From Candidatus Cloacimonadales bacterium (GTDB lineage: Bacteria; Cloacimonadota; Cloacimonadia; Cloacimonadales; JAFGVF01), in the NCBI GenBank assembly GCA_963677495.2, contig CAXXOU010000003.1, positions 320,001 to 384,000 of the forward strand: 64,000 nucleotides of DNA, in the 5' to 3' direction. Shown one piece after another: positions 1-64,000 of the stretch (within the stretch, counting starts at the first letter, position 1; each line of letters starts with the position of its first letter). The translations under genes and the position numbers were made by a program. The notes under the pieces are model-generated. The model was not told the DNA's origin and searched no databases. It was given only the letters and a program-made list of their open reading frames with translations.

Positions 1-1785
1 CCTGAGAATTATCAGATTCTACCAAACACAGTGCACAAGACTGAGATACCGGAGAGAGTTTCTAAGCAAAGACGAATCCTCTTTTTTGGGACCCTTAACT
101 CCGTAGCAAATCAAGATGCAATTGTAAACTTAAGCGAAAACATCTACCCACACCTTCATGAGTATCTTGTTGAGAACGATTTGATAATTGATGTAGTGGG
201 TAAAGGCCCTTTAGAGGGTATGAATGTGTACTACAAAGAGAGGATGAACCTCGTTGGGCCTGTTGATGATATAAAACAGATAATCTCTGATGCTGAGCTG
301 ATAATTTTACCAATTAGAATCGCTTCAGGGACCAGAACCAGGATTCTGGAGGCAGGTATCCTGGGGAAACCAATCGTAACAACCTCAATTGGGGCTGAAG
401 GCTTTACGTTTAATGAAGATGAGATCTCAATTATTGATGACCCCAAAGAGAATGCAGAACGTATAATCCATTTTATGGATAACCCACAAGAAGCAAAAGA
501 GATGGGGTTGAAACTACTAAAACGTTGTGAAGAGGACTACACTTGGGAATCAGTTGGGGAAAAACTTAATACGATGATACGAAGCACAAAAGAAAACAAA
601 GTAAATCAACGATTTAAGATAGCAATAGTGACAAATAGATTCTATCCTGAGGTTGGTGGAGCAGAGACAAATATCTACTTCCAGGCAAGAGAGCTTGTTC
701 TACGTGGACATGAGGTTACTGTATTCTGTCCAAAGAGAATTGAACGACCTCATAAAGAGGTGTATGATGGCATAAATGTAGTCAGAATGCCGGATTTATT
801 GGATAAAGAGAAAAGTTATCCCAATATTAAGACAAATACCTTATGCCCTGAAGTGTTTTTTGGTATCTTCTTTGGGAGATTTGATGTTGTAATGATGTTC
901 CCTGCATTTAGTTATAACAATTTGATGGCTTTCAAAGCAGCCAAGATGTCAGGAAAGCCGACAGTTTTATGCTCCTTTGATTTCCTTGATTATGCATCAA
1001 TTATAAAAGAAACAGGATTTGTTCCGAAAGATGCGCTAGATAAGGCATTACCAAAGATACATCACAGAATTTTCATGAGATACATGGACTTCATTTTTGC
1101 GATATCTAATAAGGAGATTGCACTATATAGAAAGTTTAACAAGAATGTTGGGTATTCACCTGTACCTATTCTTCTGAAAGAGTATGATATTGAAGTGGAG
1201 AATCCAAGAGCTAAGTATGATATAAAAGATGAGTTTGTATTCCTATCTCTTGGAAGGATATCAAACATTAAGGGACAAGATATAGCTCTAAAAGCTTTTG
1301 TGGAAGTTGCAGATAAGATCCCCGAAGCAAAGCTTGTTTATGTTGGCAGAAGTGATTATGAACCTGATTTCATTGCTGAAATGAGAGCGATTATCAAGAA
1401 CCATAACCTTGATGATAGAGTAATCTTTACCGGAATGGTTGAACGTGAAGAGGTTTTAGGTTGGTTGAAATACTCAGATATACATGTCATACCTGTAAGG
1501 TTCATGAACTCAGGTGCAGTTGTGGTTGAGAGCTGGATAAGCGGAACACCGGTTCTTCAGAGTGACGTAGTTGATCCTAATCTTGTAATAGAAGAGGAAA
1601 ACGGGTATCTTTTCCCAAGTGAAAATGTGAAGGTTTTGAGTGAGAAGATGGTCCTTGCTGTTGAGCAGAAAGATAAATTGGATGAGATGGCGAAGAAGGG
1701 CGAAAAACTTGTTCGTGAAAAATACACATACGAATATCTGTGCAGCTTGTATGAATCAACTTTTGCAGCTATTCAAAAACGATAG
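1..1785 (+). CDS. Glycosyltransferase family 4 protein with two GT4 domains (5' truncated by window start)
   Basis: Frame is open from position 1. The C-terminal half of one GT4 domain (ILPIRIASGTRTRILEA, GKPIVTTSIGAEG) is followed by a complete second GT4 domain (FYPEVGGAE, LGRISNIKGQD, VVVESWISGTPV). Confidence 0.9.
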   Translation, partial: PENYQILPNTVHKTEIPERVSKQRRILFFGTLNSVANQDAIVNLSENIYPHLHEYLVENDLIIDVVGKGPLEGMNVYYKERMNLVGPVDDIKQIISDAELIILPIRIASGTRTRILEAGILGKPIVTTSIGAEGFTFNEDEISIIDDPKENAERIIHFMDNPQEAKEMGLKLLKRCEEDYTWESVGEKLNTMIRSTKENKVNQRFKIAIVTNRFYPEVGGAETNIYFQARELVLRGHEVTVFCPKRIERPHKEVYDGINVVRMPDLLDKEKSYPNIKTNTLCPEVFFGIFFGRFDVVMMFPAFSYNNLMAFKAAKMSGKPTVLCSFDFLDYASIIKETGFVPKDALDKALPKIHHRIFMRYMDFIFAISNKEIALYRKFNKNVGYSPVPILLKEYDIEVENPRAKYDIKDEFVFLSLGRISNIKGQDIALKAFVEVADKIPEAKLVYVGRSDYEPDFIAEMRAIIKNHNLDDRVIFTGMVEREEVLGWLKYSDIHVIPVRFMNSGAVVVESWISGTPVLQSDVVDPNLVIEEENGYLFPSENVKVLSEKMVLAVEQKDKLDEMAKKGEKLVREKYTYEYLCSLYESTFAAIQKR

Positions 1786-1796
1786 GATGGGCTTTT

Positions 1797-2954
1797 ATGC
1801 AAAGTGATAAGAAGATAGTATTTGTTAACACTAATTGTGGTTTTGTAGGGGGAGTAGAGAGTTACATCCATAAAGTAGCAGGATTACTGAAAAGAGATGG
1901 CTGGAAGGTTTATGGCTTCTTTGAGAAAAAAGCTGGGAAACAAGAAGGCTTTGAAGAGCCTTTTGCAAATGTATATCTTAACCAAAAGAAGGTCAGAAAT
2001 GATGTTTTGACAATACTTCGAGATACCGGATGCAAATTAGCCTTTATTCATAAAATTAGTGATCCGGAATTATTACAAATAATCAGAAAGAATTTTAAGA
2101 CAATAAGCTTTATTCATGACCATGACTATTACTGCTTAAGAAGACATAAATATTTCGTATTCCAAAGAAAAAATTGCAAGTTACCTTTTAATAAATACTA
2201 TTGTATGGCCTGTTCTCTTGGTCTTGATACAAGTGGTGAGTTGCCGGGGTTAATCAAATTAAATGACAAAACAAGATTGCTTGATATTATTAAAAGGTGT
2301 GATGTGACATTAGCAATGTCTGATTATATGATACACAATTTGGAGAAAAATGGATGGAATATGGGAAAAGTAAAGAAACTCCATCCGATTTTTGAAGTTT
2401 CAGAACGCTCATCTAAGCCACCCAACAGTATCCCTGTTCTTTTATATGTAGGTCAGCTTATTAAAGGGAAAGGTGTCGATTATCTGTTGCAGGCAGTCAG
2501 CAAAATATACCATCCGTTGAGACTAATGATAATTGGAACAGGAAATGAAGAGCAAAACCTTAAAAACTTGGCTAAATCACTAAAACTTGATGATAGAGTA
2601 GAGTTTGTTGGCTGGACATCTGAGGTTGAGAAGTTTTATAAACAAGCTGATGTGGTGGTGGTCCCATCTAGATGGCAAGAGCCATTTGGCTTAGTAGGCC
2701 TTGAAGCGTTCTCATATCAAACTCCGGTTGTTGGCTTTAATGTAGGTGGAATAACTGAATGGTTACATGATAAACGTAATGGTTTGGTCGCACAACCAAG
2801 AGATGTAAAAGATTTAGCAGAGAAGATTGAAAGCCTACTTGGGAATCAGGCTCTGTGTTCTGACCTTGGGAAGGAAGGATATAAATTTGTAAGAGATAAC
2901 TTTACTGAGAAACAGTTCCTTGCTCGTTTTTATGAGATAATATCAGAGTTATAG
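1797..2954 (+). CDS. Glycosyltransferase family 4
   Basis: GGVESY, YVGQLIKGKGVD and VVPSRWQEPFGLVGLEA motifs. Confidence 0.92.
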   Translation: MQSDKKIVFVNTNCGFVGGVESYIHKVAGLLKRDGWKVYGFFEKKAGKQEGFEEPFANVYLNQKKVRNDVLTILRDTGCKLAFIHKISDPELLQIIRKNFKTISFIHDHDYYCLRRHKYFVFQRKNCKLPFNKYYCMACSLGLDTSGELPGLIKLNDKTRLLDIIKRCDVTLAMSDYMIHNLEKNGWNMGKVKKLHPIFEVSERSSKPPNSIPVLLYVGQLIKGKGVDYLLQAVSKIYHPLRLMIIGTGNEEQNLKNLAKSLKLDDRVEFVGWTSEVEKFYKQADVVVVPSRWQEPFGLVGLEAFSYQTPVVGFNVGGITEWLHDKRNGLVAQPRDVKDLAEKIESLLGNQALCSDLGKEGYKFVRDNFTEKQFLARFYEIISEL

Positions 2955-2962
2955 AGGTACTT

Positions 2963-4153
2963 TTGTTTAGACTACTCGAAAACATACTGGCGATAATAAT
3001 GGTTCTGATAGTAAATCCATTGCTTACTGTTTGGTTGGCAATAGTTGGATTGCTGAAAGGGCGCAAACTCTTTATAGAAAAAGAGATATATCTCCAAGGT
3101 GTTAAGCAAAGAGTTAAAATCTTTAATACAGATAAACCTTTACTAGCATTACAACCTTTGTATACTAAGGTTTTAAGTGGAACAATGAGTGTTGCCGGAA
3201 CATCGATTAGAGTTGTTGGAGAAGATGAGCCTTCTAAGCATAAAGGGAAGCCCGGTTTATACAGTGTTGTTTTACTTAGAAGACTGAGTAGGATAGACTA
3301 TGAAAGTAAAGAGATAACAGATTTAGAGTACTTAGATAACAAATCGTTTAAGAAGGATCTTATGATGCTAGTGAAAGCAATGTTACAGTTGCGTACATCA
3401 GATCCTGATTATGAAAAACCTGAGAGAATCAGACTTTTAGACGTTGAGTTCCTAAATTTAACTATGAATGATGCACTGAATAAGATTTCTGGAGTGATAG
3501 ATTCCGGACAAAAAGAGATGTTTGCCTTTATGAATCCTGACTGCTTCAATAAACTGTTTCAGGACCAAGAATACCTGAAGTTGATGCAGAATTGTAAAAA
3601 TATTTTCCCGGATGGTTCCGGTATAAATTTAGCTTGCAAAATTATCAAGAAGCAATTAGTTCATAATGTTAATGGAACTGACATGCTACCATACTTGTGT
3701 CAAATGGCTGAGGAAAAAGGTTATAGGATATTTTTACTTGGAGCCGCACCCGGAGTAGCAGAAAAAATGAAAAAAAGTCTTGTATCAAAATATAGGAGAT
3801 TAATAATAAGTGACGTTGAAGATGGATACTTTAATCGCGAGACTGAATCTGATAGAGTCATTCAGAAAATCAACGATTCGAATAGTCAGATTTTGTTAGT
3901 TGCTTTTGGAGTTCCTCTTCAGGAGAAATGGTTACGGGCCCATTTAATGGAGCTAAGTATAAATGTTGGAATGGGAGTTGGAGGATTATTTGATTTCTAT
4001 TCAGGCAACATGCCTAGGGCACCTAAATGGATGCGAGAATTAGGATTAGAGTGGGTTTTTAGATTATTGATGGAGCCTAAAAGAATGTGGCGACGTTATA
4101 TAATCGGAAATCCTTTATTCGTGAGACGAGTGAAAATCTGGAACAAAGGCTAG
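2963..4153 (+). CDS. WecB/TagA/CpsF family glycosyltransferase with N-terminal degenerate sugar-transferase-like region
   Basis: FPDGSGI, VNGTDML, VAFGVPLQEKW, GVGGLFDF and LEWVFRLLMEPKRMWRRY; N-terminal GTMSVAGT...KPGL resembles a Bac_transf remnant. Confidence 0.9.
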   Translation: MFRLLENILAIIMVLIVNPLLTVWLAIVGLLKGRKLFIEKEIYLQGVKQRVKIFNTDKPLLALQPLYTKVLSGTMSVAGTSIRVVGEDEPSKHKGKPGLYSVVLLRRLSRIDYESKEITDLEYLDNKSFKKDLMMLVKAMLQLRTSDPDYEKPERIRLLDVEFLNLTMNDALNKISGVIDSGQKEMFAFMNPDCFNKLFQDQEYLKLMQNCKNIFPDGSGINLACKIIKKQLVHNVNGTDMLPYLCQMAEEKGYRIFLLGAAPGVAEKMKKSLVSKYRRLIISDVEDGYFNRETESDRVIQKINDSNSQILLVAFGVPLQEKWLRAHLMELSINVGMGVGGLFDFYSGNMPRAPKWMRELGLEWVFRLLMEPKRMWRRYIIGNPLFVRRVKIWNKG

Positions 4154-4157
4154 GAAA

Positions 4158-4877
4158 GTGAAGACGAGAACAAAACAGCATCAGATATTGATGGATCGAA
4201 TAGCAAAATATTCTGTAAAAGCAAGTAAAACCAAGATAATGCTTAAGATGTCAAGTTGGGAGTGGACAGTTGGTTTTGCCAAGTTTTTGAAGCATTCAGT
4301 AGATTTTATAGGTTCATTAATTCTAATAATTCTACTCTCACCAGTGTTTATTTTTACAATGCTGGCAATATATATTGATGATCCCGGTCCGGTTTTCTAT
4401 ATTGCTCCCAGGGTTGGGAAGGATGGTAGAAACTTTGGATTTATAAAGTTTCGATCAATGGTTTTGAATGCGGATAAACTAAAAGATAAATTGTTGGAAG
4501 ATAACGAGTCTTCAGATGGTGTGATTTTTAAGATGAAACGTGACCCTAGAGTAACGAAAATTGGTCGTTTCATTAGAAGATTCAGTATTGATGAGCTTCC
4601 GCAATTGGTAAATGTTTTAAAAGGTGATATGAGCCTTGTTGGGCCACGTCCACCTTTACCAAGAGAGGTCGCAGAATACACGCTTGAAGACAGAAAACGC
4701 CTTCATGTTACTCCTGGAATCACATGCTTATGGCAAGTTGGAGGAAGAAGTGAAATCCCGTTTAGTGAACAAGTTGAGCTAGATAAACAGTATATTCAAA
4801 GTAAAAGCCTATGGAATGATATAAAAATATTAATAAAAACAATCCCTGCTGTACTTAGTGGCAAGGGAGCATATTAG
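4158..4877 (+). CDS. Priming undecaprenyl-phosphate sugar phosphotransferase (Bac_transf; WcaJ/EpsL-like)
   Basis: KFRSM, DPRVTKIGRFIRRFSIDELPQLVNVLKGDMSLVGPRP and PGITCLWQV. Confidence 0.93.
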   Translation: MKTRTKQHQILMDRIAKYSVKASKTKIMLKMSSWEWTVGFAKFLKHSVDFIGSLILIILLSPVFIFTMLAIYIDDPGPVFYIAPRVGKDGRNFGFIKFRSMVLNADKLKDKLLEDNESSDGVIFKMKRDPRVTKIGRFIRRFSIDELPQLVNVLKGDMSLVGPRPPLPREVAEYTLEDRKRLHVTPGITCLWQVGGRSEIPFSEQVELDKQYIQSKSLWNDIKILIKTIPAVLSGKGAY

Positions 4878-4890
4878 ATTGGAGGAAAAA

Positions 4891-5223
4891 TTGTTCGAGT
4901 TCACAAAAAAGGATAATGTGGGAATTCTTGAAATTTCCGGACGATTAGACGCATACACAGCTCCAAATCTTAAAACTATGTTTAAAGATTTAATGGAAGA
5001 TACACGCTATTTTGTTTTTGATTTACATGCTATGGATTTTCTAGATAGTACCGGATTAGGTAGTATCGTTTCATGCCTAAAATCTGCTACAGCTAATGGT
5101 GGAGATATCTGTATAGCGCAAATGGCTGATAAACCAAGAATGGTTTTTGAGATAACAAGAGCATTTAAGATTTTTGAAATATATGATGATTTAGAGGCTG
5201 CAGTCGAAAGTTTTAACTTATAA
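4891..5223 (+). CDS. STAS-domain anti-sigma factor antagonist
   Basis: GRLDAYTAP and MDFLDSTGLG with the conserved phospho-acceptor Ser. Start moved to TTG 4891, after GGAGG at 4881. Confidence 0.88.
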   Translation: MFEFTKKDNVGILEISGRLDAYTAPNLKTMFKDLMEDTRYFVFDLHAMDFLDSTGLGSIVSCLKSATANGGDICIAQMADKPRMVFEITRAFKIFEIYDDLEAAVESFNL

Positions 5224-5232
5224 GGTGTGCCT

Positions 5233-6612
5233 ATGAAAGGTCTGATTATTGCCCGAGAAGAGCCAGCTAAGTGGATAAAAAGCTATTTTAGAGGGATAGA
5301 CCCTTACTTACTCAAAATAGCTAATAAACCTCTTCTAGAATACTTTGTAGATTTAATGCAGATTATTGGTATTGAAGAGATCCGATTTGTTTACGATTAC
5401 TCTTCTTGTGAAATCAATGATTATTTTGGTGACGGCACCAAATGGGGACTAAATTTTAGTTATAGCCTCTTCAAACCGGAGGATTCTCTTGAGAAGATAT
5501 ATTTGAAGAATAAGTCATTTGCAAAAGACTGTAAATTACTTATTGTTGAAGGATATAATTTTCTACAGTATAATAAGAACAATGCAAGTCAGGATTGTGT
5601 TTGTCAGCTAAATGGTAGAACTCATCTTGGTAATGTCAGACTTGTTGAAGAGAAAGACTACAAAGAGGTTTTCCATTGCGAGATCCAGGAAAATAACCCT
5701 AAGTTAGTGCCTATTGATTCTATTAAAGCATATTTTGATTTAAGTATGATGGTTATTGATGAAGGTGCCGATAACTATGTTTTGCCGGGATACTCGTCAG
5801 AGGAGAAGGCTTATATAGGAGCTGATTCATCTTACCCACGTACTGTAGCTCCTGACAAACCTATCATGATGGGGAACCATGTAAGAATTCATGATATGGT
5901 CATTATTGGTCCGGATGTAATTGTTGGCAATAACTCTATTATTGATTCAATGACCACAATAAAGAATAGCATCATTTATGATAATACATATATCGGACAA
6001 GAATTAGACATCATAAATAAAATCGTATATAAGAATACACTAATTTCAGCAGAGACAGGTGAAAGTATTAGTATGAATGAAAACTTTTTACTTTCAGGTG
6101 TTGAAAGGAAATATCTTGTATCATCGCTACAATTAATGATACAATATCTTTTGGCATCGATTTTGTTTATAGTTCAAGTTATACCATTCATACTGTTTTC
6201 TCCCATGCTGTTACTTTGGATAAAGAAGTATTCCATGAAGAAATATCATTTAATGGATAAAGCCTTCAACACAAAAAGGTTATTGAGTTTTAAAATGGAG
6301 AATAAGCCATTTCTTATGAAAGTATTTCTTTGGTTATCTTTAGATAAGTTCATTCTCCTCCCAAGGTTTTTTAAAGGTGATATTCTTCTAATGGGAAATA
6401 CTATAATGCAAGATAGAAAAGAGTATAGATATATTGTCAGAGATTTACCTTTCTATAAACCCGGTATCTTCAGTTATAGTGAAAGTTTAGGACGGGATAT
6501 ACCTGAAGAGATCGAGATACATGAAAGAGTTTATTCTAGTGAACCTACTTTTTTTAGAGACCAGACTATATTTTTTGTAACGCTATTCAAAAGATTGGTT
6601 GGTACTATCTAA
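5233..6612 (+). CDS. NDP-sugar synthase-like (nucleotidyltransferase + left-handed beta-helix) protein with C-terminal degenerate sugar-transferase domain
   Basis: LLKIANKPLLEY and YFGDGTKWG in the NTP_transferase-like region; hexapeptide repeats (IIGPDVIVGNNSIID); a TM segment; then GDILLMGN...KPGIF. Confidence 0.75.
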   Translation: MKGLIIAREEPAKWIKSYFRGIDPYLLKIANKPLLEYFVDLMQIIGIEEIRFVYDYSSCEINDYFGDGTKWGLNFSYSLFKPEDSLEKIYLKNKSFAKDCKLLIVEGYNFLQYNKNNASQDCVCQLNGRTHLGNVRLVEEKDYKEVFHCEIQENNPKLVPIDSIKAYFDLSMMVIDEGADNYVLPGYSSEEKAYIGADSSYPRTVAPDKPIMMGNHVRIHDMVIIGPDVIVGNNSIIDSMTTIKNSIIYDNTYIGQELDIINKIVYKNTLISAETGESISMNENFLLSGVERKYLVSSLQLMIQYLLASILFIVQVIPFILFSPMLLLWIKKYSMKKYHLMDKAFNTKRLLSFKMENKPFLMKVFLWLSLDKFILLPRFFKGDILLMGNTIMQDRKEYRYIVRDLPFYKPGIFSYSESLGRDIPEEIEIHERVYSSEPTFFRDQTIFFVTLFKRLVGTI

Positions 6613-7238
6613 TGATCAAAAGAAAGAGTTTAATTCTTATTTCAGGTGGAACCTGTTCTGGCAAAACAACAATAACACGTGAAATTCAAAAGATCCTCAG
6701 CGATAGTAAGGTTGTGCACATATCACAAGACAATTATTACAGGGATTTAGGACACTTATCTGATGCGGAAGCTTCACTTGAAAATTTTGATCATCCTGAT
6801 GCTATCGACCACGTAAAGCTACTGTCAGATATTAGAAAGCTATTAAATGGGGAGCGGATTGCTATCCCTGATTATAATTTCATAACTCATAGACAGATCC
6901 CGGATGCAATTCCCATAAAAGATATTGATGTAATCATTCTGGAAGGAATATTTTGCTTATTTTACAAGCAAATAGTAAATCTAGCAGACCTTAAAATCTT
7001 TGTAGATGTGGATGATGATATAAGACTTGCAAGGCGGATAAAGCGTGACATTAAAGATCGAGGATACACTATAGACTCTGTCTTAGAAAAATATTTACAT
7101 CAAGTAAAGCCGATGCATGAATTATATATTGAGCCAAGTAAAAAGAATGCTGATTTAATCGTTCCCGGAGAAAAGAAATTTGATAGAGTATTAAGCATTT
7201 TATGCAACTACCTTAGCAGTGAGTTTATTAATGGGTAA
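6612..7238 (+). CDS. udk: Uridine kinase
   Basis: GGTCSGKTT, SQDNYY, NFDHPDA, ILEGI, DIRLARRIKRD and KPMHELYIEPSK. Confidence 0.92.
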   Translation: MIKRKSLILISGGTCSGKTTITREIQKILSDSKVVHISQDNYYRDLGHLSDAEASLENFDHPDAIDHVKLLSDIRKLLNGERIAIPDYNFITHRQIPDAIPIKDIDVIILEGIFCLFYKQIVNLADLKIFVDVDDDIRLARRIKRDIKDRGYTIDSVLEKYLHQVKPMHELYIEPSKKNADLIVPGEKKFDRVLSILCNYLSSEFING

Positions 7239-8370
7239 ATATACTCCTTTTGAAAATTCGTATATTGATTCAAAGATTGATTCACATATGGATAGAGTTG
7301 TTGATGAAGTCTTCAAAGTTATACCTCCCAAAAATATTAAAGCTATAATATTAGGGGGAGGATATGGACGCGGTGAAGGTGGTATTCTTCATGAGAATGG
7401 AGAGGATTTTCTCTTCAACGATTATGATCTTTTTGTTATTACTCCTAATATCCCACGTAAATTATCTAAGGAGATCGACAGAAAGTTACTCAAAGTCCAC
7501 AAATTGCTAACTAAAGAGATTGGTATTGATGTTGATTTTGGACCCTGTAAGTCTGTTAATTTCCTTAAAAAAGCTCCTTTTTGGCTTGTGTATTATGAGC
7601 TGAAATATGGGCACAAAGTGATCTACGGTGATAAGCGTGTTTTAAACTATCTTCCATCATGGGACGGAAGTAATATCGATCTTGAAGAAGGTCTTAAGCT
7701 CATGCTTAATAGAGGCGTTGCATTAATGCAGAGTAGGCAATCACTACTTCATTTTGATACCGATTCAATTGAGTATGTTTGCAGGAACAACTATAAGGCA
7801 ATAATGGCGATGGGAGATGCCTTGATAATGAGTGAGGGACTGTATAATTACTCATATCTAAAGCGTAGAATGATAATCGCAAACCTAAAGATTTCAGTGA
7901 ATAAGAACTTATTAATCGAAACAAATCTTGTAAAAGATTACGAATCAGCTATTGATTTTAAAATGAATCCTCAATACCCATTTTCAACACAGGAAGAGTT
8001 ATGGAATTGGACCACCTTGTTAATCGATAAATTCCAAGTAATATTCTACCACTTATTCCAATTATATACAGGATATGAGGGAAATTTCGCCAAAAATGAG
8101 TATGAATATTTCGTAGATTATAAATTATTCTTCGATAAGTCAGTGAAATGTGTCGCAAAAAACATTTATTATTGGTTAAAAAATCGAGGCTATAAAAATC
8201 TACTATTCCGTGACTTAATAAGACACCCAAGGGTGCAATTATTCAAGGGTTTGCCCTTCTTATTATTTAATGATAGATTGAGGGAGATTCAAGAAATTAA
8301 AAAAGAAATATCCAGTGAATGGGAAATTAAAGTTGACAACTTTTTAAATGTATGGAGTATGTACAATTAG
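7231..8370 (+). CDS. Hypothetical protein with Pol-beta-type nucleotidyltransferase motif
   Basis: IILGGGYGRGEG...NDYDL...DVD matches the hG[GS]x..DxD..D signature. The ATG at 7231 overlaps the udk stop. Confidence 0.65.
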   Translation: MGKYTPFENSYIDSKIDSHMDRVVDEVFKVIPPKNIKAIILGGGYGRGEGGILHENGEDFLFNDYDLFVITPNIPRKLSKEIDRKLLKVHKLLTKEIGIDVDFGPCKSVNFLKKAPFWLVYYELKYGHKVIYGDKRVLNYLPSWDGSNIDLEEGLKLMLNRGVALMQSRQSLLHFDTDSIEYVCRNNYKAIMAMGDALIMSEGLYNYSYLKRRMIIANLKISVNKNLLIETNLVKDYESAIDFKMNPQYPFSTQEELWNWTTLLIDKFQVIFYHLFQLYTGYEGNFAKNEYEYFVDYKLFFDKSVKCVAKNIYYWLKNRGYKNLLFRDLIRHPRVQLFKGLPFLLFNDRLREIQEIKKEISSEWEIKVDNFLNVWSMYN

Positions 8371-8386
8371 CTGAGGTATTAAAAAA

Positions 8387-10390
8387 ATGGCAGAAGAACA
8401 AAAAAACACGCAACCCATTCAAGAGCAGTCAAGTAGATTTGTTTTAGATAGGAAGGTATTAATTACCTCCTTTTTCAAGAATTTTAAGCTGATTGTAATC
8501 ATCACATTAGCAGTCATGTTTTTGGCTGCACTTTTCTCTATTATATTTGTGAGACCTATATGGAAGGCAGATTGTTACTTGATTCGTTACAGTAAAAATA
8601 TGGCTACACCGGATGATTTGCCATACCTTTATCAGACTTTTGATATTAATACTATTCTGGAAACCATGAAAACTAGAGATGTTATGTTGTCTGCAATTGA
8701 TAAGTTAGACCTTTCAATGTCTCCTGAGCAGTTATCACGATCCGTGATTCCAAAGCGTGGAGGCAGATCGAACATCCTTATCTATTCTGTTCAATATTCG
8801 GATGCTGATTCTGCTGCAATCTTAGCAAATACTCTTGCTCAATGTTTTATTGATAATACTACGAAACTGCAAAATTCTTCTGTAAATAAAATCTACGATT
8901 ACTACATTGACCAGAGAAGAAGAACTAAGAATAAAATTGATAGTCTGGAAATAGAGATGGAGAAGTTCAGAACTCGATATGGTATAATAGATATAGAGAA
9001 TGAAACAGAAGCTAAATTCCAGCAATTAAATCAGATAGAACTTGAACAAACCAAAAATAAGCTTTCAATGACTGAGATGCGAACCAAAATTGAAGAGCTT
9101 GGGAATATCATGGACGAAGTTCCTGAAGAGATCATGATTGGTTGGGTGTATAATGGTTCTGAGGAACTGAAGTTATTGCAATTGAAAAAGGAACTTGATG
9201 TTTTAAGAACAAGATACACCGATGAAAATCCGAAAGTCAAAAAAGCTCTATATGAGATTCAAGAATTACAAAGAAGAATCATAGATGGTAATAAATATCC
9301 TGAAATACCGGATGAGACTAGTTGGGGACCAAACAACCTATTACAGTCATTCGAAGGTGACATTGCTCGTTATCAGGGAGAATTGAGTGCTGCGACTCAG
9401 TTGCAGGATGATTATGAATCAGATATAAGAAGGTTGAAGCGTGGTCTAAGGGATTTGAACTATCTCCAGAAGACATATTTTGAATTGAAGCGATTACTCG
9501 ACTTGAATAGGGATATACTTAGGATTATTGAAGGAAGAATTTCTGAATCCAAAATGGCTATGGATTCAAACACAAGTGACTTTGATATCCTTGAACCAGC
9601 CAAAACTCCTCCTTGGCCACAGGGTTTGAATAAAAAGATTATCGTTTTAGGAACAGGTATCTTTATTTTTGCTCTGATGGTTGTGATTGTTATTGGTAGA
9701 GAGGTATTGGACTTCACAGTTAAATCAGCTGTTGATGTTTACGACTTTGTTAATATTCCTGTAATTGGCATGATTCCAAATGAAGAATCTGTTTCCTCAG
9801 AGATCTTCTATAAAAGTATACAATCGACGATGGCAGATGTTATAGAACGAACATCAGACTTCCATCCTGCTATAGTAACATATGGATCGGTTATAGCTGA
9901 AAGCGGAAAATCATTCTTAATCCAAGAGATGATTAACTTGCTATTAGATAATAATAAGAAAGTGCTATATATAGATTCAATCAATGCTGTGACGGAAGAA
10001 ATTATGCCATATGTTGTAAATCCTGCTATATACAATAGTGATGTAAATGTAGCATTTAATGAACTATCTGAGAATCTTAGCAAAGGTTATTTCTACTTAG
10101 AAGAGAACCTTAACAGAAAGATTATCAGTAACGAGAATATGATTAATTTCTTCAGACAAGTATCTAAATTTGACTACGTAGTTTGGGAGCTCTTTGAATA
10201 TAGCCAGAATTCATATGTATTTGGTTCTATCGCTTCTACATCAGATATGCTGATAATGGTTAATAGATTCAGATTTACTAATAAATTCCAACTTAGATCG
10301 GTTGTTGATCAACTGAAAGAGAAGGGTATTGATAACATATGCAGTATAATCAACTTCATCGATAAGGAGTACTACAATGATAAAATGTAA
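8387..10390 (+). CDS. Wzc/GumC-like polysaccharide co-polymerase
   Basis: Two TM segments flank a coiled-coil periplasmic region (RYTDENPKV, ILEPAKTP); cytoplasmic domain has a degenerate Walker A (AESGKS) and a terminal EYY. Confidence 0.85.
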   Translation: MAEEQKNTQPIQEQSSRFVLDRKVLITSFFKNFKLIVIITLAVMFLAALFSIIFVRPIWKADCYLIRYSKNMATPDDLPYLYQTFDINTILETMKTRDVMLSAIDKLDLSMSPEQLSRSVIPKRGGRSNILIYSVQYSDADSAAILANTLAQCFIDNTTKLQNSSVNKIYDYYIDQRRRTKNKIDSLEIEMEKFRTRYGIIDIENETEAKFQQLNQIELEQTKNKLSMTEMRTKIEELGNIMDEVPEEIMIGWVYNGSEELKLLQLKKELDVLRTRYTDENPKVKKALYEIQELQRRIIDGNKYPEIPDETSWGPNNLLQSFEGDIARYQGELSAATQLQDDYESDIRRLKRGLRDLNYLQKTYFELKRLLDLNRDILRIIEGRISESKMAMDSNTSDFDILEPAKTPPWPQGLNKKIIVLGTGIFIFALMVVIVIGREVLDFTVKSAVDVYDFVNIPVIGMIPNEESVSSEIFYKSIQSTMADVIERTSDFHPAIVTYGSVIAESGKSFLIQEMINLLLDNNKKVLYIDSINAVTEEIMPYVVNPAIYNSDVNVAFNELSENLSKGYFYLEENLNRKIISNENMINFFRQVSKFDYVVWELFEYSQNSYVFGSIASTSDMLIMVNRFRFTNKFQLRSVVDQLKEKGIDNICSIINFIDKEYYNDKM

Positions 10391-11447
10391 ACTCCAAAGC
10401 CTAATAATAGTATTAATTGCTTTAGTCACTGTTTCATGCTCTGTAAAAGACTCTCAGATTGATATATTCTCTAACTATAAAGAGGAAAACATAAAAGTTC
10501 CTGAAGACTACTTAGAAGAGATGCAGTTTAAAGGTGCTTTACCAAAGGAAGCTTTACAGGAACTGGAAAGATTACAAAAGGTTAAGCGACCTGTTTATAA
10601 GGTTGGACCTAATGATAAGTTCAACTTTAGAGTTTATGGAGAAGATGATTTAGCAAGAGATAATATTATAGTTAAACTTGATGGTACTGTCACAATTCCA
10701 CTGGCTGGAGATGTCCATGTGGAAGGGTTAACCATGAATGATGCAATCGCTAAAATAGAGAAGCAACTTGGCATATATATTAAATTTCCAAGAGTTATGT
10801 TCGAACCTTGGGAGATGACAAGTGCTCATGTAACTGTACTTGGCAAAGTAGATTATCCGAATACTTATGAGATTACAGGAAATATGCGACTTGCTGATGT
10901 TATAGCAAAAGCCGGTGGTCCCAAACTCGGATTCTTTCAAAATAATACTACAGAATTAGCTGATCTTGAAAGAGCATATATTGTAAGAAACAACAAAGTT
11001 CTACCTGTAGATTTTCAAGAGTTGATAGATAATGGTAATATGCTTCATAATATTCCGGTATTAGATGGAGACTATATCTATCTACCATCTGCGATTAATA
11101 AAGAAGTTTATGTTATAGGTGAGGTTCTTCAGCAAGGTCACTTCGCATACAAACTAAACATGACCTTAATGCAAGCAGTTGCTTTTGCGGAAGGTTTTAC
11201 TATTAATGCTAAGAGCCAGGTTTTTGTTTTACGAGGTGGTCTACATCACCCTAGAATTTATAGAATAGATACTAGAGCTATTCTACAAGCAAAAATCATG
11301 GATTTCCCACTTAAACCTAATGATATTGTTTATGTCCCAAGAACTCCACTAGCTACATGGAACCAAGTTCTTGCGATGGTAACTCCTTCATTACAAGCTG
11401 TACAGACTACCTGGTTATTGAATGATATGATTAACGGAGATAACTAA
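10377..11447 (+). CDS. Wza-like polysaccharide export lipoprotein (Poly_export + SLBB)
   Basis: Lipobox VTVSC, YKVGPNDKFNFRVYG, DGTVTIPLAGDV, VYVIGEV and LKPNDIVYVP. Confidence 0.9.
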   Translation: MIKCKLQSLIIVLIALVTVSCSVKDSQIDIFSNYKEENIKVPEDYLEEMQFKGALPKEALQELERLQKVKRPVYKVGPNDKFNFRVYGEDDLARDNIIVKLDGTVTIPLAGDVHVEGLTMNDAIAKIEKQLGIYIKFPRVMFEPWEMTSAHVTVLGKVDYPNTYEITGNMRLADVIAKAGGPKLGFFQNNTTELADLERAYIVRNNKVLPVDFQELIDNGNMLHNIPVLDGDYIYLPSAINKEVYVIGEVLQQGHFAYKLNMTLMQAVAFAEGFTINAKSQVFVLRGGLHHPRIYRIDTRAILQAKIMDFPLKPNDIVYVPRTPLATWNQVLAMVTPSLQAVQTTWLLNDMINGDN

Positions 11448-11498
11448 CTCTCTTTGTTATTGGTATTATAATGATTAAGTCGGTAAGGGAGGAGAAAA

Positions 11499-12839
11499 TT
11501 GACTGAAGCTTTATCGGCGTATAAGTATGTTTTCTTTTTCCTAGCATTGATAATAGGAGTACCTATTGGGTATAACTATGCTTTGAGACGCCCAATGTTC
11601 GAAAAGATTGTTTTCTTTTTAGCAATTTTTTTTACAGCACGCATGGAAGATATTAATTTCTTCTCACGTGAATGGATGCGTCTTACATCAAAGGGATTTG
11701 AGATAGGAATGGTAGATTTAGCTACGATGATTCTCATTCTTCTTATCATAAAAAGATCCCACATCCATAAGTTACTCATTCCCCCAGGTACAATACTCTA
11801 TGCATTATACTTGTTTTCAAGTATTCTATCTATGCAAAATGCTTCAGATCCACTTTATTCATGGTTTGAAATCTGGAAGATGCTCAGGATGTACGTCTAT
11901 TTCTGGACAATGTACAATTATGTTAGAGATAAAGTGACTCTTAATCTTTTTCTAAGATGCGTGGCAGCCATTACACTTTACGTTTTTTATGAGGTTATTC
12001 GGCAGAAATATATTAACCATCAGTTCCAGGTCGCAGGCCCGTTTCCACATCAGAATTCATTGGTTATGTATATGATAATTTTTGGTTCAATAATCTTTGC
12101 TTATCTCTTAAATAATGATGAACATAGTAGATCAAAAACTATGATATGGATTACTATTTTTGGTATGGCGGCCATTAGTATTATCTCTACCCTTTCAAGA
12201 GCTGGTATGGTTTTATTTGCACTTTCGATTGTTATAGTTCTATTCATGTCTTTCAATGCAGGTTATTCACATAAAAAACTTTTAATTACGCTAATTCTTG
12301 CTTTGTTCAGTATGTTCATCTTACTAAGAGCGTGGGATTCTATCACAGAAAGATTTGAGACTGCTCCGGAAGCATCAGCAAACACAAGAATTGATCTTGC
12401 GATTGCAGCTCAGAAGATGGCAAATGATGAGCGCATGGGTATTGGGCTTAATAATTTTGGTGTAAAGATCAATCCCCCATATAATTATAGTTCACACATA
12501 CCAATGCACGATGAAGAGGACCCGGATGAAAAGAACGGGCTTGTAGAAACAATATATCTAATGATAGCAGCAGAATGTGGATGGCACACTCTTGTCTTCT
12601 TTTTCCTATTCATCTTCTATTTCTATTTCCTCAATTTGAGGAATTACATTCGATATCGGGGACGGCCCTATCAGTTTTTATCAATTGCATTTCTGGGTGG
12701 TTTGATAGCAATCTATCTGGAGTCAGTGTTGGAGTGGGTATTAAAGCAAACAAATAATTTTTACCAACTTATGCTCGTTTTTGCAATTATTGCGATCATG
12801 TATAGGATGGACAAAGAAACTTCGCGTAAGAGGATTTAA
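11499..12839 (+). CDS. O-antigen ligase / Wzy polymerase family membrane protein
   Basis: About 12 hydrophobic segments; GPFPHQNSL, STLSRAG, GIGLNNF and YLMIAAECG. Confidence 0.85.
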   Translation: MTEALSAYKYVFFFLALIIGVPIGYNYALRRPMFEKIVFFLAIFFTARMEDINFFSREWMRLTSKGFEIGMVDLATMILILLIIKRSHIHKLLIPPGTILYALYLFSSILSMQNASDPLYSWFEIWKMLRMYVYFWTMYNYVRDKVTLNLFLRCVAAITLYVFYEVIRQKYINHQFQVAGPFPHQNSLVMYMIIFGSIIFAYLLNNDEHSRSKTMIWITIFGMAAISIISTLSRAGMVLFALSIVIVLFMSFNAGYSHKKLLITLILALFSMFILLRAWDSITERFETAPEASANTRIDLAIAAQKMANDERMGIGLNNFGVKINPPYNYSSHIPMHDEEDPDEKNGLVETIYLMIAAECGWHTLVFFFLFIFYFYFLNLRNYIRYRGRPYQFLSIAFLGGLIAIYLESVLEWVLKQTNNFYQLMLVFAIIAIMYRMDKETSRKRI

Positions 12840-13237
12840 TGGATAAAGGAAAAGACAGGAAGATCATCGGTTCAACTGATTTTAAGCAGAACCTTTCTCA
12901 TACACAGAGAAAGGAGCTTATGGGATTGTTGAAAAGGATGCTTCCACCTGTTCCATCAAGAGGAATTATCGATATTAGATTCTCGTTTTGGTTCATTAAA
13001 AGATGGTATATTGTTTTCATTTTCGGTGAGGATATCAGAAATAGCTTCCAGGCGCTTGATAAGGGAGATGTAGATAAAGGTATTGTTGCAGTAGCGAAAG
13101 TCTTTACCTATCTATTCTCGACAGTTTTGATTCTTGTTCTAATTTTTATATTGATGTATCTTCTCAAGAGTATTGCAGGAATTGATCTGTTCCCGGATAA
13201 ACATCTTACGGATATTATTAAAGGAGTTACAGGATAA
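12839..13237 (+). CDS. Small membrane hypothetical protein
   Basis: Translationally coupled to both neighbours; C-terminal TM segment followed by YLLKSIAGIDLFP. Confidence 0.7.
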   Translation: MDKGKDRKIIGSTDFKQNLSHTQRKELMGLLKRMLPPVPSRGIIDIRFSFWFIKRWYIVFIFGEDIRNSFQALDKGDVDKGIVAVAKVFTYLFSTVLILVLIFILMYLLKSIAGIDLFPDKHLTDIIKGVTG

Positions 13238-14190
13238 TGACAATAGATAAAACGATAGTAACTGCATGCGACTCTAATTATATTTGGGGAGCACTGTTAC
13301 TAATTATGTCGATTAAGAAGTTTAATGTTAAAGTCAAAATTGTAGTGACAGTGTATGACTTTACTGAGGATCAAAAAGAGTTCTTATCTCAATTTCCTGA
13401 TGTTGAAGTTATTGACGGTATTAACCCTGGAAAACAATGCGTATGTGTCATGAAACCTCAAGCGATTTTGGCTGCAAAAACTGATTGGGTTATCTGGATG
13501 GACTCTGATTGTATTGTCACACATGATATAACTGATCTACTAGTTACTTCTCAAGATGGAATTCAAATGAGATTTCGTGAAATAGAAGAAAATGCTACGG
13601 TTTACAGAAACTATTATCAGAAAAGAGATAAGGTAGGATTTATACCAGCTGAAGTATTAGAAACATGGAGAAGTGATGTTGGGGAAAGAGAAAAATCCAG
13701 AATAAAGACTGTAGGCCAGACAAACTGCTTTGTAATTCATAAAGATAATTATCCATTCATCTATAAATGGCAAAGTCAGATGCTGAAAGTTCTACCCGGA
13801 CGTCTTGAGAATGTGTACAATAAGAAGGATAAAGCATATTCAATGACTGATGAATCCGTGTTTAATTCACTCTTTGCATTTGCAAAAGAAGTACCTGAAG
13901 TTTCTAAATATCTTTTAGATGTTGGTAATCCACCATACTTAGTACATTTTGGGTTAGCACAAAAACCATGGACAGGATGGAATTCTAAAACTCTCAAGTA
14001 TTACAACCTAGTTCAAGAACTGTTAGAATGGACTCGCATGGAAGGTTATGCACTTCCTCCAATACCCAAAACTATGCTTAAAGCTAACAAATCTTCAGAA
14101 TATTTGAAAGCATATGTAGGCAGTTTTATCGCAACAGTTAAATACAAAATTTCCACTTTTAGGTATTTTGTTCTAAGGAAGTATAAATAA
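13237..14190 (+). CDS. GT-A fold glycosyltransferase-like protein (GT8-like)
   Basis: VTACDSNY, WMDSD (DxD), DESVFN and VHFGLAQKPW. Confidence 0.7.
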   Translation: MTIDKTIVTACDSNYIWGALLLIMSIKKFNVKVKIVVTVYDFTEDQKEFLSQFPDVEVIDGINPGKQCVCVMKPQAILAAKTDWVIWMDSDCIVTHDITDLLVTSQDGIQMRFREIEENATVYRNYYQKRDKVGFIPAEVLETWRSDVGEREKSRIKTVGQTNCFVIHKDNYPFIYKWQSQMLKVLPGRLENVYNKKDKAYSMTDESVFNSLFAFAKEVPEVSKYLLDVGNPPYLVHFGLAQKPWTGWNSKTLKYYNLVQELLEWTRMEGYALPPIPKTMLKANKSSEYLKAYVGSFIATVKYKISTFRYFVLRKYK

Positions 14191-15362
14191 TGAAGATTCT
14201 TGTAATTACTAACTACTACCCACCCTTTGCTAAAGGAGGTTATGAGGTATCTTGTAAAGATACTTGCGATTACTTGATAAGAGATAATCAAGTAGTTGTG
14301 TTAAGTGGTAATTATCTTGCTGAAAATGAAGTTGACGAAAAAACTGTACCGGTTTCAGGGATGGTGTTAAGATATTTAAGATATATTGATTATACAACTA
14401 AGGATTACTTTCAAAAGAGTAAAGTTGAGAAATATAATTATAAAGTCACATCTCGTATCCTATCCCAATTCAATCCTGATATTGTATATATTTGGAATCA
14501 ACAAGCTATCTCAATTGCTCCAGCTTTGGCTGTTGAAAATTTGGGTATTCCTAAAGTCTTTGACTTTGGTGATTTCTGGTATAAAAAATACATCTCAAAG
14601 GATAAATCCAAGATGTTAAAACAGTTTGTTAAGAAACTTACTCCTTCAACTATTTCTGGTATACCGAAATGGGATAATGTTATATCAGTTTCTCAATGGA
14701 TGGGGAATCAACTGGAATCCGATTTGAAACCTGCTAGAATAAAAGTCATTCCAAGGGGCTTTTCTCCTGATAGGATAGAGGAATCTAATAAGGATAAAGA
14801 TAAACTTAAGCTGATTTTTTCAGGTAGATTAGATGAAAAGAAAGGGTTACATATCTGTCTTAAAGCTCTTGAAATTCTTATACAGAAACATCCTAGCTTA
14901 AAGTTTCATTTTGACATTTTTGGTGATGGAGATGAAAACTATGTTAGTAAGTGTCTTGATCTTGTTTTTGATTATAAATTAGATGATTACGTTACTTTTA
15001 ACGGACGTACAGATAGCATATTCAAAGAATACGCTAAATCCCATATATTACTTATGCCTACTATGGCTACTGAAACATTTGGAAGAGTCATTATTGAAGG
15101 AATGGCTCACGAGAATGTTGTTATTTCTAGTAATCAGTACGGACCAGCTGAAATAATTGAAGACGGGGTTGATGGATTTTTAATTAATCCGAATGACGCA
15201 GAAACAATGGCTGAGTATATTGATTTATTGAATAGAGATGTTGACAAAAGAAATCTACTGGCACAGAATGCTAAATTAAAGGTGCTAGAGAAATACAATC
15301 TTGAAACTATTAATAAACAGAGAGAAGACATTCTCAAGGAAGAGGTTATTAATCATGCGTAA
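14190..15362 (+). CDS. Glycosyltransferase family 4
   Basis: YYPPFAKGGYE, FSGRLDEKKG and ETFGRVIIEGM. Confidence 0.92.
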   Translation: MKILVITNYYPPFAKGGYEVSCKDTCDYLIRDNQVVVLSGNYLAENEVDEKTVPVSGMVLRYLRYIDYTTKDYFQKSKVEKYNYKVTSRILSQFNPDIVYIWNQQAISIAPALAVENLGIPKVFDFGDFWYKKYISKDKSKMLKQFVKKLTPSTISGIPKWDNVISVSQWMGNQLESDLKPARIKVIPRGFSPDRIEESNKDKDKLKLIFSGRLDEKKGLHICLKALEILIQKHPSLKFHFDIFGDGDENYVSKCLDLVFDYKLDDYVTFNGRTDSIFKEYAKSHILLMPTMATETFGRVIIEGMAHENVVISSNQYGPAEIIEDGVDGFLINPNDAETMAEYIDLLNRDVDKRNLLAQNAKLKVLEKYNLETINKQREDILKEEVINHA

Positions 15363-16191
15363 AAAGTTAACCTTACTATTTTTACTTGTTGCAATTCTAT
15401 TGCTGACTTCTTGTTCCAATACAGTTGCTCCATTTAAAAAATCCATGGATATCCATGACGGAACATTTGTTGAAGAAATTACTATCAGAACTTTACCCAC
15501 TAAGGCTATGATATATATTAATGATCGCAAAGTGGGAAAAACTCCATTTCGTACTGAGATAGAATACTCGGAAGAAACTATGCTCAATATTAGAGCTGTA
15601 CCTATTCATGCGAATCAGTGGACCCAGAATCTTTATCTTTCTGTTCCACCTATTCCCGAAATGATGACTATCTACATGAATGTTCCTCCTCAGTTTAAGG
15701 ATTACATGGAAGAAGATGACAGCGAACTTAAACCACCACCAAAGAGAGAACCGATTGTAGTTACCAAAGTTGATACATTGGAGAAAGTTATTGAGCGTAA
15801 AATAGCTTACATTGCTCCTGTTATCTACTTCAAGTTTGATCAAATGGACATTGAGCCAACTCAGGAAGTAAAACTTCAACCCTTCATTGATATGCTGAAA
15901 GCTAACTTAGACCTTAAGGTTGATATCCATGGTTACGCTGACTCTCGTGGTAACATTCCTTACAATAGACAACTCTCTCTTAACCGTGCTGAGAGTGTTA
16001 TGAACTATTTAATCAGAAATGGTATATCTAAAGCACGACTTAGAGTCTTTGCTGATGGTGAAGTAGAAACAGTAAATATAGAAGGCGTTGATCTTGTATA
16101 TCCTGTTAACCGAAGAGTAGAATTTGATCTATTCAGAGGTGAAGATATTCTTAAAACTCATACAGGTATGGAAGATGTTGATAAAGAGTAA
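15355..16191 (+). CDS. OmpA-family peptidoglycan-binding lipoprotein with N-terminal PEGA-like domain
   Basis: Signal MRKKLTLLFLLVAILLLTSC; IYINDRKVGKTP; GYADSRGNIPYNRQLSLNRAESV and NRRVEF. Start taken as ATG 15355. Confidence 0.87.
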   Translation: MRKKLTLLFLLVAILLLTSCSNTVAPFKKSMDIHDGTFVEEITIRTLPTKAMIYINDRKVGKTPFRTEIEYSEETMLNIRAVPIHANQWTQNLYLSVPPIPEMMTIYMNVPPQFKDYMEEDDSELKPPPKREPIVVTKVDTLEKVIERKIAYIAPVIYFKFDQMDIEPTQEVKLQPFIDMLKANLDLKVDIHGYADSRGNIPYNRQLSLNRAESVMNYLIRNGISKARLRVFADGEVETVNIEGVDLVYPVNRRVEFDLFRGEDILKTHTGMEDVDKE

Positions 16192-16194
16192 TTA

Positions 16195-17763
16195 ATGAAC
16201 GAATCCGGCTTACGTAAAAGATTAATAGTAAACACCCTTTCAAACTATATTAAAATGCTCATGAGGATGGTTATTACCATCTTCATGACCAGAGCCATAG
16301 TTTTAGGTCTAGATAAAGAGAGCTATGGATACTGGGCACTAATGTGGTCTGTATTCGGATACTCATTGCTTCTAGACTTTGGTTTCGGCGCTTCTATTCA
16401 GAAGTATACAAGTGAAACAATTGTAACTAAGGATTGGGACAAGTTTAATCGAGTTGTAAGTACAGTTTTCTACAACTATGCGTTGCTTGGAATTGTAATT
16501 GTTGCAACTACTTTTATTATTGGTGCTAACCTTGAGCATATTTTCAAGTTTGATGCTGCCAATCAGAGCTATTATTACTTTGTCCTAGTTGTCTTTGGTA
16601 TGGGTACTGCTATCACTTTTCCGTTCGGATTCTTTGCTGAAGTTTTGCGTGGTATGCAAGCACTGCATATCAGAAACATAATTCAAGTTCTCTCTATGAT
16701 TCTTAACTTCATTGGTATAATAATAGCAGTGAAGATGTCAATGCCCCTCTTAAAAATGGCCTTCGTTAGTATTGGGCTAAGCTTGATTACTAACCTTGCA
16801 ATGGCAACTGCCGCTTTCTTCAAACTAAAGAAGATGAGGATTTCTCCAAAGTATTACGATAAATCCATTATGAAACAAGTCATGGGATTTTCTATGTATG
16901 CATACCTCATTACTTTCACTAACTTGATTATTTTTAGAACAGATCAGATGGTTATTTCGATTTTCTCATCTGTTGCTTTAGTAGGAATCTATCAAATAGC
17001 ATCGAGAGTAGCCAGTACATTTAGAGACTTCTCTGCTCAGTTCCTAGAAAACTTGTCTCCGGTTGCTGCCTCTCTTAATGCTGCCGGACATAAGAGTAAG
17101 CTCGCTGAGATTATGCTTCAATCTAATAGATTGATGGGGATTATTTCAACATTGCTTCTAATTCCGCTTCTGGTTTTTGTTAAACCTCTTCTTAAAATCT
17201 GGTTGGAATTGGAAGAACCTATGGGTATTGTAGTTGCTACAATTCTGCTGTTATCAATGTATATCCTGCTTTTCTTTAGAAGTAGTTCAGTTTATATTTT
17301 ACTAATGCTAAATAAGCAGAAAGTACTAACTAAGATTGCTTTGATTGAATGTGTTGCAAACTTGGGCTTAAGCATTCTTTTACTGCATGTTCTCCCATCT
17401 ACTATCACAATTATGGGTTATACGATTCCTCATTTCAATATTGTTGGTGTTGCACTCGGTACTTTCATTCCAAACATAGCATTGGCTTTTGTATATAACA
17501 TTCCTGCTGCAATTAAGTTCTCAGAGCTCAAATTAGTGGAATATTTTAAGATCTCCATATTGAGGACTCTCATCATAGGGGTAATCGTTTTATCTATCGC
17601 TATTGGGCTTTATCACTTTAGCTATCCTGAGACTTTGTTAACTATATTTATCTACTCTTGTATCATTGGTGTCCTTTATCTTATTTTAACATGGTTCATT
17701 GGACTTGAAAAATGGGAGAAGAATCAACTCAAAGGTTTTGCACTGAAAAAACTTAAAAGATAG
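16195..17763 (+). CDS. Wzx-like oligosaccharide flippase
   Basis: Highly hydrophobic 522 aa; YGYWAL...LLDFGF and RTDQMVISIF...VGIYQIA. Confidence 0.87.
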   Translation: MNESGLRKRLIVNTLSNYIKMLMRMVITIFMTRAIVLGLDKESYGYWALMWSVFGYSLLLDFGFGASIQKYTSETIVTKDWDKFNRVVSTVFYNYALLGIVIVATTFIIGANLEHIFKFDAANQSYYYFVLVVFGMGTAITFPFGFFAEVLRGMQALHIRNIIQVLSMILNFIGIIIAVKMSMPLLKMAFVSIGLSLITNLAMATAAFFKLKKMRISPKYYDKSIMKQVMGFSMYAYLITFTNLIIFRTDQMVISIFSSVALVGIYQIASRVASTFRDFSAQFLENLSPVAASLNAAGHKSKLAEIMLQSNRLMGIISTLLLIPLLVFVKPLLKIWLELEEPMGIVVATILLLSMYILLFFRSSSVYILLMLNKQKVLTKIALIECVANLGLSILLLHVLPSTITIMGYTIPHFNIVGVALGTFIPNIALAFVYNIPAAIKFSELKLVEYFKISILRTLIIGVIVLSIAIGLYHFSYPETLLTIFIYSCIIGVLYLILTWFIGLEKWEKNQLKGFALKKLKR

Positions 17764-17774
17764 TAGTATAGATA

Positions 17775-18740
17775 ATGCTAAAGATTCATTACTACAAGAA
17801 TCCAGATCCGACTCAAGAACAACTATTTCAAGATAGACTTGGCTCAGGGTTTCGCTTTTCAATCGGTAAAGAACTCCCTTTCGATACAGAAGTACTTATT
17901 TTGGGGTATCCTTCAAAAGAACAGTTAGAATACTGTCACAAATTAAAATACATCCTTATCCCATTTGCAGGAGTTCCCCAAAGAACTAAGGAGTTGCTCC
18001 CTAGCTATCCACACATAAAAGTTCTGAACATTCATCATAATGCTCCTGTTGTTGCGGAAACGGTTGTAGGTTTTATCTTTGCTCTCTCGAAACACATTAT
18101 AAAAGCAAATACCCTATTTAGAGGAAACGATTGGTCTTTCCGTTATGGAGAGAACCCATCCTTTCTCCTGAAGAATAGATCATTATTACTATGTGGGTAC
18201 GGTACAATTGCCCGATATGTAGAATTATTTCTAAAACCCTTCAATATGAAAGTAGGAAAAATTAAAAGAAGGAATATAAACCCTAACAATAACGAGTATC
18301 CTTTATCAGAACTTCGTAGTATTATCGGTAACTACGACATCATTGTAAACTTATTACCCTCTACTTCAGAGACTAAAGGTTGTTTTGATTCAACTGTCTT
18401 TCAAGCAATGAAATCTACGGCTATCTATATCAACACAGGCAGAGCCGATACAGCGGTTGAGGAAGCTCTTTTTGAGGTACTAACCGAAAGGGATATCGGT
18501 GGAGCAGCTCAAGATGTATGGTACAACTATCCCAAAACTGCAGAAGAAAGGACTAATTGTCCTCCTACCAACCTACCTTTCAACACTCTAGATAACTTCA
18601 TTATGAGCCCCCACCGAGCCGGTGGACTCGGTATGCCTGAGAATGAACAGTATAGAGTTGATGAGATAATTAAGGCTATAGAAAGAATAAGTAGCGGAAA
18701 TTGTACTCTCAATGAAATTAACCTTACCGCAGGATATTAA
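17775..18740 (+). CDS. D-isomer-specific 2-hydroxyacid dehydrogenase family protein
   Basis: GYGTIA, INTGRA, AQDVWY and IMSPHRAG. Confidence 0.88.
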   Translation: MLKIHYYKNPDPTQEQLFQDRLGSGFRFSIGKELPFDTEVLILGYPSKEQLEYCHKLKYILIPFAGVPQRTKELLPSYPHIKVLNIHHNAPVVAETVVGFIFALSKHIIKANTLFRGNDWSFRYGENPSFLLKNRSLLLCGYGTIARYVELFLKPFNMKVGKIKRRNINPNNNEYPLSELRSIIGNYDIIVNLLPSTSETKGCFDSTVFQAMKSTAIYINTGRADTAVEEALFEVLTERDIGGAAQDVWYNYPKTAEERTNCPPTNLPFNTLDNFIMSPHRAGGLGMPENEQYRVDEIIKAIERISSGNCTLNEINLTAGY

Positions 18741-18803
18741 CGAAGTAAATAGTTTCAAGTTAAACTACGGAGAGAAGTACAATCAAACTGATAATCTTAC
18801 TAG

Positions 18804-18945
18804 CACCCCTTCAGGTCTATGTATTGACAGGTTCCTTAAACACCACGCTCACGCATAGGATTAAAAACGAAAGCTACTTCAATGCAGATAGCCTTTGTCA
18901 TGAAATGGAATAAGTTCAATAACCACATTCTTTGGCATGTGGTGA
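18804..18945. repeat. Degenerate REP-like palindromic pair (copy of 25842-26018)
   Basis: CCACGCTCACGCAT, CATGAAATGG and AATAACCACATTCTTTGGCATGTGGT align collinearly with 25880-25983. Confidence 0.75.
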
Positions 18946-18955
18946 ATAAATTAAC

Positions 18956-18978
18956 AAAAACCCGGATTCATTCCGGGC
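18956..18978 (-). terminator. Rho-independent terminator
   Basis: Minus strand GCCCGGAATGAATCCGGG followed by TTTTTG, downstream of 18998..19231. Confidence 0.65.
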
Positions 18979-18997
18979 ATAGTTCAATTATTTTTTT

Positions 18998-19231
18998 TTA
19001 ATCCATAGCTAAGTATTTCAAAAATTCATACTTAACCGGTCCCATTTTTGACAACTCACATGGGAACTCTTTGCAATCAAAGCAAGTTCTAACTCCCTTT
19101 TCTACTGCACAATGCTTAATCTTGCACGGTCCTGTTAGTTTAGGAGTGCATCCCTCTTCTCCATTTGGGCAGATGCCTTTCTGCATCTTTGGACATTTCT
19201 CGCATGCAATACCACATACACTTACTCTCAC
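18998..19231 (-). CDS. Small Cys-rich protein (DUF3795-like)
   Basis: CGIACEKC...C...CKIKHC...CFDCKEFPC; GGAGG RBS before the GTG start. Confidence 0.8.
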   Translation of the reverse strand: MRVSVCGIACEKCPKMQKGICPNGEEGCTPKLTGPCKIKHCAVEKGVRTCFDCKEFPCELSKMGPVKYEFLKYLAMD

Positions 19232-19233
19232 AA

Positions 19234-22182
19234 CTACCTCCTTAAGTAATCTATTCGTTTATGTTTCGGCCACTCTATATCTCTATTCTTTAGATGTTTA
19301 TCAAAGAATGCTTTTATGAGTTGGAGTTGAATCTGCATCTCCTCTATTTTATTGTTTCTCAGAAAGTTGTCATCTGTAAAAGAATCATGCCTAAAACCCT
19401 TCAATGAAAGAGCAGTAACATCTTTATTCTTTTCAGAGATAAAAGAGCTATATCTTAGGTATCTATTGCCATGTGAATTGCTAGAGATAAACATAAATGG
19501 TTTGTCTAAAATGTTCATATGTAGAGTACCTAATTGAAAACCATCAAGGTTGATTCCAGCTTTTATATCTTTTGAAGCTAACAATGTCTCACCGGCAACA
19601 GCACCTCCAACTGAGTGCCCCATTATACCAATTCTACTCATATCAAAATTACTAGTTATTCCTAAGTTACGGGATTTCATAATATTTATCAATCTAATTA
19701 CTGAAAGGCAATCTTCTTTCCAGAGTCTTATAGTTTCATTATGAAGAGGAGTGAGCTGAAGTAGTTCATCATAAGCTTTCTTCAACTCACCAGCTTCATC
19801 AGAGTTCAGAATTATATCTTGAAGTTCGTTAATTCTTTTTCCGTTCAACTCATTTTTATGATCTTGATAGAACAAACCCTTTGGATTTTGCATCTCTGTA
19901 TTGTTATCTCTTAAAACAACAGCACTTTCATTAATATGGTTGAGACTGATAACTATGTATCCATGACTTGCCAGTTCCTCAAAAGCTATCTGATATACTG
20001 ATGAATAACCACTATATCCATGGTTGTAGATTATAACCGGAAATGGTCCTTCAGCCATACTTGGAGCTTTATAAGAGTTTGTCTTCATATGGGCTGTGTA
20101 GCTGTTCAGAAACTTAGGCCAACTTAAGAATTCAGCAGCTTTTGATGCTACATCTTCAGTATTATATGTAGTCAGTTCATGATCTGTTACTATTGCCGGA
20201 TACCAAACTTCACATGATTGTTCACGACTGTTTCCGGACTCAATTCCATTAAAGTCCAATAGATCTCTTCCGACATGATAACTCCCTGATGGTTTGGGCA
20301 TTTCCGGTATCTTACTCATGTTATCACCGAAAATAAATTCCTTAATTTTTAAACTTTCACCAGCTTGAATCCGAACTTTAAAAGGTATATTTTCATCTTT
20401 ATCATACTCTGTATATTCACATTTTCCACTAACAGAGTAAAATAAATCATTCTTATCAATTGATTCAATACAATAATCTATGATCTCTACATCACCCTTT
20501 TGATAGAAAACCTTGAAGAACTCCTCTATCGCTTCAACACCAAATATGGGAAACATATCCGGAAAACTGAGTATTGCGTCTGCCGAGAAATATTTAGTTG
20601 CTGTAAAATCTTCAGTATCCTCTTTAAAGCTATGCAAAAACTGCTCTATTGTAGCTATCTCTTTCCTGATTGCCATCACTTTATTATCTAACAGATCATC
20701 TGTCTGAATAGATTGAGCCTTTGAATAGTTATTCTCTGCATTTATCAAGTCACCATTAATTAGATATGCTTCAGCTAGACTGTCATATACATTTGCAGAT
20801 TCAGGATATTCATCAACATTGAGCTTAAAAAGCTTTATAGCATTTTTCGGTTCACCCTCTTTAAGCATTTGATAACCCAAGTTATTTAACTCATTCTCGT
20901 TAAGAATGAACATCTTTTTTGCTGGGTGATTACTCAGTTTCTTATAAAATTCTAATGCTTTATCAATTGATCTCATCTTGATTATATCATACAAATATAC
21001 ACCAACTGATGTTGGTTTTCTTTTATCATGTGGGATGTATTGCTCCCATTCCCATGGAGTATATATATCACCGATGATATATTCAAGCAGGTATTTGAAT
21101 ATCATTTCAGCATTATCACTATTAGACATTATAACTATCCCAATCTTTTTCTCAGGGAAAGCGATAGTGTAGTTTTGGTAACCACTGTCATGTCCCTCTT
21201 TAAAGAAGGCATGGCTAACTGGAGTTTTCAGTAATCCGGCTCCCAGTCCGTAGGATAAGTCTAAATGTTCATCTCTATCTGTAGTTTCATTATTCAATGT
21301 AGGAAACTGATGTCTGGAGTTTATTGATATTTGCTTTTGAAACATCTCTTCATATATGCTATTATGTCGATTGTGCTGTTTTATCAAGTATTGGATGAAC
21401 TTCGAGTAATCATTAATGGTCGTAAGAAGAGAACCACCTGCTGAAGCTAGTTCCCTTACACGATATTCATTTGTCCCTCCTACTACATCATGACCAAAGG
21501 CTAGATGGTTCTCGAACCTTTGCTGACTTATATAGCTGGTGTTAGACATCTCCAGTTTATCAAAAATCAGTTCTTTTGCCAGTTTTTCCAGACCTTTCCC
21601 TGTAATATGTTCAACTACCTGCTGCAGAAGAAATATCCCCTCTCCTGAGTAGGCATATCTTTCACCCGGAGTAAAGTAAAACCTGAGTTTCTGACCTTCA
21701 GTAAAAGTTCTGGAATTCGGGAAACCGGTCGTATGACTAAGACAATGTCTAGCTGTGAGTAATTGCCATTCTTTGTTCAATTTATTAACCGGATATATAT
21801 CATAATATGGTACTGGATTGCTTAAGTATTTATACAAAGGTGTATCCAAATCTATAATGTTCATATCAACAAGTTGCATTACAATTGAAGCAAAGAGAAG
21901 TTTGCTAAAAGATGCACCGGACATAATGCTGTCTTCATGTAAAAGATCACTTTTCTCAGCATTACCATACCCAAAGCATTTTGTGTAAGCTGAGTCATCA
22001 TTAATTACAGATAAAGCTAGACCGACTACACCTGCTGCTTCCATTTGCTCAATAACAAACTTATCTACTTGTTCTGTTTTAACTGTTGTATTGTCCAATC
22101 TACGTATGGTTTTCATTGCATTACTCCCATTTAATAAATAGCAAAAGAGACATGTTAACAGAAGAGTTGCGTGACGTTTCAT
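19234..22182 (-). CDS. Secreted multidomain hydrolase: beta-lactamase-family serine hydrolase + TPR + NTF2-like + alpha/beta hydrolase (PAF-acetylhydrolase-like)
   Basis: ASFSK (SxxK), LSHTTG, YAYSGEG; TPR LNNLGY...SANVYDSLAEAY; PKPSGSYHVG, WYPA, HGYSG, ELASHGYIV, GHSVGG and INLDG. Confidence 0.85.
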   Translation of the reverse strand: MKRHATLLLTCLFCYLLNGSNAMKTIRRLDNTTVKTEQVDKFVIEQMEAAGVVGLALSVINDDSAYTKCFGYGNAEKSDLLHEDSIMSGASFSKLLFASIVMQLVDMNIIDLDTPLYKYLSNPVPYYDIYPVNKLNKEWQLLTARHCLSHTTGFPNSRTFTEGQKLRFYFTPGERYAYSGEGIFLLQQVVEHITGKGLEKLAKELIFDKLEMSNTSYISQQRFENHLAFGHDVVGGTNEYRVRELASAGGSLLTTINDYSKFIQYLIKQHNRHNSIYEEMFQKQISINSRHQFPTLNNETTDRDEHLDLSYGLGAGLLKTPVSHAFFKEGHDSGYQNYTIAFPEKKIGIVIMSNSDNAEMIFKYLLEYIIGDIYTPWEWEQYIPHDKRKPTSVGVYLYDIIKMRSIDKALEFYKKLSNHPAKKMFILNENELNNLGYQMLKEGEPKNAIKLFKLNVDEYPESANVYDSLAEAYLINGDLINAENNYSKAQSIQTDDLLDNKVMAIRKEIATIEQFLHSFKEDTEDFTATKYFSADAILSFPDMFPIFGVEAIEEFFKVFYQKGDVEIIDYCIESIDKNDLFYSVSGKCEYTEYDKDENIPFKVRIQAGESLKIKEFIFGDNMSKIPEMPKPSGSYHVGRDLLDFNGIESGNSREQSCEVWYPAIVTDHELTTYNTEDVASKAAEFLSWPKFLNSYTAHMKTNSYKAPSMAEGPFPVIIYNHGYSGYSSVYQIAFEELASHGYIVISLNHINESAVVLRDNNTEMQNPKGLFYQDHKNELNGKRINELQDIILNSDEAGELKKAYDELLQLTPLHNETIRLWKEDCLSVIRLINIMKSRNLGITSNFDMSRIGIMGHSVGGAVAGETLLASKDIKAGINLDGFQLGTLHMNILDKPFMFISSNSHGNRYLRYSSFISEKNKDVTALSLKGFRHDSFTDDNFLRNNKIEEMQIQLQLIKAFFDKHLKNRDIEWPKHKRIDYLRR

Positions 22183-22811
22183 TAGATATTGTTCAGCATC
22201 ATTTTAAGATGCATCTCAAAATAGTTATCTGCTTCTTCAACAGACATTGTCTTCGCTACAAAAGTTATTTGGAAAAGGAAGTTTATAAGACCTCTAGTTG
22301 TAGACATAATGTACCCTAGTTGATAGTTCTTATCTTCCATGGTTGAGAAATCTCCCTGCTCCGACCCCTTGTAGAGTTCAAGTTTAAGAATATCAGCATT
22401 CTGCTTGAAAGATTTCTCATATCTTTCATAGAGCTCTTCTGTTAAACTTGGAATTATATATCTGTAGAGAAGGAAATCGTAATGATATGTCATCATGAAC
22501 ATGGCAAAATCTTTCTTAACATAGTTATAATACTCAAGCAAGTAATTGTAGATCCTCTCTTTCGGAGTTGAGCCTTTATCGAACTCATTGTTACAGCTTT
22601 TTAATCTTTTTAGATCATGCGTTCTGATTACAACATAAAGCAGTTCATTCTTACTTTTGAAATAGTGATATAGTGTTGATTTTCCAAAATCTGCTTCCTT
22701 CCCAACCTGGCTTAGAGAGACGTTCTCGAAACCATATTTGATAAACATTCTCTTCGCTGCAGTGACTATTTTCGCTCTTCTTTGTTCAAACTCTTTTTCT
22801 ACTCTATTCAT
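22182..22811 (-). CDS. TetR/AcrR family transcriptional regulator
   Basis: N-terminal HTH: FIKYGFENVSLSQVGKEADFGKSTLYHYFKSK. Confidence 0.93.
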   Translation of the reverse strand: MNRVEKEFEQRRAKIVTAAKRMFIKYGFENVSLSQVGKEADFGKSTLYHYFKSKNELLYVVIRTHDLKRLKSCNNEFDKGSTPKERIYNYLLEYYNYVKKDFAMFMMTYHYDFLLYRYIIPSLTEELYERYEKSFKQNADILKLELYKGSEQGDFSTMEDKNYQLGYIMSTTRGLINFLFQITFVAKTMSVEEADNYFEMHLKMMLNNI

Positions 22812-22830
22812 TTAAACCTCTATACTAATT

Positions 22831-22847
22831 TTCGACCATTGGTCTAA
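22831..22847. promoter_or_regulatory. Putative TetR operator palindrome
   Basis: TTCGACCATTGGTCTAA imperfect palindrome between a minus-strand TTGACA (22869-22874) and the tetR start. Confidence 0.5.
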
Positions 22848-22985
22848 CATTTATTATCTTGTGTTGCATGTCAATATAATTTTGTATTTAGGGTATTGTC
22901 TTTGATACTTACTGTTAGTTTCATATTAAGTTTTGGCTTGACATATAACTTTGAAAACTAATAATTTGTGGCATTAGGAGGTACT

Positions 22986-23807
22986 ATGAAAAACATTAAG
23001 TACATTATATTTGTATTAGTTGCCTGTCTTTTTATTGCAGGATGTGGCTCTAGTGAAGGGAATGGAGGAGCAACCGGACCGGTTAATCAAATCAACAACT
23101 CAGACTTCACAATAGACATTGATACCGGAGATAGAGGGACTTATATAGATATCGCTGTTTATAGTGATATTGTTGATTATGATTATGAAGGTGGTTATAA
23201 TCATAAGTTCACATTCAATGGTGAAGATATGAGCGAGCATCTTACATGGTCAAGCCCTAACTGGGCAGAATACTTTTATCCGGGCACACTGAATCCGGGT
23301 GATGAAGTTGATGTGAGTTATGAGTTAGAGCTTTTTGACAGTAAAGGACTAACCTATTCAAAAGTAGTTACAGGCACAATTATGATGGCCTATTTAGCTG
23401 CATGGATTCTACCTGAAATGCCAATCACTATTGATAGTATGATAGTATTTGCCTGGACTATGATTGCTAGTAATCAATTACAATATGTCTTGGCTTCTTC
23501 TTATGGATGGAGTTATAAAGATGATTACGGAATTGATGAATTTACGAAGGTAATCGATAATGATTTGCGGGAATATACATTCCCTGCTAATTGCGTAGAC
23601 GACTTATCATCTGAGTATCAATTTGTAGACCTTTTCTATAGTGTCGAAACTCTAAACTACTACCTCGATAATGATCTTGCTATTATTAACTCATCCATGG
23701 GCTCTGTCTCAAATGACCTTGTTGGAAAAGATACACCTAGACCAAATCGTGATATAAGAAGAGAAAGAATGAGTATGTTAGTTAAGATGATAGCTGATAA
23801 TGAGTAG
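22986..23807 (+). CDS. Hypothetical lipoprotein
   Basis: GGAGG RBS, then MKNIKYIIFVLVACLFIAGC lipobox; acidic mature region. Confidence 0.75.
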   Translation: MKNIKYIIFVLVACLFIAGCGSSEGNGGATGPVNQINNSDFTIDIDTGDRGTYIDIAVYSDIVDYDYEGGYNHKFTFNGEDMSEHLTWSSPNWAEYFYPGTLNPGDEVDVSYELELFDSKGLTYSKVVTGTIMMAYLAAWILPEMPITIDSMIVFAWTMIASNQLQYVLASSYGWSYKDDYGIDEFTKVIDNDLREYTFPANCVDDLSSEYQFVDLFYSVETLNYYLDNDLAIINSSMGSVSNDLVGKDTPRPNRDIRRERMSMLVKMIADNE

Positions 23808-23828
23808 TTTCTAACATAATAAGTTAAT

Positions 23829-23857
23829 GGCTGCTGATATTTCAGCAGCCTTTTTTT
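23829..23857 (+). terminator. Rho-independent terminator
   Basis: GGCTGCTGA-tatt-TCAGCAGCC followed by T7, between convergent genes. Confidence 0.85.
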
Positions 23858-23875
23858 GTAACCAAAGTATGTAAT

Positions 23876-24877
23876 CTATGACTCAAAATGTTTAGAGAAA
23901 TCGTAACCAAGATATGGAACCCTGTTCAATATCTTCTCATCTCTCCCCTGCATATAACTCTTACACCAAGGATTTGCAGCAATCTCCTCTTCAGTGAAAC
24001 TCATATGAAGCACAGTAAATAACTCTACTTCGCGAAGCTTGAGGAATAGTGGTATCTTCTCAATCCAATAGTTGCTTATCTTGTTTTCTTTTCTATATCC
24101 TCTTAGGAAGTTGGTCATTATGTACGAAGCAAAGTCATTAGTAGTCATATCTTTATATCTGCTCATGACACTATAAAATACAACAATAGAAATATCACTA
24201 ATGAAGTGCATATATTTCAAATCATCGAAATCGAAGAGGGAAAGTTTACCATTATTAACAAAAATATTACCAAAATGAGCATCGGAATGAATTAACCCAA
24301 AACCATCTTCATCCTTTGGAAGACTCTTAACTTCTGCTATAATACTTTGGACCTCTCGAAGTACATCCTTCTTCTCTTCAGGTATATTACATAATAATGG
24401 CTCAATATCATCAAACCATTGTTTTCTGGTAATCTCAGTATTTGAGAAGGAGAATGATTTAGTTAGTCGATGCATTTTACCTATCATCTCACCTAGTTGC
24501 TCATATATTTCAGTACTCCTATCCTCAAATCTCAAATGTTGCCCTTCAAGCATCTTAAAAACAGTTGTAATGAAGTAGGAATCATTTACGTGAAACACTT
24601 CTACTAAATTCCCGTTTGGTGAAGGATAGGCCGGAGCTACAGACAAACCATTACCAGCCAGATAGTTTACAAACTCCAATTCTGCCATTATTTCATTTGT
24701 TGACCTATGCAAACTATGAGTAATCCTTAGTATTAAATCCTGTTCTTCCTGCTTAACTCTGTAGATGAAACTCTCAAATCCACCAAGCTTAGTAAGATCT
24801 TCTCTCTTGAAGTTGTAAGATTGGATTATTCTTTCTAACACATCTTCAGTAAACTGCTTTCTACTTTCTAGAATCAT
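23876..24877 (-). CDS. APH / homoserine kinase type II family phosphotransferase
   Basis: GGFESFIY, LILRIT, GLIHSDAHFGNI and LFDFDD. Confidence 0.88.
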   Translation of the reverse strand: MILESRKQFTEDVLERIIQSYNFKREDLTKLGGFESFIYRVKQEEQDLILRITHSLHRSTNEIMAELEFVNYLAGNGLSVAPAYPSPNGNLVEVFHVNDSYFITTVFKMLEGQHLRFEDRSTEIYEQLGEMIGKMHRLTKSFSFSNTEITRKQWFDDIEPLLCNIPEEKKDVLREVQSIIAEVKSLPKDEDGFGLIHSDAHFGNIFVNNGKLSLFDFDDLKYMHFISDISIVVFYSVMSRYKDMTTNDFASYIMTNFLRGYRKENKISNYWIEKIPLFLKLREVELFTVLHMSFTEEEIAANPWCKSYMQGRDEKILNRVPYLGYDFSKHFES

Positions 24878-24911
24878 AAGAACTCCTTTTAAAAGAATAA
24901 GTGATTACTCC

Positions 24912-25220
24912 CTAAATCACTACATCCACAGCTTTCATCAGCACCTTAATTCCTGCATCAAGGGCATCCTTAATCGCTTTCTTCTTCATGATACTAAGGT
25001 TTTGCATCTCGGATTCCAAAACTAAGGCATTATCTTCCATAACACTTTTGAACTCATCAGCATCAATCTCACCATTCTTCAGGAAAGTCGTGGCTTCTTC
25101 AATAGCTTCCTTATTATTCTCAACATACTGTTTAAGTAAGTTATAAGCTTCAGTTGCATTCTCACCTAACGATACCTTCATCGCCGAAAGCATATCACTA
25201 AATATTTTATCAAAATCCAT
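24912..25220 (-). CDS. Hypothetical helical protein
   Basis: AGGAG RBS before ATG 25220 (MDFDKIFSDML...); follows the lipoprotein gene directly. Confidence 0.7.
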   Translation of the reverse strand: MDFDKIFSDMLSAMKVSLGENATEAYNLLKQYVENNKEAIEEATTFLKNGEIDADEFKSVMEDNALVLESEMQNLSIMKKKAIKDALDAGIKVLMKAVDVVI

Positions 25221-25233
25221 AGTAGCTCCTCTG

Positions 25234-25656
25234 TTATTGCTTAAGCTTCTCACCCGTTGCAATTGCTGCGATACTCCGTTTTATTACCTTACTATTCAAC
25301 TTAATCATGGCATCACTATATTTATCCTTCTCTTTGTGGGTGCTTTTGTATTTAACCCACAAGCTCAAGAGATTCTCTGTCTGCTTAATCGACTCCTCAT
25401 TGTTCGTTCGCATTTGGTTCATCAGAAGCAATGTCTCGATTTCTACTTGGATATGATTATAAGCATCAGCAGATTTGTGATACTGCCTATCTGAAGCAGG
25501 TTGATCCGAAAGATTAAAATAAAACAAATTAACCATCTTAGATATCTCAATAATCTTATCAGCTGTCCTTTGATCATAATCCGCTAATCTGCTGTATGAG
25601 CAGGAACATAGTAGTATTGCTATTACTAAGAATCCTAAAAGTTTTGTTTTATGCAT
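25234..25656 (-). CDS. Hypothetical lipoprotein
   Basis: MHKTKLLGFLVIAILLCSC lipobox; GGAG RBS. Confidence 0.75.
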   Translation of the reverse strand: MHKTKLLGFLVIAILLCSCSYSRLADYDQRTADKIIEISKMVNLFYFNLSDQPASDRQYHKSADAYNHIQVEIETLLLMNQMRTNNEESIKQTENLLSLWVKYKSTHKEKDKYSDAMIKLNSKVIKRSIAAIATGEKLKQ

Positions 25657-25841
25657 GGTGGCTCCAGTATTATGTTAATGAATCAAAATCCATTAATACA
25701 TAGATAGCTTATCTATGTCAATTATTCGATAGATATATTATGTATCATACGTTTCGCTTAATCTTTTTTTGAATATGTTTTACTTAAAAAAACTTGTAAT
25801 TTTTGATGAAAATCCCCGAGTTTGTTGAAGAGTCTTACTGA

Positions 25842-26018
25842 CGCCACTACAGGCCTTTGTGTTGGAGGGATCCTTTAACCCCACGCTCACGCATGGGGCT
25901 ATTAAACAGGAGCTCCTTCAGAGCTAAATATCTTAGCCATGAAATGGCGTAGGCTCAATAGCCACATGCTTTGGCATGTGGTAAATTAATTGTTTAGTCT
26001 CAGCCCTATAGGGGCGAA
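25842..26018. repeat. REP-like inverted pair of three-hairpin units
   Basis: Left unit: GCCACTACAGGC / CCCCACGCTCACGCATGGGGCTATT / AGCTCCTTCAGAGCT. Inverted unit: GCCATGAAATGGC / AATAGCCACATGCTTTGGCATGTGGT / GCCCTATAGGGGC. Same GGGCTATT/AATAGCC tag as the repeats flanking the Y1 transposase. Confidence 0.8.
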
Positions 26019-26138
26019 AGAGAAAACTATATATCAGTAAATCTTTACTATAAGCAATGCACACTCATTCCCCTATCACAATAAGTACCAGAAATGTGTC
26101 AAATCCTACCCCGTCACAAGAAACTCACTTGGCCTTCG

Positions 26139-26171
26139 ACCCAGGGGAGCCCCAAGAGACTCCCAGGAATC
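26139..26171. repeat. 11-bp periodic array (CCCARG core)
   Basis: ACCCAGGGGAG / CCCCAAGAGAC / TCCCAGGAATC. Confidence 0.55.
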
Positions 26172-26275
26172 AGGCAATCAATTCTCAGTAATTATGATGG
26201 GGAAATGATATAGCGTAACTGCTTTAGAACAGATATCGGTTATCTGCCTTGTTTTGTTATAAAAATCCTACTCTC

Positions 26276-26368
26276 AACCACGCAAAATCAACACCCTAAC
26301 CACGCCCAAACCACGGTAGCCGTGGTTTACCCGTCGTTTACCCGTGGTCAACCCGTGGTCGGGAATAA
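26276..26368. repeat. Mirror-symmetric 11-bp periodic array (AACCACG core, 4+4 units)
   Basis: aaccacgcaaa/atcaacaccct/aaccacgccca/aaccacgg-tag-ccgtggtt/tacccgtcgtt/tacccgtggtc/aacccgtggtc-gggaataa. A homologous copy lies in inverted orientation at 51084-51176. Confidence 0.85.
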
Positions 26369-26484
26369 GAGATTCGTTAGACGCTCGGGTTTGAATTATT
26401 CAAATTATGGGATATGAACCATTATTTACTTTGAGACATGCAAAAATCATAATGATTAGATTCCATATATCATTAGATATTAGA

Positions 26485-27729
26485 CTACTTATGCGACACA
26501 ACATTAAATGGTATCCTCATCCAATCATCAATCAAGACAAAATCTTTCGCTTTCTTATCCCATTTTACTCGTTTTATCTCTAATGTATGGAGTCCCGGAA
26601 AAAGAGATTCAGTTGAGATGTATGTGGTTAGAAGTTCCTGCTTATAACTACTGTTTTTGGTTAACAACCACTCATCATTGTTTATTGGTTGGTCGTCTAT
26701 ATATACCCTATAGAGGGCTGTTTGGTCAACAGATTCTATGTCAACATCCGGTCTTATGATTGCAAACTTATCAGGATTGTTAGTAATCTCTCTCAAAAGG
26801 ATTCTATCGCTTTTGTAAGTACTTATATAGAGTTCCAGGTCACTGTTCGTAACATCATATGAGTTCAGTGCTGCACGCTGAATTCTAAGCTCATCGCTCT
26901 TCTTATCAAGATAGTTGTTCTGGTTAATAGATACTAAACCTGTCTTTGGCTTTTTAGTTACATCATTTGCATCAAACTTGAACTTATTGATGTTGGAATA
27001 TGACAATGGCACGACTAACATTGCAAATCCGAGAAGAAGTAGTATCTGAGTTTTCTTGGGGATATTGGTAGTAAATGTATTAAGCAGGTTATTTACAAGA
27101 GATTGAGAACCATTAAGCCCCGGTTTCTTACTCCTTGATCGCTGAAACCAAACAAATATAGCTGATAAACACAAGACCAATGCAACTTGAACTATTCGGG
27201 TCATTTGCGTGTCTAAGTTGAAGTTGTAGAGAAGCATAAAACAGATGATAAGAATAGAATAAAGTGCGATAATATTTATCAGAAATAAGATAATCGTGAA
27301 TGCGAAAGAGAAGATTAAGCTACATACTTTCTCCACCTCAATAACCAGATCAATCGGCTTCTTGAAGTCACTGTCCCGTAGCTCCTTCTTCAAATTCTCC
27401 TTCCTCACTCCGTTCGGGAACACATAGCTCAATCCAACCAAACCAGCCCAAAGTCCTCGAAGCACTAAGTGGCCTGTGAAAAGCACCTGAAGTGAGGTAA
27501 CGATAAAGGTCATCAATCCATATTGCACAGTAGAGAGAATGACATTTGCACCCAAATCCTGAATCAGCATCGCAGTGAAATTGTATATATACTTTGGAAG
27601 TAGGAAGAAGAAAGCAATGGAGAATCCTGATATGATTATCTCCGGTTCCCAGCTATTGTTCTGTATTTTTGTCAGCCAATCCGGTGTTTTGTTTTCTTGT
27701 GAAGTCATTTTACCCCCGATTAGAAGCAA
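26485..27729 (-). CDS. Hypothetical integral membrane protein
   Basis: NSWEPEIIISG and HLVLRGLWAGLVGLSYVFPNG, several TM segments and a soluble C-terminal domain. True start may be ATG 27708 (MTSQENK). Confidence 0.75.
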   Translation of the reverse strand: MLLIGGKMTSQENKTPDWLTKIQNNSWEPEIIISGFSIAFFFLLPKYIYNFTAMLIQDLGANVILSTVQYGLMTFIVTSLQVLFTGHLVLRGLWAGLVGLSYVFPNGVRKENLKKELRDSDFKKPIDLVIEVEKVCSLIFSFAFTIILFLINIIALYSILIICFMLLYNFNLDTQMTRIVQVALVLCLSAIFVWFQRSRSKKPGLNGSQSLVNNLLNTFTTNIPKKTQILLLLGFAMLVVPLSYSNINKFKFDANDVTKKPKTGLVSINQNNYLDKKSDELRIQRAALNSYDVTNSDLELYISTYKSDRILLREITNNPDKFAIIRPDVDIESVDQTALYRVYIDDQPINNDEWLLTKNSSYKQELLTTYISTESLFPGLHTLEIKRVKWDKKAKDFVLIDDWMRIPFNVVSHK

Positions 27730-27783
27730 TTAGTGTATAGAGATTTATGTTGTCAAATGGAAAGTTTTGCTTTTCAGGTAGAG

Positions 27784-28083
27784 TTCAACCCATATAGGGC
27801 TGTTTGGTTAATGTATAACTGGCACCCCAGGTCATTCGACCTGGGCTATTCACCTTAAGCCCTTAAACGGGCTTTCCTTGCCATAAAACTGACTTTTTTA
27901 TGATGATTTTATTGTTCTGATTAATCATACAAGGAAATATTAATTACTTGCAAAGATATATGTATCATGACAATATAGCATTGATTACCTGTCCGTTTAG
28001 GACAGAATGTGAATAGCCATGTGGCGTTAGCCCATGGTAAAAAATACAAAATGATTTCACAGCCCAATATGGGCTGAATTTGA
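27784..28083 (+). repeat. ~300-bp composite REP doublet (REPIN-like), copy 1, upstream of the Y1 transposase
   Basis: Collinear with 28538-28830; two inverted three-hairpin units around an AT-rich spacer. Confidence 0.9.
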
Positions 28084-28090
28084 GGTACCT

Positions 28091-28537
28091 ATGTCAACAT
28101 TTACAAGAATATTTTTCCATATCGTATTCAGTACAAAAGGTAGAATGCGTACTCTCCACAATCAATATAGGGAGAAATTGTTAGGATATATTTGTGGAGT
28201 TTTGAGAAACAAAAAATCACATGTTTATAGAATCAATATGGTCGAAGACCATATACATATCTTGTGCTCTATCCATCGATCAGAAAGTATTGCTGATATC
28301 GTGAAATTGATAAAAAATTCTACCTCAACTATGATAAAACGAGAAGGCATTCTTCCTGACTTTCACGGTTGGCAGAATGGATATGGTGCATTTACTGTTG
28401 AGTGGGGAAGCAAGGATAAGTTGATTGAATACATCAAAGATCAACCGGAACATCATAAAATTGTAGATTTTAAGACAGAGCTTAAAAAGATATTGGATGA
28501 ATGTGGTATTGAGTATAAGGATGCATATATTGAATGA
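28091..28537 (+). mobile_element. tnpA: IS200/IS605-family HUH (Y1) transposase, probably REP-associated (RAYT-like)
   Basis: HIVFSTK, EDHIHIL (HUH), WQNGYGAFTV and YIKDQPEHH (catalytic Tyr). No tnpB nearby; flanked by palindromic repeats. Confidence 0.92.
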
Positions 28538-28830
28538 TTCAGCCCATATAGGGCTGTTTGGTTAATGGGTAACTGCTACCCCGGGTCATTCGACCTGGGG
28601 CTATTCACCTTAAGCCCTTAAACGGGCTTTTTTTGCCTCAAAACTGATTCGATTAATTTAAGGTTTTGATTATTCATGCAGGGAGACAATTTTTACTTGC
28701 AAAGATATACGTATCATGATAATATAGCATGAATTATCTGTCCGATAAGGACAGAATGTGAATAGCCATGGGCGTTCAAGCCCATGGTCAAATGTAAAAT
28801 GAATTCGCAGCCCTATATGGGCGAATTTGA
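28538..28830 (+). repeat. ~295-bp composite REP doublet (REPIN-like), copy 2, starting right after the tnpA stop codon
   Basis: TTCAGCCCATATAGGGCTGTTTGGTTAATG...GACAGAATGTGAATAGCCATG...GCCCTATATGGGCGAATTTGA matches 27784-28083. Confidence 0.9.
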
Positions 28831-28831
28831 A

Positions 28832-28894
28832 GTAACTGCTACCCCAGATCATTCGATCAGGGGCTATTCACGAGTATAGCTCTCAAAGAGCTAT
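28832..28894 (+). repeat. Additional partial REP unit
   Basis: GTAACTGCTACCCCAGATCATTCGATCAGGGGCTATTCAC followed by the hairpin ATAGCTCTCAAAGAGCTAT. Confidence 0.8.
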
Positions 28895-28968
28895 GTGCAA
28901 GAGAGGGCTCATGCACTACATTTATCATCTCATCCCTCTGCTACAATCGTAATCACTTATCAAGGAGA

Positions 28969-29035
28969 CACCTATTGAAACCCTATTGAAATGTTGTTAA
29001 TGATTAATAGGTTTGGGACTCGTGTTTAAGTGGTT
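28969..29035. repeat. 11-bp periodic array (CCTATTGAA core), partly mirrored
   Basis: CACCTATTGAA / ACCCTATTGAA / atgttgttaat, then the inverted TTAATAGGT. Confidence 0.5.
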
Positions 29036-29106
29036 GAAGATAGCTGAAAGTTAATAATTGTAACAGAGCAATGACGTTGACTCTATATTGCCTTTACATG
29101 GTTCTA

Positions 29107-30117
29107 TTACTTATAAATCCTTCTCAATATCCTACAAATAGTCAATGTAACCCATAATTGTACTTCATAAGTCTTATCATTTTCTACAAACTTATGGATT
29201 TTCGAGTAGGAGTGTTTCCATAACCCTGAAGATTGCTGGTTATCGATAAACCAGTTAACAGCTTTCTCTGTATGTTGGTCTATTTTAGTAGAAATCATGG
29301 TCACCGAGTCCATTGCTGAAAGAAGGTCAGTCCAGAAGTAGGGAAACTTAAAGTTTACCCAGTTGTCAGCTGCTTTATATGAGTTGTAGTTATCCTTTTT
29401 AAAGAACTGGGACTTTAAGAGCTCTGAAGCAATTTTTGCGTCTTCTGACTTACTGTAGATTGGGTGGATTGCTAAAGCTTTAATAACCATACCGGTTCCA
29501 CTATGTGCAAAAGGTTTGGATCTGTCGAAATCTTTCTTCGTTTCTACGTCGTGGGTAGTAAGAATCTGTTGTTCCTCTTTTGAGTATGTCCCAAAGCACC
29601 CCGGAGAACCGATTACCCAACCTCCATCGTCTTGTCTCATTGTTAGCAACCATTCAATAGCTTTAGTAATTCGAGGGTCATCAACATATCCTGCTTTAAT
29701 GAGTAGATATACAATCATCCCGGTATAATATGGAGCGTATTGGTTACTGATAATTCCTCTTATATCTCCTTCATCGGTTTGGCATGAGAATAGATATTCA
29801 GCTATATTGTCTACTTGTGGATGCTCTCTATTAAACTCATACATATCCACAAGTTTAGAGAAGTTTTTAAATGTCTCGAACAGATTGTAATTCATAGCCG
29901 GTGCTTTAGGATTGTTTTGTGATTTTGACTTCCAGTAGCCATCCTCATGCAGCTTTTTTGTGAGTAATTGAGGTTCTTTTAAATTCCAAACACTTTCTAA
30001 TGGTGGTACTTCCAAATCTAGCAGATCTCTCTTAGTATAGTAATTGGTTGCATAGTTATCAGATTCCAGCAACGTCTCAATTGGGTCATATTTGAGTTTA
30101 CTCAACCATTCTTGCAT
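29107..30117 (-). CDS. Prenyltransferase/squalene-oxidase-repeat (alpha/alpha toroid) protein
   Basis: QW-type repeats: CQTDEGD, WLLTMRQDDGGW, WFIDNQQSSGLW. Confidence 0.75.
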   Translation of the reverse strand: MQEWLSKLKYDPIETLLESDNYATNYYTKRDLLDLEVPPLESVWNLKEPQLLTKKLHEDGYWKSKSQNNPKAPAMNYNLFETFKNFSKLVDMYEFNREHPQVDNIAEYLFSCQTDEGDIRGIISNQYAPYYTGMIVYLLIKAGYVDDPRITKAIEWLLTMRQDDGGWVIGSPGCFGTYSKEEQQILTTHDVETKKDFDRSKPFAHSGTGMVIKALAIHPIYSKSEDAKIASELLKSQFFKKDNYNSYKAADNWVNFKFPYFWTDLLSAMDSVTMISTKIDQHTEKAVNWFIDNQQSSGLWKHSYSKIHKFVENDKTYEVQLWVTLTICRILRRIYK

Positions 30118-30332
30118 AAATCTATCCTTTATATGTGTTATTCAATTAAATTATCTGTTTCGAAGACTCCATAAGTCTGTAATTGTCTTTTTCAATGGTC
30201 AACAATAATTTACGGATAAGTATCCCAAAAAGCCAAATCATTAGTTGTAACTATTGCTTATCAGACTATTATATCATTGACAGTTTTGCTGTTGGAGAGG
30301 AAATTGTCCTTAGATCTTTAAAAGATACATAT

Positions 30333-30685
30333 GGGGGTGTACAGGTTTCGACAGGGAATCTGGAGGATTAGTGATGCATGTCGAGGAGTTTACCTACTCG
30401 TTAATCATGGTGGAACCTAAACTTAAACGCAAACGATAATTTTGCACTTGCTGCTTAATTAGTAGCACGGACCGCTCAACCTCGCCGAATGGTTGGACCG
30501 GTTTTTCAAATAGCTCGGATAAGTACTCAGCAAGTCTGTAGTGAGTAACGAAAACCTAACAGGCTGGTTCTCGAAGAGTTCTGATTATCTTTCTTGAGAG
30601 AACGAGAAATAAAAGATAACTAAGCATGTAGATTCGCTTTTTGGCCGTTCTTTGGACGCGGGTTCGATTCCCGCCACCTCCACCA
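30333..30685 (+). ncRNA. ssrA: tmRNA, tag peptide (A)NDNFALAA*
   Basis: 5' GGGGGTGTACAGGTTTCGAC and 3' GACGCGGGTTCGATTCCCGCCACCTCCACCA. Tag ORF GCA AAC GAT AAT TTT GCA CTT GCT GCT TAA at 30429-30458. Confidence 0.97.
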
Positions 30686-30836
30686 GGCTTCATTTCGAGC
30701 GAAGTGAGAAATGAAGGCTGACACGGCGTAGCTTTTGCGAAGCCGGTCTAAAACAGTTTACTTTCCAACATTCGAAATTACGCCCTGGCAGGCCAATCTT
30801 GCCTTTTAACCTTTCATTTAAACTTGTGAGATTTCA

Positions 30837-31076
30837 ATGTATTATGTCTATATCCTACAAAGTCAGAAATATCCTTCCAAACATTATACTGGTTACACGA
30901 AAGACTTAACAAGTAGACTACAAAAACACAATAATGGGGAAGTTCCTCATACTTCCAAATACAAACCATGGAATCTTATCTCGTATATAGCCTTTCATGA
31001 TAAAACTAAAGCTCTTGCATTCGAAGATTATCTTAAATCTCATTCAGGTAGAGCATTCACAAATAAGCACTTCTAG
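30837..31076 (+). CDS. Stand-alone GIY-YIG nuclease family protein
   Basis: YYVYIL...HYTGYT.DL..RL.KHN.G...HTSKYKPW...AFEDYLKSHSGRAF. Confidence 0.92.
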   Translation: MYYVYILQSQKYPSKHYTGYTKDLTSRLQKHNNGEVPHTSKYKPWNLISYIAFHDKTKALAFEDYLKSHSGRAFTNKHF

Positions 31077-31195
31077 CGGAGCATATAAATGAAATTTATC
31101 GAGCCAAAATAAGATAATAGCTGTCTTGGAAGATAGGCAATAAAAAAACTAATTCGAAATATTGACATAATATTGAGTTGTGAAAAGTTAAGAGA

Positions 31196-31227
31196 ATAAA
31201 AACTAGCCCCTTCGATTGAAGAGGCTA
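31196..31227 (-). terminator. Rho-independent terminator of the small SMP-like gene
   Basis: Minus strand TAGCCTCTTCAATCGAAGGGGCTA followed by GTTTTTA. Confidence 0.65.
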
Positions 31228-31235
31228 TTGAAGAA

Positions 31236-31379
31236 TTAATTCTTCGATCTTGAATCAGCTTTGCTTTGAGCTCTGGAAGCGAAACTTCCTTTAGGAGTTT
31301 TCCCTCCGTTTGCCTTAGATGTCGCACTTTGAATACGACTTGCAGCTGATTTAGTCATTGGATTTGTTTTTTTGGACAT
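31236..31379 (-). CDS. 47-aa basic hydrophilic peptide, SMP/LEA-like (not in ORF track)
   Basis: AAGGAGG RBS; translation MSKKTNPMTKSAASRIQSATSKANGGKTPKGSFASRAQSKADSRSKN; followed by a terminator. Confidence 0.85.
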   Translation of the reverse strand: MSKKTNPMTKSAASRIQSATSKANGGKTPKGSFASRAQSKADSRSKN

Positions 31380-31566
31380 TTTGTCCTCCTTAAATTTTCT
31401 TCTCAGTGAATACTGAGAGTTCTTTGAAAATTCAAGAATAAATCTTATGACGGAAAATTTTATATAGAATGGAGGAATATCGTCAATTTTAAATTTTTTT
31501 AGTAAAAATAAATCTATTGAAAACCAGTTTAAGTTATCTGAAAAAGAAAAAGAGTTTCTCTCTACA

Positions 31567-32076
31567 TTGGGATTAATTGCAAGTACTGGATATATTTCAC
31601 TTTTTTTATATTCAAAATTTAATCAGAATAAAAAATATTCTACAGAAGAGATTAAGGAACTAAAGCAATTAACTCACAGTCTAAACAACACGATTATCGT
31701 TTTTGATCGAATAGATAGTTATAAGAATAGAATTGAATATATCTTGCACCTTTTAAAGAGTGATAATGCATACGCTTATGAGCAATCTGGTTTTTTAATA
31801 TTTGCTACACTAGAGTTATTTCTAAGGGAGCTAGCTAATCTATGCAAGTTAAAATTACCAAAGAATCCCACTATTATTGATTTAATTAAACGTTTACGAT
31901 CAGTTCAAGGAATTACTAAAGAAGAGCAAAAAAGATTAAAGCTTTATACTCTTAATTTTCGGAATCGCATAATGCATAGCAAAAAGTTTAATCATAACGA
32001 GCTACCTGATGTTATTGATTATATTTCAAATTTCATATATCATTATTCAACCTATGCTAGCATAAAGTACGATTAG
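31567..32076 (+). CDS. Putative HEPN-like (RxxxxH) protein with N-terminal hydrophobic segment
   Basis: FATLELFLREL helix and RNRIMH near the C-terminus. The frame is open further upstream to about 31468, so the start is uncertain. Confidence 0.6.
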   Translation: MGLIASTGYISLFLYSKFNQNKKYSTEEIKELKQLTHSLNNTIIVFDRIDSYKNRIEYILHLLKSDNAYAYEQSGFLIFATLELFLRELANLCKLKLPKNPTIIDLIKRLRSVQGITKEEQKRLKLYTLNFRNRIMHSKKFNHNELPDVIDYISNFIYHYSTYASIKYD

Positions 32077-32308
32077 AGCTTTTTTACTCAAAACCATCGA
32101 GACCGTGTTAAATATAAGTAAAAATTTAGTTTATGTGTAAGATTTGCAAAACTAAAACTTGTACGTGAAGATTGTAAATATTATTCAAACTATCCAATAC
32201 ACAACCCAATATTATTCAGGCATCACAGACGATGTAGAAAGAAGATTATCAGATCATAACTCTAGAAAATCATACTATTCTTTGATAGAATTGCTTTAGA
32301 TTATCCCC

Positions 32309-32671
32309 CTATCTCAACCACTCCATAGCCTTATCATAATCAGAAGTTATCATAAAGAATAAACCTCGATTGTTTGTGACAGTTTCATAAAAGTTACCGG
32401 CTTCGAGCTCATTTTTATCATATAATACTGCAACCCGAACAACTCTTGGTGCAGCTGCTTTAATCTGCTTTGCTAATCTGACTGTATCAAAAGTATCAAG
32501 CTTATGCTTTAAATGCTTTTCATTGCAAAATATTTTTTTACTCTCATGCTTTGCAGCCATTTCGATAACTGCTTCTACATATTGAAGAGTATCCTCGAGT
32601 TTATCTGCAACACCTGTTGCATTAACCTTTAAGAAATCACCTGCTATCTCTATTTGATAATCGATTTTCAT
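32309..32671 (-). CDS. SpoIIAA/STAS-SEC14-like hypothetical protein
   Basis: RVAVLY...FYETVTNNRG...YDKAMEWL pattern; AAGGAG RBS. Confidence 0.7.
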   Translation of the reverse strand: MKIDYQIEIAGDFLKVNATGVADKLEDTLQYVEAVIEMAAKHESKKIFCNEKHLKHKLDTFDTVRLAKQIKAAAPRVVRVAVLYDKNELEAGNFYETVTNNRGLFFMITSDYDKAMEWLR

Positions 32672-32813
32672 AGATTAATGTCTCCTTAGAATTATTAGAC
32701 TATAGCGATTTACATAGAATCGTCTACAAGACCCTTTTATAAAAGTATACACCAAACTATGATAAAGCATAATTATTTATAGATTGCTTTTTTTCTTATA
32801 GTTAGCTTATGGG

Positions 32814-33248
32814 CTAAGATTCATACTTCTCATAATAATCTAAGTCTTTTAAAACCTTATTTCTGGCAAATGGATAGATGATAATTAAAGAAACTAACTG
32901 CGTTAAGAAAGCCCATCCAATTGCATTACTATTAAGATCTATTACATTACTTACTGAAAACATAATCAACCACAATGTCATGCAGGGATATATGAAATAA
33001 AAAGATACTTTATGGGCTATCTGCGTTCGTATTTCCTGCTTTAACTGTTTTCTCTTTCTTAAAATTAGCAAAACAACAACAGCAACTACCCAACCTGCAA
33101 TAAAAAGTGGCAATACAAATGAATCAGGAATCATAGATTTATCAAAGATCTCCGGATGCTTTGTTACAATTATTTTAGCTATTTGTGCCAGTAAAACACT
33201 AACAAAAATTTCTATTGATAGAATAACATATAACTTTCGTTTATTCAT
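32814..33248 (-). CDS. Hypothetical 4-TM membrane protein
   Basis: Four hydrophobic segments; AAGGAG RBS. Confidence 0.7.
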   Translation of the reverse strand: MNKRKLYVILSIEIFVSVLLAQIAKIIVTKHPEIFDKSMIPDSFVLPLFIAGWVVAVVVLLILRKRKQLKQEIRTQIAHKVSFYFIYPCMTLWLIMFSVSNVIDLNSNAIGWAFLTQLVSLIIIYPFARNKVLKDLDYYEKYES

Positions 33249-33295
33249 GGACTTCTCCTTGCAATTTGTAGGTAACCTCTTTAGCTATTTTCACA

Positions 33296-36200
33296 CTACT
33301 TCATCAGAAGCATTTTTCTGGTTTTGTGATAATTATCAGTAGTCATTCGATAGAAGTATACACCACTTGAGCAGTTTCTTCCATTATTATCTTTCCCCTT
33401 CCAGACAATCTCATGATCTCCGGTAGGTTGATACTTATCAGTAATTGTTTTTACTAACTGCCCTCTTATGTTGTAAATTGATATGTTCACATGTTGCGGA
33501 CTCTTTAGATTGTATCGAATTGTCGTTTCAGGATTAAAAGGATTAGGGTAATTGTTACCTAAAAGCGTAACAAACGGCTGTTGTAAATCATCTTCAATAT
33601 CTACAAGTTCGTTGTTTGAGATCCTAATGTTATCAATCATAAGTACACCTGAGTTGTCAGAAATATTCTGAATTACGATTTGAATAGAATCAGCATTTGT
33701 TTCTGATAAATCATATTCATATAGAGTCCAACAATCAGGTGGTTCGATAGGAGTATCACCATTAAGGCATATATAATCCTCATCATCACAAATGTTATCA
33801 ACCAATACATTGAATTTACATGGGTTGCCATCATAAGAATATGATTTAGTAACAAAGTTCAATATCTCTGTACTATTCTCTATTTCGAATGGAGTTGATA
33901 ACAGCCAGTCATTTGCAACTCCTGAAGTTGGAGTGAATGCAGCAGCATAACGATCTCCGTTAAAGGCAGGAGCTGATGTAAATGGAGGAGTTGTTTGGCT
34001 AGGATTAAAGGTAATGAATCCCATAGTATTCTCTTCGACGGAGAAGTCGCACTCCGGTAACGCAATTGTTGGCAGAGAATCTAGATCTATTGTAGACCAG
34101 CTACCTTGAATAGCATAGAAGTTTTGGAGACTATCAAAGTCTTCAGAGTAGTAAGAATCAGTCTCATTAGAGATGTAAAAACTCACACTATTAGATACTA
34201 CTGATTGTCTATATGGGTTTTGGTAAACAGCACTCACAGTAAACTCATAATCATGTACTATTACAAGCGCGTCTTTAGGTACAAAGAAGGAAGAAGATAC
34301 TATTGGGCTTTCATTAAAGAGAATACCATTAGCAAATACATTGTATCCAACAAAATCTTCCTCTGATGGCATAGCTTCATTCCAGTTTAAGCAGACACCT
34401 GAACTACATAAGTAGCCTGTTAAGTCTTCCGGTGCATTCAGCGTACTCTCACCTGGTGGGGCGTCGAAAACTTTCACATCATCAAGACAGATATCACCCA
34501 GTTGATTTGAACCTAAAGCTTCATGCCCAATGAATGTAACGGTTATTGTATTAGCAGATAGTTCAGGAATAGGAATGACTTGTTCCTTCCAGAAATTGGT
34601 ACCGTTAGGACAAACTGCATTAGCAACGATTACAGAATCGCTGTCTGTCCTAATAAGTACATCCATAGATGATTCATTGGAGCTACTACCAATCCAATAC
34701 TTAAAACTAACATGTGGATTTGATAATCTAGATATATCAATAGGGACGCTATTCAGATATACCGGTGATATATTAGGCCACATAGTGTCTTGCATCATAT
34801 AATATCCACCATTACCGGTAGCCTCTTCTGATGCTCCAAATCTAGCGTCCTGATCTGTTACAAACCAGCTATCTTCTCCTAGCTGAGGTTCAATTACCCA
34901 ACCATCAGGGGATAAATCTGTGTCAAATGATTCAAAGTAGGGAGGTGAAAGCACAAAGTGATCAGTTCCTACAGCATTTACAGGAATAGTAGTCGTTCCC
35001 ATGCCTGATAATATTGTAATGTAATTACCTAATGCACCACACTCTCTACGTTTTAAGTTAACTGTTACTAATTCAGTTCCTCCAGCCATCAGGGTGAACG
35101 GACATTGAGTGTGAAGTAGTGAGTAGTTAATAGTATCATCAGTTAGGATTGATTGAATATTCAAAGGAGTTTGACCTAGATTTTGAATCTCAATGATTTT
35201 AGATTCTTGTAAAGAGCCAACGGAGTTGGTACCAAAGTCCAACTCCACAGGAGAAACTCTTACTTCTGATTCGGTCTCTAAAGGAGTGCAATGGAATCTA
35301 GTATCAACTACATATTCTTCCAACCTAAATCCATAGAAAGGACTATCTATATTAATTGGAGTATCACTATCAGATGAGCCACAACTTAGAGTTTTTGTGC
35401 CAATAACTTGAGTTGAGATATATCTGTATGGCATAGATTCATCTGTAAGAATCTCTTCGAAAAGAGCAATAACAATATTATCTGAGCCATTAAAAATAAA
35501 AGCAGTATCAAGTTCAACCTCAACCCATTGGTCAATAGTTTCTATGGGCATTGGCCCATTATATACTTCTAGCATTCTCTCTGTTGAAATCCAATCACTA
35601 TTTGAATCAAAAACAGATTTAGATGTATGTCCCACAAGAATCTTCCAATTAGCTATATCTTCCTCAAAATATTGATATTTACGTTTGAATGCAATATGCT
35701 CAATCTTAGAAGGTATTGAATTCAATGTTGAATGAGTGTAAAGAGATTGAGAATATGATTGAAATCGATTGTTATATACCGGAACCCCATAATGTTCACT
35801 ATCTCCACTGCCGAAGAATATATTCTCACCTGTTCTTGTTGTGAAGCTTCGAATTTGAGAGTTTGTAGCATCTCCTATATCGTTATATGGAATTACTTGC
35901 CAATAGTATTGGGTGTTTTCTTGTAAATCACTATAGTTATAGTTTGTAGTTAAACCTATATCTAGGTTATTTATGAGGTTAGTAGGCGGATTGTCTGTAC
36001 CCAATGATAATCTATATCCTTGCGTGTTCAGAGAGTGCTCCCACATTAGAGAGCCATATGAAAAGACATCATTTGCCTGGTCAAATGGTTTAGTTACTAA
36101 AGTAGGTTCTGGAATATCCTGATAACATCCACAACCAAGACGCAGATTTGGAAGTAGGGGTTGAAGGAATTGAGCATTACCGTACTCAGTCATATAGTCC

Positions 36201-37699
36201 TTAAATTTGTAGTCATGACTTATTCTAGTCAATGTTCTTATCGAGTTGTCAGAAGTGCAATCCCCATAAAAGCTAATACCTTCTCCATATGAATATGAAT
36301 TATCATTAATATCATTTACAGCAATCACAAGGTTTAACAAGGGGTTAAAAACTAATGGACTGCTAAGTGGTATCTCAATCCAACCATCTACTCCAATGGG
36401 AGGGATTATTCCTTCATATACAAGATTTAATGATGGATATGGAATCCAATCTTCTCTGTCAGAAAAGTGGTCTTTAGACGTTTGTCCGATGAAAACCTTC
36501 CAATCATTGCACTGGTCCAGATTGTCTCCTTGGAGTTGGAATGAGATTCTTTCAATAGGAGTATCAATATAACTGATTTCTGAGTTTAGGACAATAAACT
36601 GAGCTGTTGAGTATTTAAAACCTGTTGATAGTGGTGCATTATCCGCAGTCTCAACACCATTTATAACATTGAAAAAGTCACCTGTAGTGAAGGAGTAATT
36701 ATCTTCTATTTCTTCTCTGGTAGCGGAGTTACGAGAGATAACTTTCCAGTAATAAGTTGTCATAGGGGCTAGATTAACATCTATACACTCAGATGCTTCA
36801 GCAACTCCATTTGACACTATCATTTCCTGCGGGGGGTAGGTTGTATCAAGATAAAGATCGTATTGATCAACATCTCCATTAAAATTCCATGATAGCTGAG
36901 TATTTATTGGTTCAGAGACCTGCCCATCAAGGGGTTCATATTCACTAATATGCCCCATTGTACCATCCCCGGTAGTAAACTCAAATACATGTTCGAAATT
37001 GAAAGTACCTGACTGAAATATAACTACCCAGAGGTATTGAGTATTTGGCATAAGTGCTTCAGTAACCTGATAGCTTTCAAACTCAGATGCCTGGTCGGGT
37101 TCATCCACAACAAGGATTGGAAACCCTGTTCCTAAACAGAGGATATACCCACTATTTATTAAATCTGTGTCTATACTATATTCCCACTGAAGATTTGGTA
37201 AAAGTCCGACATTAGTTGCCCCCATTGCCGGTGAGACATTGATAGGCTCAGCTCCGTTTAAATAACCTACATCTGTATATTCGAGAGTTATTGCAATCGG
37301 ATAATAACCTGAATGAGGTAAATTAATAACATTCCCCCCTTCGATACAAATGTAATAATCGTGCCCACCCTCAAGGCTTAAGTCTTCAATTTTCCCCCAA
37401 GAGCATCCCTCATGGTTCATGTCGGGAATTTCAACTTGGTTTTCATCGAATAATCTCAGCCTACTATTGAAATCACTACCATACAGTGAGATCTCAATGT
37501 TGTGCAGATCTTGAGGAAAGTTAATAAGATAGAAGCAATCCTGAGAGTCGTTCCCGATAGTGTCAGTGAATGGGGTTGTGTTACCTGAGTCATTGAATGG
37601 TAATGTTGATATTGGTGTTGCTGTAGCAAAAGTATCTCCCCCTACTGCATAGAGAGCTGTTGATACGATGATAAGAATTAAAGTCAGAACCTTCATCAT
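33296..37699 (-). CDS. Large secreted multidomain surface protein (FN3/Ig-like repeats, MAM-like and cleaved-adhesin-like domains, C-terminal FlgD-Ig/Por-type sorting domain)
   Basis: Signal peptide; repeated YxLxLxT..PP...YYWxV modules; WSTIDLD...ANDWLLS...LMIDNI; NYPNPFNPETTI...SSGVYFYRM...RKMLLMK. Confidence 0.85.
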   Translation of the reverse strand: MMKVLTLILIIVSTALYAVGGDTFATATPISTLPFNDSGNTTPFTDTIGNDSQDCFYLINFPQDLHNIEISLYGSDFNSRLRLFDENQVEIPDMNHEGCSWGKIEDLSLEGGHDYYICIEGGNVINLPHSGYYPIAITLEYTDVGYLNGAEPINVSPAMGATNVGLLPNLQWEYSIDTDLINSGYILCLGTGFPILVVDEPDQASEFESYQVTEALMPNTQYLWVVIFQSGTFNFEHVFEFTTGDGTMGHISEYEPLDGQVSEPINTQLSWNFNGDVDQYDLYLDTTYPPQEMIVSNGVAEASECIDVNLAPMTTYYWKVISRNSATREEIEDNYSFTTGDFFNVINGVETADNAPLSTGFKYSTAQFIVLNSEISYIDTPIERISFQLQGDNLDQCNDWKVFIGQTSKDHFSDREDWIPYPSLNLVYEGIIPPIGVDGWIEIPLSSPLVFNPLLNLVIAVNDINDNSYSYGEGISFYGDCTSDNSIRTLTRISHDYKFKDYMTEYGNAQFLQPLLPNLRLGCGCYQDIPEPTLVTKPFDQANDVFSYGSLMWEHSLNTQGYRLSLGTDNPPTNLINNLDIGLTTNYNYSDLQENTQYYWQVIPYNDIGDATNSQIRSFTTRTGENIFFGSGDSEHYGVPVYNNRFQSYSQSLYTHSTLNSIPSKIEHIAFKRKYQYFEEDIANWKILVGHTSKSVFDSNSDWISTERMLEVYNGPMPIETIDQWVEVELDTAFIFNGSDNIVIALFEEILTDESMPYRYISTQVIGTKTLSCGSSDSDTPINIDSPFYGFRLEEYVVDTRFHCTPLETESEVRVSPVELDFGTNSVGSLQESKIIEIQNLGQTPLNIQSILTDDTINYSLLHTQCPFTLMAGGTELVTVNLKRRECGALGNYITILSGMGTTTIPVNAVGTDHFVLSPPYFESFDTDLSPDGWVIEPQLGEDSWFVTDQDARFGASEEATGNGGYYMMQDTMWPNISPVYLNSVPIDISRLSNPHVSFKYWIGSSSNESSMDVLIRTDSDSVIVANAVCPNGTNFWKEQVIPIPELSANTITVTFIGHEALGSNQLGDICLDDVKVFDAPPGESTLNAPEDLTGYLCSSGVCLNWNEAMPSEEDFVGYNVFANGILFNESPIVSSSFFVPKDALVIVHDYEFTVSAVYQNPYRQSVVSNSVSFYISNETDSYYSEDFDSLQNFYAIQGSWSTIDLDSLPTIALPECDFSVEENTMGFITFNPSQTTPPFTSAPAFNGDRYAAAFTPTSGVANDWLLSTPFEIENSTEILNFVTKSYSYDGNPCKFNVLVDNICDDEDYICLNGDTPIEPPDCWTLYEYDLSETNADSIQIVIQNISDNSGVLMIDNIRISNNELVDIEDDLQQPFVTLLGNNYPNPFNPETTIRYNLKSPQHVNISIYNIRGQLVKTITDKYQPTGDHEIVWKGKDNNGRNCSSGVYFYRMTTDNYHKTRKMLLMK

Positions 37700-37942
37700 A
37701 ATCTCCTCCGAAGATCAAGAAGCAGCTTGCCTGCCCAGATAATTAATGAACATTATTCAATTATTGCTGTTATCAATTGAATAATGGGTCAAACATTTGT
37801 ATTGTCAATACTTTTTTTTAATAGGTGATAAAATAGTATATTTCCATTACAGACATAATGTGCATTTATAATTACTTTGAATAGTGTTCAATAAAAGTAT
37901 TGACAAATCTTTGCAATGCGTATATTTATAGTTCTAGAGGAA

Positions 37943-38269
37943 ACTATGAAGGTACATAAGACAACAACACTTGGAGTGTTTTTTAGCGTGATTTCTTTTG
38001 TTTTCATCGTGAGTGAAGAATATGGCGAGAATACATTAGTAATATATCATTACCTACAATACTTAATTGCAGGGGGAATTATCACTGCATCTGTCCTTTC
38101 TATAAAGCAACCAAGATTTTCCAGTGTTATTACAGGAACTATTTTCATTTTGCATTTTATGCTTATACTACAATATCTATCTGTACTGAGCTTTGTTTTA
38201 ACTACTTTCTGTATTCTATTAGCTTCGGTTTTCTACTTTATTACTCCCAAAAACACATACCAGTATTAG
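37943..38269 (+). CDS. Small hydrophobic membrane protein
   Basis: About four TM segments. GAGG precedes ATG ~37947 (MKVHK), so the start is approximate. Confidence 0.55.
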   Translation, partial: TMKVHKTTTLGVFFSVISFVFIVSEEYGENTLVIYHYLQYLIAGGIITASVLSIKQPRFSSVITGTIFILHFMLILQYLSVLSFVLTTFCILLASVFYFITPKNTYQY

Positions 38270-38381
38270 TAAGAATCACTCAACAGGCTGAAATGTGATA
38301 AGTATGAAAATTCATATTTAGCTTGACTTGTATGCAGCGAAAACTTCTTTGGCTCCAGAAATAATATTTTAGGAGACAGGA

Positions 38382-40808
38382 ATGAAAGTTCTTATTGTTG
38401 GTGGAGTTGCCGGAGGTGCTAGTACATTAGCACGACTGAGACGTTTAGATGAACGTGCTGAGATAGTTATGGTTGAGCGAGGTAAATACATAAGTTTTGC
38501 TAACTGTGGATTGCCTTACCATATTGGCGGGGTTATCAAGAACCGAGAGAACCTTTTAGTGGAGATTGAAGAGGGTTTAGAACAAAAATTCAATGTAGAC
38601 ATTAGAGTAGAGACTGAAGCAATCACAATAGATAGATCACGAAAGGTGGTTGTTCTTAAGAATCTCCACACAGGAGTTGAGTATGAAGAATCATATGATA
38701 AACTTGTTCTTTCTCCAGGTTCAATTCCATTTATCCCTGACCTCCCTGGAATCAATTCAAGAAGAGTACATTCACTTCGCAACATGAGTGATATGGATGG
38801 CATTATCGAATATATAAACACTCATAAAGTTAAGAATGCAATTGTAGTTGGTGGGGGATTTATAGGAGTTGAGACTGCTGAAAACCTCTTTGAACGTGGC
38901 ATTGATGTAGCAGTAGTAGAACGCGCACCTCAAATACTCGGTCAATTCGATTGGGACTTTGCCCAGATGGCTCATGAACAACTCGCTGATCATGGAATAA
39001 AAATCTATCTTGAGACATCAGTGGAAGGCTTTGAAGAGGTACCTGATGGTGTAAAAGTCATTCTTGATAATGATAGTGAACTTGAAGCCCAATTAGTCAT
39101 ACTTTCTATCGGAGTAGTGCCGGAAAGTAAGCTTGCTGTTGACGCTGGACTCGATATTGGTCATAAAGGTGCAATAATTGTAAATGAGAACTTACTTACT
39201 TCTGATCCTGATATCTATGCTGTTGGAGATGCAATTCAAGTTACATGTCAGATTCGTAATGAACCGATTTTAGTTCCTTTGGCATGGGGAGCAAACAGAC
39301 AGGGGAGACTCTGTGCTGATAATATCTGCGGTATGGATAAGAAATTCAGCCCACAGCTTGGTACATCAATTCTGAAAGTTTTTGATTATACTGGAGCAGC
39401 AACAGGGCTTAGCGCATTTCAATTAGAAAAAGCAGGCATTGAGTTTAAAACCGTCGTTGCAACACGTAACAATCATGCGGGTTATTATCCGGGTGCATTC
39501 CCAATGATGCTGAAGCTACATTATGCTGAGGATGGAACAATACTAGGTGCGCAAGGATTTGGTCTTGATGGAGTAGACAAAAGAATCGATGTCATTGCAA
39601 CAGCTATAAAAGGTAACTTAAAAGCGTGGGATTTACAAGATATTGAAGTAGCCTATGCACCACCTTTCAATTCTGCAAAAGATCCTGTTAACATCTTGGG
39701 CTATATGGCTGAGAACCGCAAGACCGGTATGGAGGAATCCATCACATGGAAAGAACTTGTCCAAGTTCAAGACAAAGTACAGATTTTAGATATCAGAACA
39801 TATGCAGAACGCTCTTTAGGTCACATAGAAAATGACATTCATATTGAATTAAATGATCTTCGAACAAGAATCGAGGAGTTGGATAAAGGTAAAGAATATG
39901 TTGTTTATTGTGCAATGGGGCATAGAGGATATATCGCATTCAGAATTCTGAAGCAGTATGGATTCAGAGTTCGGAATCTTATTGGTGGTTATAAACTATA
40001 TAAATATGCTTTCTCAAGCTTCGAACCTAAAGATGTAGCTGCAAAGAAAGATAAGCACTACCTGGAAAGCAACATTGATATAAGTAAACGCATTGTACTT
40101 GATGCATGTGGATTACAATGTCCCGGTCCGATAATGAAAACAAAAGAGGCGATGGAGACTCTAGAAAATGGTCAACTGCTTGAAGTTAAAGCGAGTGACC
40201 CCGGATTTAAGAAAGATGTTTATCATTGGGCCGATAGTACCGGTAATCAGGTTATCGAAACTAGCTTTGAAAAAGGGATAGTTACAGCTATTCTTCAAAA
40301 GGGTACAGGACGATCAAAAAACATTGGACTGACAGTTGAGAAGAATGGGCAAACAATCGTTGTGTTTAGTGGTGACTTAGATAAAGTTCTTGCGTCCATG
40401 ATTATCGCAAACGGTGCACTTGCTATGGGAAAAGATGTAACGCTATTCTTTACTTTCTGGGGATTAAATGCACTTAGAAGGAAAGGAACAAAGGTTAAGA
40501 AACCTTTGCTTGAGAAGATGTTTGGTGCTATGATGCCTGAGGGTATGGATGAACTCAAAATCTCTAAGATGAACATGGGTGGTATGGGCACTGCATTGAT
40601 GAAATCAATTATGCAGGAGAAGAATGTTGATAGTCTAGACACGCATTTGAAAAGTTTCTTGAAAAATGGTGGAAAAATAATTGCCTGTACAATGTCAATG
40701 GATGTATTAGGTATAACAAAAGATGAATTAATAGATGGAATCGAGTATGCCGGTGTTGCTTCATATTTAGGTGAAGCAGAGAAGGCAAGTTCTAACCTGT
40801 TTATTTAG
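38382..40808 (+). CDS. CoA-disulfide/persulfide reductase fused to rhodanese, TusA-like and DsrE2-like domains
   Basis: GGVAGG, SFANCGLPY (redox Cys), GGGFIG and YAPPF; rhodanese YCAMGHRG; TusA LDACGLQCPGPI; DsrE2 FFTFWGL...ACTMSMDV. Confidence 0.93.
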   Translation: MKVLIVGGVAGGASTLARLRRLDERAEIVMVERGKYISFANCGLPYHIGGVIKNRENLLVEIEEGLEQKFNVDIRVETEAITIDRSRKVVVLKNLHTGVEYEESYDKLVLSPGSIPFIPDLPGINSRRVHSLRNMSDMDGIIEYINTHKVKNAIVVGGGFIGVETAENLFERGIDVAVVERAPQILGQFDWDFAQMAHEQLADHGIKIYLETSVEGFEEVPDGVKVILDNDSELEAQLVILSIGVVPESKLAVDAGLDIGHKGAIIVNENLLTSDPDIYAVGDAIQVTCQIRNEPILVPLAWGANRQGRLCADNICGMDKKFSPQLGTSILKVFDYTGAATGLSAFQLEKAGIEFKTVVATRNNHAGYYPGAFPMMLKLHYAEDGTILGAQGFGLDGVDKRIDVIATAIKGNLKAWDLQDIEVAYAPPFNSAKDPVNILGYMAENRKTGMEESITWKELVQVQDKVQILDIRTYAERSLGHIENDIHIELNDLRTRIEELDKGKEYVVYCAMGHRGYIAFRILKQYGFRVRNLIGGYKLYKYAFSSFEPKDVAAKKDKHYLESNIDISKRIVLDACGLQCPGPIMKTKEAMETLENGQLLEVKASDPGFKKDVYHWADSTGNQVIETSFEKGIVTAILQKGTGRSKNIGLTVEKNGQTIVVFSGDLDKVLASMIIANGALAMGKDVTLFFTFWGLNALRRKGTKVKKPLLEKMFGAMMPEGMDELKISKMNMGGMGTALMKSIMQEKNVDSLDTHLKSFLKNGGKIIACTMSMDVLGITKDELIDGIEYAGVASYLGEAEKASSNLFI

Positions 40809-40817
40809 GAGGTAAAC

Positions 40818-41054
40818 ATGATAGAATTCAAAGATGGTGCATGTATTTGCGGTACTGTTAAAGTTGGAGAACGTGGTCAGATAGTAATACCTAAGAAAGC
40901 TAGGGATTACTTTGATATCCAAGCAGGTGACTCTCTAATTGTGCTTGGAGATAAGAATAAAGGTATCACAATTATTAAGGCTGATAAGCTTGAAAGCTTT
41001 GCAAACATGTTGTTGCAGAATGTTCAGGAAAATAAGGAGCAGGAAAATGATTAA
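40818..41054 (+). CDS. AbrB/MazE/SpoVT family DNA-binding protein
   Basis: GTVKVGERGQIVIPKKARDYFDIQAGDSL. Confidence 0.9.
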   Translation: MIEFKDGACICGTVKVGERGQIVIPKKARDYFDIQAGDSLIVLGDKNKGITIIKADKLESFANMLLQNVQENKEQEND

Positions 41055-41220
41055 GGTTATCAAAGAGTTTTGTCCACAGAACCATTTCTGTCCAACAAAG
41101 CGAATCTGTCCGGTAGATGCCATAAAGCAGGATGGGTTTAATGCCCCGACTATTGACAAAGATAAATGTATAGATTGTGGGAAGTGTATTAGGTCATGTC
41201 CCGCATTCAGAAAAGCATAA
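41047..41220 (+). CDS. Small 4Fe-4S ferredoxin-like protein
   Basis: MIKVIKEFCPQNHFCPTKRICPVDAI...CIDCGKCIRSCP. ATG 41047 overlaps the AbrB stop and has an AGGAG upstream. Confidence 0.88.
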   Translation: MIKVIKEFCPQNHFCPTKRICPVDAIKQDGFNAPTIDKDKCIDCGKCIRSCPAFRKA

Positions 41221-41268
41221 AAATCACTATCAGTATTTTGACATGATATGAATGTAATCCATAACTAA

Positions 41269-41398
41269 ACCCCTTCAATCCTCGGGAGTGAATGGGGACT
41301 TAGTTGAGGATTTGGTGGGAATTTCTCGGGCAAAGCCCCGAGTGATTCCCGAGAGAGTCCCGGGAGATTCCCGTGTGTGTCCCGGGGATTGAAAGGGT
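41269..41398. repeat. Mirror-symmetric 11-bp periodic array (CCCGRG core, 5+5 units) with 19-bp terminal inverted repeats
   Basis: ACCCCTTCAATCCTCGGGA ... TCCCGGGGATTGAAAGGGT (17/19). Right arm: cccgagtgatt/cccgagagagt/cccgggagatt/cccgtgtgtgt/cccggggattg. Confidence 0.85.
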
Positions 41399-41615
41399 GC
41401 ATAGAGAGTATAAAGATGTTGCACTTCGTTCGAAGGACAGATTTCTTATATAATCAGAGACTTACAGGGACAGACAGGGACTAACAGCTAAGCACAGTTC
41501 TACTGTTTTTTGTTCCTTACTTTTATGCGTTCTCTATATAGTTTTTCAGTGAAGCCACTTTCTGAACAAATTTGTCTGCTAAATGCTTAACCTGTTTGTC
41601 ATTGCTATCTCTTAT

Positions 41616-41993
41616 CTACTTCTCCGGTATAGTAAAATAACTGGCATCGAAACGGTCGCTACCTACCCATAAGTCGATCTTTGTGCCACTTGATGTGCGA
41701 CTCACATCTGCATGTTTAATCTGCCAACCGATGAGATTAAGACGGGCTGCTCCGAGCATATCACCACCGCCCATTGTACCGTAGTAATCTGCTAATTCAG
41801 GACGTGTACCTGTATTTAGTGCTTTGTTGATATCTTCAAGTTCCTCATCTGTTCGCAGATGGTTGTCAACAACTGCAAGATGCATTCCATCCTCTTCCTG
41901 ATGAAGACTAATCACCATACGTTTGGGCTTTGTTTCTAATATGAAGTTAGATATTTCTCCGATTATATGAAGCAAGTACTCTTTGCTTTGCAT
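41616..41993 (-). CDS. Hypothetical protein, partner of DUF1576
   Basis: GGAG RBS; 11 bp from the upstream gene; no recognised catalytic motif. Confidence 0.7.
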   Translation of the reverse strand: MQSKEYLLHIIGEISNFILETKPKRMVISLHQEEDGMHLAVVDNHLRTDEELEDINKALNTGTRPELADYYGTMGGGDMLGAARLNLIGWQIKHADVSRTSSGTKIDLWVGSDRFDASYFTIPEK

Positions 41994-42004
41994 AGAAGAT
42001 CTCC

Positions 42005-43261
42005 TTATTTATTTTTTATTCCTTTAAACCATTGAATTATCGCTAAGAACAGAGTAGCTGTTAAACCACCTGCAAAACCATTATTGTATAGATCTATACC
42101 ACCATGCCACGCTGCACTGCGTTCTACTAAAGATAGGTGTACAAATCCTGCTAAGATACCAACTATTGGGCCAAACTGACCGCTTAACGGTGCTAATGTA
42201 GTTACAAAAAGAGCTGCAAGAACAGGTCCCGGTGCGTTTAAACCTTTCCCATAAAGGAGAGTTGCGATTATAACTCCAATAACGCAAGGGATAGTATTTT
42301 TAAGATGCTTACCAAAAGTGGCGAAGCCAATAACCGTAAACAGTCCACCAATAACAGGTCCATTTAAAGGTGCATTTACTAGAAGCAAGTATCCGGTAAA
42401 AACAAGTCCCAGAATACCGGCATTCACTAAAGCTGATCCCGGAGTTATTAAGGACATAAAATCTGTTGGTAGTCGTCCGGATAACTTCATAATCTTGATA
42501 AGATTTTTAAATAGTTTAGGTCCATCCATGATAGCACCCCAAACCAGAAGAAGTAGTGATATTGCAGGCGTTAAAAGAACTAATGCAATGTGAGGTTCTG
42601 TATTCCAGATAACGTTAATTCCAATATTTTGCTTTGCTCCTACTAGGAATGAAGCAAAGAAAAGAGCTATAAAACCACAGGCAAGACCAATGTTATAGAG
42701 GTTAAATCCTTCATGCATTCGTAGCATAGCAACACCAATACCGGGGAGTATGAAACCTGCAACAGTACCACTAATAATACCAAGTAGCATTCCTAAAGGT
42801 CCGGTAAAACCTGATTCGAACAGAATATAGCTAACTAATGGACCTAGTGCTGTACCAAAAAGAGCAAAAAGAAGGTAACTACTAAAAGCTTTTTTGGTTA
42901 CTTTGCTTGCAATAAAAACACCTAAAACAATTGGTAACGCGTTGAGAGGAGTCTTTCCGAAAAGACTAAAGCCAACAATTGTAAAGAACGCGGCAATTGT
43001 GGGTCCAGATAAGCTGACTCCGGCAAGTTTGATTAAGAGTAAAGACAGAAATCCCATTATCCCCGCATTAACAAGAGCTCCCCCAACACCACCTATGGAT
43101 GTAAAATCATTAATTAATCTTGCAGCGTGAGTTTGGATAGTTATAAATCCTTGAAGACTTGGGATAACTCCATCAATTACAAATCCCAGTACAATAATTC
43201 CCAAAGCGCAAATCGACATAAGTAGATAGTTCTTCTTCTCGTAAACAAGCATAGTCTGCAT
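42005..43261 (-). CDS. DUF1576 family membrane protein
   Basis: Internally duplicated motifs GP(T/V)I..FT..GF..FGK...N, LF.T.L.PL and GF/IxLYN.G.A.G. Confidence 0.85.
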   Translation of the reverse strand: MQTMLVYEKKNYLLMSICALGIIVLGFVIDGVIPSLQGFITIQTHAARLINDFTSIGGVGGALVNAGIMGFLSLLLIKLAGVSLSGPTIAAFFTIVGFSLFGKTPLNALPIVLGVFIASKVTKKAFSSYLLFALFGTALGPLVSYILFESGFTGPLGMLLGIISGTVAGFILPGIGVAMLRMHEGFNLYNIGLACGFIALFFASFLVGAKQNIGINVIWNTEPHIALVLLTPAISLLLLVWGAIMDGPKLFKNLIKIMKLSGRLPTDFMSLITPGSALVNAGILGLVFTGYLLLVNAPLNGPVIGGLFTVIGFATFGKHLKNTIPCVIGVIIATLLYGKGLNAPGPVLAALFVTTLAPLSGQFGPIVGILAGFVHLSLVERSAAWHGGIDLYNNGFAGGLTATLFLAIIQWFKGIKNK

Positions 43262-43392
43262 TTATCCTTTCTTTATGGTTACCTTTTAGAATGCAATATT
43301 ACACTATTTTAGATATGATGTCAATTTATTGATTAACTTTGATTATGTATTATCTAACATTGACTGCTTCTAAAGTTCGTATACAAAGAATA

Positions 43393-43418
43393 AGAAGCCA
43401 CCTTGCAAGATGGCTTCT
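43393..43418 (-). terminator. Rho-independent terminator
   Basis: AGAAGCCA-ccttgcaaga-TGGCTTCT hairpin with T-rich sequence following on the minus strand. Confidence 0.7.
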
Positions 43419-43442
43419 AAGAATCAATAGCACCTTAAATCA

Positions 43443-45128
43443 TTAACAATATCCATACCTAGGTTTCCAGAAACCTTTTGCGATTTCATCCGGGTTTGCC
43501 TCAATATCATAACGCTTGAAATATTTACACACATTTACTATATCTCTAACCAGCAAATCGTATGCATATTGATTTACTGAAGGGTTAACTGCTTGAGGAA
43601 AGTCAATGATGTATGGTTCCTCTTCATGATATAGGATGTTATAAGCAGATAGATCACCATGAACAATTCCATATTCAAGCATCGTTTCTATATCATCCAA
43701 TAACTTAGTGAATACTATCTTAGCTTCATCTTTAGTGAGTCTCGTATCTTTGAGTAATGAAGAGCACAAGTCCTGTTCTCCTAAGAACTCCATGACGATT
43801 GCATCATGTGTATGAGCAATTGGTTTAGGAACATTGACTCCAGCATCGTATAGTGTAGCTAATGTGTCATATTCATTACTCACCCAATTGGATCTTTCAG
43901 CATCTTGACCAACAGCAGTCTTCTTTCTAATAGCTCTTAGTAATCTTTGGTCCCACACTCTACCTATATGATATACTTTATCACGTTTGAAGTTCCTATA
44001 TTTCTTCTCTTTATACAATTTAACTGCCATGTACTCGCTATCCATGTTTTCATGTGATCTGCAACAAATGACGGTAGCTTCCTTTCCTTGTTTCACTACT
44101 CTGACGATATCTGATATTATCTTTTCATTATAGAAATCTACACAAGACTCACCATATCGCATCAGATCAGTTTTCATGACATTGTCAGAATTTAAGTACT
44201 TCAAGAAGATCGATTCATACAGCTTAACTCTCTCTAAATCAACCTCCGGTACAGAGTCTTTATTGAATCTCTGTCCAAGTTCACTCATGAAGTCAAGACA
44301 GCAAACAGTTGTATAAAAGTTAAGAATCTCTATCTTTCTAGGTTCCAGGTCATACTCATCTAACATGTAGTCAATATAGTCAGTATCACTACCTTGTGAA
44401 AGTAGTGCCATACGCGTCAAGGCAACATGGAAGAGTCTATCACCAAAGCATATATTATCAACATCAACTATACCCGTTAGCTTACCTTCATGGATAAGTA
44501 CGTTTTTAGTGGTTATATCATCAAGGAACGGTTTAGGTCTGATCCTATCTAAATAGTCACTGTACTTCTGTAGTTTAGAAAGAAGCTGTTCTGCATACTT
44601 AAGATCAAATATCCTTGTCTCTTCCAGTCTTCTTTTAGAACGCAAGATTGATTTGAAGACAACATCTTTCCAACTACTGTTTTCTCGAAGACTGCTGTCA
44701 TTGTAGCATTCAGCATATCCATAATAATCATTTTTCTGCAGTTTGGAAACAAGACTCTGAATACTAACTATCTCTCTTGCCAGAACTTGTTTCTGTTCTC
44801 CTGTCAGCTCATCATATACATAACATAAGTCTTTTCCGGGTAGTTTAGCAACAACCATGTATGGAAGCTTTTCATTTAAGTTATAGTGTAGTAGTTTTGC
44901 CAGTGGAAGGTCTAATCCTTTAAGATATTCATTCCAATAAACTCCACTTCTGATTAAAGACTCAGTACCTTCTCTTGCTATTCTGATTACGACTTCTTCG
45001 CCGTTACCGGACTTCACATTATAAACATAGTGACATAATCCTGTCGCTAATCTTTCAATCTCAATTATCTCTTCATTGTAGTGTCTTCTTATATATTTTT
45101 TTACTAACTCTATGTAGTTTGTTTTCAT
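43443..45128 (-). CDS. Aminoglycoside-phosphotransferase-like domain fused to a RIO1-family Ser/Thr kinase
   Basis: N-terminal: GLCHYVY, VVIRI, LDDITTKNVL, GIVDVD. C-terminal: KQGKEATV, AVKLYK, EYDTL..L...GVNVPKP, VHGDLSAYNIL, IIDFPQ. Confidence 0.88.
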   Translation of the reverse strand: MKTNYIELVKKYIRRHYNEEIIEIERLATGLCHYVYNVKSGNGEEVVIRIAREGTESLIRSGVYWNEYLKGLDLPLAKLLHYNLNEKLPYMVVAKLPGKDLCYVYDELTGEQKQVLAREIVSIQSLVSKLQKNDYYGYAECYNDSSLRENSSWKDVVFKSILRSKRRLEETRIFDLKYAEQLLSKLQKYSDYLDRIRPKPFLDDITTKNVLIHEGKLTGIVDVDNICFGDRLFHVALTRMALLSQGSDTDYIDYMLDEYDLEPRKIEILNFYTTVCCLDFMSELGQRFNKDSVPEVDLERVKLYESIFLKYLNSDNVMKTDLMRYGESCVDFYNEKIISDIVRVVKQGKEATVICCRSHENMDSEYMAVKLYKEKKYRNFKRDKVYHIGRVWDQRLLRAIRKKTAVGQDAERSNWVSNEYDTLATLYDAGVNVPKPIAHTHDAIVMEFLGEQDLCSSLLKDTRLTKDEAKIVFTKLLDDIETMLEYGIVHGDLSAYNILYHEEEPYIIDFPQAVNPSVNQYAYDLLVRDIVNVCKYFKRYDIEANPDEIAKGFWKPRYGYC

Positions 45129-45260
45129 TATTTCTCCGGTTAATATGATTAATTATATACTCAATTATATTTACTTCTCTTGTGTGTGTTGCAACATGTA
45201 CATTTCCATTCATTACGCTTAAGGCTTGCATTTTTACTCCTTTTGATGTGTTATCTTGTT

Positions 45261-45404
45261 AAATGTAAAGAAGCCTTTGGAACTATGTCCCAAAGGCTTA
45301 AAAATACTTTGGGATTAGACGTGTTCTTGCCTAATCCCAAGATTATATGTTACTTTTAAATCGTTGTGTCTGTCACTAATTCAAATACTAAAATGAGATT
45401 AGAC
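45261..45404 (-). promoter_or_regulatory. Putative transcription attenuator (mutually exclusive hairpins plus terminator) in the 5' leader of the APH-RIO gene
   Basis: Minus-strand segments: GTCTAATCTCA (45404-45394), CTTGGGATTAGGC (45341-45329), GTCTAATCCCAAAG (45320-45307), then terminator AAGCCTTTGG...CCAAAGGCTT-CTTTACATTT (45299-45261). Confidence 0.75.
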
Positions 45405-45446
45405 TTACTTTGCTCTTGATTCCTTTTCGATTGATTTCATGTTCAT
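45405..45446 (-). CDS. Putative leader peptide MNMKSIEKESRAK
   Basis: GGAGGA RBS at 45451-45456; the stop codon directly abuts attenuator segment 1. An alternative start exists at ATG 45440. Confidence 0.65.
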   Translation of the reverse strand: MNMKSIEKESRAK

Positions 45447-45477
45447 AAGTTCCTCCAATTCATTTAATATTTGTCCC

Positions 45478-45506
45478 AATATAAGGTTACATGCATTATT
45501 TGTCAA
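45478..45506 (-). promoter_or_regulatory. Sigma70-type promoter TTGACA-N17-TATATT
   Basis: Near-consensus hexamers with 17-bp spacing, just upstream of the leader RBS. Confidence 0.75.
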
Positions 45507-45831
45507 GCAAAGAAGAGTTTGAAGAGTTTGAAGTCTTCGGACTTGCACCGCAACGATAGTGTACCGAAAACGGACTTCATCAATTGGTAGTATGACCGGA
45601 ACAGACATAACACAGTTAAATGATCAAGGAAGTCCGTTTTCGCTTCTCTTCGTTCAGCTCTGGCAAACTCCCTTGAGTATTTAGAAACAGTACAAAAGAC
45701 AGAGCAGTGTTTTAGTTGACAAGTTTCATTTATCACTAACAATATGCATATGATTGGCTTTGAGTATATTCCAGCTTGATTGGAATCAAGTCATGTTCAG
45801 TAACAGTTAAAAGGTTTAAGGGTATGAAATT

Positions 45832-48123
45832 ATGTCTTTAGATAATAGGCAAAAGATAACAGTAGAAGAGGATTCTGTAAAGGGATTGATTAATAAATAC
45901 ATAAAGTATATTTCCAGGACAAAGGCAGAAGATGAAGTCTATAAATGGAAATTGATTAAGGAATACGCAGGAAGACCCAATACTTATGCTAATGATTTTG
46001 CAAAGGAAGTAAAAGAAGTTAAGTTCGAGAACTTAATATGGGGTGTGGCTGGATCTGCCTTAAATACTCTGGCACAAAATAGACCGGAGAAGTTGCGATT
46101 TTTGTTTCAAAATCTATTCGATGAATCTATTGATTTAACAGAGCGAGTTATTGCTTTTAGCGAAGGAACGTTAAACCTTTACCATGAATTCGATGTGACA
46201 AAAAAGAGCTTTCAAGGTGAAAGGGAGATGTCTGTCTATTTAACTTACCATAATCCAGAAAAATATACATTTTATAAATCCTCATACTATGTAAAATATT
46301 GTAAGCTTATTGGGGTTAAACCTGCAAAAACAAATGAAAAATACGCTCATTATCTAACTTTGATTGATGAACTGATAGAGAAGTATATTAAAAATAATAC
46401 TGAGTTAATTGAATTAGTTAAATCTATCATCCCTGAGTATTATGCTGGTTCAAACCATAAAGTCTTAGCACAAGATATTTTGTATCAAACATTGGATAAC
46501 AATAAAGATATTGTATCATTCGAAGTAATTAAAGATAAGTTTGATGATGATGTATTCAATACCTATATTAAGTATTTACGAAACATTGTATCACGCCTTA
46601 ATATAGGACAAAACGATGATAGAGTTGTGTTTAGTGTTAGAACTGATAGATTAAGCTTTACTGTAGGACAACGATACTGTTTAAACATCTTCCTTAATAA
46701 TCCAAAAGGAATTTATGGGGTTATATCTAAAGATAAATTACTTGAGAATAGTGAAACCTATGATGGAGCTCAACCGGTTCCATATTACAGCTACTTTGAT
46801 GATTTTAATCCTAGCCAAAAAGATTTGGAGTCCATTATCTCTGCAGTAAAAAATGAATTGGATCATACAACAAAATCAAGCTTTAAAAAATACAATGATG
46901 AAAGTTTTGAGAACTATGTATATCAAGGTATCTCTACAATTAGGAGTTTAGACAATATGAACTACCCACTAAATACAATCTTCTATGGTCCTCCGGGAAC
47001 AGGTAAAACATATAACACAATCCTAAGAGCTGCTGAGATAATTGAAAACAGACGAATAGATTCCTTTAGTAAGGCATTAGAGATATACAAAGAGAACCTT
47101 CACGAGCAGATAGAGTTTATAACTTTTCATCAGAACTATAGTTATGAAGACTTCATCCAAGGTTTAAGGCCTGATACTGAAAATGATAGTAATCTAACTT
47201 TTGAGAGGAAGGATGGTATTTTTAAAGAGATTGCAGATAAAGCGTTAAAGAATATCAATGACTCAGAAAGGTCACCTATTGCTAAGAAATCTTTTGAGGT
47301 TGCTTTCAATGAATATGTAAGTCCTCTTATAGAGGGAGATGTTGAGGAAATCGAAGTTCAGATGAAACGAGTCTCTTATTATATAACAGCAGTTACTAAT
47401 AAATCTATTCAATTTAGAAAGGATAGTGGCGGAACAGCCCATACATTGAGTATTAGCACTCTAAAGAAAATGTATGAAGCAGAATCTGTTTTAGATATTC
47501 AAGGTCTTTCTTCGTATTATAAACCACTTTTGAGAGTACTTCTTAGTATTGGTAAAGATTCTTCCGGTAAAAAGCAAATTGTACAAAAGAAAAACTATGT
47601 TCTTATCATAGACGAGATAAACAGAGCCAATATATCAAGAGTATTTGGCGAGCTTATCACTCTGATAGAACCGGATAAACGCTCGCATGGAGCATTCCCT
47701 TTAAAAGCGAAGTTGCCATCCGGAGAGTTGTTCATTATACCTTCGAACTTATACATCATTGGTACTATGAATACAGCTGATAAGTCAATTGCTTTATTGG
47801 ATATTGCTCTTAGAAGAAGGTTTGATTTTGAAGCGATGTATCCTAAATACGATATACCGAATCAAGAGATATATGATGTTGATATTCTTAAGAAGTTAAA
47901 CGAAAAGATTATCGAGTCTAAAGGACACGATTTCCAAATTGGGCACTCTTACTTTATGGATAAAGACATGGATCTGCTTCAAAGAATGAACAAGAAAGTG
48001 ATTCCATTACTTTTGGAATACTTTATGAATGATGAAAAAGAGGTTAGGGCAATACTTCAGTCCGCAGGCTTAATCATCGAAAAGGGTTCATGGCCTATTA
48101 GAATAATCGGTAAGAATGAATAA
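45832..48123 (+). CDS. mcrB: McrB-family AAA+ GTPase (type IV restriction) with long N-terminal recognition region
   Basis: GPPGTGKT, FITFHQNYSYEDFIQG, IIDEINRANISRVFGELITLIE, GTMNTAD and ALRRRF. Confidence 0.93.
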   Translation: MSLDNRQKITVEEDSVKGLINKYIKYISRTKAEDEVYKWKLIKEYAGRPNTYANDFAKEVKEVKFENLIWGVAGSALNTLAQNRPEKLRFLFQNLFDESIDLTERVIAFSEGTLNLYHEFDVTKKSFQGEREMSVYLTYHNPEKYTFYKSSYYVKYCKLIGVKPAKTNEKYAHYLTLIDELIEKYIKNNTELIELVKSIIPEYYAGSNHKVLAQDILYQTLDNNKDIVSFEVIKDKFDDDVFNTYIKYLRNIVSRLNIGQNDDRVVFSVRTDRLSFTVGQRYCLNIFLNNPKGIYGVISKDKLLENSETYDGAQPVPYYSYFDDFNPSQKDLESIISAVKNELDHTTKSSFKKYNDESFENYVYQGISTIRSLDNMNYPLNTIFYGPPGTGKTYNTILRAAEIIENRRIDSFSKALEIYKENLHEQIEFITFHQNYSYEDFIQGLRPDTENDSNLTFERKDGIFKEIADKALKNINDSERSPIAKKSFEVAFNEYVSPLIEGDVEEIEVQMKRVSYYITAVTNKSIQFRKDSGGTAHTLSISTLKKMYEAESVLDIQGLSSYYKPLLRVLLSIGKDSSGKKQIVQKKNYVLIIDEINRANISRVFGELITLIEPDKRSHGAFPLKAKLPSGELFIIPSNLYIIGTMNTADKSIALLDIALRRRFDFEAMYPKYDIPNQEIYDVDILKKLNEKIIESKGHDFQIGHSYFMDKDMDLLQRMNKKVIPLLLEYFMNDEKEVRAILQSAGLIIEKGSWPIRIIGKNE

Positions 48124-49504
48124 TCTCTTTGAGTATCGTAACAAAATAAAGTTTCAAGATAGTTTCGAAGGCTTAGAAAGCTTTCTTGATGAGATTTGGA
48201 ACAATCGTGATAAGAATTCCTTCTTTAGAAACAATGATGAAGATACGATAGAATCTCAAAGATTCATACAGTTTATCCACAAAACCAGTGAGTTAAAATC
48301 TAATAAATATGTTGGTGTAATTCACTATAAAGGCCAAAGGATAAATCTGTTACCAAAGATATTTTATGATTCCGAGAAAGAATACTCTGACAATCATATA
48401 TATCAGATCCATAATCACATTCTCTGGTGGTTAAGTTATTGTCGCAAAATCAAGTTTCCAAGCTACCAAACCACTTTGGGAAATAAAGAAAGTGATTTCT
48501 TTGAAGTCTTAATCTATCTCTTCTCCAAATACACTCGAAAACTCTTAAATTCCTCTATCTATCAGCAGTATCAGGAAGTTAATCGTGAGCTTTCGTATAT
48601 AAAAGGAAGACTTAATACTACCGGATATATCAATGAGAATGTGAGTAGAGGGAATTGGCATAAGCTCAATTGTACTTATGATGCATTTGTCATTGATAAT
48701 GAGTTCAATCGGATAATTAAATATGTTACAACCCTACTATTCAATGTTGCTACTAGGCAAGAGAATAAGAAGAATTTAAGAGAGATTCTGTTCATTTTGG
48801 ATGAGGTCACCGATGAAAGAGTCACTGCTGAGCAGTGTTCTAGAATTTCTTTTAATCCAATGTTTGGTGAGTTTGAAACTGTTAGAGACTATTGTCATTT
48901 ATTCCTTTCTAACAGCGTTTCTTTCGATTATAAGAATGATCTAAAGCTCTTTGCCTTTCTCTTACCTATGGAGTATGTCTTCGAAGACTTTATCTTCGGG
49001 TTTATTGATAAAGAGTTACCGGACATATCTGTAAAAGCTCAAAGAGGTGATACCTTCTTAGATATAGACAAAACATTTAAGATTAAACCGGACTTATGGA
49101 TTGAAACAGAAGACTTATCATTGATTGCTGATGCAAAGTATAAGATTATCTATGAGGATAACAGTGATCCCAAGAAAGGCATTTCTCAACCAGATCTTTA
49201 CCAGATGCTTGCCTATGCTGTAAGGTTTAAGGTGTGCAATATAATTCTGTTTTATCCAAGTACTGTTATACAAGATCAAGAAGAAGAAACTGAAATCATA
49301 ATTAAAGATACACTTGCATTAGAGAAAGAAGTTAAAATAAAGGTACATCAGTTACCAATAATAAATATCCCTCTATTGGAGACAAAGATAAGTTCAAATG
49401 TTGATATAAAAGAATTGTTTAAACCAACGCGCGACAATTTAGCTAATAAAATAAGAAGTATTCTCACTCAAATATGTAATAAACAGTCAATTGATTCCAA
49501 TTAA
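48116..49504 (+). CDS. mcrC: McrC-family PD-(D/E)xK nuclease
   Basis: INLLPKI, YIKGRL, MEYVFEDFI, KPDLWI...ADAKYK and DLYQMLAYA; overlaps the mcrB stop. Confidence 0.92.
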   Translation: MNNLFEYRNKIKFQDSFEGLESFLDEIWNNRDKNSFFRNNDEDTIESQRFIQFIHKTSELKSNKYVGVIHYKGQRINLLPKIFYDSEKEYSDNHIYQIHNHILWWLSYCRKIKFPSYQTTLGNKESDFFEVLIYLFSKYTRKLLNSSIYQQYQEVNRELSYIKGRLNTTGYINENVSRGNWHKLNCTYDAFVIDNEFNRIIKYVTTLLFNVATRQENKKNLREILFILDEVTDERVTAEQCSRISFNPMFGEFETVRDYCHLFLSNSVSFDYKNDLKLFAFLLPMEYVFEDFIFGFIDKELPDISVKAQRGDTFLDIDKTFKIKPDLWIETEDLSLIADAKYKIIYEDNSDPKKGISQPDLYQMLAYAVRFKVCNIILFYPSTVIQDQEEETEIIIKDTLALEKEVKIKVHQLPIINIPLLETKISSNVDIKELFKPTRDNLANKIRSILTQICNKQSIDSN

Positions 49505-49622
49505 TACTTTTAGGCACAAGTTCATAGATAAAACTGGTTTGAAATTGAAGTTGTTTTCCTAATTATAAGTGTTATACTAATAATAGTATATACACAATGA
49601 ATTAGACAAGGGAAAAATATAA

Positions 49623-50789
49623 GTGAGAAAGTATTTATCTGTAGTTGCTTCTTTTATCATAATGCTCTGCATAGGGGGGATATATTCCTGGAGTATTATT
49701 GCATCAGAGTTAATCAGTGAGATTGGCTTTACTGCCTTACAGACCCAGATAATATTCGGAGTTGTCATTGCTACTTTCCCAATTACAATGATATTTACGG
49801 GTCGATATAGTCATAAGATAAAGTACAAGTTCTTTGGATTTATCGCCGGCATATTGTTTTTGCTTGGATATCTCTTAGCAAGTTTCTCAAAAGGCAACTT
49901 CATACTTGTAACTTTAGGTATCGGATTACTCAGTGGAGTAGCAACAGGTACCGGATATTGGGTTTCTCTAACATCCCCTGTACAACTATTTCCTGAAAGA
50001 AAAGGACTCATAACAGGCATAGCTGCTGCAGGCTTTGGCTTAGGAGCTGTTTTCATGTCATCTGTCTTCGAGTTCTTTATTGATCATGGTTATTGTGTTC
50101 TTGAGATAATGAGGAGAGTGGGTATAATCTATGGTCTTACTATATTTTTTGCATCATTCCTTATATATCAAGATCAAAACAGATCTGATGGAAATGATAA
50201 AGAAGTTAATACATCCCGATTTCTGACATCCCCTGTATTCAGAAAGCTCATAATAGGTATCTTCTTAGGTACTTTTGCCGGTTTACTGATTATCGGTAGC
50301 TTAAGAATAATCGGGGGGCAATACGGAATCTCGAAACACAATCTGATCATTGGAGTATCTGTTTTCGCAGCAGCTAACTTCTTAGGAAGATTGATATGGG
50401 GATTGTTAAGTGACTATTTAGGTGCAAGTTTAAGCATTTTCTTAGCACTACTCCTGCAAGCAGTTTCAATTATATCCTTAAACTTAATACCTTTGAATGA
50501 TGTATGGTACTTAGTGCTGTCAGCACTAATCGGTTTTGGATTCGGTGGAAACTTCGTTCTCTTTGCTAAAGAAACTGCCCACGTATTCGGTGTTAAAGAC
50601 TTAGGAGTTATCTACCCATATATATTATTAGGATACGCAACTGGTGGGATTGCCGGTCCTTTTGTTGGTGGTGTTCTATATGACATCTCAGGTTCGTATA
50701 AGACATCAATCTATCTTGCCAGTACAATGAGTCTGATTGGGAGTTTGCTGTTCCTAAACAATTATGTGAAAAGAAGAATAACTAAGTAA
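49623..50789 (+). CDS. MFS transporter, OFA/oxalate:formate antiporter-like
   Basis: GGIYSWS, FPERKGLITGIAAAGFGLGA and NFLGRLIWGLLSD; 12 TM segments. Confidence 0.9.
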   Translation: MRKYLSVVASFIIMLCIGGIYSWSIIASELISEIGFTALQTQIIFGVVIATFPITMIFTGRYSHKIKYKFFGFIAGILFLLGYLLASFSKGNFILVTLGIGLLSGVATGTGYWVSLTSPVQLFPERKGLITGIAAAGFGLGAVFMSSVFEFFIDHGYCVLEIMRRVGIIYGLTIFFASFLIYQDQNRSDGNDKEVNTSRFLTSPVFRKLIIGIFLGTFAGLLIIGSLRIIGGQYGISKHNLIIGVSVFAAANFLGRLIWGLLSDYLGASLSIFLALLLQAVSIISLNLIPLNDVWYLVLSALIGFGFGGNFVLFAKETAHVFGVKDLGVIYPYILLGYATGGIAGPFVGGVLYDISGSYKTSIYLASTMSLIGSLLFLNNYVKRRITK

Positions 50790-50851
50790 TTGGATTATCT
50801 ATATTCTTCAATTTCTCGATTTGAAAAGCAGATATAAGCCTATCGAATCAC

Positions 50852-50940
50852 TACCCAATCCGGCAAACCCTCCCGTAGCCCACACGAAGATCTCCCGTAG
50901 GTCTCCCGTAGCTACTTACGAGTGGCGTACGTATCGGGTA
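50852..50940. repeat. 11-bp periodic array (CTCCCGTAG core), partly mirrored
   Basis: ctcccgtagcc/cacacgaagat/ctcccgtaggt/ctcccgtagct, then tacgagtggcg/tacgtatcggg; bounded by TACCCAAT...ATCGGGTA. Confidence 0.75.
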
Positions 50941-51083
50941 TCAATTAACTACTTGAGAGAGTACCGCTTTGGGCACATTGGGTCTGTAAACATCCCTGTT
51001 CGCGCCCCTTTTTTACGTATTCTTTAAATTAACAATAGATATTGACTATCTTATGTTAACACTGAATAGCTATACCTTAACTT

Positions 51084-51176
51084 TTATACCCGACCTCGGG
51101 TTAACCACGGGACTCCCATAGGTTGACCACGGCTTCCGTGGTTTGGGCGTGTTTTAGGCGTAGTTTGTCCTTGGAT
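51084..51176. repeat. Mirror-symmetric 11-bp periodic array, inverted homolog of 26276-26368
   Basis: Reverse complement reads atccaaggaca/aactacgccta/aaacacgccca/aaccacgg-aag-ccgtggtc/aacctatggga/gtcccgtggtt/aacccgaggtc-gggtataa. Confidence 0.85.
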
Positions 51177-51434
51177 GACTAACAGTCATTTACTGGACTG
51201 CTATCAGTATTCGCATTGAGTTGCGTTCCTATTAATTATATCCTGTCTTACTTTTGAAGTATAGAGGTCTGTCTTGACAAGTCAGCAAGTTAATCGCACT
51301 AGATAGCATAAACAGCGTAGAATAACACCACCAGTTACTTTTTTCTTCCTTGACAAACTATTGTCTTAAGCAGTTTTATATCGTATAATGCAAGAATTGT
51401 AAACTAAAGTTTTGAAATACTTAGAGGAGATAAT

Positions 51435-54400
51435 ATGAAAAAGATTCTAACAATTGCTATTTTACTCACTATTATCGTGGGCTTAGTAGCACGTGTTCCT
51501 TTTGAAAAGGGACGTTATTATGACAACATACTACATGCTTGTTTTAAAATGGAGTCAGTAGGAAACATGGATGGTATTATTGAGTTTGATTTAAACGAAG
51601 ATAGTATCATTGTAACAGGTATGGAGAGCTTTGATAAGCTTGCTGAGACATACAAGTTTATCGACATGAAACAGATTTACACTCCAAAAGACAAGGAATG
51701 GAATAAAGACGGTCACTATTTACAATGTATTTATGAGATTAGAATCTCTGATAATGACCAGATGGAAGAAGTGCTTGTTGCTCTTAATCATGATGAGAAC
51801 ATTCATTATGCTCAATACGATGTTATAATGAGAGAACGTTATGTACCTAATGATCCTGACTATCATTTCCAATATTATATCCCTATTACGCATACAGATG
51901 AAGCATGGGAGTTTGGCTTAGGTTCTGAAGATATTACTGTCGGTATCTCAGACTCAGGTGTTTACTGGAATCATCCTGACCTTAGAGACAATATTTGGAT
52001 TAATGAAGCTGAAATGACAGAAGATGTTTTCATCGATTGGGATAATGGTGAAATATATGGCGGTGACGGTCTTGATAATGACCAGAACGGTAAAGTTGAT
52101 GACGTTATCGGCTGGAACTTCGCTATGAATACTAACAACCCACACCAAGATTTCCCTGGTAATGAACATGGAACCCATGTTGCCGGTTGTGCTTCTGCTG
52201 TTGGTGATAATGGTATCGGTGTTGCAGGTCCCGGATTCAATGTTAAAATCATGTGTGCAAGCGGAAGACCTGATAATGAATCAGGAACAGGTGTTGGCTA
52301 TGGTTATGCAATGCTTCAATACTTTGCTGACCTCGGTTGTGATGTTGGTAATGCAAGTTGGGGTGGACAGGAACCAAGTGATTATTGGTTCAATGAATAT
52401 AGAGAAGTTATCCAATATTGTAATGCACAGGGTATGCTTGTTGTAGCTGCAGCGGGTAATGACAATACTGAACATACAGCTGAATACCGTGATGCTCCCG
52501 GTGATATCCCTGAAGTTCTTTGTGTAGCTGCTACTTCCAGTAACGACACAAAAGCAGGTTTCTCTGATTATGGTGTTCCAATTGATATCAGTGCTCCGGG
52601 TGCAGGTATCTATTCAACATATTATGGAACTAACATGTACGAATCAAACAATGGTACATCAATGGCGTCTCCAATTGTTGCAGGTATTGCAGGACTTGTT
52701 AAGTCAGTTCATCCTGACCTTACACATGACCAGTTAAGAGCAAGACTTGAAACAACTGCTGATGATATATATCCAATGAACGAATCATATGCTGACGTTG
52801 CAGCCGGTGAGTTCTTACTCGGTAGTGGAAGAGTCAACGCTTTAGCTGCTGCTTATTATGATGTATTACCAAACGTAAACATAGAAGAAGTATTCATTGA
52901 AGAAGTAAATGGTGACGGCGATGGCATCCCTAATCCGGGAGAGACTATTGAAGTTGCTGTTCAGATTAATAACCTTATGTATATGGGAACAATGACTCCT
53001 ACTTTCTATACTTGGGCAACTGCTTATGATGTACAAGCTACGCTTTCAAGCCCTTTAGCAGGTGTTACTGTTTCTAACGAAACAAGTGATTTTGGAACTA
53101 TCTCAGGTGGTTCCTCTATTGCAAACTTCAATGATAAGTTTGTTGTAAATACTACAACTGACTTAACACCTGATAATATTCCAATGGAATTAACTATCAC
53201 ATCTAATCTGGATACTGAATGGCCTTATACTATTACAAGAACATTCAATCTTGACCTTTCACTTTTGCATGCAGACTTCCCTGTGAACATCGGTGGTGGA
53301 TCTGTTTCTTCGCCAACAATTCTTGACCTTAACAACGATGGAACTAATGAGATTGTTTTCACTCGTCCTGATGGTTCTTTAGATGCTCTTTATGCTGATG
53401 GTACACAGTATATGCCCGGTACATTCCCTGTAGCTATGGGTGGAACTATCACAAGTTCACCGGCATTTGCAGACTTAGACAATGACGGAACTATCGAAAC
53501 TGTTCTTTGTATGCAGAGTGGTCAAATCAGATGCATCAGTGCTGATGGTACTGATTTCTTTACACCTTATGATAATATTGGTGCTACACGTACTAACCCT
53601 ATTATCGCTGACCTTGATGGTAATGGTTCATTAGAAATCATCGCTGTTTCTCAGGCTCGTGAGCTTGTTATTCTTAACAGTGATGGAACTACTTACTCAG
53701 ATACGTATCCATTGAATATTAATGAATCTGCTCTTGCTCCAAGTGCTGTTGGTGATGTGAACAATGATGGTACACTTGATATCGTTGTTGCCACTACATC
53801 TTCTAACCTTCATGTATTTGATTCTTCTACAGGTGCAGAACTTACAGGCTTCCCTGTAAACTATGATTCATACTCACTTACAGGTCCTACACTAACTCAG
53901 CTTGATGATGATGCAAATATGGAAATCATCGTAGCTTCAACAGCAACCGGTGAAGTTCATGCTTATGATGATGACGGTTCAGTTATCTTTGAAAGAACTC
54001 TCGATGACCAGGTTAAAACTTCTCCTGTTGTAGGTAAAGTAAACGGTACTGTTGGCGAAGCTCAGATTGTTGTTATCTCTAACGCAGGTACTGTTTATGT
54101 GATGGATGAAAATGGTAATGACATCCCTAACTTCCCTGTGTCAGTTGATGCTAACGTTGAATCTTCACCTATCCTTGCCGGTCTTAACGGTGCAGGTGAT
54201 GCAACTATTATTTTTGGTGATAATGATGGTAACCTCCATGGTATCAAATGGAATGGTCAGGAAAACATAAACTTCCCTATGGCTTTCGAAAGCTCAATCA
54301 AATCAAGTCCATCAGTTGGTGACCTTGATGGTGATGGCCAGATGGACGTAGTATTTGCTGATCAGTATTCAATCTATGACTTAGATCTTAAGTACGGTCT

Positions 54401-54779
54401 AGGCAACGATGACAGTATTTATTACCGTGGTGATATTGCTAGAACTGGTAGCAGAGGTTATCTCATAGTAGATAATGATGATCAGGTCGTAAAACCTATC
54501 GTTGCTAACGTATTACATAATGCTTACCCTAATCCTTTCAACCCAGAGACAACTCTCTCTTTCGAACTTAAAGCTGCATCTGATGCAACTCTCGAAGTGT
54601 TCAATATCAAAGGACAGAAAGTTAATACTCTCGTAGAAAGAAGATTAAGTAAAGGTTCACATACAGTAGTTTGGAGTGGTGATGACAAGAATGGTAACAC
54701 AGTACCAAGTGGTATCTATTTCTACAAACTAACTGCAGGTAACGAAACACTTACAAAGAAAGCTGTATTAATGAAATAA
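51435..54779 (+). CDS. Secreted S8 subtilisin-like peptidase with FG-GAP/VCBS repeats and C-terminal FlgD-Ig/Por-type sorting domain
   Basis: ISDSG, HGTHVAG, AAGN and GTSMASP; repeated DL(D/N)xDGxxEI; YPNPFNPETT...KKAVLMK. Confidence 0.93.
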   Translation: MKKILTIAILLTIIVGLVARVPFEKGRYYDNILHACFKMESVGNMDGIIEFDLNEDSIIVTGMESFDKLAETYKFIDMKQIYTPKDKEWNKDGHYLQCIYEIRISDNDQMEEVLVALNHDENIHYAQYDVIMRERYVPNDPDYHFQYYIPITHTDEAWEFGLGSEDITVGISDSGVYWNHPDLRDNIWINEAEMTEDVFIDWDNGEIYGGDGLDNDQNGKVDDVIGWNFAMNTNNPHQDFPGNEHGTHVAGCASAVGDNGIGVAGPGFNVKIMCASGRPDNESGTGVGYGYAMLQYFADLGCDVGNASWGGQEPSDYWFNEYREVIQYCNAQGMLVVAAAGNDNTEHTAEYRDAPGDIPEVLCVAATSSNDTKAGFSDYGVPIDISAPGAGIYSTYYGTNMYESNNGTSMASPIVAGIAGLVKSVHPDLTHDQLRARLETTADDIYPMNESYADVAAGEFLLGSGRVNALAAAYYDVLPNVNIEEVFIEEVNGDGDGIPNPGETIEVAVQINNLMYMGTMTPTFYTWATAYDVQATLSSPLAGVTVSNETSDFGTISGGSSIANFNDKFVVNTTTDLTPDNIPMELTITSNLDTEWPYTITRTFNLDLSLLHADFPVNIGGGSVSSPTILDLNNDGTNEIVFTRPDGSLDALYADGTQYMPGTFPVAMGGTITSSPAFADLDNDGTIETVLCMQSGQIRCISADGTDFFTPYDNIGATRTNPIIADLDGNGSLEIIAVSQARELVILNSDGTTYSDTYPLNINESALAPSAVGDVNNDGTLDIVVATTSSNLHVFDSSTGAELTGFPVNYDSYSLTGPTLTQLDDDANMEIIVASTATGEVHAYDDDGSVIFERTLDDQVKTSPVVGKVNGTVGEAQIVVISNAGTVYVMDENGNDIPNFPVSVDANVESSPILAGLNGAGDATIIFGDNDGNLHGIKWNGQENINFPMAFESSIKSSPSVGDLDGDGQMDVVFADQYSIYDLDLKYGLGNDDSIYYRGDIARTGSRGYLIVDNDDQVVKPIVANVLHNAYPNPFNPETTLSFELKAASDATLEVFNIKGQKVNTLVERRLSKGSHTVVWSGDDKNGNTVPSGIYFYKLTAGNETLTKKAVLMK

Positions 54780-54800
54780 ACTTACAAACATAGACTATGA

Positions 54801-54832
54801 AAGGCTAAAGCGGAACGCTTTAGCCTTTTTTT
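54801..54832 (+). terminator. Rho-independent terminator
   Basis: AAGGCTAAAGCG-gaa-CGCTTTAGCCTT followed by a T run. Confidence 0.88.
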
Positions 54833-55012
54833 AGATTCAGGACAGTCTTTCATACAAACTAATAAATGTGAAGAAGATATGTAATATATAAAATTGACAA
54901 TTTATCTAGATCGTGTAAAAAATAAACTTGCACTTCAAAGAAAAGAAAGTAGGGTGGTTTAAATAGTCTGGTAGGATTTAACAAAGATTCAGTAGGAACT
55001 GAAGGAGAAGTT

Positions 55013-56401
55013 ATGAAAAAGCTTTTGTTTGTGTTGATTGTCATATTAATGTTGCCTATTGCTTTATTCTCTCAAGACACATGGGATAGAATGGTTAGAC
55101 CATTAACATGGTTTCACCATATGTTTGAGGTATATGAGATAAAGGAATGCTATGACGGTGGGTATGCAATGATTGGTAGCTGTCAGTGGTATTTAGATGA
55201 AGTAGATATGCATCCAAGAACATATATTATGAAAACTGATAGTGAAGGCATACTGCAGTGGTCTATTCAGGATTCAATTGATGCTACCGGAAACAATAAC
55301 CATTTTAGCCATATTGGATTTGTAGAAACTCCTGATCATGGATTCATTGTTGCAACTCACAGAAGTCTATTTAAATATGATGAATTTGGGAATAGATGTT
55401 GGTCTCATAATGAAGATAGTGAAACTGGATTCGATATGACAGATATAACTATGACAAATGATGGCAATATTTTGCTCAGCGGCAGAATAAATTACGTTGC
55501 TTCATGCAGGAAGATAACTCAAGATAATGAGATAATTTGGGAAAAAACTTATCCTGTTCCAGATAATCAATATAGCATTGTTCGTACTAGTTTTTATACT
55601 GAGTCAAATAATCTAATTCAAGTAGTTGCTGCTCAACCTGACTTCTTTGAAGATGGATTCATTTTGATATATAAGTGTGATTCACTGGGGGATACATTAT
55701 TAGTAAACAGAGATATACCAGATGAATATTTTCGCTGTTTCGGTAATATATATGAGGATATTGACACTTCTAATCTTTATTTCACAAATGGGAATGCAAC
55801 TTTGATAGCTAACTCAGATTGTGAGATAATTAGTTATAATTTCCCAACCATTGATGCGACTAAATTAGAATATCACTCTCCAAGTACATTAATCACAAGA
55901 GGAATATACTATCATGTGTTAGATAAGAATAGTCTCGTAGAAATATATTCCTCAGAGGAGACCGGCACAGAACTGGGGCATATTGATGGATATGAAACTT
56001 TTATTATCCTGGACGATGGTTTTATGGTGACTGCAGGTGATTTTACATACAGTGATGGAATTCGCATTATCAAAACAAACTCACTTGGTGCTGTACCTAG
56101 CTGCGATTACACAATTCCTGAACCAAATCAGATGATACTGAGTAACTACCCTAATCCTTTCAACCCTGAGACAACTCTTTCTTTTGAACTTAAGGCTGAT
56201 TCTGATGCAACTCTTGAAGTGTTCAATATCAAAGGACAGAAAGTTAATACTCTCGTAGAAAGAAGATTAAGTAAAGGTTCACATACAGTAGTTTGGAGTG
56301 GTGAAGACAAGAAAGGTAATACTGTAACAAGTGGTATCTATTTCTACAAACTAACTGCAGGTAACGAATCAGTAACAAAGAAAGCTGTATTAATGAAATA
56401 A
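55013..56401 (+). CDS. Secreted beta-propeller-like protein with C-terminal FlgD-Ig/Por-type sorting domain
   Basis: Signal peptide; DGGY...KTDSEG...W type repeats; C-terminal tail nearly identical to the upstream gene. Confidence 0.82.
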   Translation: MKKLLFVLIVILMLPIALFSQDTWDRMVRPLTWFHHMFEVYEIKECYDGGYAMIGSCQWYLDEVDMHPRTYIMKTDSEGILQWSIQDSIDATGNNNHFSHIGFVETPDHGFIVATHRSLFKYDEFGNRCWSHNEDSETGFDMTDITMTNDGNILLSGRINYVASCRKITQDNEIIWEKTYPVPDNQYSIVRTSFYTESNNLIQVVAAQPDFFEDGFILIYKCDSLGDTLLVNRDIPDEYFRCFGNIYEDIDTSNLYFTNGNATLIANSDCEIISYNFPTIDATKLEYHSPSTLITRGIYYHVLDKNSLVEIYSSEETGTELGHIDGYETFIILDDGFMVTAGDFTYSDGIRIIKTNSLGAVPSCDYTIPEPNQMILSNYPNPFNPETTLSFELKADSDATLEVFNIKGQKVNTLVERRLSKGSHTVVWSGEDKKGNTVTSGIYFYKLTAGNESVTKKAVLMK

Positions 56402-56423
56402 TCTTGTATATTCTAATAAACAA

Positions 56424-56457
56424 AGGCTAAAGCAGAAAACTTTAGCCTCTTTTTTTT
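56424..56457 (+). terminator. Rho-independent terminator (related to 54801-54832)
   Basis: AGGCTAAAG...CTTTAGCCT followed by T8. Confidence 0.82.
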
Positions 56458-56597
56458 AAAGTAACAACCTCTTTGTCGACCATAACATCATTATCTATCA
56501 GGCAATTACTAAGCAAATCATTTATCATAATGATTAGCTAGGTCCTAACTGGTTCTCTTTATCTAATCTCATCAAAAACCTAGAATCTCGCATGTCC

Positions 56598-56660
56598 CTC
56601 CCTTTAGCCTCCCTAGACCCTCCCTATGAACCCCTAAAGTTATCCACATCGTGTGCATAA
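56598..56660. repeat. 11-bp periodic array (CTCCCT core) followed by two inverted DnaA-box-like nonamers
   Basis: ctccctttagc/ctccctagacc/ctccctatgaa/cccctaaag; TTATCCACA at 56640-56648 and TGTGCATAA at 56652-56660. Confidence 0.65.
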
Positions 56661-56824
56661 CCTGTTTGACGGTGCAATAATGCTCTTGAAGTGATTAAAT
56701 AAAGAGAAGGTACAGCTTGAAGAACGATGTAGTTCGCTGTATTTCAAACTCAGGTTAAGTATTTTTTAAAAGAACTCTGAGATTGAAGAGAAAAGTATGA
56801 CACTAAGTGGATTATTTGTTGAAT

Positions 56825-56848
56825 AAAAAAAACCGGCATGAAGCCGGT
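56825..56848 (-). terminator. Terminator of the tRNA operon
   Basis: Minus strand ACCGGC-ttcat-GCCGGT followed by a T run. Confidence 0.85.
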
Positions 56849-56852
56849 AAAG

Positions 56853-56928
56853 TGGCATCCCCAGGGAGAATCGAACTCCCGTTGCAGGAATGAGAATCCT
56901 GAGTCCTAGGCCACTAGACGATGGGGAC
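56853..56928 (-). tRNA. tRNA-Glu (CTC)
   Basis: GTCCCCATCGTCTAGTGGCCTAGGACT CAGGA-TTCTCAT-TCCTG CAACGGGAGTTCGATTCTCCCTGGGGATGCCA. Confidence 0.96.
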
Positions 56929-56971
56929 ATTTAAGGTTCGTGGTTACCACTAAAATATGACAAATAAAAAG

Positions 56972-57047
56972 TGGCGACCCCTAGGGGAATCGAACCCCTG
57001 TTGCCAGAATGAAAATCTGGAGTCCTAGTCCACTAGACGAAGGGGTC
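56972..57047 (-). tRNA. tRNA-Glu (TTC)
   Basis: GACCCCTTCGTCTAGTGGACTAGGACT CCAGA-TTTTCAT-TCTGG CAACAGGGGTTCGATTCCCCTAGGGGTCGCCA. Confidence 0.96.
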
Positions 57048-57052
57048 GCTTC

Positions 57053-57127
57053 TGGTGATCCAGGATGGGCTCGAACCATCGACTCTCTGCTTAAAAGGCA
57101 GATACTCTACCACTGAGTTACTGGACC
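57053..57127 (-). tRNA. tRNA-Lys (TTT)
   Basis: GGTCCAGTAACTCAGTGGTAGAGTA TCTGC-CTTTTAA-GCAGA GAGTCGATGGTTCGAGCCCATCCTGGATCACCA. Confidence 0.96.
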
Positions 57128-57271
57128 ATAGCGTTACATCTAAAAGCCTTCGCTGTGCGATGTATGGACAAGCTATTTAGGTGCCCTATGAGTGTCAAAT
57201 GTTTTTTACTAATTTCTTTAAGAAATAATTAAGAGAACAGCTTATACATTGTTTATAAAGAAGTTACAGTC

Positions 57272-58045
57272 CTATTGAAAATTGGAATAGCAGTCATTGA
57301 TTGCACTGTAGGCCTCCCTACAAAGCTCTCTTCTTCCCCCATTTCTATTTTTTACTGGTCTCAGAAATTCTACTTTCACATCAATACTATCTGCATCCAA
57401 AATATGCTTTAAGTTCTCTTTAAAAGGTTGGTTATCAATCCATGCTATCTGTTTTACATCCTCTTTGGTCAGCCCTTCACCATTTAGAGCAGTATATTTA
57501 ATGCATACCGGAATAATAGACTTTCCGGATTTAACTGCACTTTCGAAGAGAGAAGACCTGAAAGCTTTTACATCAACTCCATCATGACTTGTGCCTTCCG
57601 GGAAAAGACAAATATTAAAACCTGATGTAAGTTTATCTGATATTGTAGCAATCTCCTCCGGCAGACCGGTCGCTGATCGACGCTCTGTATAGAAGCTACC
57701 ACCAAGCCTGGTCATAAAACCAAGTAACGGGTGACTTTTCATTTCCACAGATGTTATAAAATTGACAGGCATAACTGAGGAGATTATGAGAATATCCAGA
57801 AAGCTGATATGATTAGAAACAATCAGATAGTTATCAGTCAGTTTCTCAATATCAATAGCTAAATGGCGCTCAACATGGATGTTCAAAGCATCAAGTATTC
57901 TACGTGAAGATATGTGGATACTACGAGCAAGAATCTTGTGTCGTAGTTCCTTATCAAAAACCAGTGCTTTAAGAAGAACTCCTCTCAAAACAAACTGTGT
58001 TAGGTATAACCCGTTAATTATTACTTTACGAAAATTAGTAGCCAT
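57272..58045 (-). CDS. Lysophospholipid acyltransferase (PlsC family)
   Basis: SNHISFLD (HX4D) and LFPEGT. Confidence 0.92.
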   Translation of the reverse strand: MATNFRKVIINGLYLTQFVLRGVLLKALVFDKELRHKILARSIHISSRRILDALNIHVERHLAIDIEKLTDNYLIVSNHISFLDILIISSVMPVNFITSVEMKSHPLLGFMTRLGGSFYTERRSATGLPEEIATISDKLTSGFNICLFPEGTSHDGVDVKAFRSSLFESAVKSGKSIIPVCIKYTALNGEGLTKEDVKQIAWIDNQPFKENLKHILDADSIDVKVEFLRPVKNRNGGRRELCREAYSAINDCYSNFQ

Positions 58046-58133
58046 TTATTTTATCTTATTGAAACGATTTACCCTCGACAAGTATTACACAGGGTAAGTT
58101 GTCAATAAAGAAATATCTAAGTTTGGAGAATAG

Positions 58134-59390
58134 ATGCCTAATAAAAAGCTGATTGCAATCATCTCAGCTGTAATGATAGTTATCATTGCGTTTGTAATAT
58201 CAATTTCAATTAAACATCAGAAACATGTTGCCAAAGAGTTAATAGAAGTTAACAGGTATGAAGGATTCGAGAAAAGAATCATTCAACCCGGAGAAAGCCT
58301 TTTCCAAATACTTCTTGGGTATAAGATACCTAATCAAAAAGTGATAAAACTTACCAATGCAATGGCAAATCATATTGATATGTCCGGTTTTAAAGCCGGT
58401 CATGAGCTATATTTAAAGATAAACACAGAGATACAGATGATCTCTGAGTTTTATTATATTGAGAATGAGATTGTCAGGCACTATCTAAAGCTAAAGATTG
58501 CAGAGCAAATTGAAGATTCAGAATATGAGTATGAGCTTCTTAAAGAACCTTATGAGCGTAAGAACACTTTCCTCACAGCAACAGTTGAAGCTGGTGGAAC
58601 ATTCCTTATTGCCCTCCAGAAAGCAGGCATCAATAAGTCAGTTAGACAGAAGATAGCAAATATTCTTGAATCTCAAGCAGATATGGGAAGAGTTCAACCG
58701 GGGGACTGGATAGAAGTACTTGTTGATGACAAGATATATAAAGGTAAACAACTACCCTATAGTGAACCTATATATGTAGCTTTCCATGGTAAATACATTA
58801 AGAGTTTCGAAGCATTCTGGTATGATGAAGGGGATAAGACATCCGCATTTAACGGTATGTACAGCAGCAAAGGTGATGCTCTAGCCTCTAATGCAGTAAG
58901 GTACCCTTTAAATCGAATCCGTGTTACTTCTCCATATGGGAAAAGACTCCATCCAATCAGTGGTAAATGGAAGATGCATCAGGGAATAGACTATGCAGGT
59001 TCTACCGGAACTCCGGTATACACTGTTACAAGTGGAACTGTTATCTCAGCAGGTCGAAATGGTGGATATGGTAAAGAGGTAAAAATTAAGCATCCCGGTG
59101 GTATGATAACACAATATGCACATCTTCATAGAATCAGAGTGAAAAGAGGGCAGCGAGTTTCTAGAGGACGTGTAATCGGTACTGTTGGAAGTACAGGGTA
59201 CTCTACAGGGCCACATCTTCATTTTGGCGTGCAAAAGAATGGTCGTTGGGTAAATCCACGAACAAGCTTACGAATGGTTGGTGCTCATAAACTTACAGGT
59301 AGCAAATTAAAACAATTTAAGGAACAACAAAATCAGATTAGATTATTGGTAGAAGAAACTAAAAATGGGAGTAAACCTATCGAGGAGTAG
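58134..59390 (+). CDS. M23 family peptidoglycan endopeptidase (MepM-like)
   Basis: TSPYGKRLHPI...HQGIDYA, YAHL and STGPHLHF; N-terminal TM anchor. Confidence 0.92.
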   Translation: MPNKKLIAIISAVMIVIIAFVISISIKHQKHVAKELIEVNRYEGFEKRIIQPGESLFQILLGYKIPNQKVIKLTNAMANHIDMSGFKAGHELYLKINTEIQMISEFYYIENEIVRHYLKLKIAEQIEDSEYEYELLKEPYERKNTFLTATVEAGGTFLIALQKAGINKSVRQKIANILESQADMGRVQPGDWIEVLVDDKIYKGKQLPYSEPIYVAFHGKYIKSFEAFWYDEGDKTSAFNGMYSSKGDALASNAVRYPLNRIRVTSPYGKRLHPISGKWKMHQGIDYAGSTGTPVYTVTSGTVISAGRNGGYGKEVKIKHPGGMITQYAHLHRIRVKRGQRVSRGRVIGTVGSTGYSTGPHLHFGVQKNGRWVNPRTSLRMVGAHKLTGSKLKQFKEQQNQIRLLVEETKNGSKPIEE

Positions 59391-59393
59391 ATT

Positions 59394-62135
59394 ATGAAAA
59401 AACTCTATGTAGTTATGGTATTATGCCTGATTGGCAACTTGTTTGGTACCGTTTTGAATGTTGATTACATGACGCCAAATGCGGAAATCGAAGTGAATGA
59501 CAAAAAACTTGAAATCATAATGGGAAATGATTTCGGACAAGTAACTGTACCGGGAAAATATATGCTTCCTTCAAAGCAATTGAACATATTGATTCCACCC
59601 GGAAAGAAAATCATCTCACAGAAAGCAACGCTAAATAGTTCAACTAAATCTTTTGAATACTCACCACAAATTAACTCACCTTACCATGACCAAGAGAATT
59701 TCACGAGTTCAGCTACAACTCCAGAGCTAAGTGAACAGCTTATCTATCTTGGTGAGGGATACTGGGGAAATCTACATTTTCTTAGATATAGATTTGCACC
59801 TTATGCTTATGATAATGGTTCTCTAACTAGAGTGGAAAGTATCAGCTTTTCTATTGGATTTGAAGATAGTGAGGCTAATGAAGCTCTTGTCTCTAAGTCC
59901 TTGGCAGATTTGAGCCGTAGAGCATTTATTAATGCAGAGCTTATCAATGAATATAATGTTTTGAATACACGCCAACAAACACTTCATTTGATAACAACGC
60001 AAAGCATCAGAGCAAGTATGCAGAACTACATAGACTTGAGAAGTATGCAAGGGATAACGCTTAACTTTAGTGATATAGAAGATATTTTGATGAATTCTCC
60101 CGGTTCAACTGAACCTGAACAGGTTAGAAACTACCTTATAGAGAACTTTAATCCTTCAGGAGATAACTTCCTTCTCCTTGTGGGGGACTTTGAAACGATT
60201 CCAATTCAATATCTAAACGCTTCTCCGAACGAGAATAGCTTAACACCATCTGATTTCTATTACTCTGACTTAACCTCCAATTTTAATAGCGATGGAGATA
60301 ACTTCTGGGGTGAATACTCAAACGGTTTTGGTGATGAAGACTATGAAATCGACTTTACACCGGAGATGTATGTTGGGCGTATTCCCTTCAGTGATCTGGC
60401 TAAATTGGATGTCATATTCCAAAGAATCATTGATTTTGAACAATCAGATGCACTTTGGAAAGATAAAGTCCTCTCCCCTATGGCTATGTTCAATTTTGAG
60501 AATCAGGACTATGAATATGGTTGGAACAGAACTGACGGGGCTGACTATACTGAGTACATGAAAAGCACAATATTAAGAAACAACCCGGTAACAACCATGT
60601 ATGAACAGGTAGGATTCGATAACTCTCCATACCCATCCGATTGGGATTTGAGCTCTATAAATCTGAATATTGCTCTAAATACAGAAGACTTTGGTTTTGT
60701 ATGTTTAGGTGCACACGGAAGTCCAACATCATCGTCCCGTTTGGTCTGGGAAGATGATTATGATAACAATAATATCTGTACAGGTGATGAACGTTATTGG
60801 GAAGGACTGATTATGGTAGATATGTTCGACACAATATCAAATAGTACCGGTTCTGTCTTTTTCACTCAATCATGCCTTAATGGTGGATTTGATCTTACAG
60901 ATAACCCACGTGGTTCATTAGGTGAATATATACTTGAGAAAAAGGGAGTTGCTACATTAACGGCAACACGTACCGGCTGGTATAAGATTGGTTGGATTAA
61001 TCCCGGTTGGGGAGGAATTCATTCCTTAAACTACTATCAAATGGATAACTATTATACACATAATCAAGCATTAGGTATGTCTCATGCAAATGCCAATTTC
61101 ATGTTTAGCAACTACTTCTTCTTCGGTGACCCACTTGATTCTGATGGTATCATTTGGCCTGAGCAGAAGAACATCTACACTTATATCTTATATGGTGATC
61201 CATTAATTAACTACCAACCGGAATACAACACAACTGATGGAGAAATCCTTGTTTGGGAGCCTAATGGTTTTAGTAATAGCTTTGAGGTTGTAAACGCTAT
61301 ATCTGAAACAGGAAACTGGAATATTTATTACACCGACAAGCTTGATGATGAAATGAGTTCGTTAGATAGTTTCTCTGCAGTATTCTGCCTATTTGGATTT
61401 CAGGATGAAGCCTTCTACTTGGAAGAAGCAAGCATAGAAAGTCAAATGCTAGTTGACTATCTACAGAATGGAGGTAAAGTCTATACAGAAAGTTCAATAG
61501 AATACTCATACAATACTGCTTTCTATGACTTCTTCAACATCTGGGCACCATTTGATCATGTGGTAGACTTGGAAACAGTACAATCAGTTGAATCGAATCA
61601 AATGTGGGACTATGATGGTGAAATAAATGGTTTGCAAGCACTTGAGATTATGCAGCCTGATGCAACGACACAAAGCGTTTACCTTGCCCCTCAAGAGAGT
61701 TACTCTGATGTAATTGCCATCAAGACGATAACACAAGATGCAATCACCGTTGGTGCAAGCTTTCCAATATTTGGTCTTACTGATGAAACAGGTTTGATCA
61801 ATGATTACATATATGAAGTTATGTACACGCATTTCCAATTGCAGTCCCCACAGGATAATGAAGACATAATACAAGCGATTCAGCAGAATTTATCAGTATA
61901 TCCAAATCCTGCAAGTGAATTGGTGACTTTCAAGACTAGTAAGATAATTCCAAACCAAGAGATACAGATCTTTAATATTAAAGGGCAACTTGAAAGAACA
62001 ATCGTTACAGGAACATCTAAACTATCTCGATGGGATATGACAGATAGTAAGGGAAACAAACTTAGCAATGGTATATATTTCTCTAGAATTAAAGGAACTG
62101 ATGCCAGACCTGCCAAGTTTATCATTATGAAGTAA
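59394..62135 (+). CDS. C25 (gingipain-family) cysteine peptidase with propeptide and C-terminal sorting domain
   Basis: LLLVGD, SDFYYSDL, YVGRIP, catalytic GAHGS and QSCLNG, LYGDP; VYPNPA...GIYF tail. Confidence 0.9.
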   Translation: MKKLYVVMVLCLIGNLFGTVLNVDYMTPNAEIEVNDKKLEIIMGNDFGQVTVPGKYMLPSKQLNILIPPGKKIISQKATLNSSTKSFEYSPQINSPYHDQENFTSSATTPELSEQLIYLGEGYWGNLHFLRYRFAPYAYDNGSLTRVESISFSIGFEDSEANEALVSKSLADLSRRAFINAELINEYNVLNTRQQTLHLITTQSIRASMQNYIDLRSMQGITLNFSDIEDILMNSPGSTEPEQVRNYLIENFNPSGDNFLLLVGDFETIPIQYLNASPNENSLTPSDFYYSDLTSNFNSDGDNFWGEYSNGFGDEDYEIDFTPEMYVGRIPFSDLAKLDVIFQRIIDFEQSDALWKDKVLSPMAMFNFENQDYEYGWNRTDGADYTEYMKSTILRNNPVTTMYEQVGFDNSPYPSDWDLSSINLNIALNTEDFGFVCLGAHGSPTSSSRLVWEDDYDNNNICTGDERYWEGLIMVDMFDTISNSTGSVFFTQSCLNGGFDLTDNPRGSLGEYILEKKGVATLTATRTGWYKIGWINPGWGGIHSLNYYQMDNYYTHNQALGMSHANANFMFSNYFFFGDPLDSDGIIWPEQKNIYTYILYGDPLINYQPEYNTTDGEILVWEPNGFSNSFEVVNAISETGNWNIYYTDKLDDEMSSLDSFSAVFCLFGFQDEAFYLEEASIESQMLVDYLQNGGKVYTESSIEYSYNTAFYDFFNIWAPFDHVVDLETVQSVESNQMWDYDGEINGLQALEIMQPDATTQSVYLAPQESYSDVIAIKTITQDAITVGASFPIFGLTDETGLINDYIYEVMYTHFQLQSPQDNEDIIQAIQQNLSVYPNPASELVTFKTSKIIPNQEIQIFNIKGQLERTIVTGTSKLSRWDMTDSKGNKLSNGIYFSRIKGTDARPAKFIIMK

Positions 62136-62154
62136 TAATTTAATTGATATAATT

Positions 62155-62181
62155 AAGGCTGTTGATTGTCTCAACAGCCTT
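62155..62181. terminator. Hairpin between convergent genes (probably a bidirectional terminator)
   Basis: AAGGCTGTTGA-ttgtc-TCAACAGCCTT. Confidence 0.8.
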
Positions 62182-62187
62182 TGCTTA

Positions 62188-63528
62188 TTAATGTTTCAGA
62201 CCTAGGTCTTTTATCTTTCTCGATAAATTGCTTTGTTGTAACCCCAAGGCATGAGCAGTTTTGGTAATATTCCACTCATACTTTTTAAGCTGTTCTGAGA
62301 GGTACCGCTTCTCACACTGAGCTTTCTTCTCCTGATATGGTATAGATTCAGACCAAAACTCATGCTCAGAGGAGAACTCATCCGGATTGATTGCTAAATC
62401 ACACTTGTCGATTACTGGACCATCAGTGAAAATATATAGCCTTTCAATTAGATTTCTTAACTGCCTGACATTGCCTGGGAAAGCTACTTTACATAGACTT
62501 TCAAGAACTGCATCAGATATCTGTTTGACAGGCATATTCATCTCATTTGCGAAAAGCATCGAAAAATATTGGGCTAGTACAGGAATGTCATCTCTTCTTT
62601 CTCTTAAAGGAGGAATGGTAATTGGTACAACATTCAATCTGTAATAAAGATCTTCTCTAAATGTTCCTTTGCTAACCATTTCTTCCAGATTTTTATGAGT
62701 TGCAGCTACAACTCGAGTTTCAATGCGAATAGGCTTATTTGAACCCACTCTTTCAAACTCACCCTCTTGAATTACACGTAATATTTTTGCTTGAGCAGAA
62801 AGGTTCATATCGCCGATTTCATCAAGAAACAGTGTTCCACCATCCGCCTCTTCTATCTTACCTTTCTTACTGCCAACAGCACCAGTAAATGCACCTTTCT
62901 CATAACCGAACAATTCACTTTCAACTAGTTCCGCAGGGATAGCGGCACTGTTGAACCTAATGAAGTTCCCTTTTCGACCGCTTAATTTATGAATTGCCCA
63001 TGCAACCAGCTCTTTACCGGTTCCACTTTCCCCCCTGATTAAGACTTTGGAATTGGTTGGTGCAACCCTTTCTATACGTACTTTCAACTCTTTTATGGAC
63101 TGACTAACACCCACCATTCGGTACTTGCTTTCAGCATCTTTTTGGAGCTTCTTTATTCCTTGAGTCAAGCGAAGGATTTTCAGGTTACGTTGAAGGGTTA
63201 GTCTTACCATAGGCAATGAGAGTGGTTTTTCAAGAAAGTCAACTGCACCAGTCTTTAATGCTTTTACAGCAAGAGGTATATTCCCGTGACCTGAAATCAT
63301 TACAATTGGGCAACTATATCCACTGTTCCTGATAACTTCGAGTAAATCTAGCCCACTCTTATCAGGTAGCTTCACATCCAGAAAGAGCATATCAGGATTG
63401 AAAGATGTAAGTTTCTTCAGACCATCTTCAGCAGTGAACGCAACATCTGCTGAATAGCCTTCTTCTTCAGAAATCTCTTTTAGAAGTCGACAAATATTCT
63501 TCTCATCATCAATTATTAGTACTTTCAT
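62188..63528 (-). CDS. Sigma-54-dependent response regulator (NtrC/NtrX-like)
   Basis: REC domain (IIDDE, FLDVKLP), GESGTGKE, GAFTGA, FLDEI, FREDLYYRLNV and a Fis-type HTH. Confidence 0.95.
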   Translation of the reverse strand: MKVLIIDDEKNICRLLKEISEEEGYSADVAFTAEDGLKKLTSFNPDMLFLDVKLPDKSGLDLLEVIRNSGYSCPIVMISGHGNIPLAVKALKTGAVDFLEKPLSLPMVRLTLQRNLKILRLTQGIKKLQKDAESKYRMVGVSQSIKELKVRIERVAPTNSKVLIRGESGTGKELVAWAIHKLSGRKGNFIRFNSAAIPAELVESELFGYEKGAFTGAVGSKKGKIEEADGGTLFLDEIGDMNLSAQAKILRVIQEGEFERVGSNKPIRIETRVVAATHKNLEEMVSKGTFREDLYYRLNVVPITIPPLRERRDDIPVLAQYFSMLFANEMNMPVKQISDAVLESLCKVAFPGNVRQLRNLIERLYIFTDGPVIDKCDLAINPDEFSSEHEFWSESIPYQEKKAQCEKRYLSEQLKKYEWNITKTAHALGLQQSNLSRKIKDLGLKH

Positions 63529-64000
63529 CAGACCTCTCCAATGTGATTATAAACTTAGTTCCTTCCCCTAACTGACTATCAACCCAGACATCACCGGCAT
63601 TAGCAGTAATCAACTTCTTCACAACTGATAAACCTAGTCCCGTACCATTCTGTTTCTTAGTAAAATACGGATCGAAGATTCTTGGTAAATCTTCTCCTGC
63701 AATACCGGAGCCCTTATCCTCAATAACTAGCAGAACGCGCCCGACCTTACTATTCAACCTGATTTGGACACAACCTTTTTCCGAACAGGCATCGAGAGCA
63801 TTCTGCAAAAGGTTTGTAAATATCTGATAAAAGTGGTTTCGATCAAAGCAGATATGTGCACTCTCATCTAGGTCTGTACCGATTTCATATCTTCCTGAGT
63901 AACCGGTTATAATCTCTTTGATTAGTGTTGCAGGTGCAAAAATAGTTTTGTCTGGTTCTACTGGTCGTGCAAAATCCGAGAAGTTTCTTGAAATAGCTAG
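63509..64000 (-). CDS. Sensor histidine kinase, C-terminal part (5' end outside window)
   Basis: Frame open to 64000: FSDFAR...NLLQNALDA, EDKGSGI, IFDPYFTKK and GTGLGLSVV. Confidence 0.92.
   Translation of the reverse strand, partial: LAISRNFSDFARPVEPDKTIFAPATLIKEIITGYSGRYEIGTDLDESAHICFDRNHFYQIFTNLLQNALDACSEKGCVQIRLNSKVGRVLLVIEDKGSGIAGEDLPRIFDPYFTKKQNGTGLGLSVVKKLITANAGDVWVDSQLGEGTKFIITLERSDESTNN

Follow-up and report, generated by a model that had tools for sequence, protein, structure and literature searches.

What are the short arrays that repeat a core motif every 11 bp in the intergenic gaps of a Cloacimonadota chromosome? The question arises from a window of 64,000 nt of the Candidatus Cloacimonadales bacterium chromosome (contig CAXXOU010000003.1, positions 320,001 to 384,000; coordinates below are those of the window), in which an initial annotation had claimed seven such arrays. 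They are probably short non-coding dispersed repeats of the chromosome, of a little-known and putatively protein-bound kind. In our favoured reading, to which we assign a probability of roughly 0.4, the arrays are MITE-like dispersed elements, the arms of which would offer helically phased binding sites to an oligomerising recombinase or transposase encoded in trans.

Periodicity

Period 11 accounted for 10 of the 23 TRF rows obtained for the window, and period 22 for one. Among 44-nt segments with at least 28 self-matches, lag 11 was observed at 41 positions and lag 22 at 19, with 0-7 positions for each other lag between 5 and 24. Exact 5-mers with at least three consecutive recurrences occurred in the window at three loci for lag 11 and at none for lags 7-10 and 12-16. 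Three successive units with at least seven identical columns were found at lag 11 at four loci of the window, all of them intergenic; the matches at lags 12 and 15 in the same test fall within coding DNA. Autocorrelation of the pooled intergenic DNA of the window (23 gaps, 7,121 bp) was likewise enriched at lag 11 (z = 4.66) and at lag 22 (z = 3.35), the next best value being 2.88. Lag 11 ranks first in each periodicity test that we ran, and the 11-bp periodicity reported initially is thus both real and specific. The sole lag-10 locus in the lag scans of the window is an array of 4-5 ACAGGGAC-type units on the forward strand (41455..41499; TRF period 10), 57 bp from the array that we call C.

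Tested individually, all seven intervals named in the initial annotation had lag 11 as the best among lags 5-18. After correction over lags, p was at most 0.003 for 26276-26368, 41269-41398, 50852-50940, 51084-51176, and 56598-56640, and weaker for 26139-26171 (0.023) and 28969-29035 (0.043), the significance of all these values being inflated by the choice of the intervals beforehand. Five arrays out of the seven thus stand as robust when taken singly, and two are marginal. The GC-richness ascribed to the arrays holds for six of them (53-64% GC) but not for 28969-29035 (34% GC). Together the arrays occupy 0.88% of the window, yet they contain 20 of its 120 CCCG/CGGG occurrences.

Architecture and common descent

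In each arm of the arrays, a GC-rich core of 6-9 bp, in many cases CCCG(N)RG or CGTGGTT, occurs 3-5 times at intervals of exactly 11 bp, and in the best-preserved copies two arms are inverted about a dyad. Array A (26274..26371; p < 0.003, corrected over lags) is a dyad element of ~98 bp, in which four copies of AACCACG, an axis at 26318, and four copies of CGTGGT(T/C) share a single 11-bp register. It gave TRF rows at 26276 and 26320, its dyad matches at 26 of 45 positions, and ~7 of its 8 cores are intact. Array B (51081..51178; p < 0.003) is a diverged, oppositely oriented copy of the A element, with an axis at 51134 and ~5 of 8 cores intact. Array C (41269..41398) is a dyad element of ~126 bp, with five GGGA-type units, an axis at 41333.5, and five copies of TCCCG(A/G/T)G; TRF detects periods 11 and 22 in it, and 36 of its 62 dyad positions match, the outer 16 nearly perfectly. 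On the outside, C is bounded by an inverted repeat, CCCCTTCAATCC / GGATTGAAAGGG (16/18 matches), a unique sequence beyond the phased units.

The remaining arrays, all given for the forward strand, are less complete. Array D (50862..50940; p < 0.003) carries CTCCCGTAG at three of four phased positions and a GTAGCTAC axis near 50912; the inverted arm that follows is weak, with TACG at 50917 and 50928. Array F (56591..56640; p = 0.003) consists of 3-4 direct CCTCCCT units without an inverted arm, and the marginal array G (26139..26171) of three phased CCC(A/C)A(G)G units. The AT-rich array E (28969..29035) contains two copies of CCTATTGAAAC and one inverted TAATAGG; with a TRF score of 42 over 1.9 copies, it cannot be told from chance. 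The flip of orientation at a central axis, as initially described, is thus clear in A, B, and C, weak in D, and absent in F and G. Since the second arm of D is weak and F has none, these two arrays may be a different thing.

Arrays A, B, and C, with 4+4 or 5+5 units, are alike in two further respects: (i) their innermost sites are separated by 12 bp centre-to-centre, and (ii) the 11-bp register continues through the axis. Within arms, the cores are conserved and the 4-5-bp spacers vary, whereas between arms the spacers are not complementary. This argues for selection on the repeated sites and not on a stem, and the pattern is better suited to sites arrayed along a single face of the double helix than to a hairpin under selection.

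Arrays A and B, located at unlinked loci 25 kb apart, share 75.5% identity over 98 bp, spacers included (BLAST within the window, E = 4.5e-18); they are the only two demonstrated copies of one family, both within 64 kb. With just this level of identity, any mobility would not be recent. Units 0, 1, 3, 4, and 5 of B are identical to those of A at 10 of 11 positions and units 2, 6, and 7 at 4-7 of 11, and the core losses of B relative to A are not accompanied by compensating changes. A CCCG(N)RG-type core is common to four arrays (A/B, C, and D), and the spacing between CCCG occurrences is 11 in eight cases, 22 in six, and 33 in three, with 0-2 cases at other distances. The proposal that geometry rather than sequence is conserved was therefore overstated, given one homologous family and a core found in four arrays. 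Preservation is graded, from the 10 units of C through A and B to the partial arrays D, F, and G, as would be expected of neutrally decaying insertions.

The same data bear on an origin of the arrays as mutational by-products, in which 11-bp slippage minisatellites later underwent fold-back (palindromic) duplication and have neither partner nor function. Some adjacent units are indeed near-identical with their spacers, as in the right arm of A, where neighbouring units match at 86% (TRF), or in D, which contains two perfect 11-mers (TRF), and unit number differs among arrays. However, slippage explains neither the same period at seven loci, when no other non-coding period recurs, nor the core common to separate loci, nor the faster divergence of spacers than of cores, and A and B inherited the entire 8-unit architecture. 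We regard this origin as improbable.

Folding, genomic setting, and a putative binding platform

Array C folds as one long RNA hairpin (-73.4 and -61 kcal/mol on the two strands, z = -6.2 and -6.1) and has a fold z of -4.4 as DNA. The RNA fold of A is weakly significant (z = -2.7 / -1.8), and the five others (B, D, E, F, and G), with z from -1.8 to +0.7, gave no fold signal. Arrays occupy long intergenic gaps: A, C, D, and E each lie downstream of a stop codon, at a distance of 48-113 bp, and F sits between the convergent intrinsic terminators 56424-56448 (+) and 56848-56832 (-). No canonical terminator is predicted for the genes flanking C.

The folds of C and A, the positions, and the lack of a predicted terminator at C speak for the arrays being hairpins, of RNA or of single-stranded DNA, within 3' UTRs, where they would act, like REP elements, as terminators, stabilisers, or processing sites, with the 11-nt period reflecting the A-form helix. 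Against this, five arrays have no fold signal, non-complementary spacers would interrupt the stems every 11 nt, B has lost pairing relative to A without compensatory change, F lies beyond an intrinsic terminator on either side, and nothing in a hairpin calls for stem segments that are identical. At the gathering threshold, only tmRNA and three tRNAs of the window pass in Rfam, and no array does; the best array matches below it (E <= 10) are to eukaryotic families and lie far beneath it (scores of 21.7 and 27.8 bits, with thresholds of 75 and 80, respectively). The arrays thus match no catalogued RNA family above threshold. Hairpins as a general explanation receive little credence from us, although C folds so stably as RNA that this array may have an RNA role.

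For D and F only, one could propose Rho-utilisation (RUT) sites, that is, C>G RNA with a C every 11-13 nt downstream of a gene. In RhoTermPredict, such sites are stretches of 78 nt in which C exceeds G and a C recurs every 11-13 nt (PMC6407284). In the sense of the upstream gene, the C/G ratio is 1.55 for D and 4.4 for F, and by the measure of C>G over ~78 nt of transcript the values are 1.59 and 3.33, respectively. The ratio is 0.62-0.86 for A, B, and G, as it is for C when read in the direction of its nearest gene. Identical 7-9-nt cores are not required of such sites, the arrays are just 45-80 nt long, and F comes after an intrinsic terminator. This proposal is the least likely of those considered here.

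No coding potential was found in the arrays and no cas gene in the window, in agreement with the initial statement that the arrays contain no credible ORF, transposase, or cas gene. Within the window, no DNA-binding, rep, par, or transposase gene adjoins any array, and any factor would therefore act in trans. Pfam analysis of the 47 ORFs of the window revealed no Rep, ParA/ParM/TubZ, or RHH protein, and the window has no autonomous parent element, serine recombinase, tnpA/tnpB, or empty site. The sole transposase-like gene in the window encodes an IS200-type Y1 protein (Y1_Tnp, 28091-28537) and is flanked by its own ~290-bp composite REP-like repeats with CAGCCCATATAGGGCTG-type hairpins, to which the arrays had no match in BLAST against the window. 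No consistent direct repeat indicating a target-site duplication was observed beside C or at the boundaries of A/B homology, which two diverged copies place with a precision of only a few bp, and no consistent termini emerged for A, B, and C. A BLAST comparison of the arrays with plasmid and phage sequences gave no match, and one scan of a genome collection gave only chance matches, in high-GC genomes.

The initial annotation had offered two readings, a loading or wrapping site and a non-autonomous element. Both survive with partial support, and they may be one thing: the strict 11.0-bp register, the dyad, and the core/spacer pattern support the former, and the homologous copies A and B, the range from intact to decayed arrays, and the location downstream of genes or between convergent terminators support the latter. 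In the favoured reading, the arrays would be foldback-type non-autonomous elements and decaying relics of such elements. Through their arms, they would offer multiple sites to a DNA-binding recombinase or transposase that oligomerises cooperatively and has its gene in another part of the genome, with one subunit or dimer per helical turn. This protein would nucleate near the axis or the ends and pair the two arms, much as dimers of the serine recombinase TnpA of the IS607 family form a filament on subterminal motifs in helical phase, and each element family would have its own core. Mobility, the binding of a protein, and what that protein is are inferences on our part.

The arrays could also be host cis-acting sites, maintained by the host and not selfish, that serve as platforms for a chromosomal oligomerising protein (nucleoid-structuring, silencing, segregation, or an OmpR/PhoB-type regulator). 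Strict phasing, conserved cores, free spacers, and the dyad would suit such sites equally, one protein could read all four arrays with the common core, and an S8 peptidase gene (51435-54779) follows downstream of B and D. Moreover, a direct-repeat geometry of 7+4 = 11 bp is typical of SARP and OmpR-family winged-helix regulators. On the other hand, C, E, and F are found where genes or terminators converge, not at promoters; preservation is very uneven, with cores of B lost without compensation; the homology of A and B extends to the spacers, pointing to common descent of the whole element and not to convergent evolution of sites; and the window has no candidate gene for the binding protein close by. 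We therefore consider host sites unlikely, though less so than the preceding alternatives.

More broadly, and only tentatively, the arrays may represent an undescribed class of prokaryotic foldback elements, so far in Cloacimonadota, in which phased 11-bp core arrays about a dyad would be loaded by a putative filament-forming recombinase or chromosome-structuring factor, with several core 'dialects' per genome. Should the arrays indeed be bound by a recombinase or chromosomal protein that forms filaments, they would give access, by way of sequence, to an as yet undescribed protein-DNA system of an uncultured phylum, and would be the bacterial equivalent of those eukaryotic transposons that carry subterminal repeats. 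If they are ordinary decaying MITEs, the value is smaller, namely improved intergenic annotation of Cloacimonadota genomes. Phase, besides sequence, can reveal repeat families overlooked by ordinary repeat finders.

Comparison with known systems

Several known systems share parts of this architecture. CRISPR arrays have 21-48-bp repeats, unique spacers of similar length, and often cas genes; this identity was rejected given the 11-bp units, the 4-5-bp spacers, and the window free of cas genes. Plasmid centromeres and iterons (R1 parC/ParR, pBtoxis tubC/TubR, and the 11-bp repeats of pMV158 RepB) are arrays of 10-12-bp repeats, often in two blocks, that bind one dimer per turn cooperatively in a curved filament at a single locus by the par or rep genes. 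The arrays share phased 10-12-bp direct repeats with iterons and with centromeres of types Ib, II, and III, but such an assignment was rejected, as at least five arrays are dispersed through 30 kb of chromosomal DNA that carries housekeeping genes, and the window has no rep or par gene near them. OmpR/PhoB and SARP operators are composed of head-to-tail 7-bp direct repeats with 4-bp spacers and regulator-specific cores, in 2-4 units overlapping or adjoining the promoter -35 region; they were rejected in view of the 8-10 units in inverted arms and the convergent setting of C, E, and F. In E. coli oriC, two oppositely oriented arrays of low-affinity DnaA boxes (9-mers with 2-bp spacing) likewise have an 11-bp period and guide oligomer growth, but the cores of our arrays are not DnaA boxes, and such boxes show no enrichment in the window (25 occurrences, 22.4 expected).

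The arrays resemble MITEs, REPs, and REPINs in being small, non-coding, GC-rich in an AT-rich genome, built of inverted repeats, and located in intergenic or 3' positions; at least two diverged copies (A and B) of one family are present in the window. Terminal inverted repeats are present in C (the 16/18 repeat) and in A, where the outermost units pair, and absent from F and G. Unlike REPs and typical bacterial MITEs, the arrays have internal helically phased sub-repeats, and no target duplication was seen. RAYT-associated REP/REPIN elements, which form a family of GC-rich palindromes of 20-40 bp that match the repeats on either side of the RAYT gene, were rejected, the repeats at Y1_Tnp being another sequence family.

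The closest mechanistic parallel is offered by the IS607 family. According to PMC6188088, the left end of IS1535 has four 9-bp helically phased direct motifs that are cooperatively bound by TnpA dimers; in the family, motifs vary among elements, and target duplications are lacking. As in the arrays, IS607-family ends carry several short direct motifs in helical phase, over ~40-70 bp, and that publication describes cooperative binding of TnpA as a filament that pairs the two ends, with element-specific motifs comparable to the differing cores of the arrays. The arrays differ in having arms fused back to back, no cargo, a uniform 11-bp period, and no tnpA/tnpB in the window. We found no description of an IS607-derived MITE in the literature.

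Eukaryotic foldback, CACTA, and hAT elements combine a TIR with many short subterminal motifs in inverted arms. They belong to another domain of life, have variable motif spacing, and depend on DDE transposases. PMC6188088 also mentions hAT elements with subterminal transposase-binding repeats. Array C is like these elements in combining a terminal inverted repeat with short motifs in inverted arms, and its arrangement, judged by sequence layout, is that of 'TIR plus subterminal repeats'.

Periodicity of the intergenic arrays

The initial annotation described at least seven GC-rich intergenic arrays, in which a short core is repeated every 11 bp, and this period was singled out by every periodicity test applied to the window: (i) Tandem Repeats Finder reported 23 rows, 10 with a period of 11 and one with a period of 22, (ii) 44-nt windows with at least 28 self-matches were found at 41 positions for a self-comparison offset (lag) of 11 bp and at 19 for lag 22, all other lags from 5 to 24 giving 0-7 positions, (iii) exact 5-mers with at least three consecutive recurrences mark 3 loci at lag 11 and none at lags 7-10 and 12-16, and (iv) runs of three successive units that agree in 7 or more columns were detected at 4 loci at lag 11, all of them intergenic, while the few matches of the same test at lags 12 and 15 are located in coding DNA. 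At a threshold of 6 columns, the window contains 7 lag-11 loci versus 1.5 on average and 6 at most over 100 simulations by a first-order Markov model. Pooling of the 23 intergenic gaps (7,121 bp) gave an enrichment over simulated intergenic DNA of z = 4.66 for lag 11 and 3.35 for lag 22, with 2.88 for the next best lag (300 simulations). Our lag-11 detector asks for three or more units that agree in at least 7 of 11 columns and includes a dyad test; a rough control of 1.36 Mb from genome-collection loci, unmatched in composition, yielded 0.8 lag-11 arrays per 64 kb versus 4 in the window.

Lag 11 is the best lag among 5-18 in all seven intervals, and five of them reach p <= 0.003 in a shuffle test taking the maximum over lags. 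The intervals 26139-26171 (array G, p = 0.023) and 28969-29035 (array E, p = 0.043) are marginal, all the more so because the intervals had been picked for periodicity beforehand; array E, with a GC content of just 34%, also departs from the description of the arrays as GC-rich. Pure chance is excluded as the origin of the five robust arrays. The 11-bp arrays are a genuine feature with solid statistics behind it, uncatalogued until now.

Two other short-period repeats were observed. The only array of the window with a 10-bp period (41455-41499, four to five units of the ACAGGGAC type) lies 57 bp from array C (41269-41398), in the same convergent gap. The strongest periodic signal other than 11 bp is a 12-bp repeat at 7249-7314, inside a coding region (7219-8370) that has no Pfam match; it probably encodes a 4-residue peptide repeat.

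Architecture and common core

The best-preserved arrays consist of two arms of opposite orientation around a dyad axis. Array A (26274-26371) has four copies of AACCACG, an axis at 26318 and four copies of CGTGGT(T/C), all in a single unbroken 11-bp register. In array C, five GGGA-type units are followed, across an axis at 41333.5, by five TCCCG(A/G/T)G units, and an inverted repeat of unique sequence, CCCCTTCAATCC / GGATTGAAAGGG, encloses the array. In array D (50862-50940), CTCCCGTAG occupies three of the four phased positions and the inverted arm is weak; array F (56591-56640) has three to four direct CCTCCCT units and lacks a second arm. The proposed flip of orientation at a central axis is clear for A, C and array B (51081-51178), weak for D and absent from F. 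The innermost two sites are spaced by 12 bp centre-to-centre in A, B and C alike.

Arrays A and B can be aligned over 98 bp without gaps, in opposite orientation, at 75.5% identity (E = 4.5e-18). The similarity extends to the spacers and about 8 bp beyond the first unit. Of the eight units, five are identical at 10 of 11 positions and three are decayed; judged by this alignment, A and B are one and the same element. Their core is (A/T)CCCG(T/A)GGT, that of C is TCCCG(N)G and that of D is TCCCGTAG. In the window, 8 pairs of CCCG are 11 bp apart, 6 are 22 bp and 3 are 33 bp apart, with 0-2 at other distances within 4-44 bp; for CCC, 24 pairs are 11 bp apart versus 1-14 elsewhere. The arrays hold 20 of the 120 CCCG/CGGG of the window, though they make up 0.88% of it. 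The geometry described in the initial annotation was right, whereas its statement that the cores are unrelated proved too strong, given that A and B are one element and that CCCG-type cores are found in A/B, C and D. A functionless product of slippage and fold-back duplication is an improbable origin for these arrays, since it would leave unexplained both the single period at seven loci and the common core.

Of the 11 columns of a unit, 6-8 are conserved across an arm, the others being variable; dyad matches are clustered in bursts at the cores only, and the spacers are non-complementary between the arms. Array C is the only one that folds as a single strand far better than its shuffles (z = -4.4 as DNA, -6.2 and -6.1 as RNA); array A is borderline (z from -1.8 to -2.7), and the folds of B, D, E, F and G do not differ significantly from shuffles. 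RNA or single-stranded DNA hairpins in 3' untranslated regions would suit C and no other array, and this reading is quite doubtful, as the segments of a stem need not all be one word and the pairing present in A is lost in B with no compensatory changes. From identical cores at each turn, free spacers and the dyad, we infer a site array for a symmetric, cooperatively spreading protein that binds duplex DNA.

Genomic setting and database searches

The window, from an uncultured Cloacimonadota member, is chromosomal and lies in a 541,871-bp contig; one relative, at 88-92% identity, is found on a 3.1-Mb contig. For the NtrC-type regulator at 62188-63528, the best named relatives, 'Candidatus Cloacimonetes bacterium' and 'Candidatus Zophobacter franzmannii', are 79-80% identical. 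The GC content of the window is 30-42%. A polysaccharide cluster occupies 1-18740, and among the other loci are genes for several secreted proteins with a T9SS tail, for McrBC, for a CoA-disulfide reductase fusion and for an IS200-like Y1 transposase, as well as tmRNA and three tRNAs.

Several of these loci have features of their own. In a 982-aa protein (19234-22182), a beta-lactamase-fold domain (residues 39-359) occurs together with a PAF-acetylhydrolase/PETase-like hydrolase domain (627-948), and a TetR regulator gene adjoins the gene of this protein. The type IV restriction module at 45832-49504 pairs a 763-aa McrB-like AAA+ protein with a 462-aa McrC. The 808-aa fusion at 38382-40808 joins CoA-disulfide reductase, rhodanese, TusA and DsrE; one relative is 92% identical, and the next homologues, named from Fusobacteria (Ilyobacter, Hypnocyclicus) and Bacillota, are only about 57% identical, which suggests lateral acquisition. 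The tmRNA, whose tag ANDNFALAA had no match in a literature search, is followed by a 79-aa GIY-YIG ORF (30837-31076), by a second, degenerate GIY-YIG-like ORF (32159-32299) and by the part of the window poorest in GC (30-31%, at 31-33 kb), where small ORFs lack Pfam matches. The region 30333-33300 is a possible island inserted at ssrA.

A stop codon precedes the start of arrays A, C, D and E by 48-113 bp, C, E and F are flanked by convergent genes, and B and D share a 645-bp gap upstream of an S8 peptidase gene. As claimed initially, the arrays contain no credible ORF, and a repeat cannot be encoded with a period of 11 bp. Array F is probably untranscribed, since two predicted intrinsic terminators, 56424-56448 (+) and 56848-56832 (-), face each other around it. 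For D and F, Rho-utilisation sites were also considered: cytosines recur every 11-13 nt in such sites (PMC6407284), and D and F, read in the direction of their upstream gene, have C/G ratios of 1.55 and 4.4, respectively; this function is unsuited to the dyad arrays, and we regard it as very improbable.

DNA-binding, replication, partition and transposase domains are absent from the array neighbours, except for the Y1 transposase (28091-28537, Pfam Y1_Tnp E = 1.4e-21), and by-eye inspection of the neighbouring ORFs lacking Pfam matches (41616-41993, 37916-38269 and 22968-23807) revealed no DNA-binding look. The transposase gene, within the region 27784-28825, is flanked by direct copies of a composite repeat of about 290 bp (27784-28077 and 28538-28825, 83-92% identical) that contain REP-like hairpins (CAGCCCATATAGGGCTG; CCCCGGGTCATTCGACCTGGGG), with additional hairpin copies at 25998-26018 and at 28832-28871. 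The arrangement resembles a RAYT and an associated REP cluster, the repeats being a family distinct from the 11-bp arrays.

In Rfam, nothing matched the arrays at gathering thresholds, and at E <= 10 they drew matches to eukaryotic families alone, all of them far below threshold. The sole BLASTN match of A and C to 72,556 plasmids and 50,697 phages was a weak one (E = 0.04) in a Microbacterium phage. A search aimed at spurious ORFs across sister copies compared the stop-to-stop translation of array C with 1.84 billion representative proteins and gave four matches, all to unrelated long tandem-repeat proteins. A genome-collection scan with the pattern of the A/B centre gave at least 115 loci, rejected as chance matches of a GC-rich pattern: nearly all are in high-GC genomes (lowest 40%, others at least 53%), and no lag-11 structure surrounds the matches listed. 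Searches of the openly accessible literature provided no account of phased, 11-bp or iteron-like dispersed arrays, or of Cloacimonadota repeats.

TAACTGA heptamer repeats are reportedly contiguous, with a period of 7. An identification with these direct repeats of Beggiatoaceae, Cyanobacteria and Bacteroidetes was rejected, the heptamers being located mostly just upstream of start codons (PMC4679880). At 56640-56660, directly adjoining array F, a perfect DnaA box, TTATCCACA, is separated by 3 bp from an inverted partner with one mismatch. An origin is not indicated there, nor was an oriC/DnaA role retained for the arrays, since the window shows no enrichment of DnaA boxes (25 observed versus 22.4 +/- 4.2 expected).

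Possible origin and related systems

We propose, with a probability of about 0.4, that the arrays are MITE-like foldback-type dispersed elements and their relics. The arms would be helically phased sites bound by an oligomerising recombinase or transposase encoded in trans. Dispersal is supported by the A/B homology, by a decay that is graded from C to G and by the 'safe' positions between genes. Counting against this proposal, just two copies are demonstrated in the window, where neither a target duplication, a parent element nor a serine recombinase was found, and the A/B identity of 75% means that any activity is not recent. Nucleation or wrapping sites, or operators, maintained by the host would agree with the array geometry and the common core, but disagree with the uneven decay and the position between convergent terminators, and we consider them rather unlikely. 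The two readings offered initially, a binding site and a mobile element, are compatible with each other.

We class the arrays with small dispersed repeats of the palindromic or iteron-like kind. Array C, with its terminal inverted repeat and subterminal phased motifs, is also reminiscent of CACTA, hAT and foldback elements of eukaryotes. The closest documented mechanism to the proposed binding platforms is that of the IS607 family, in which four helically phased 9-bp direct motifs at the left end of IS1535 nucleate a TnpA-dimer filament capturing the other end (PMC6188088). The motifs of this family vary by element, and its members do not make a target duplication (PMC6188088).
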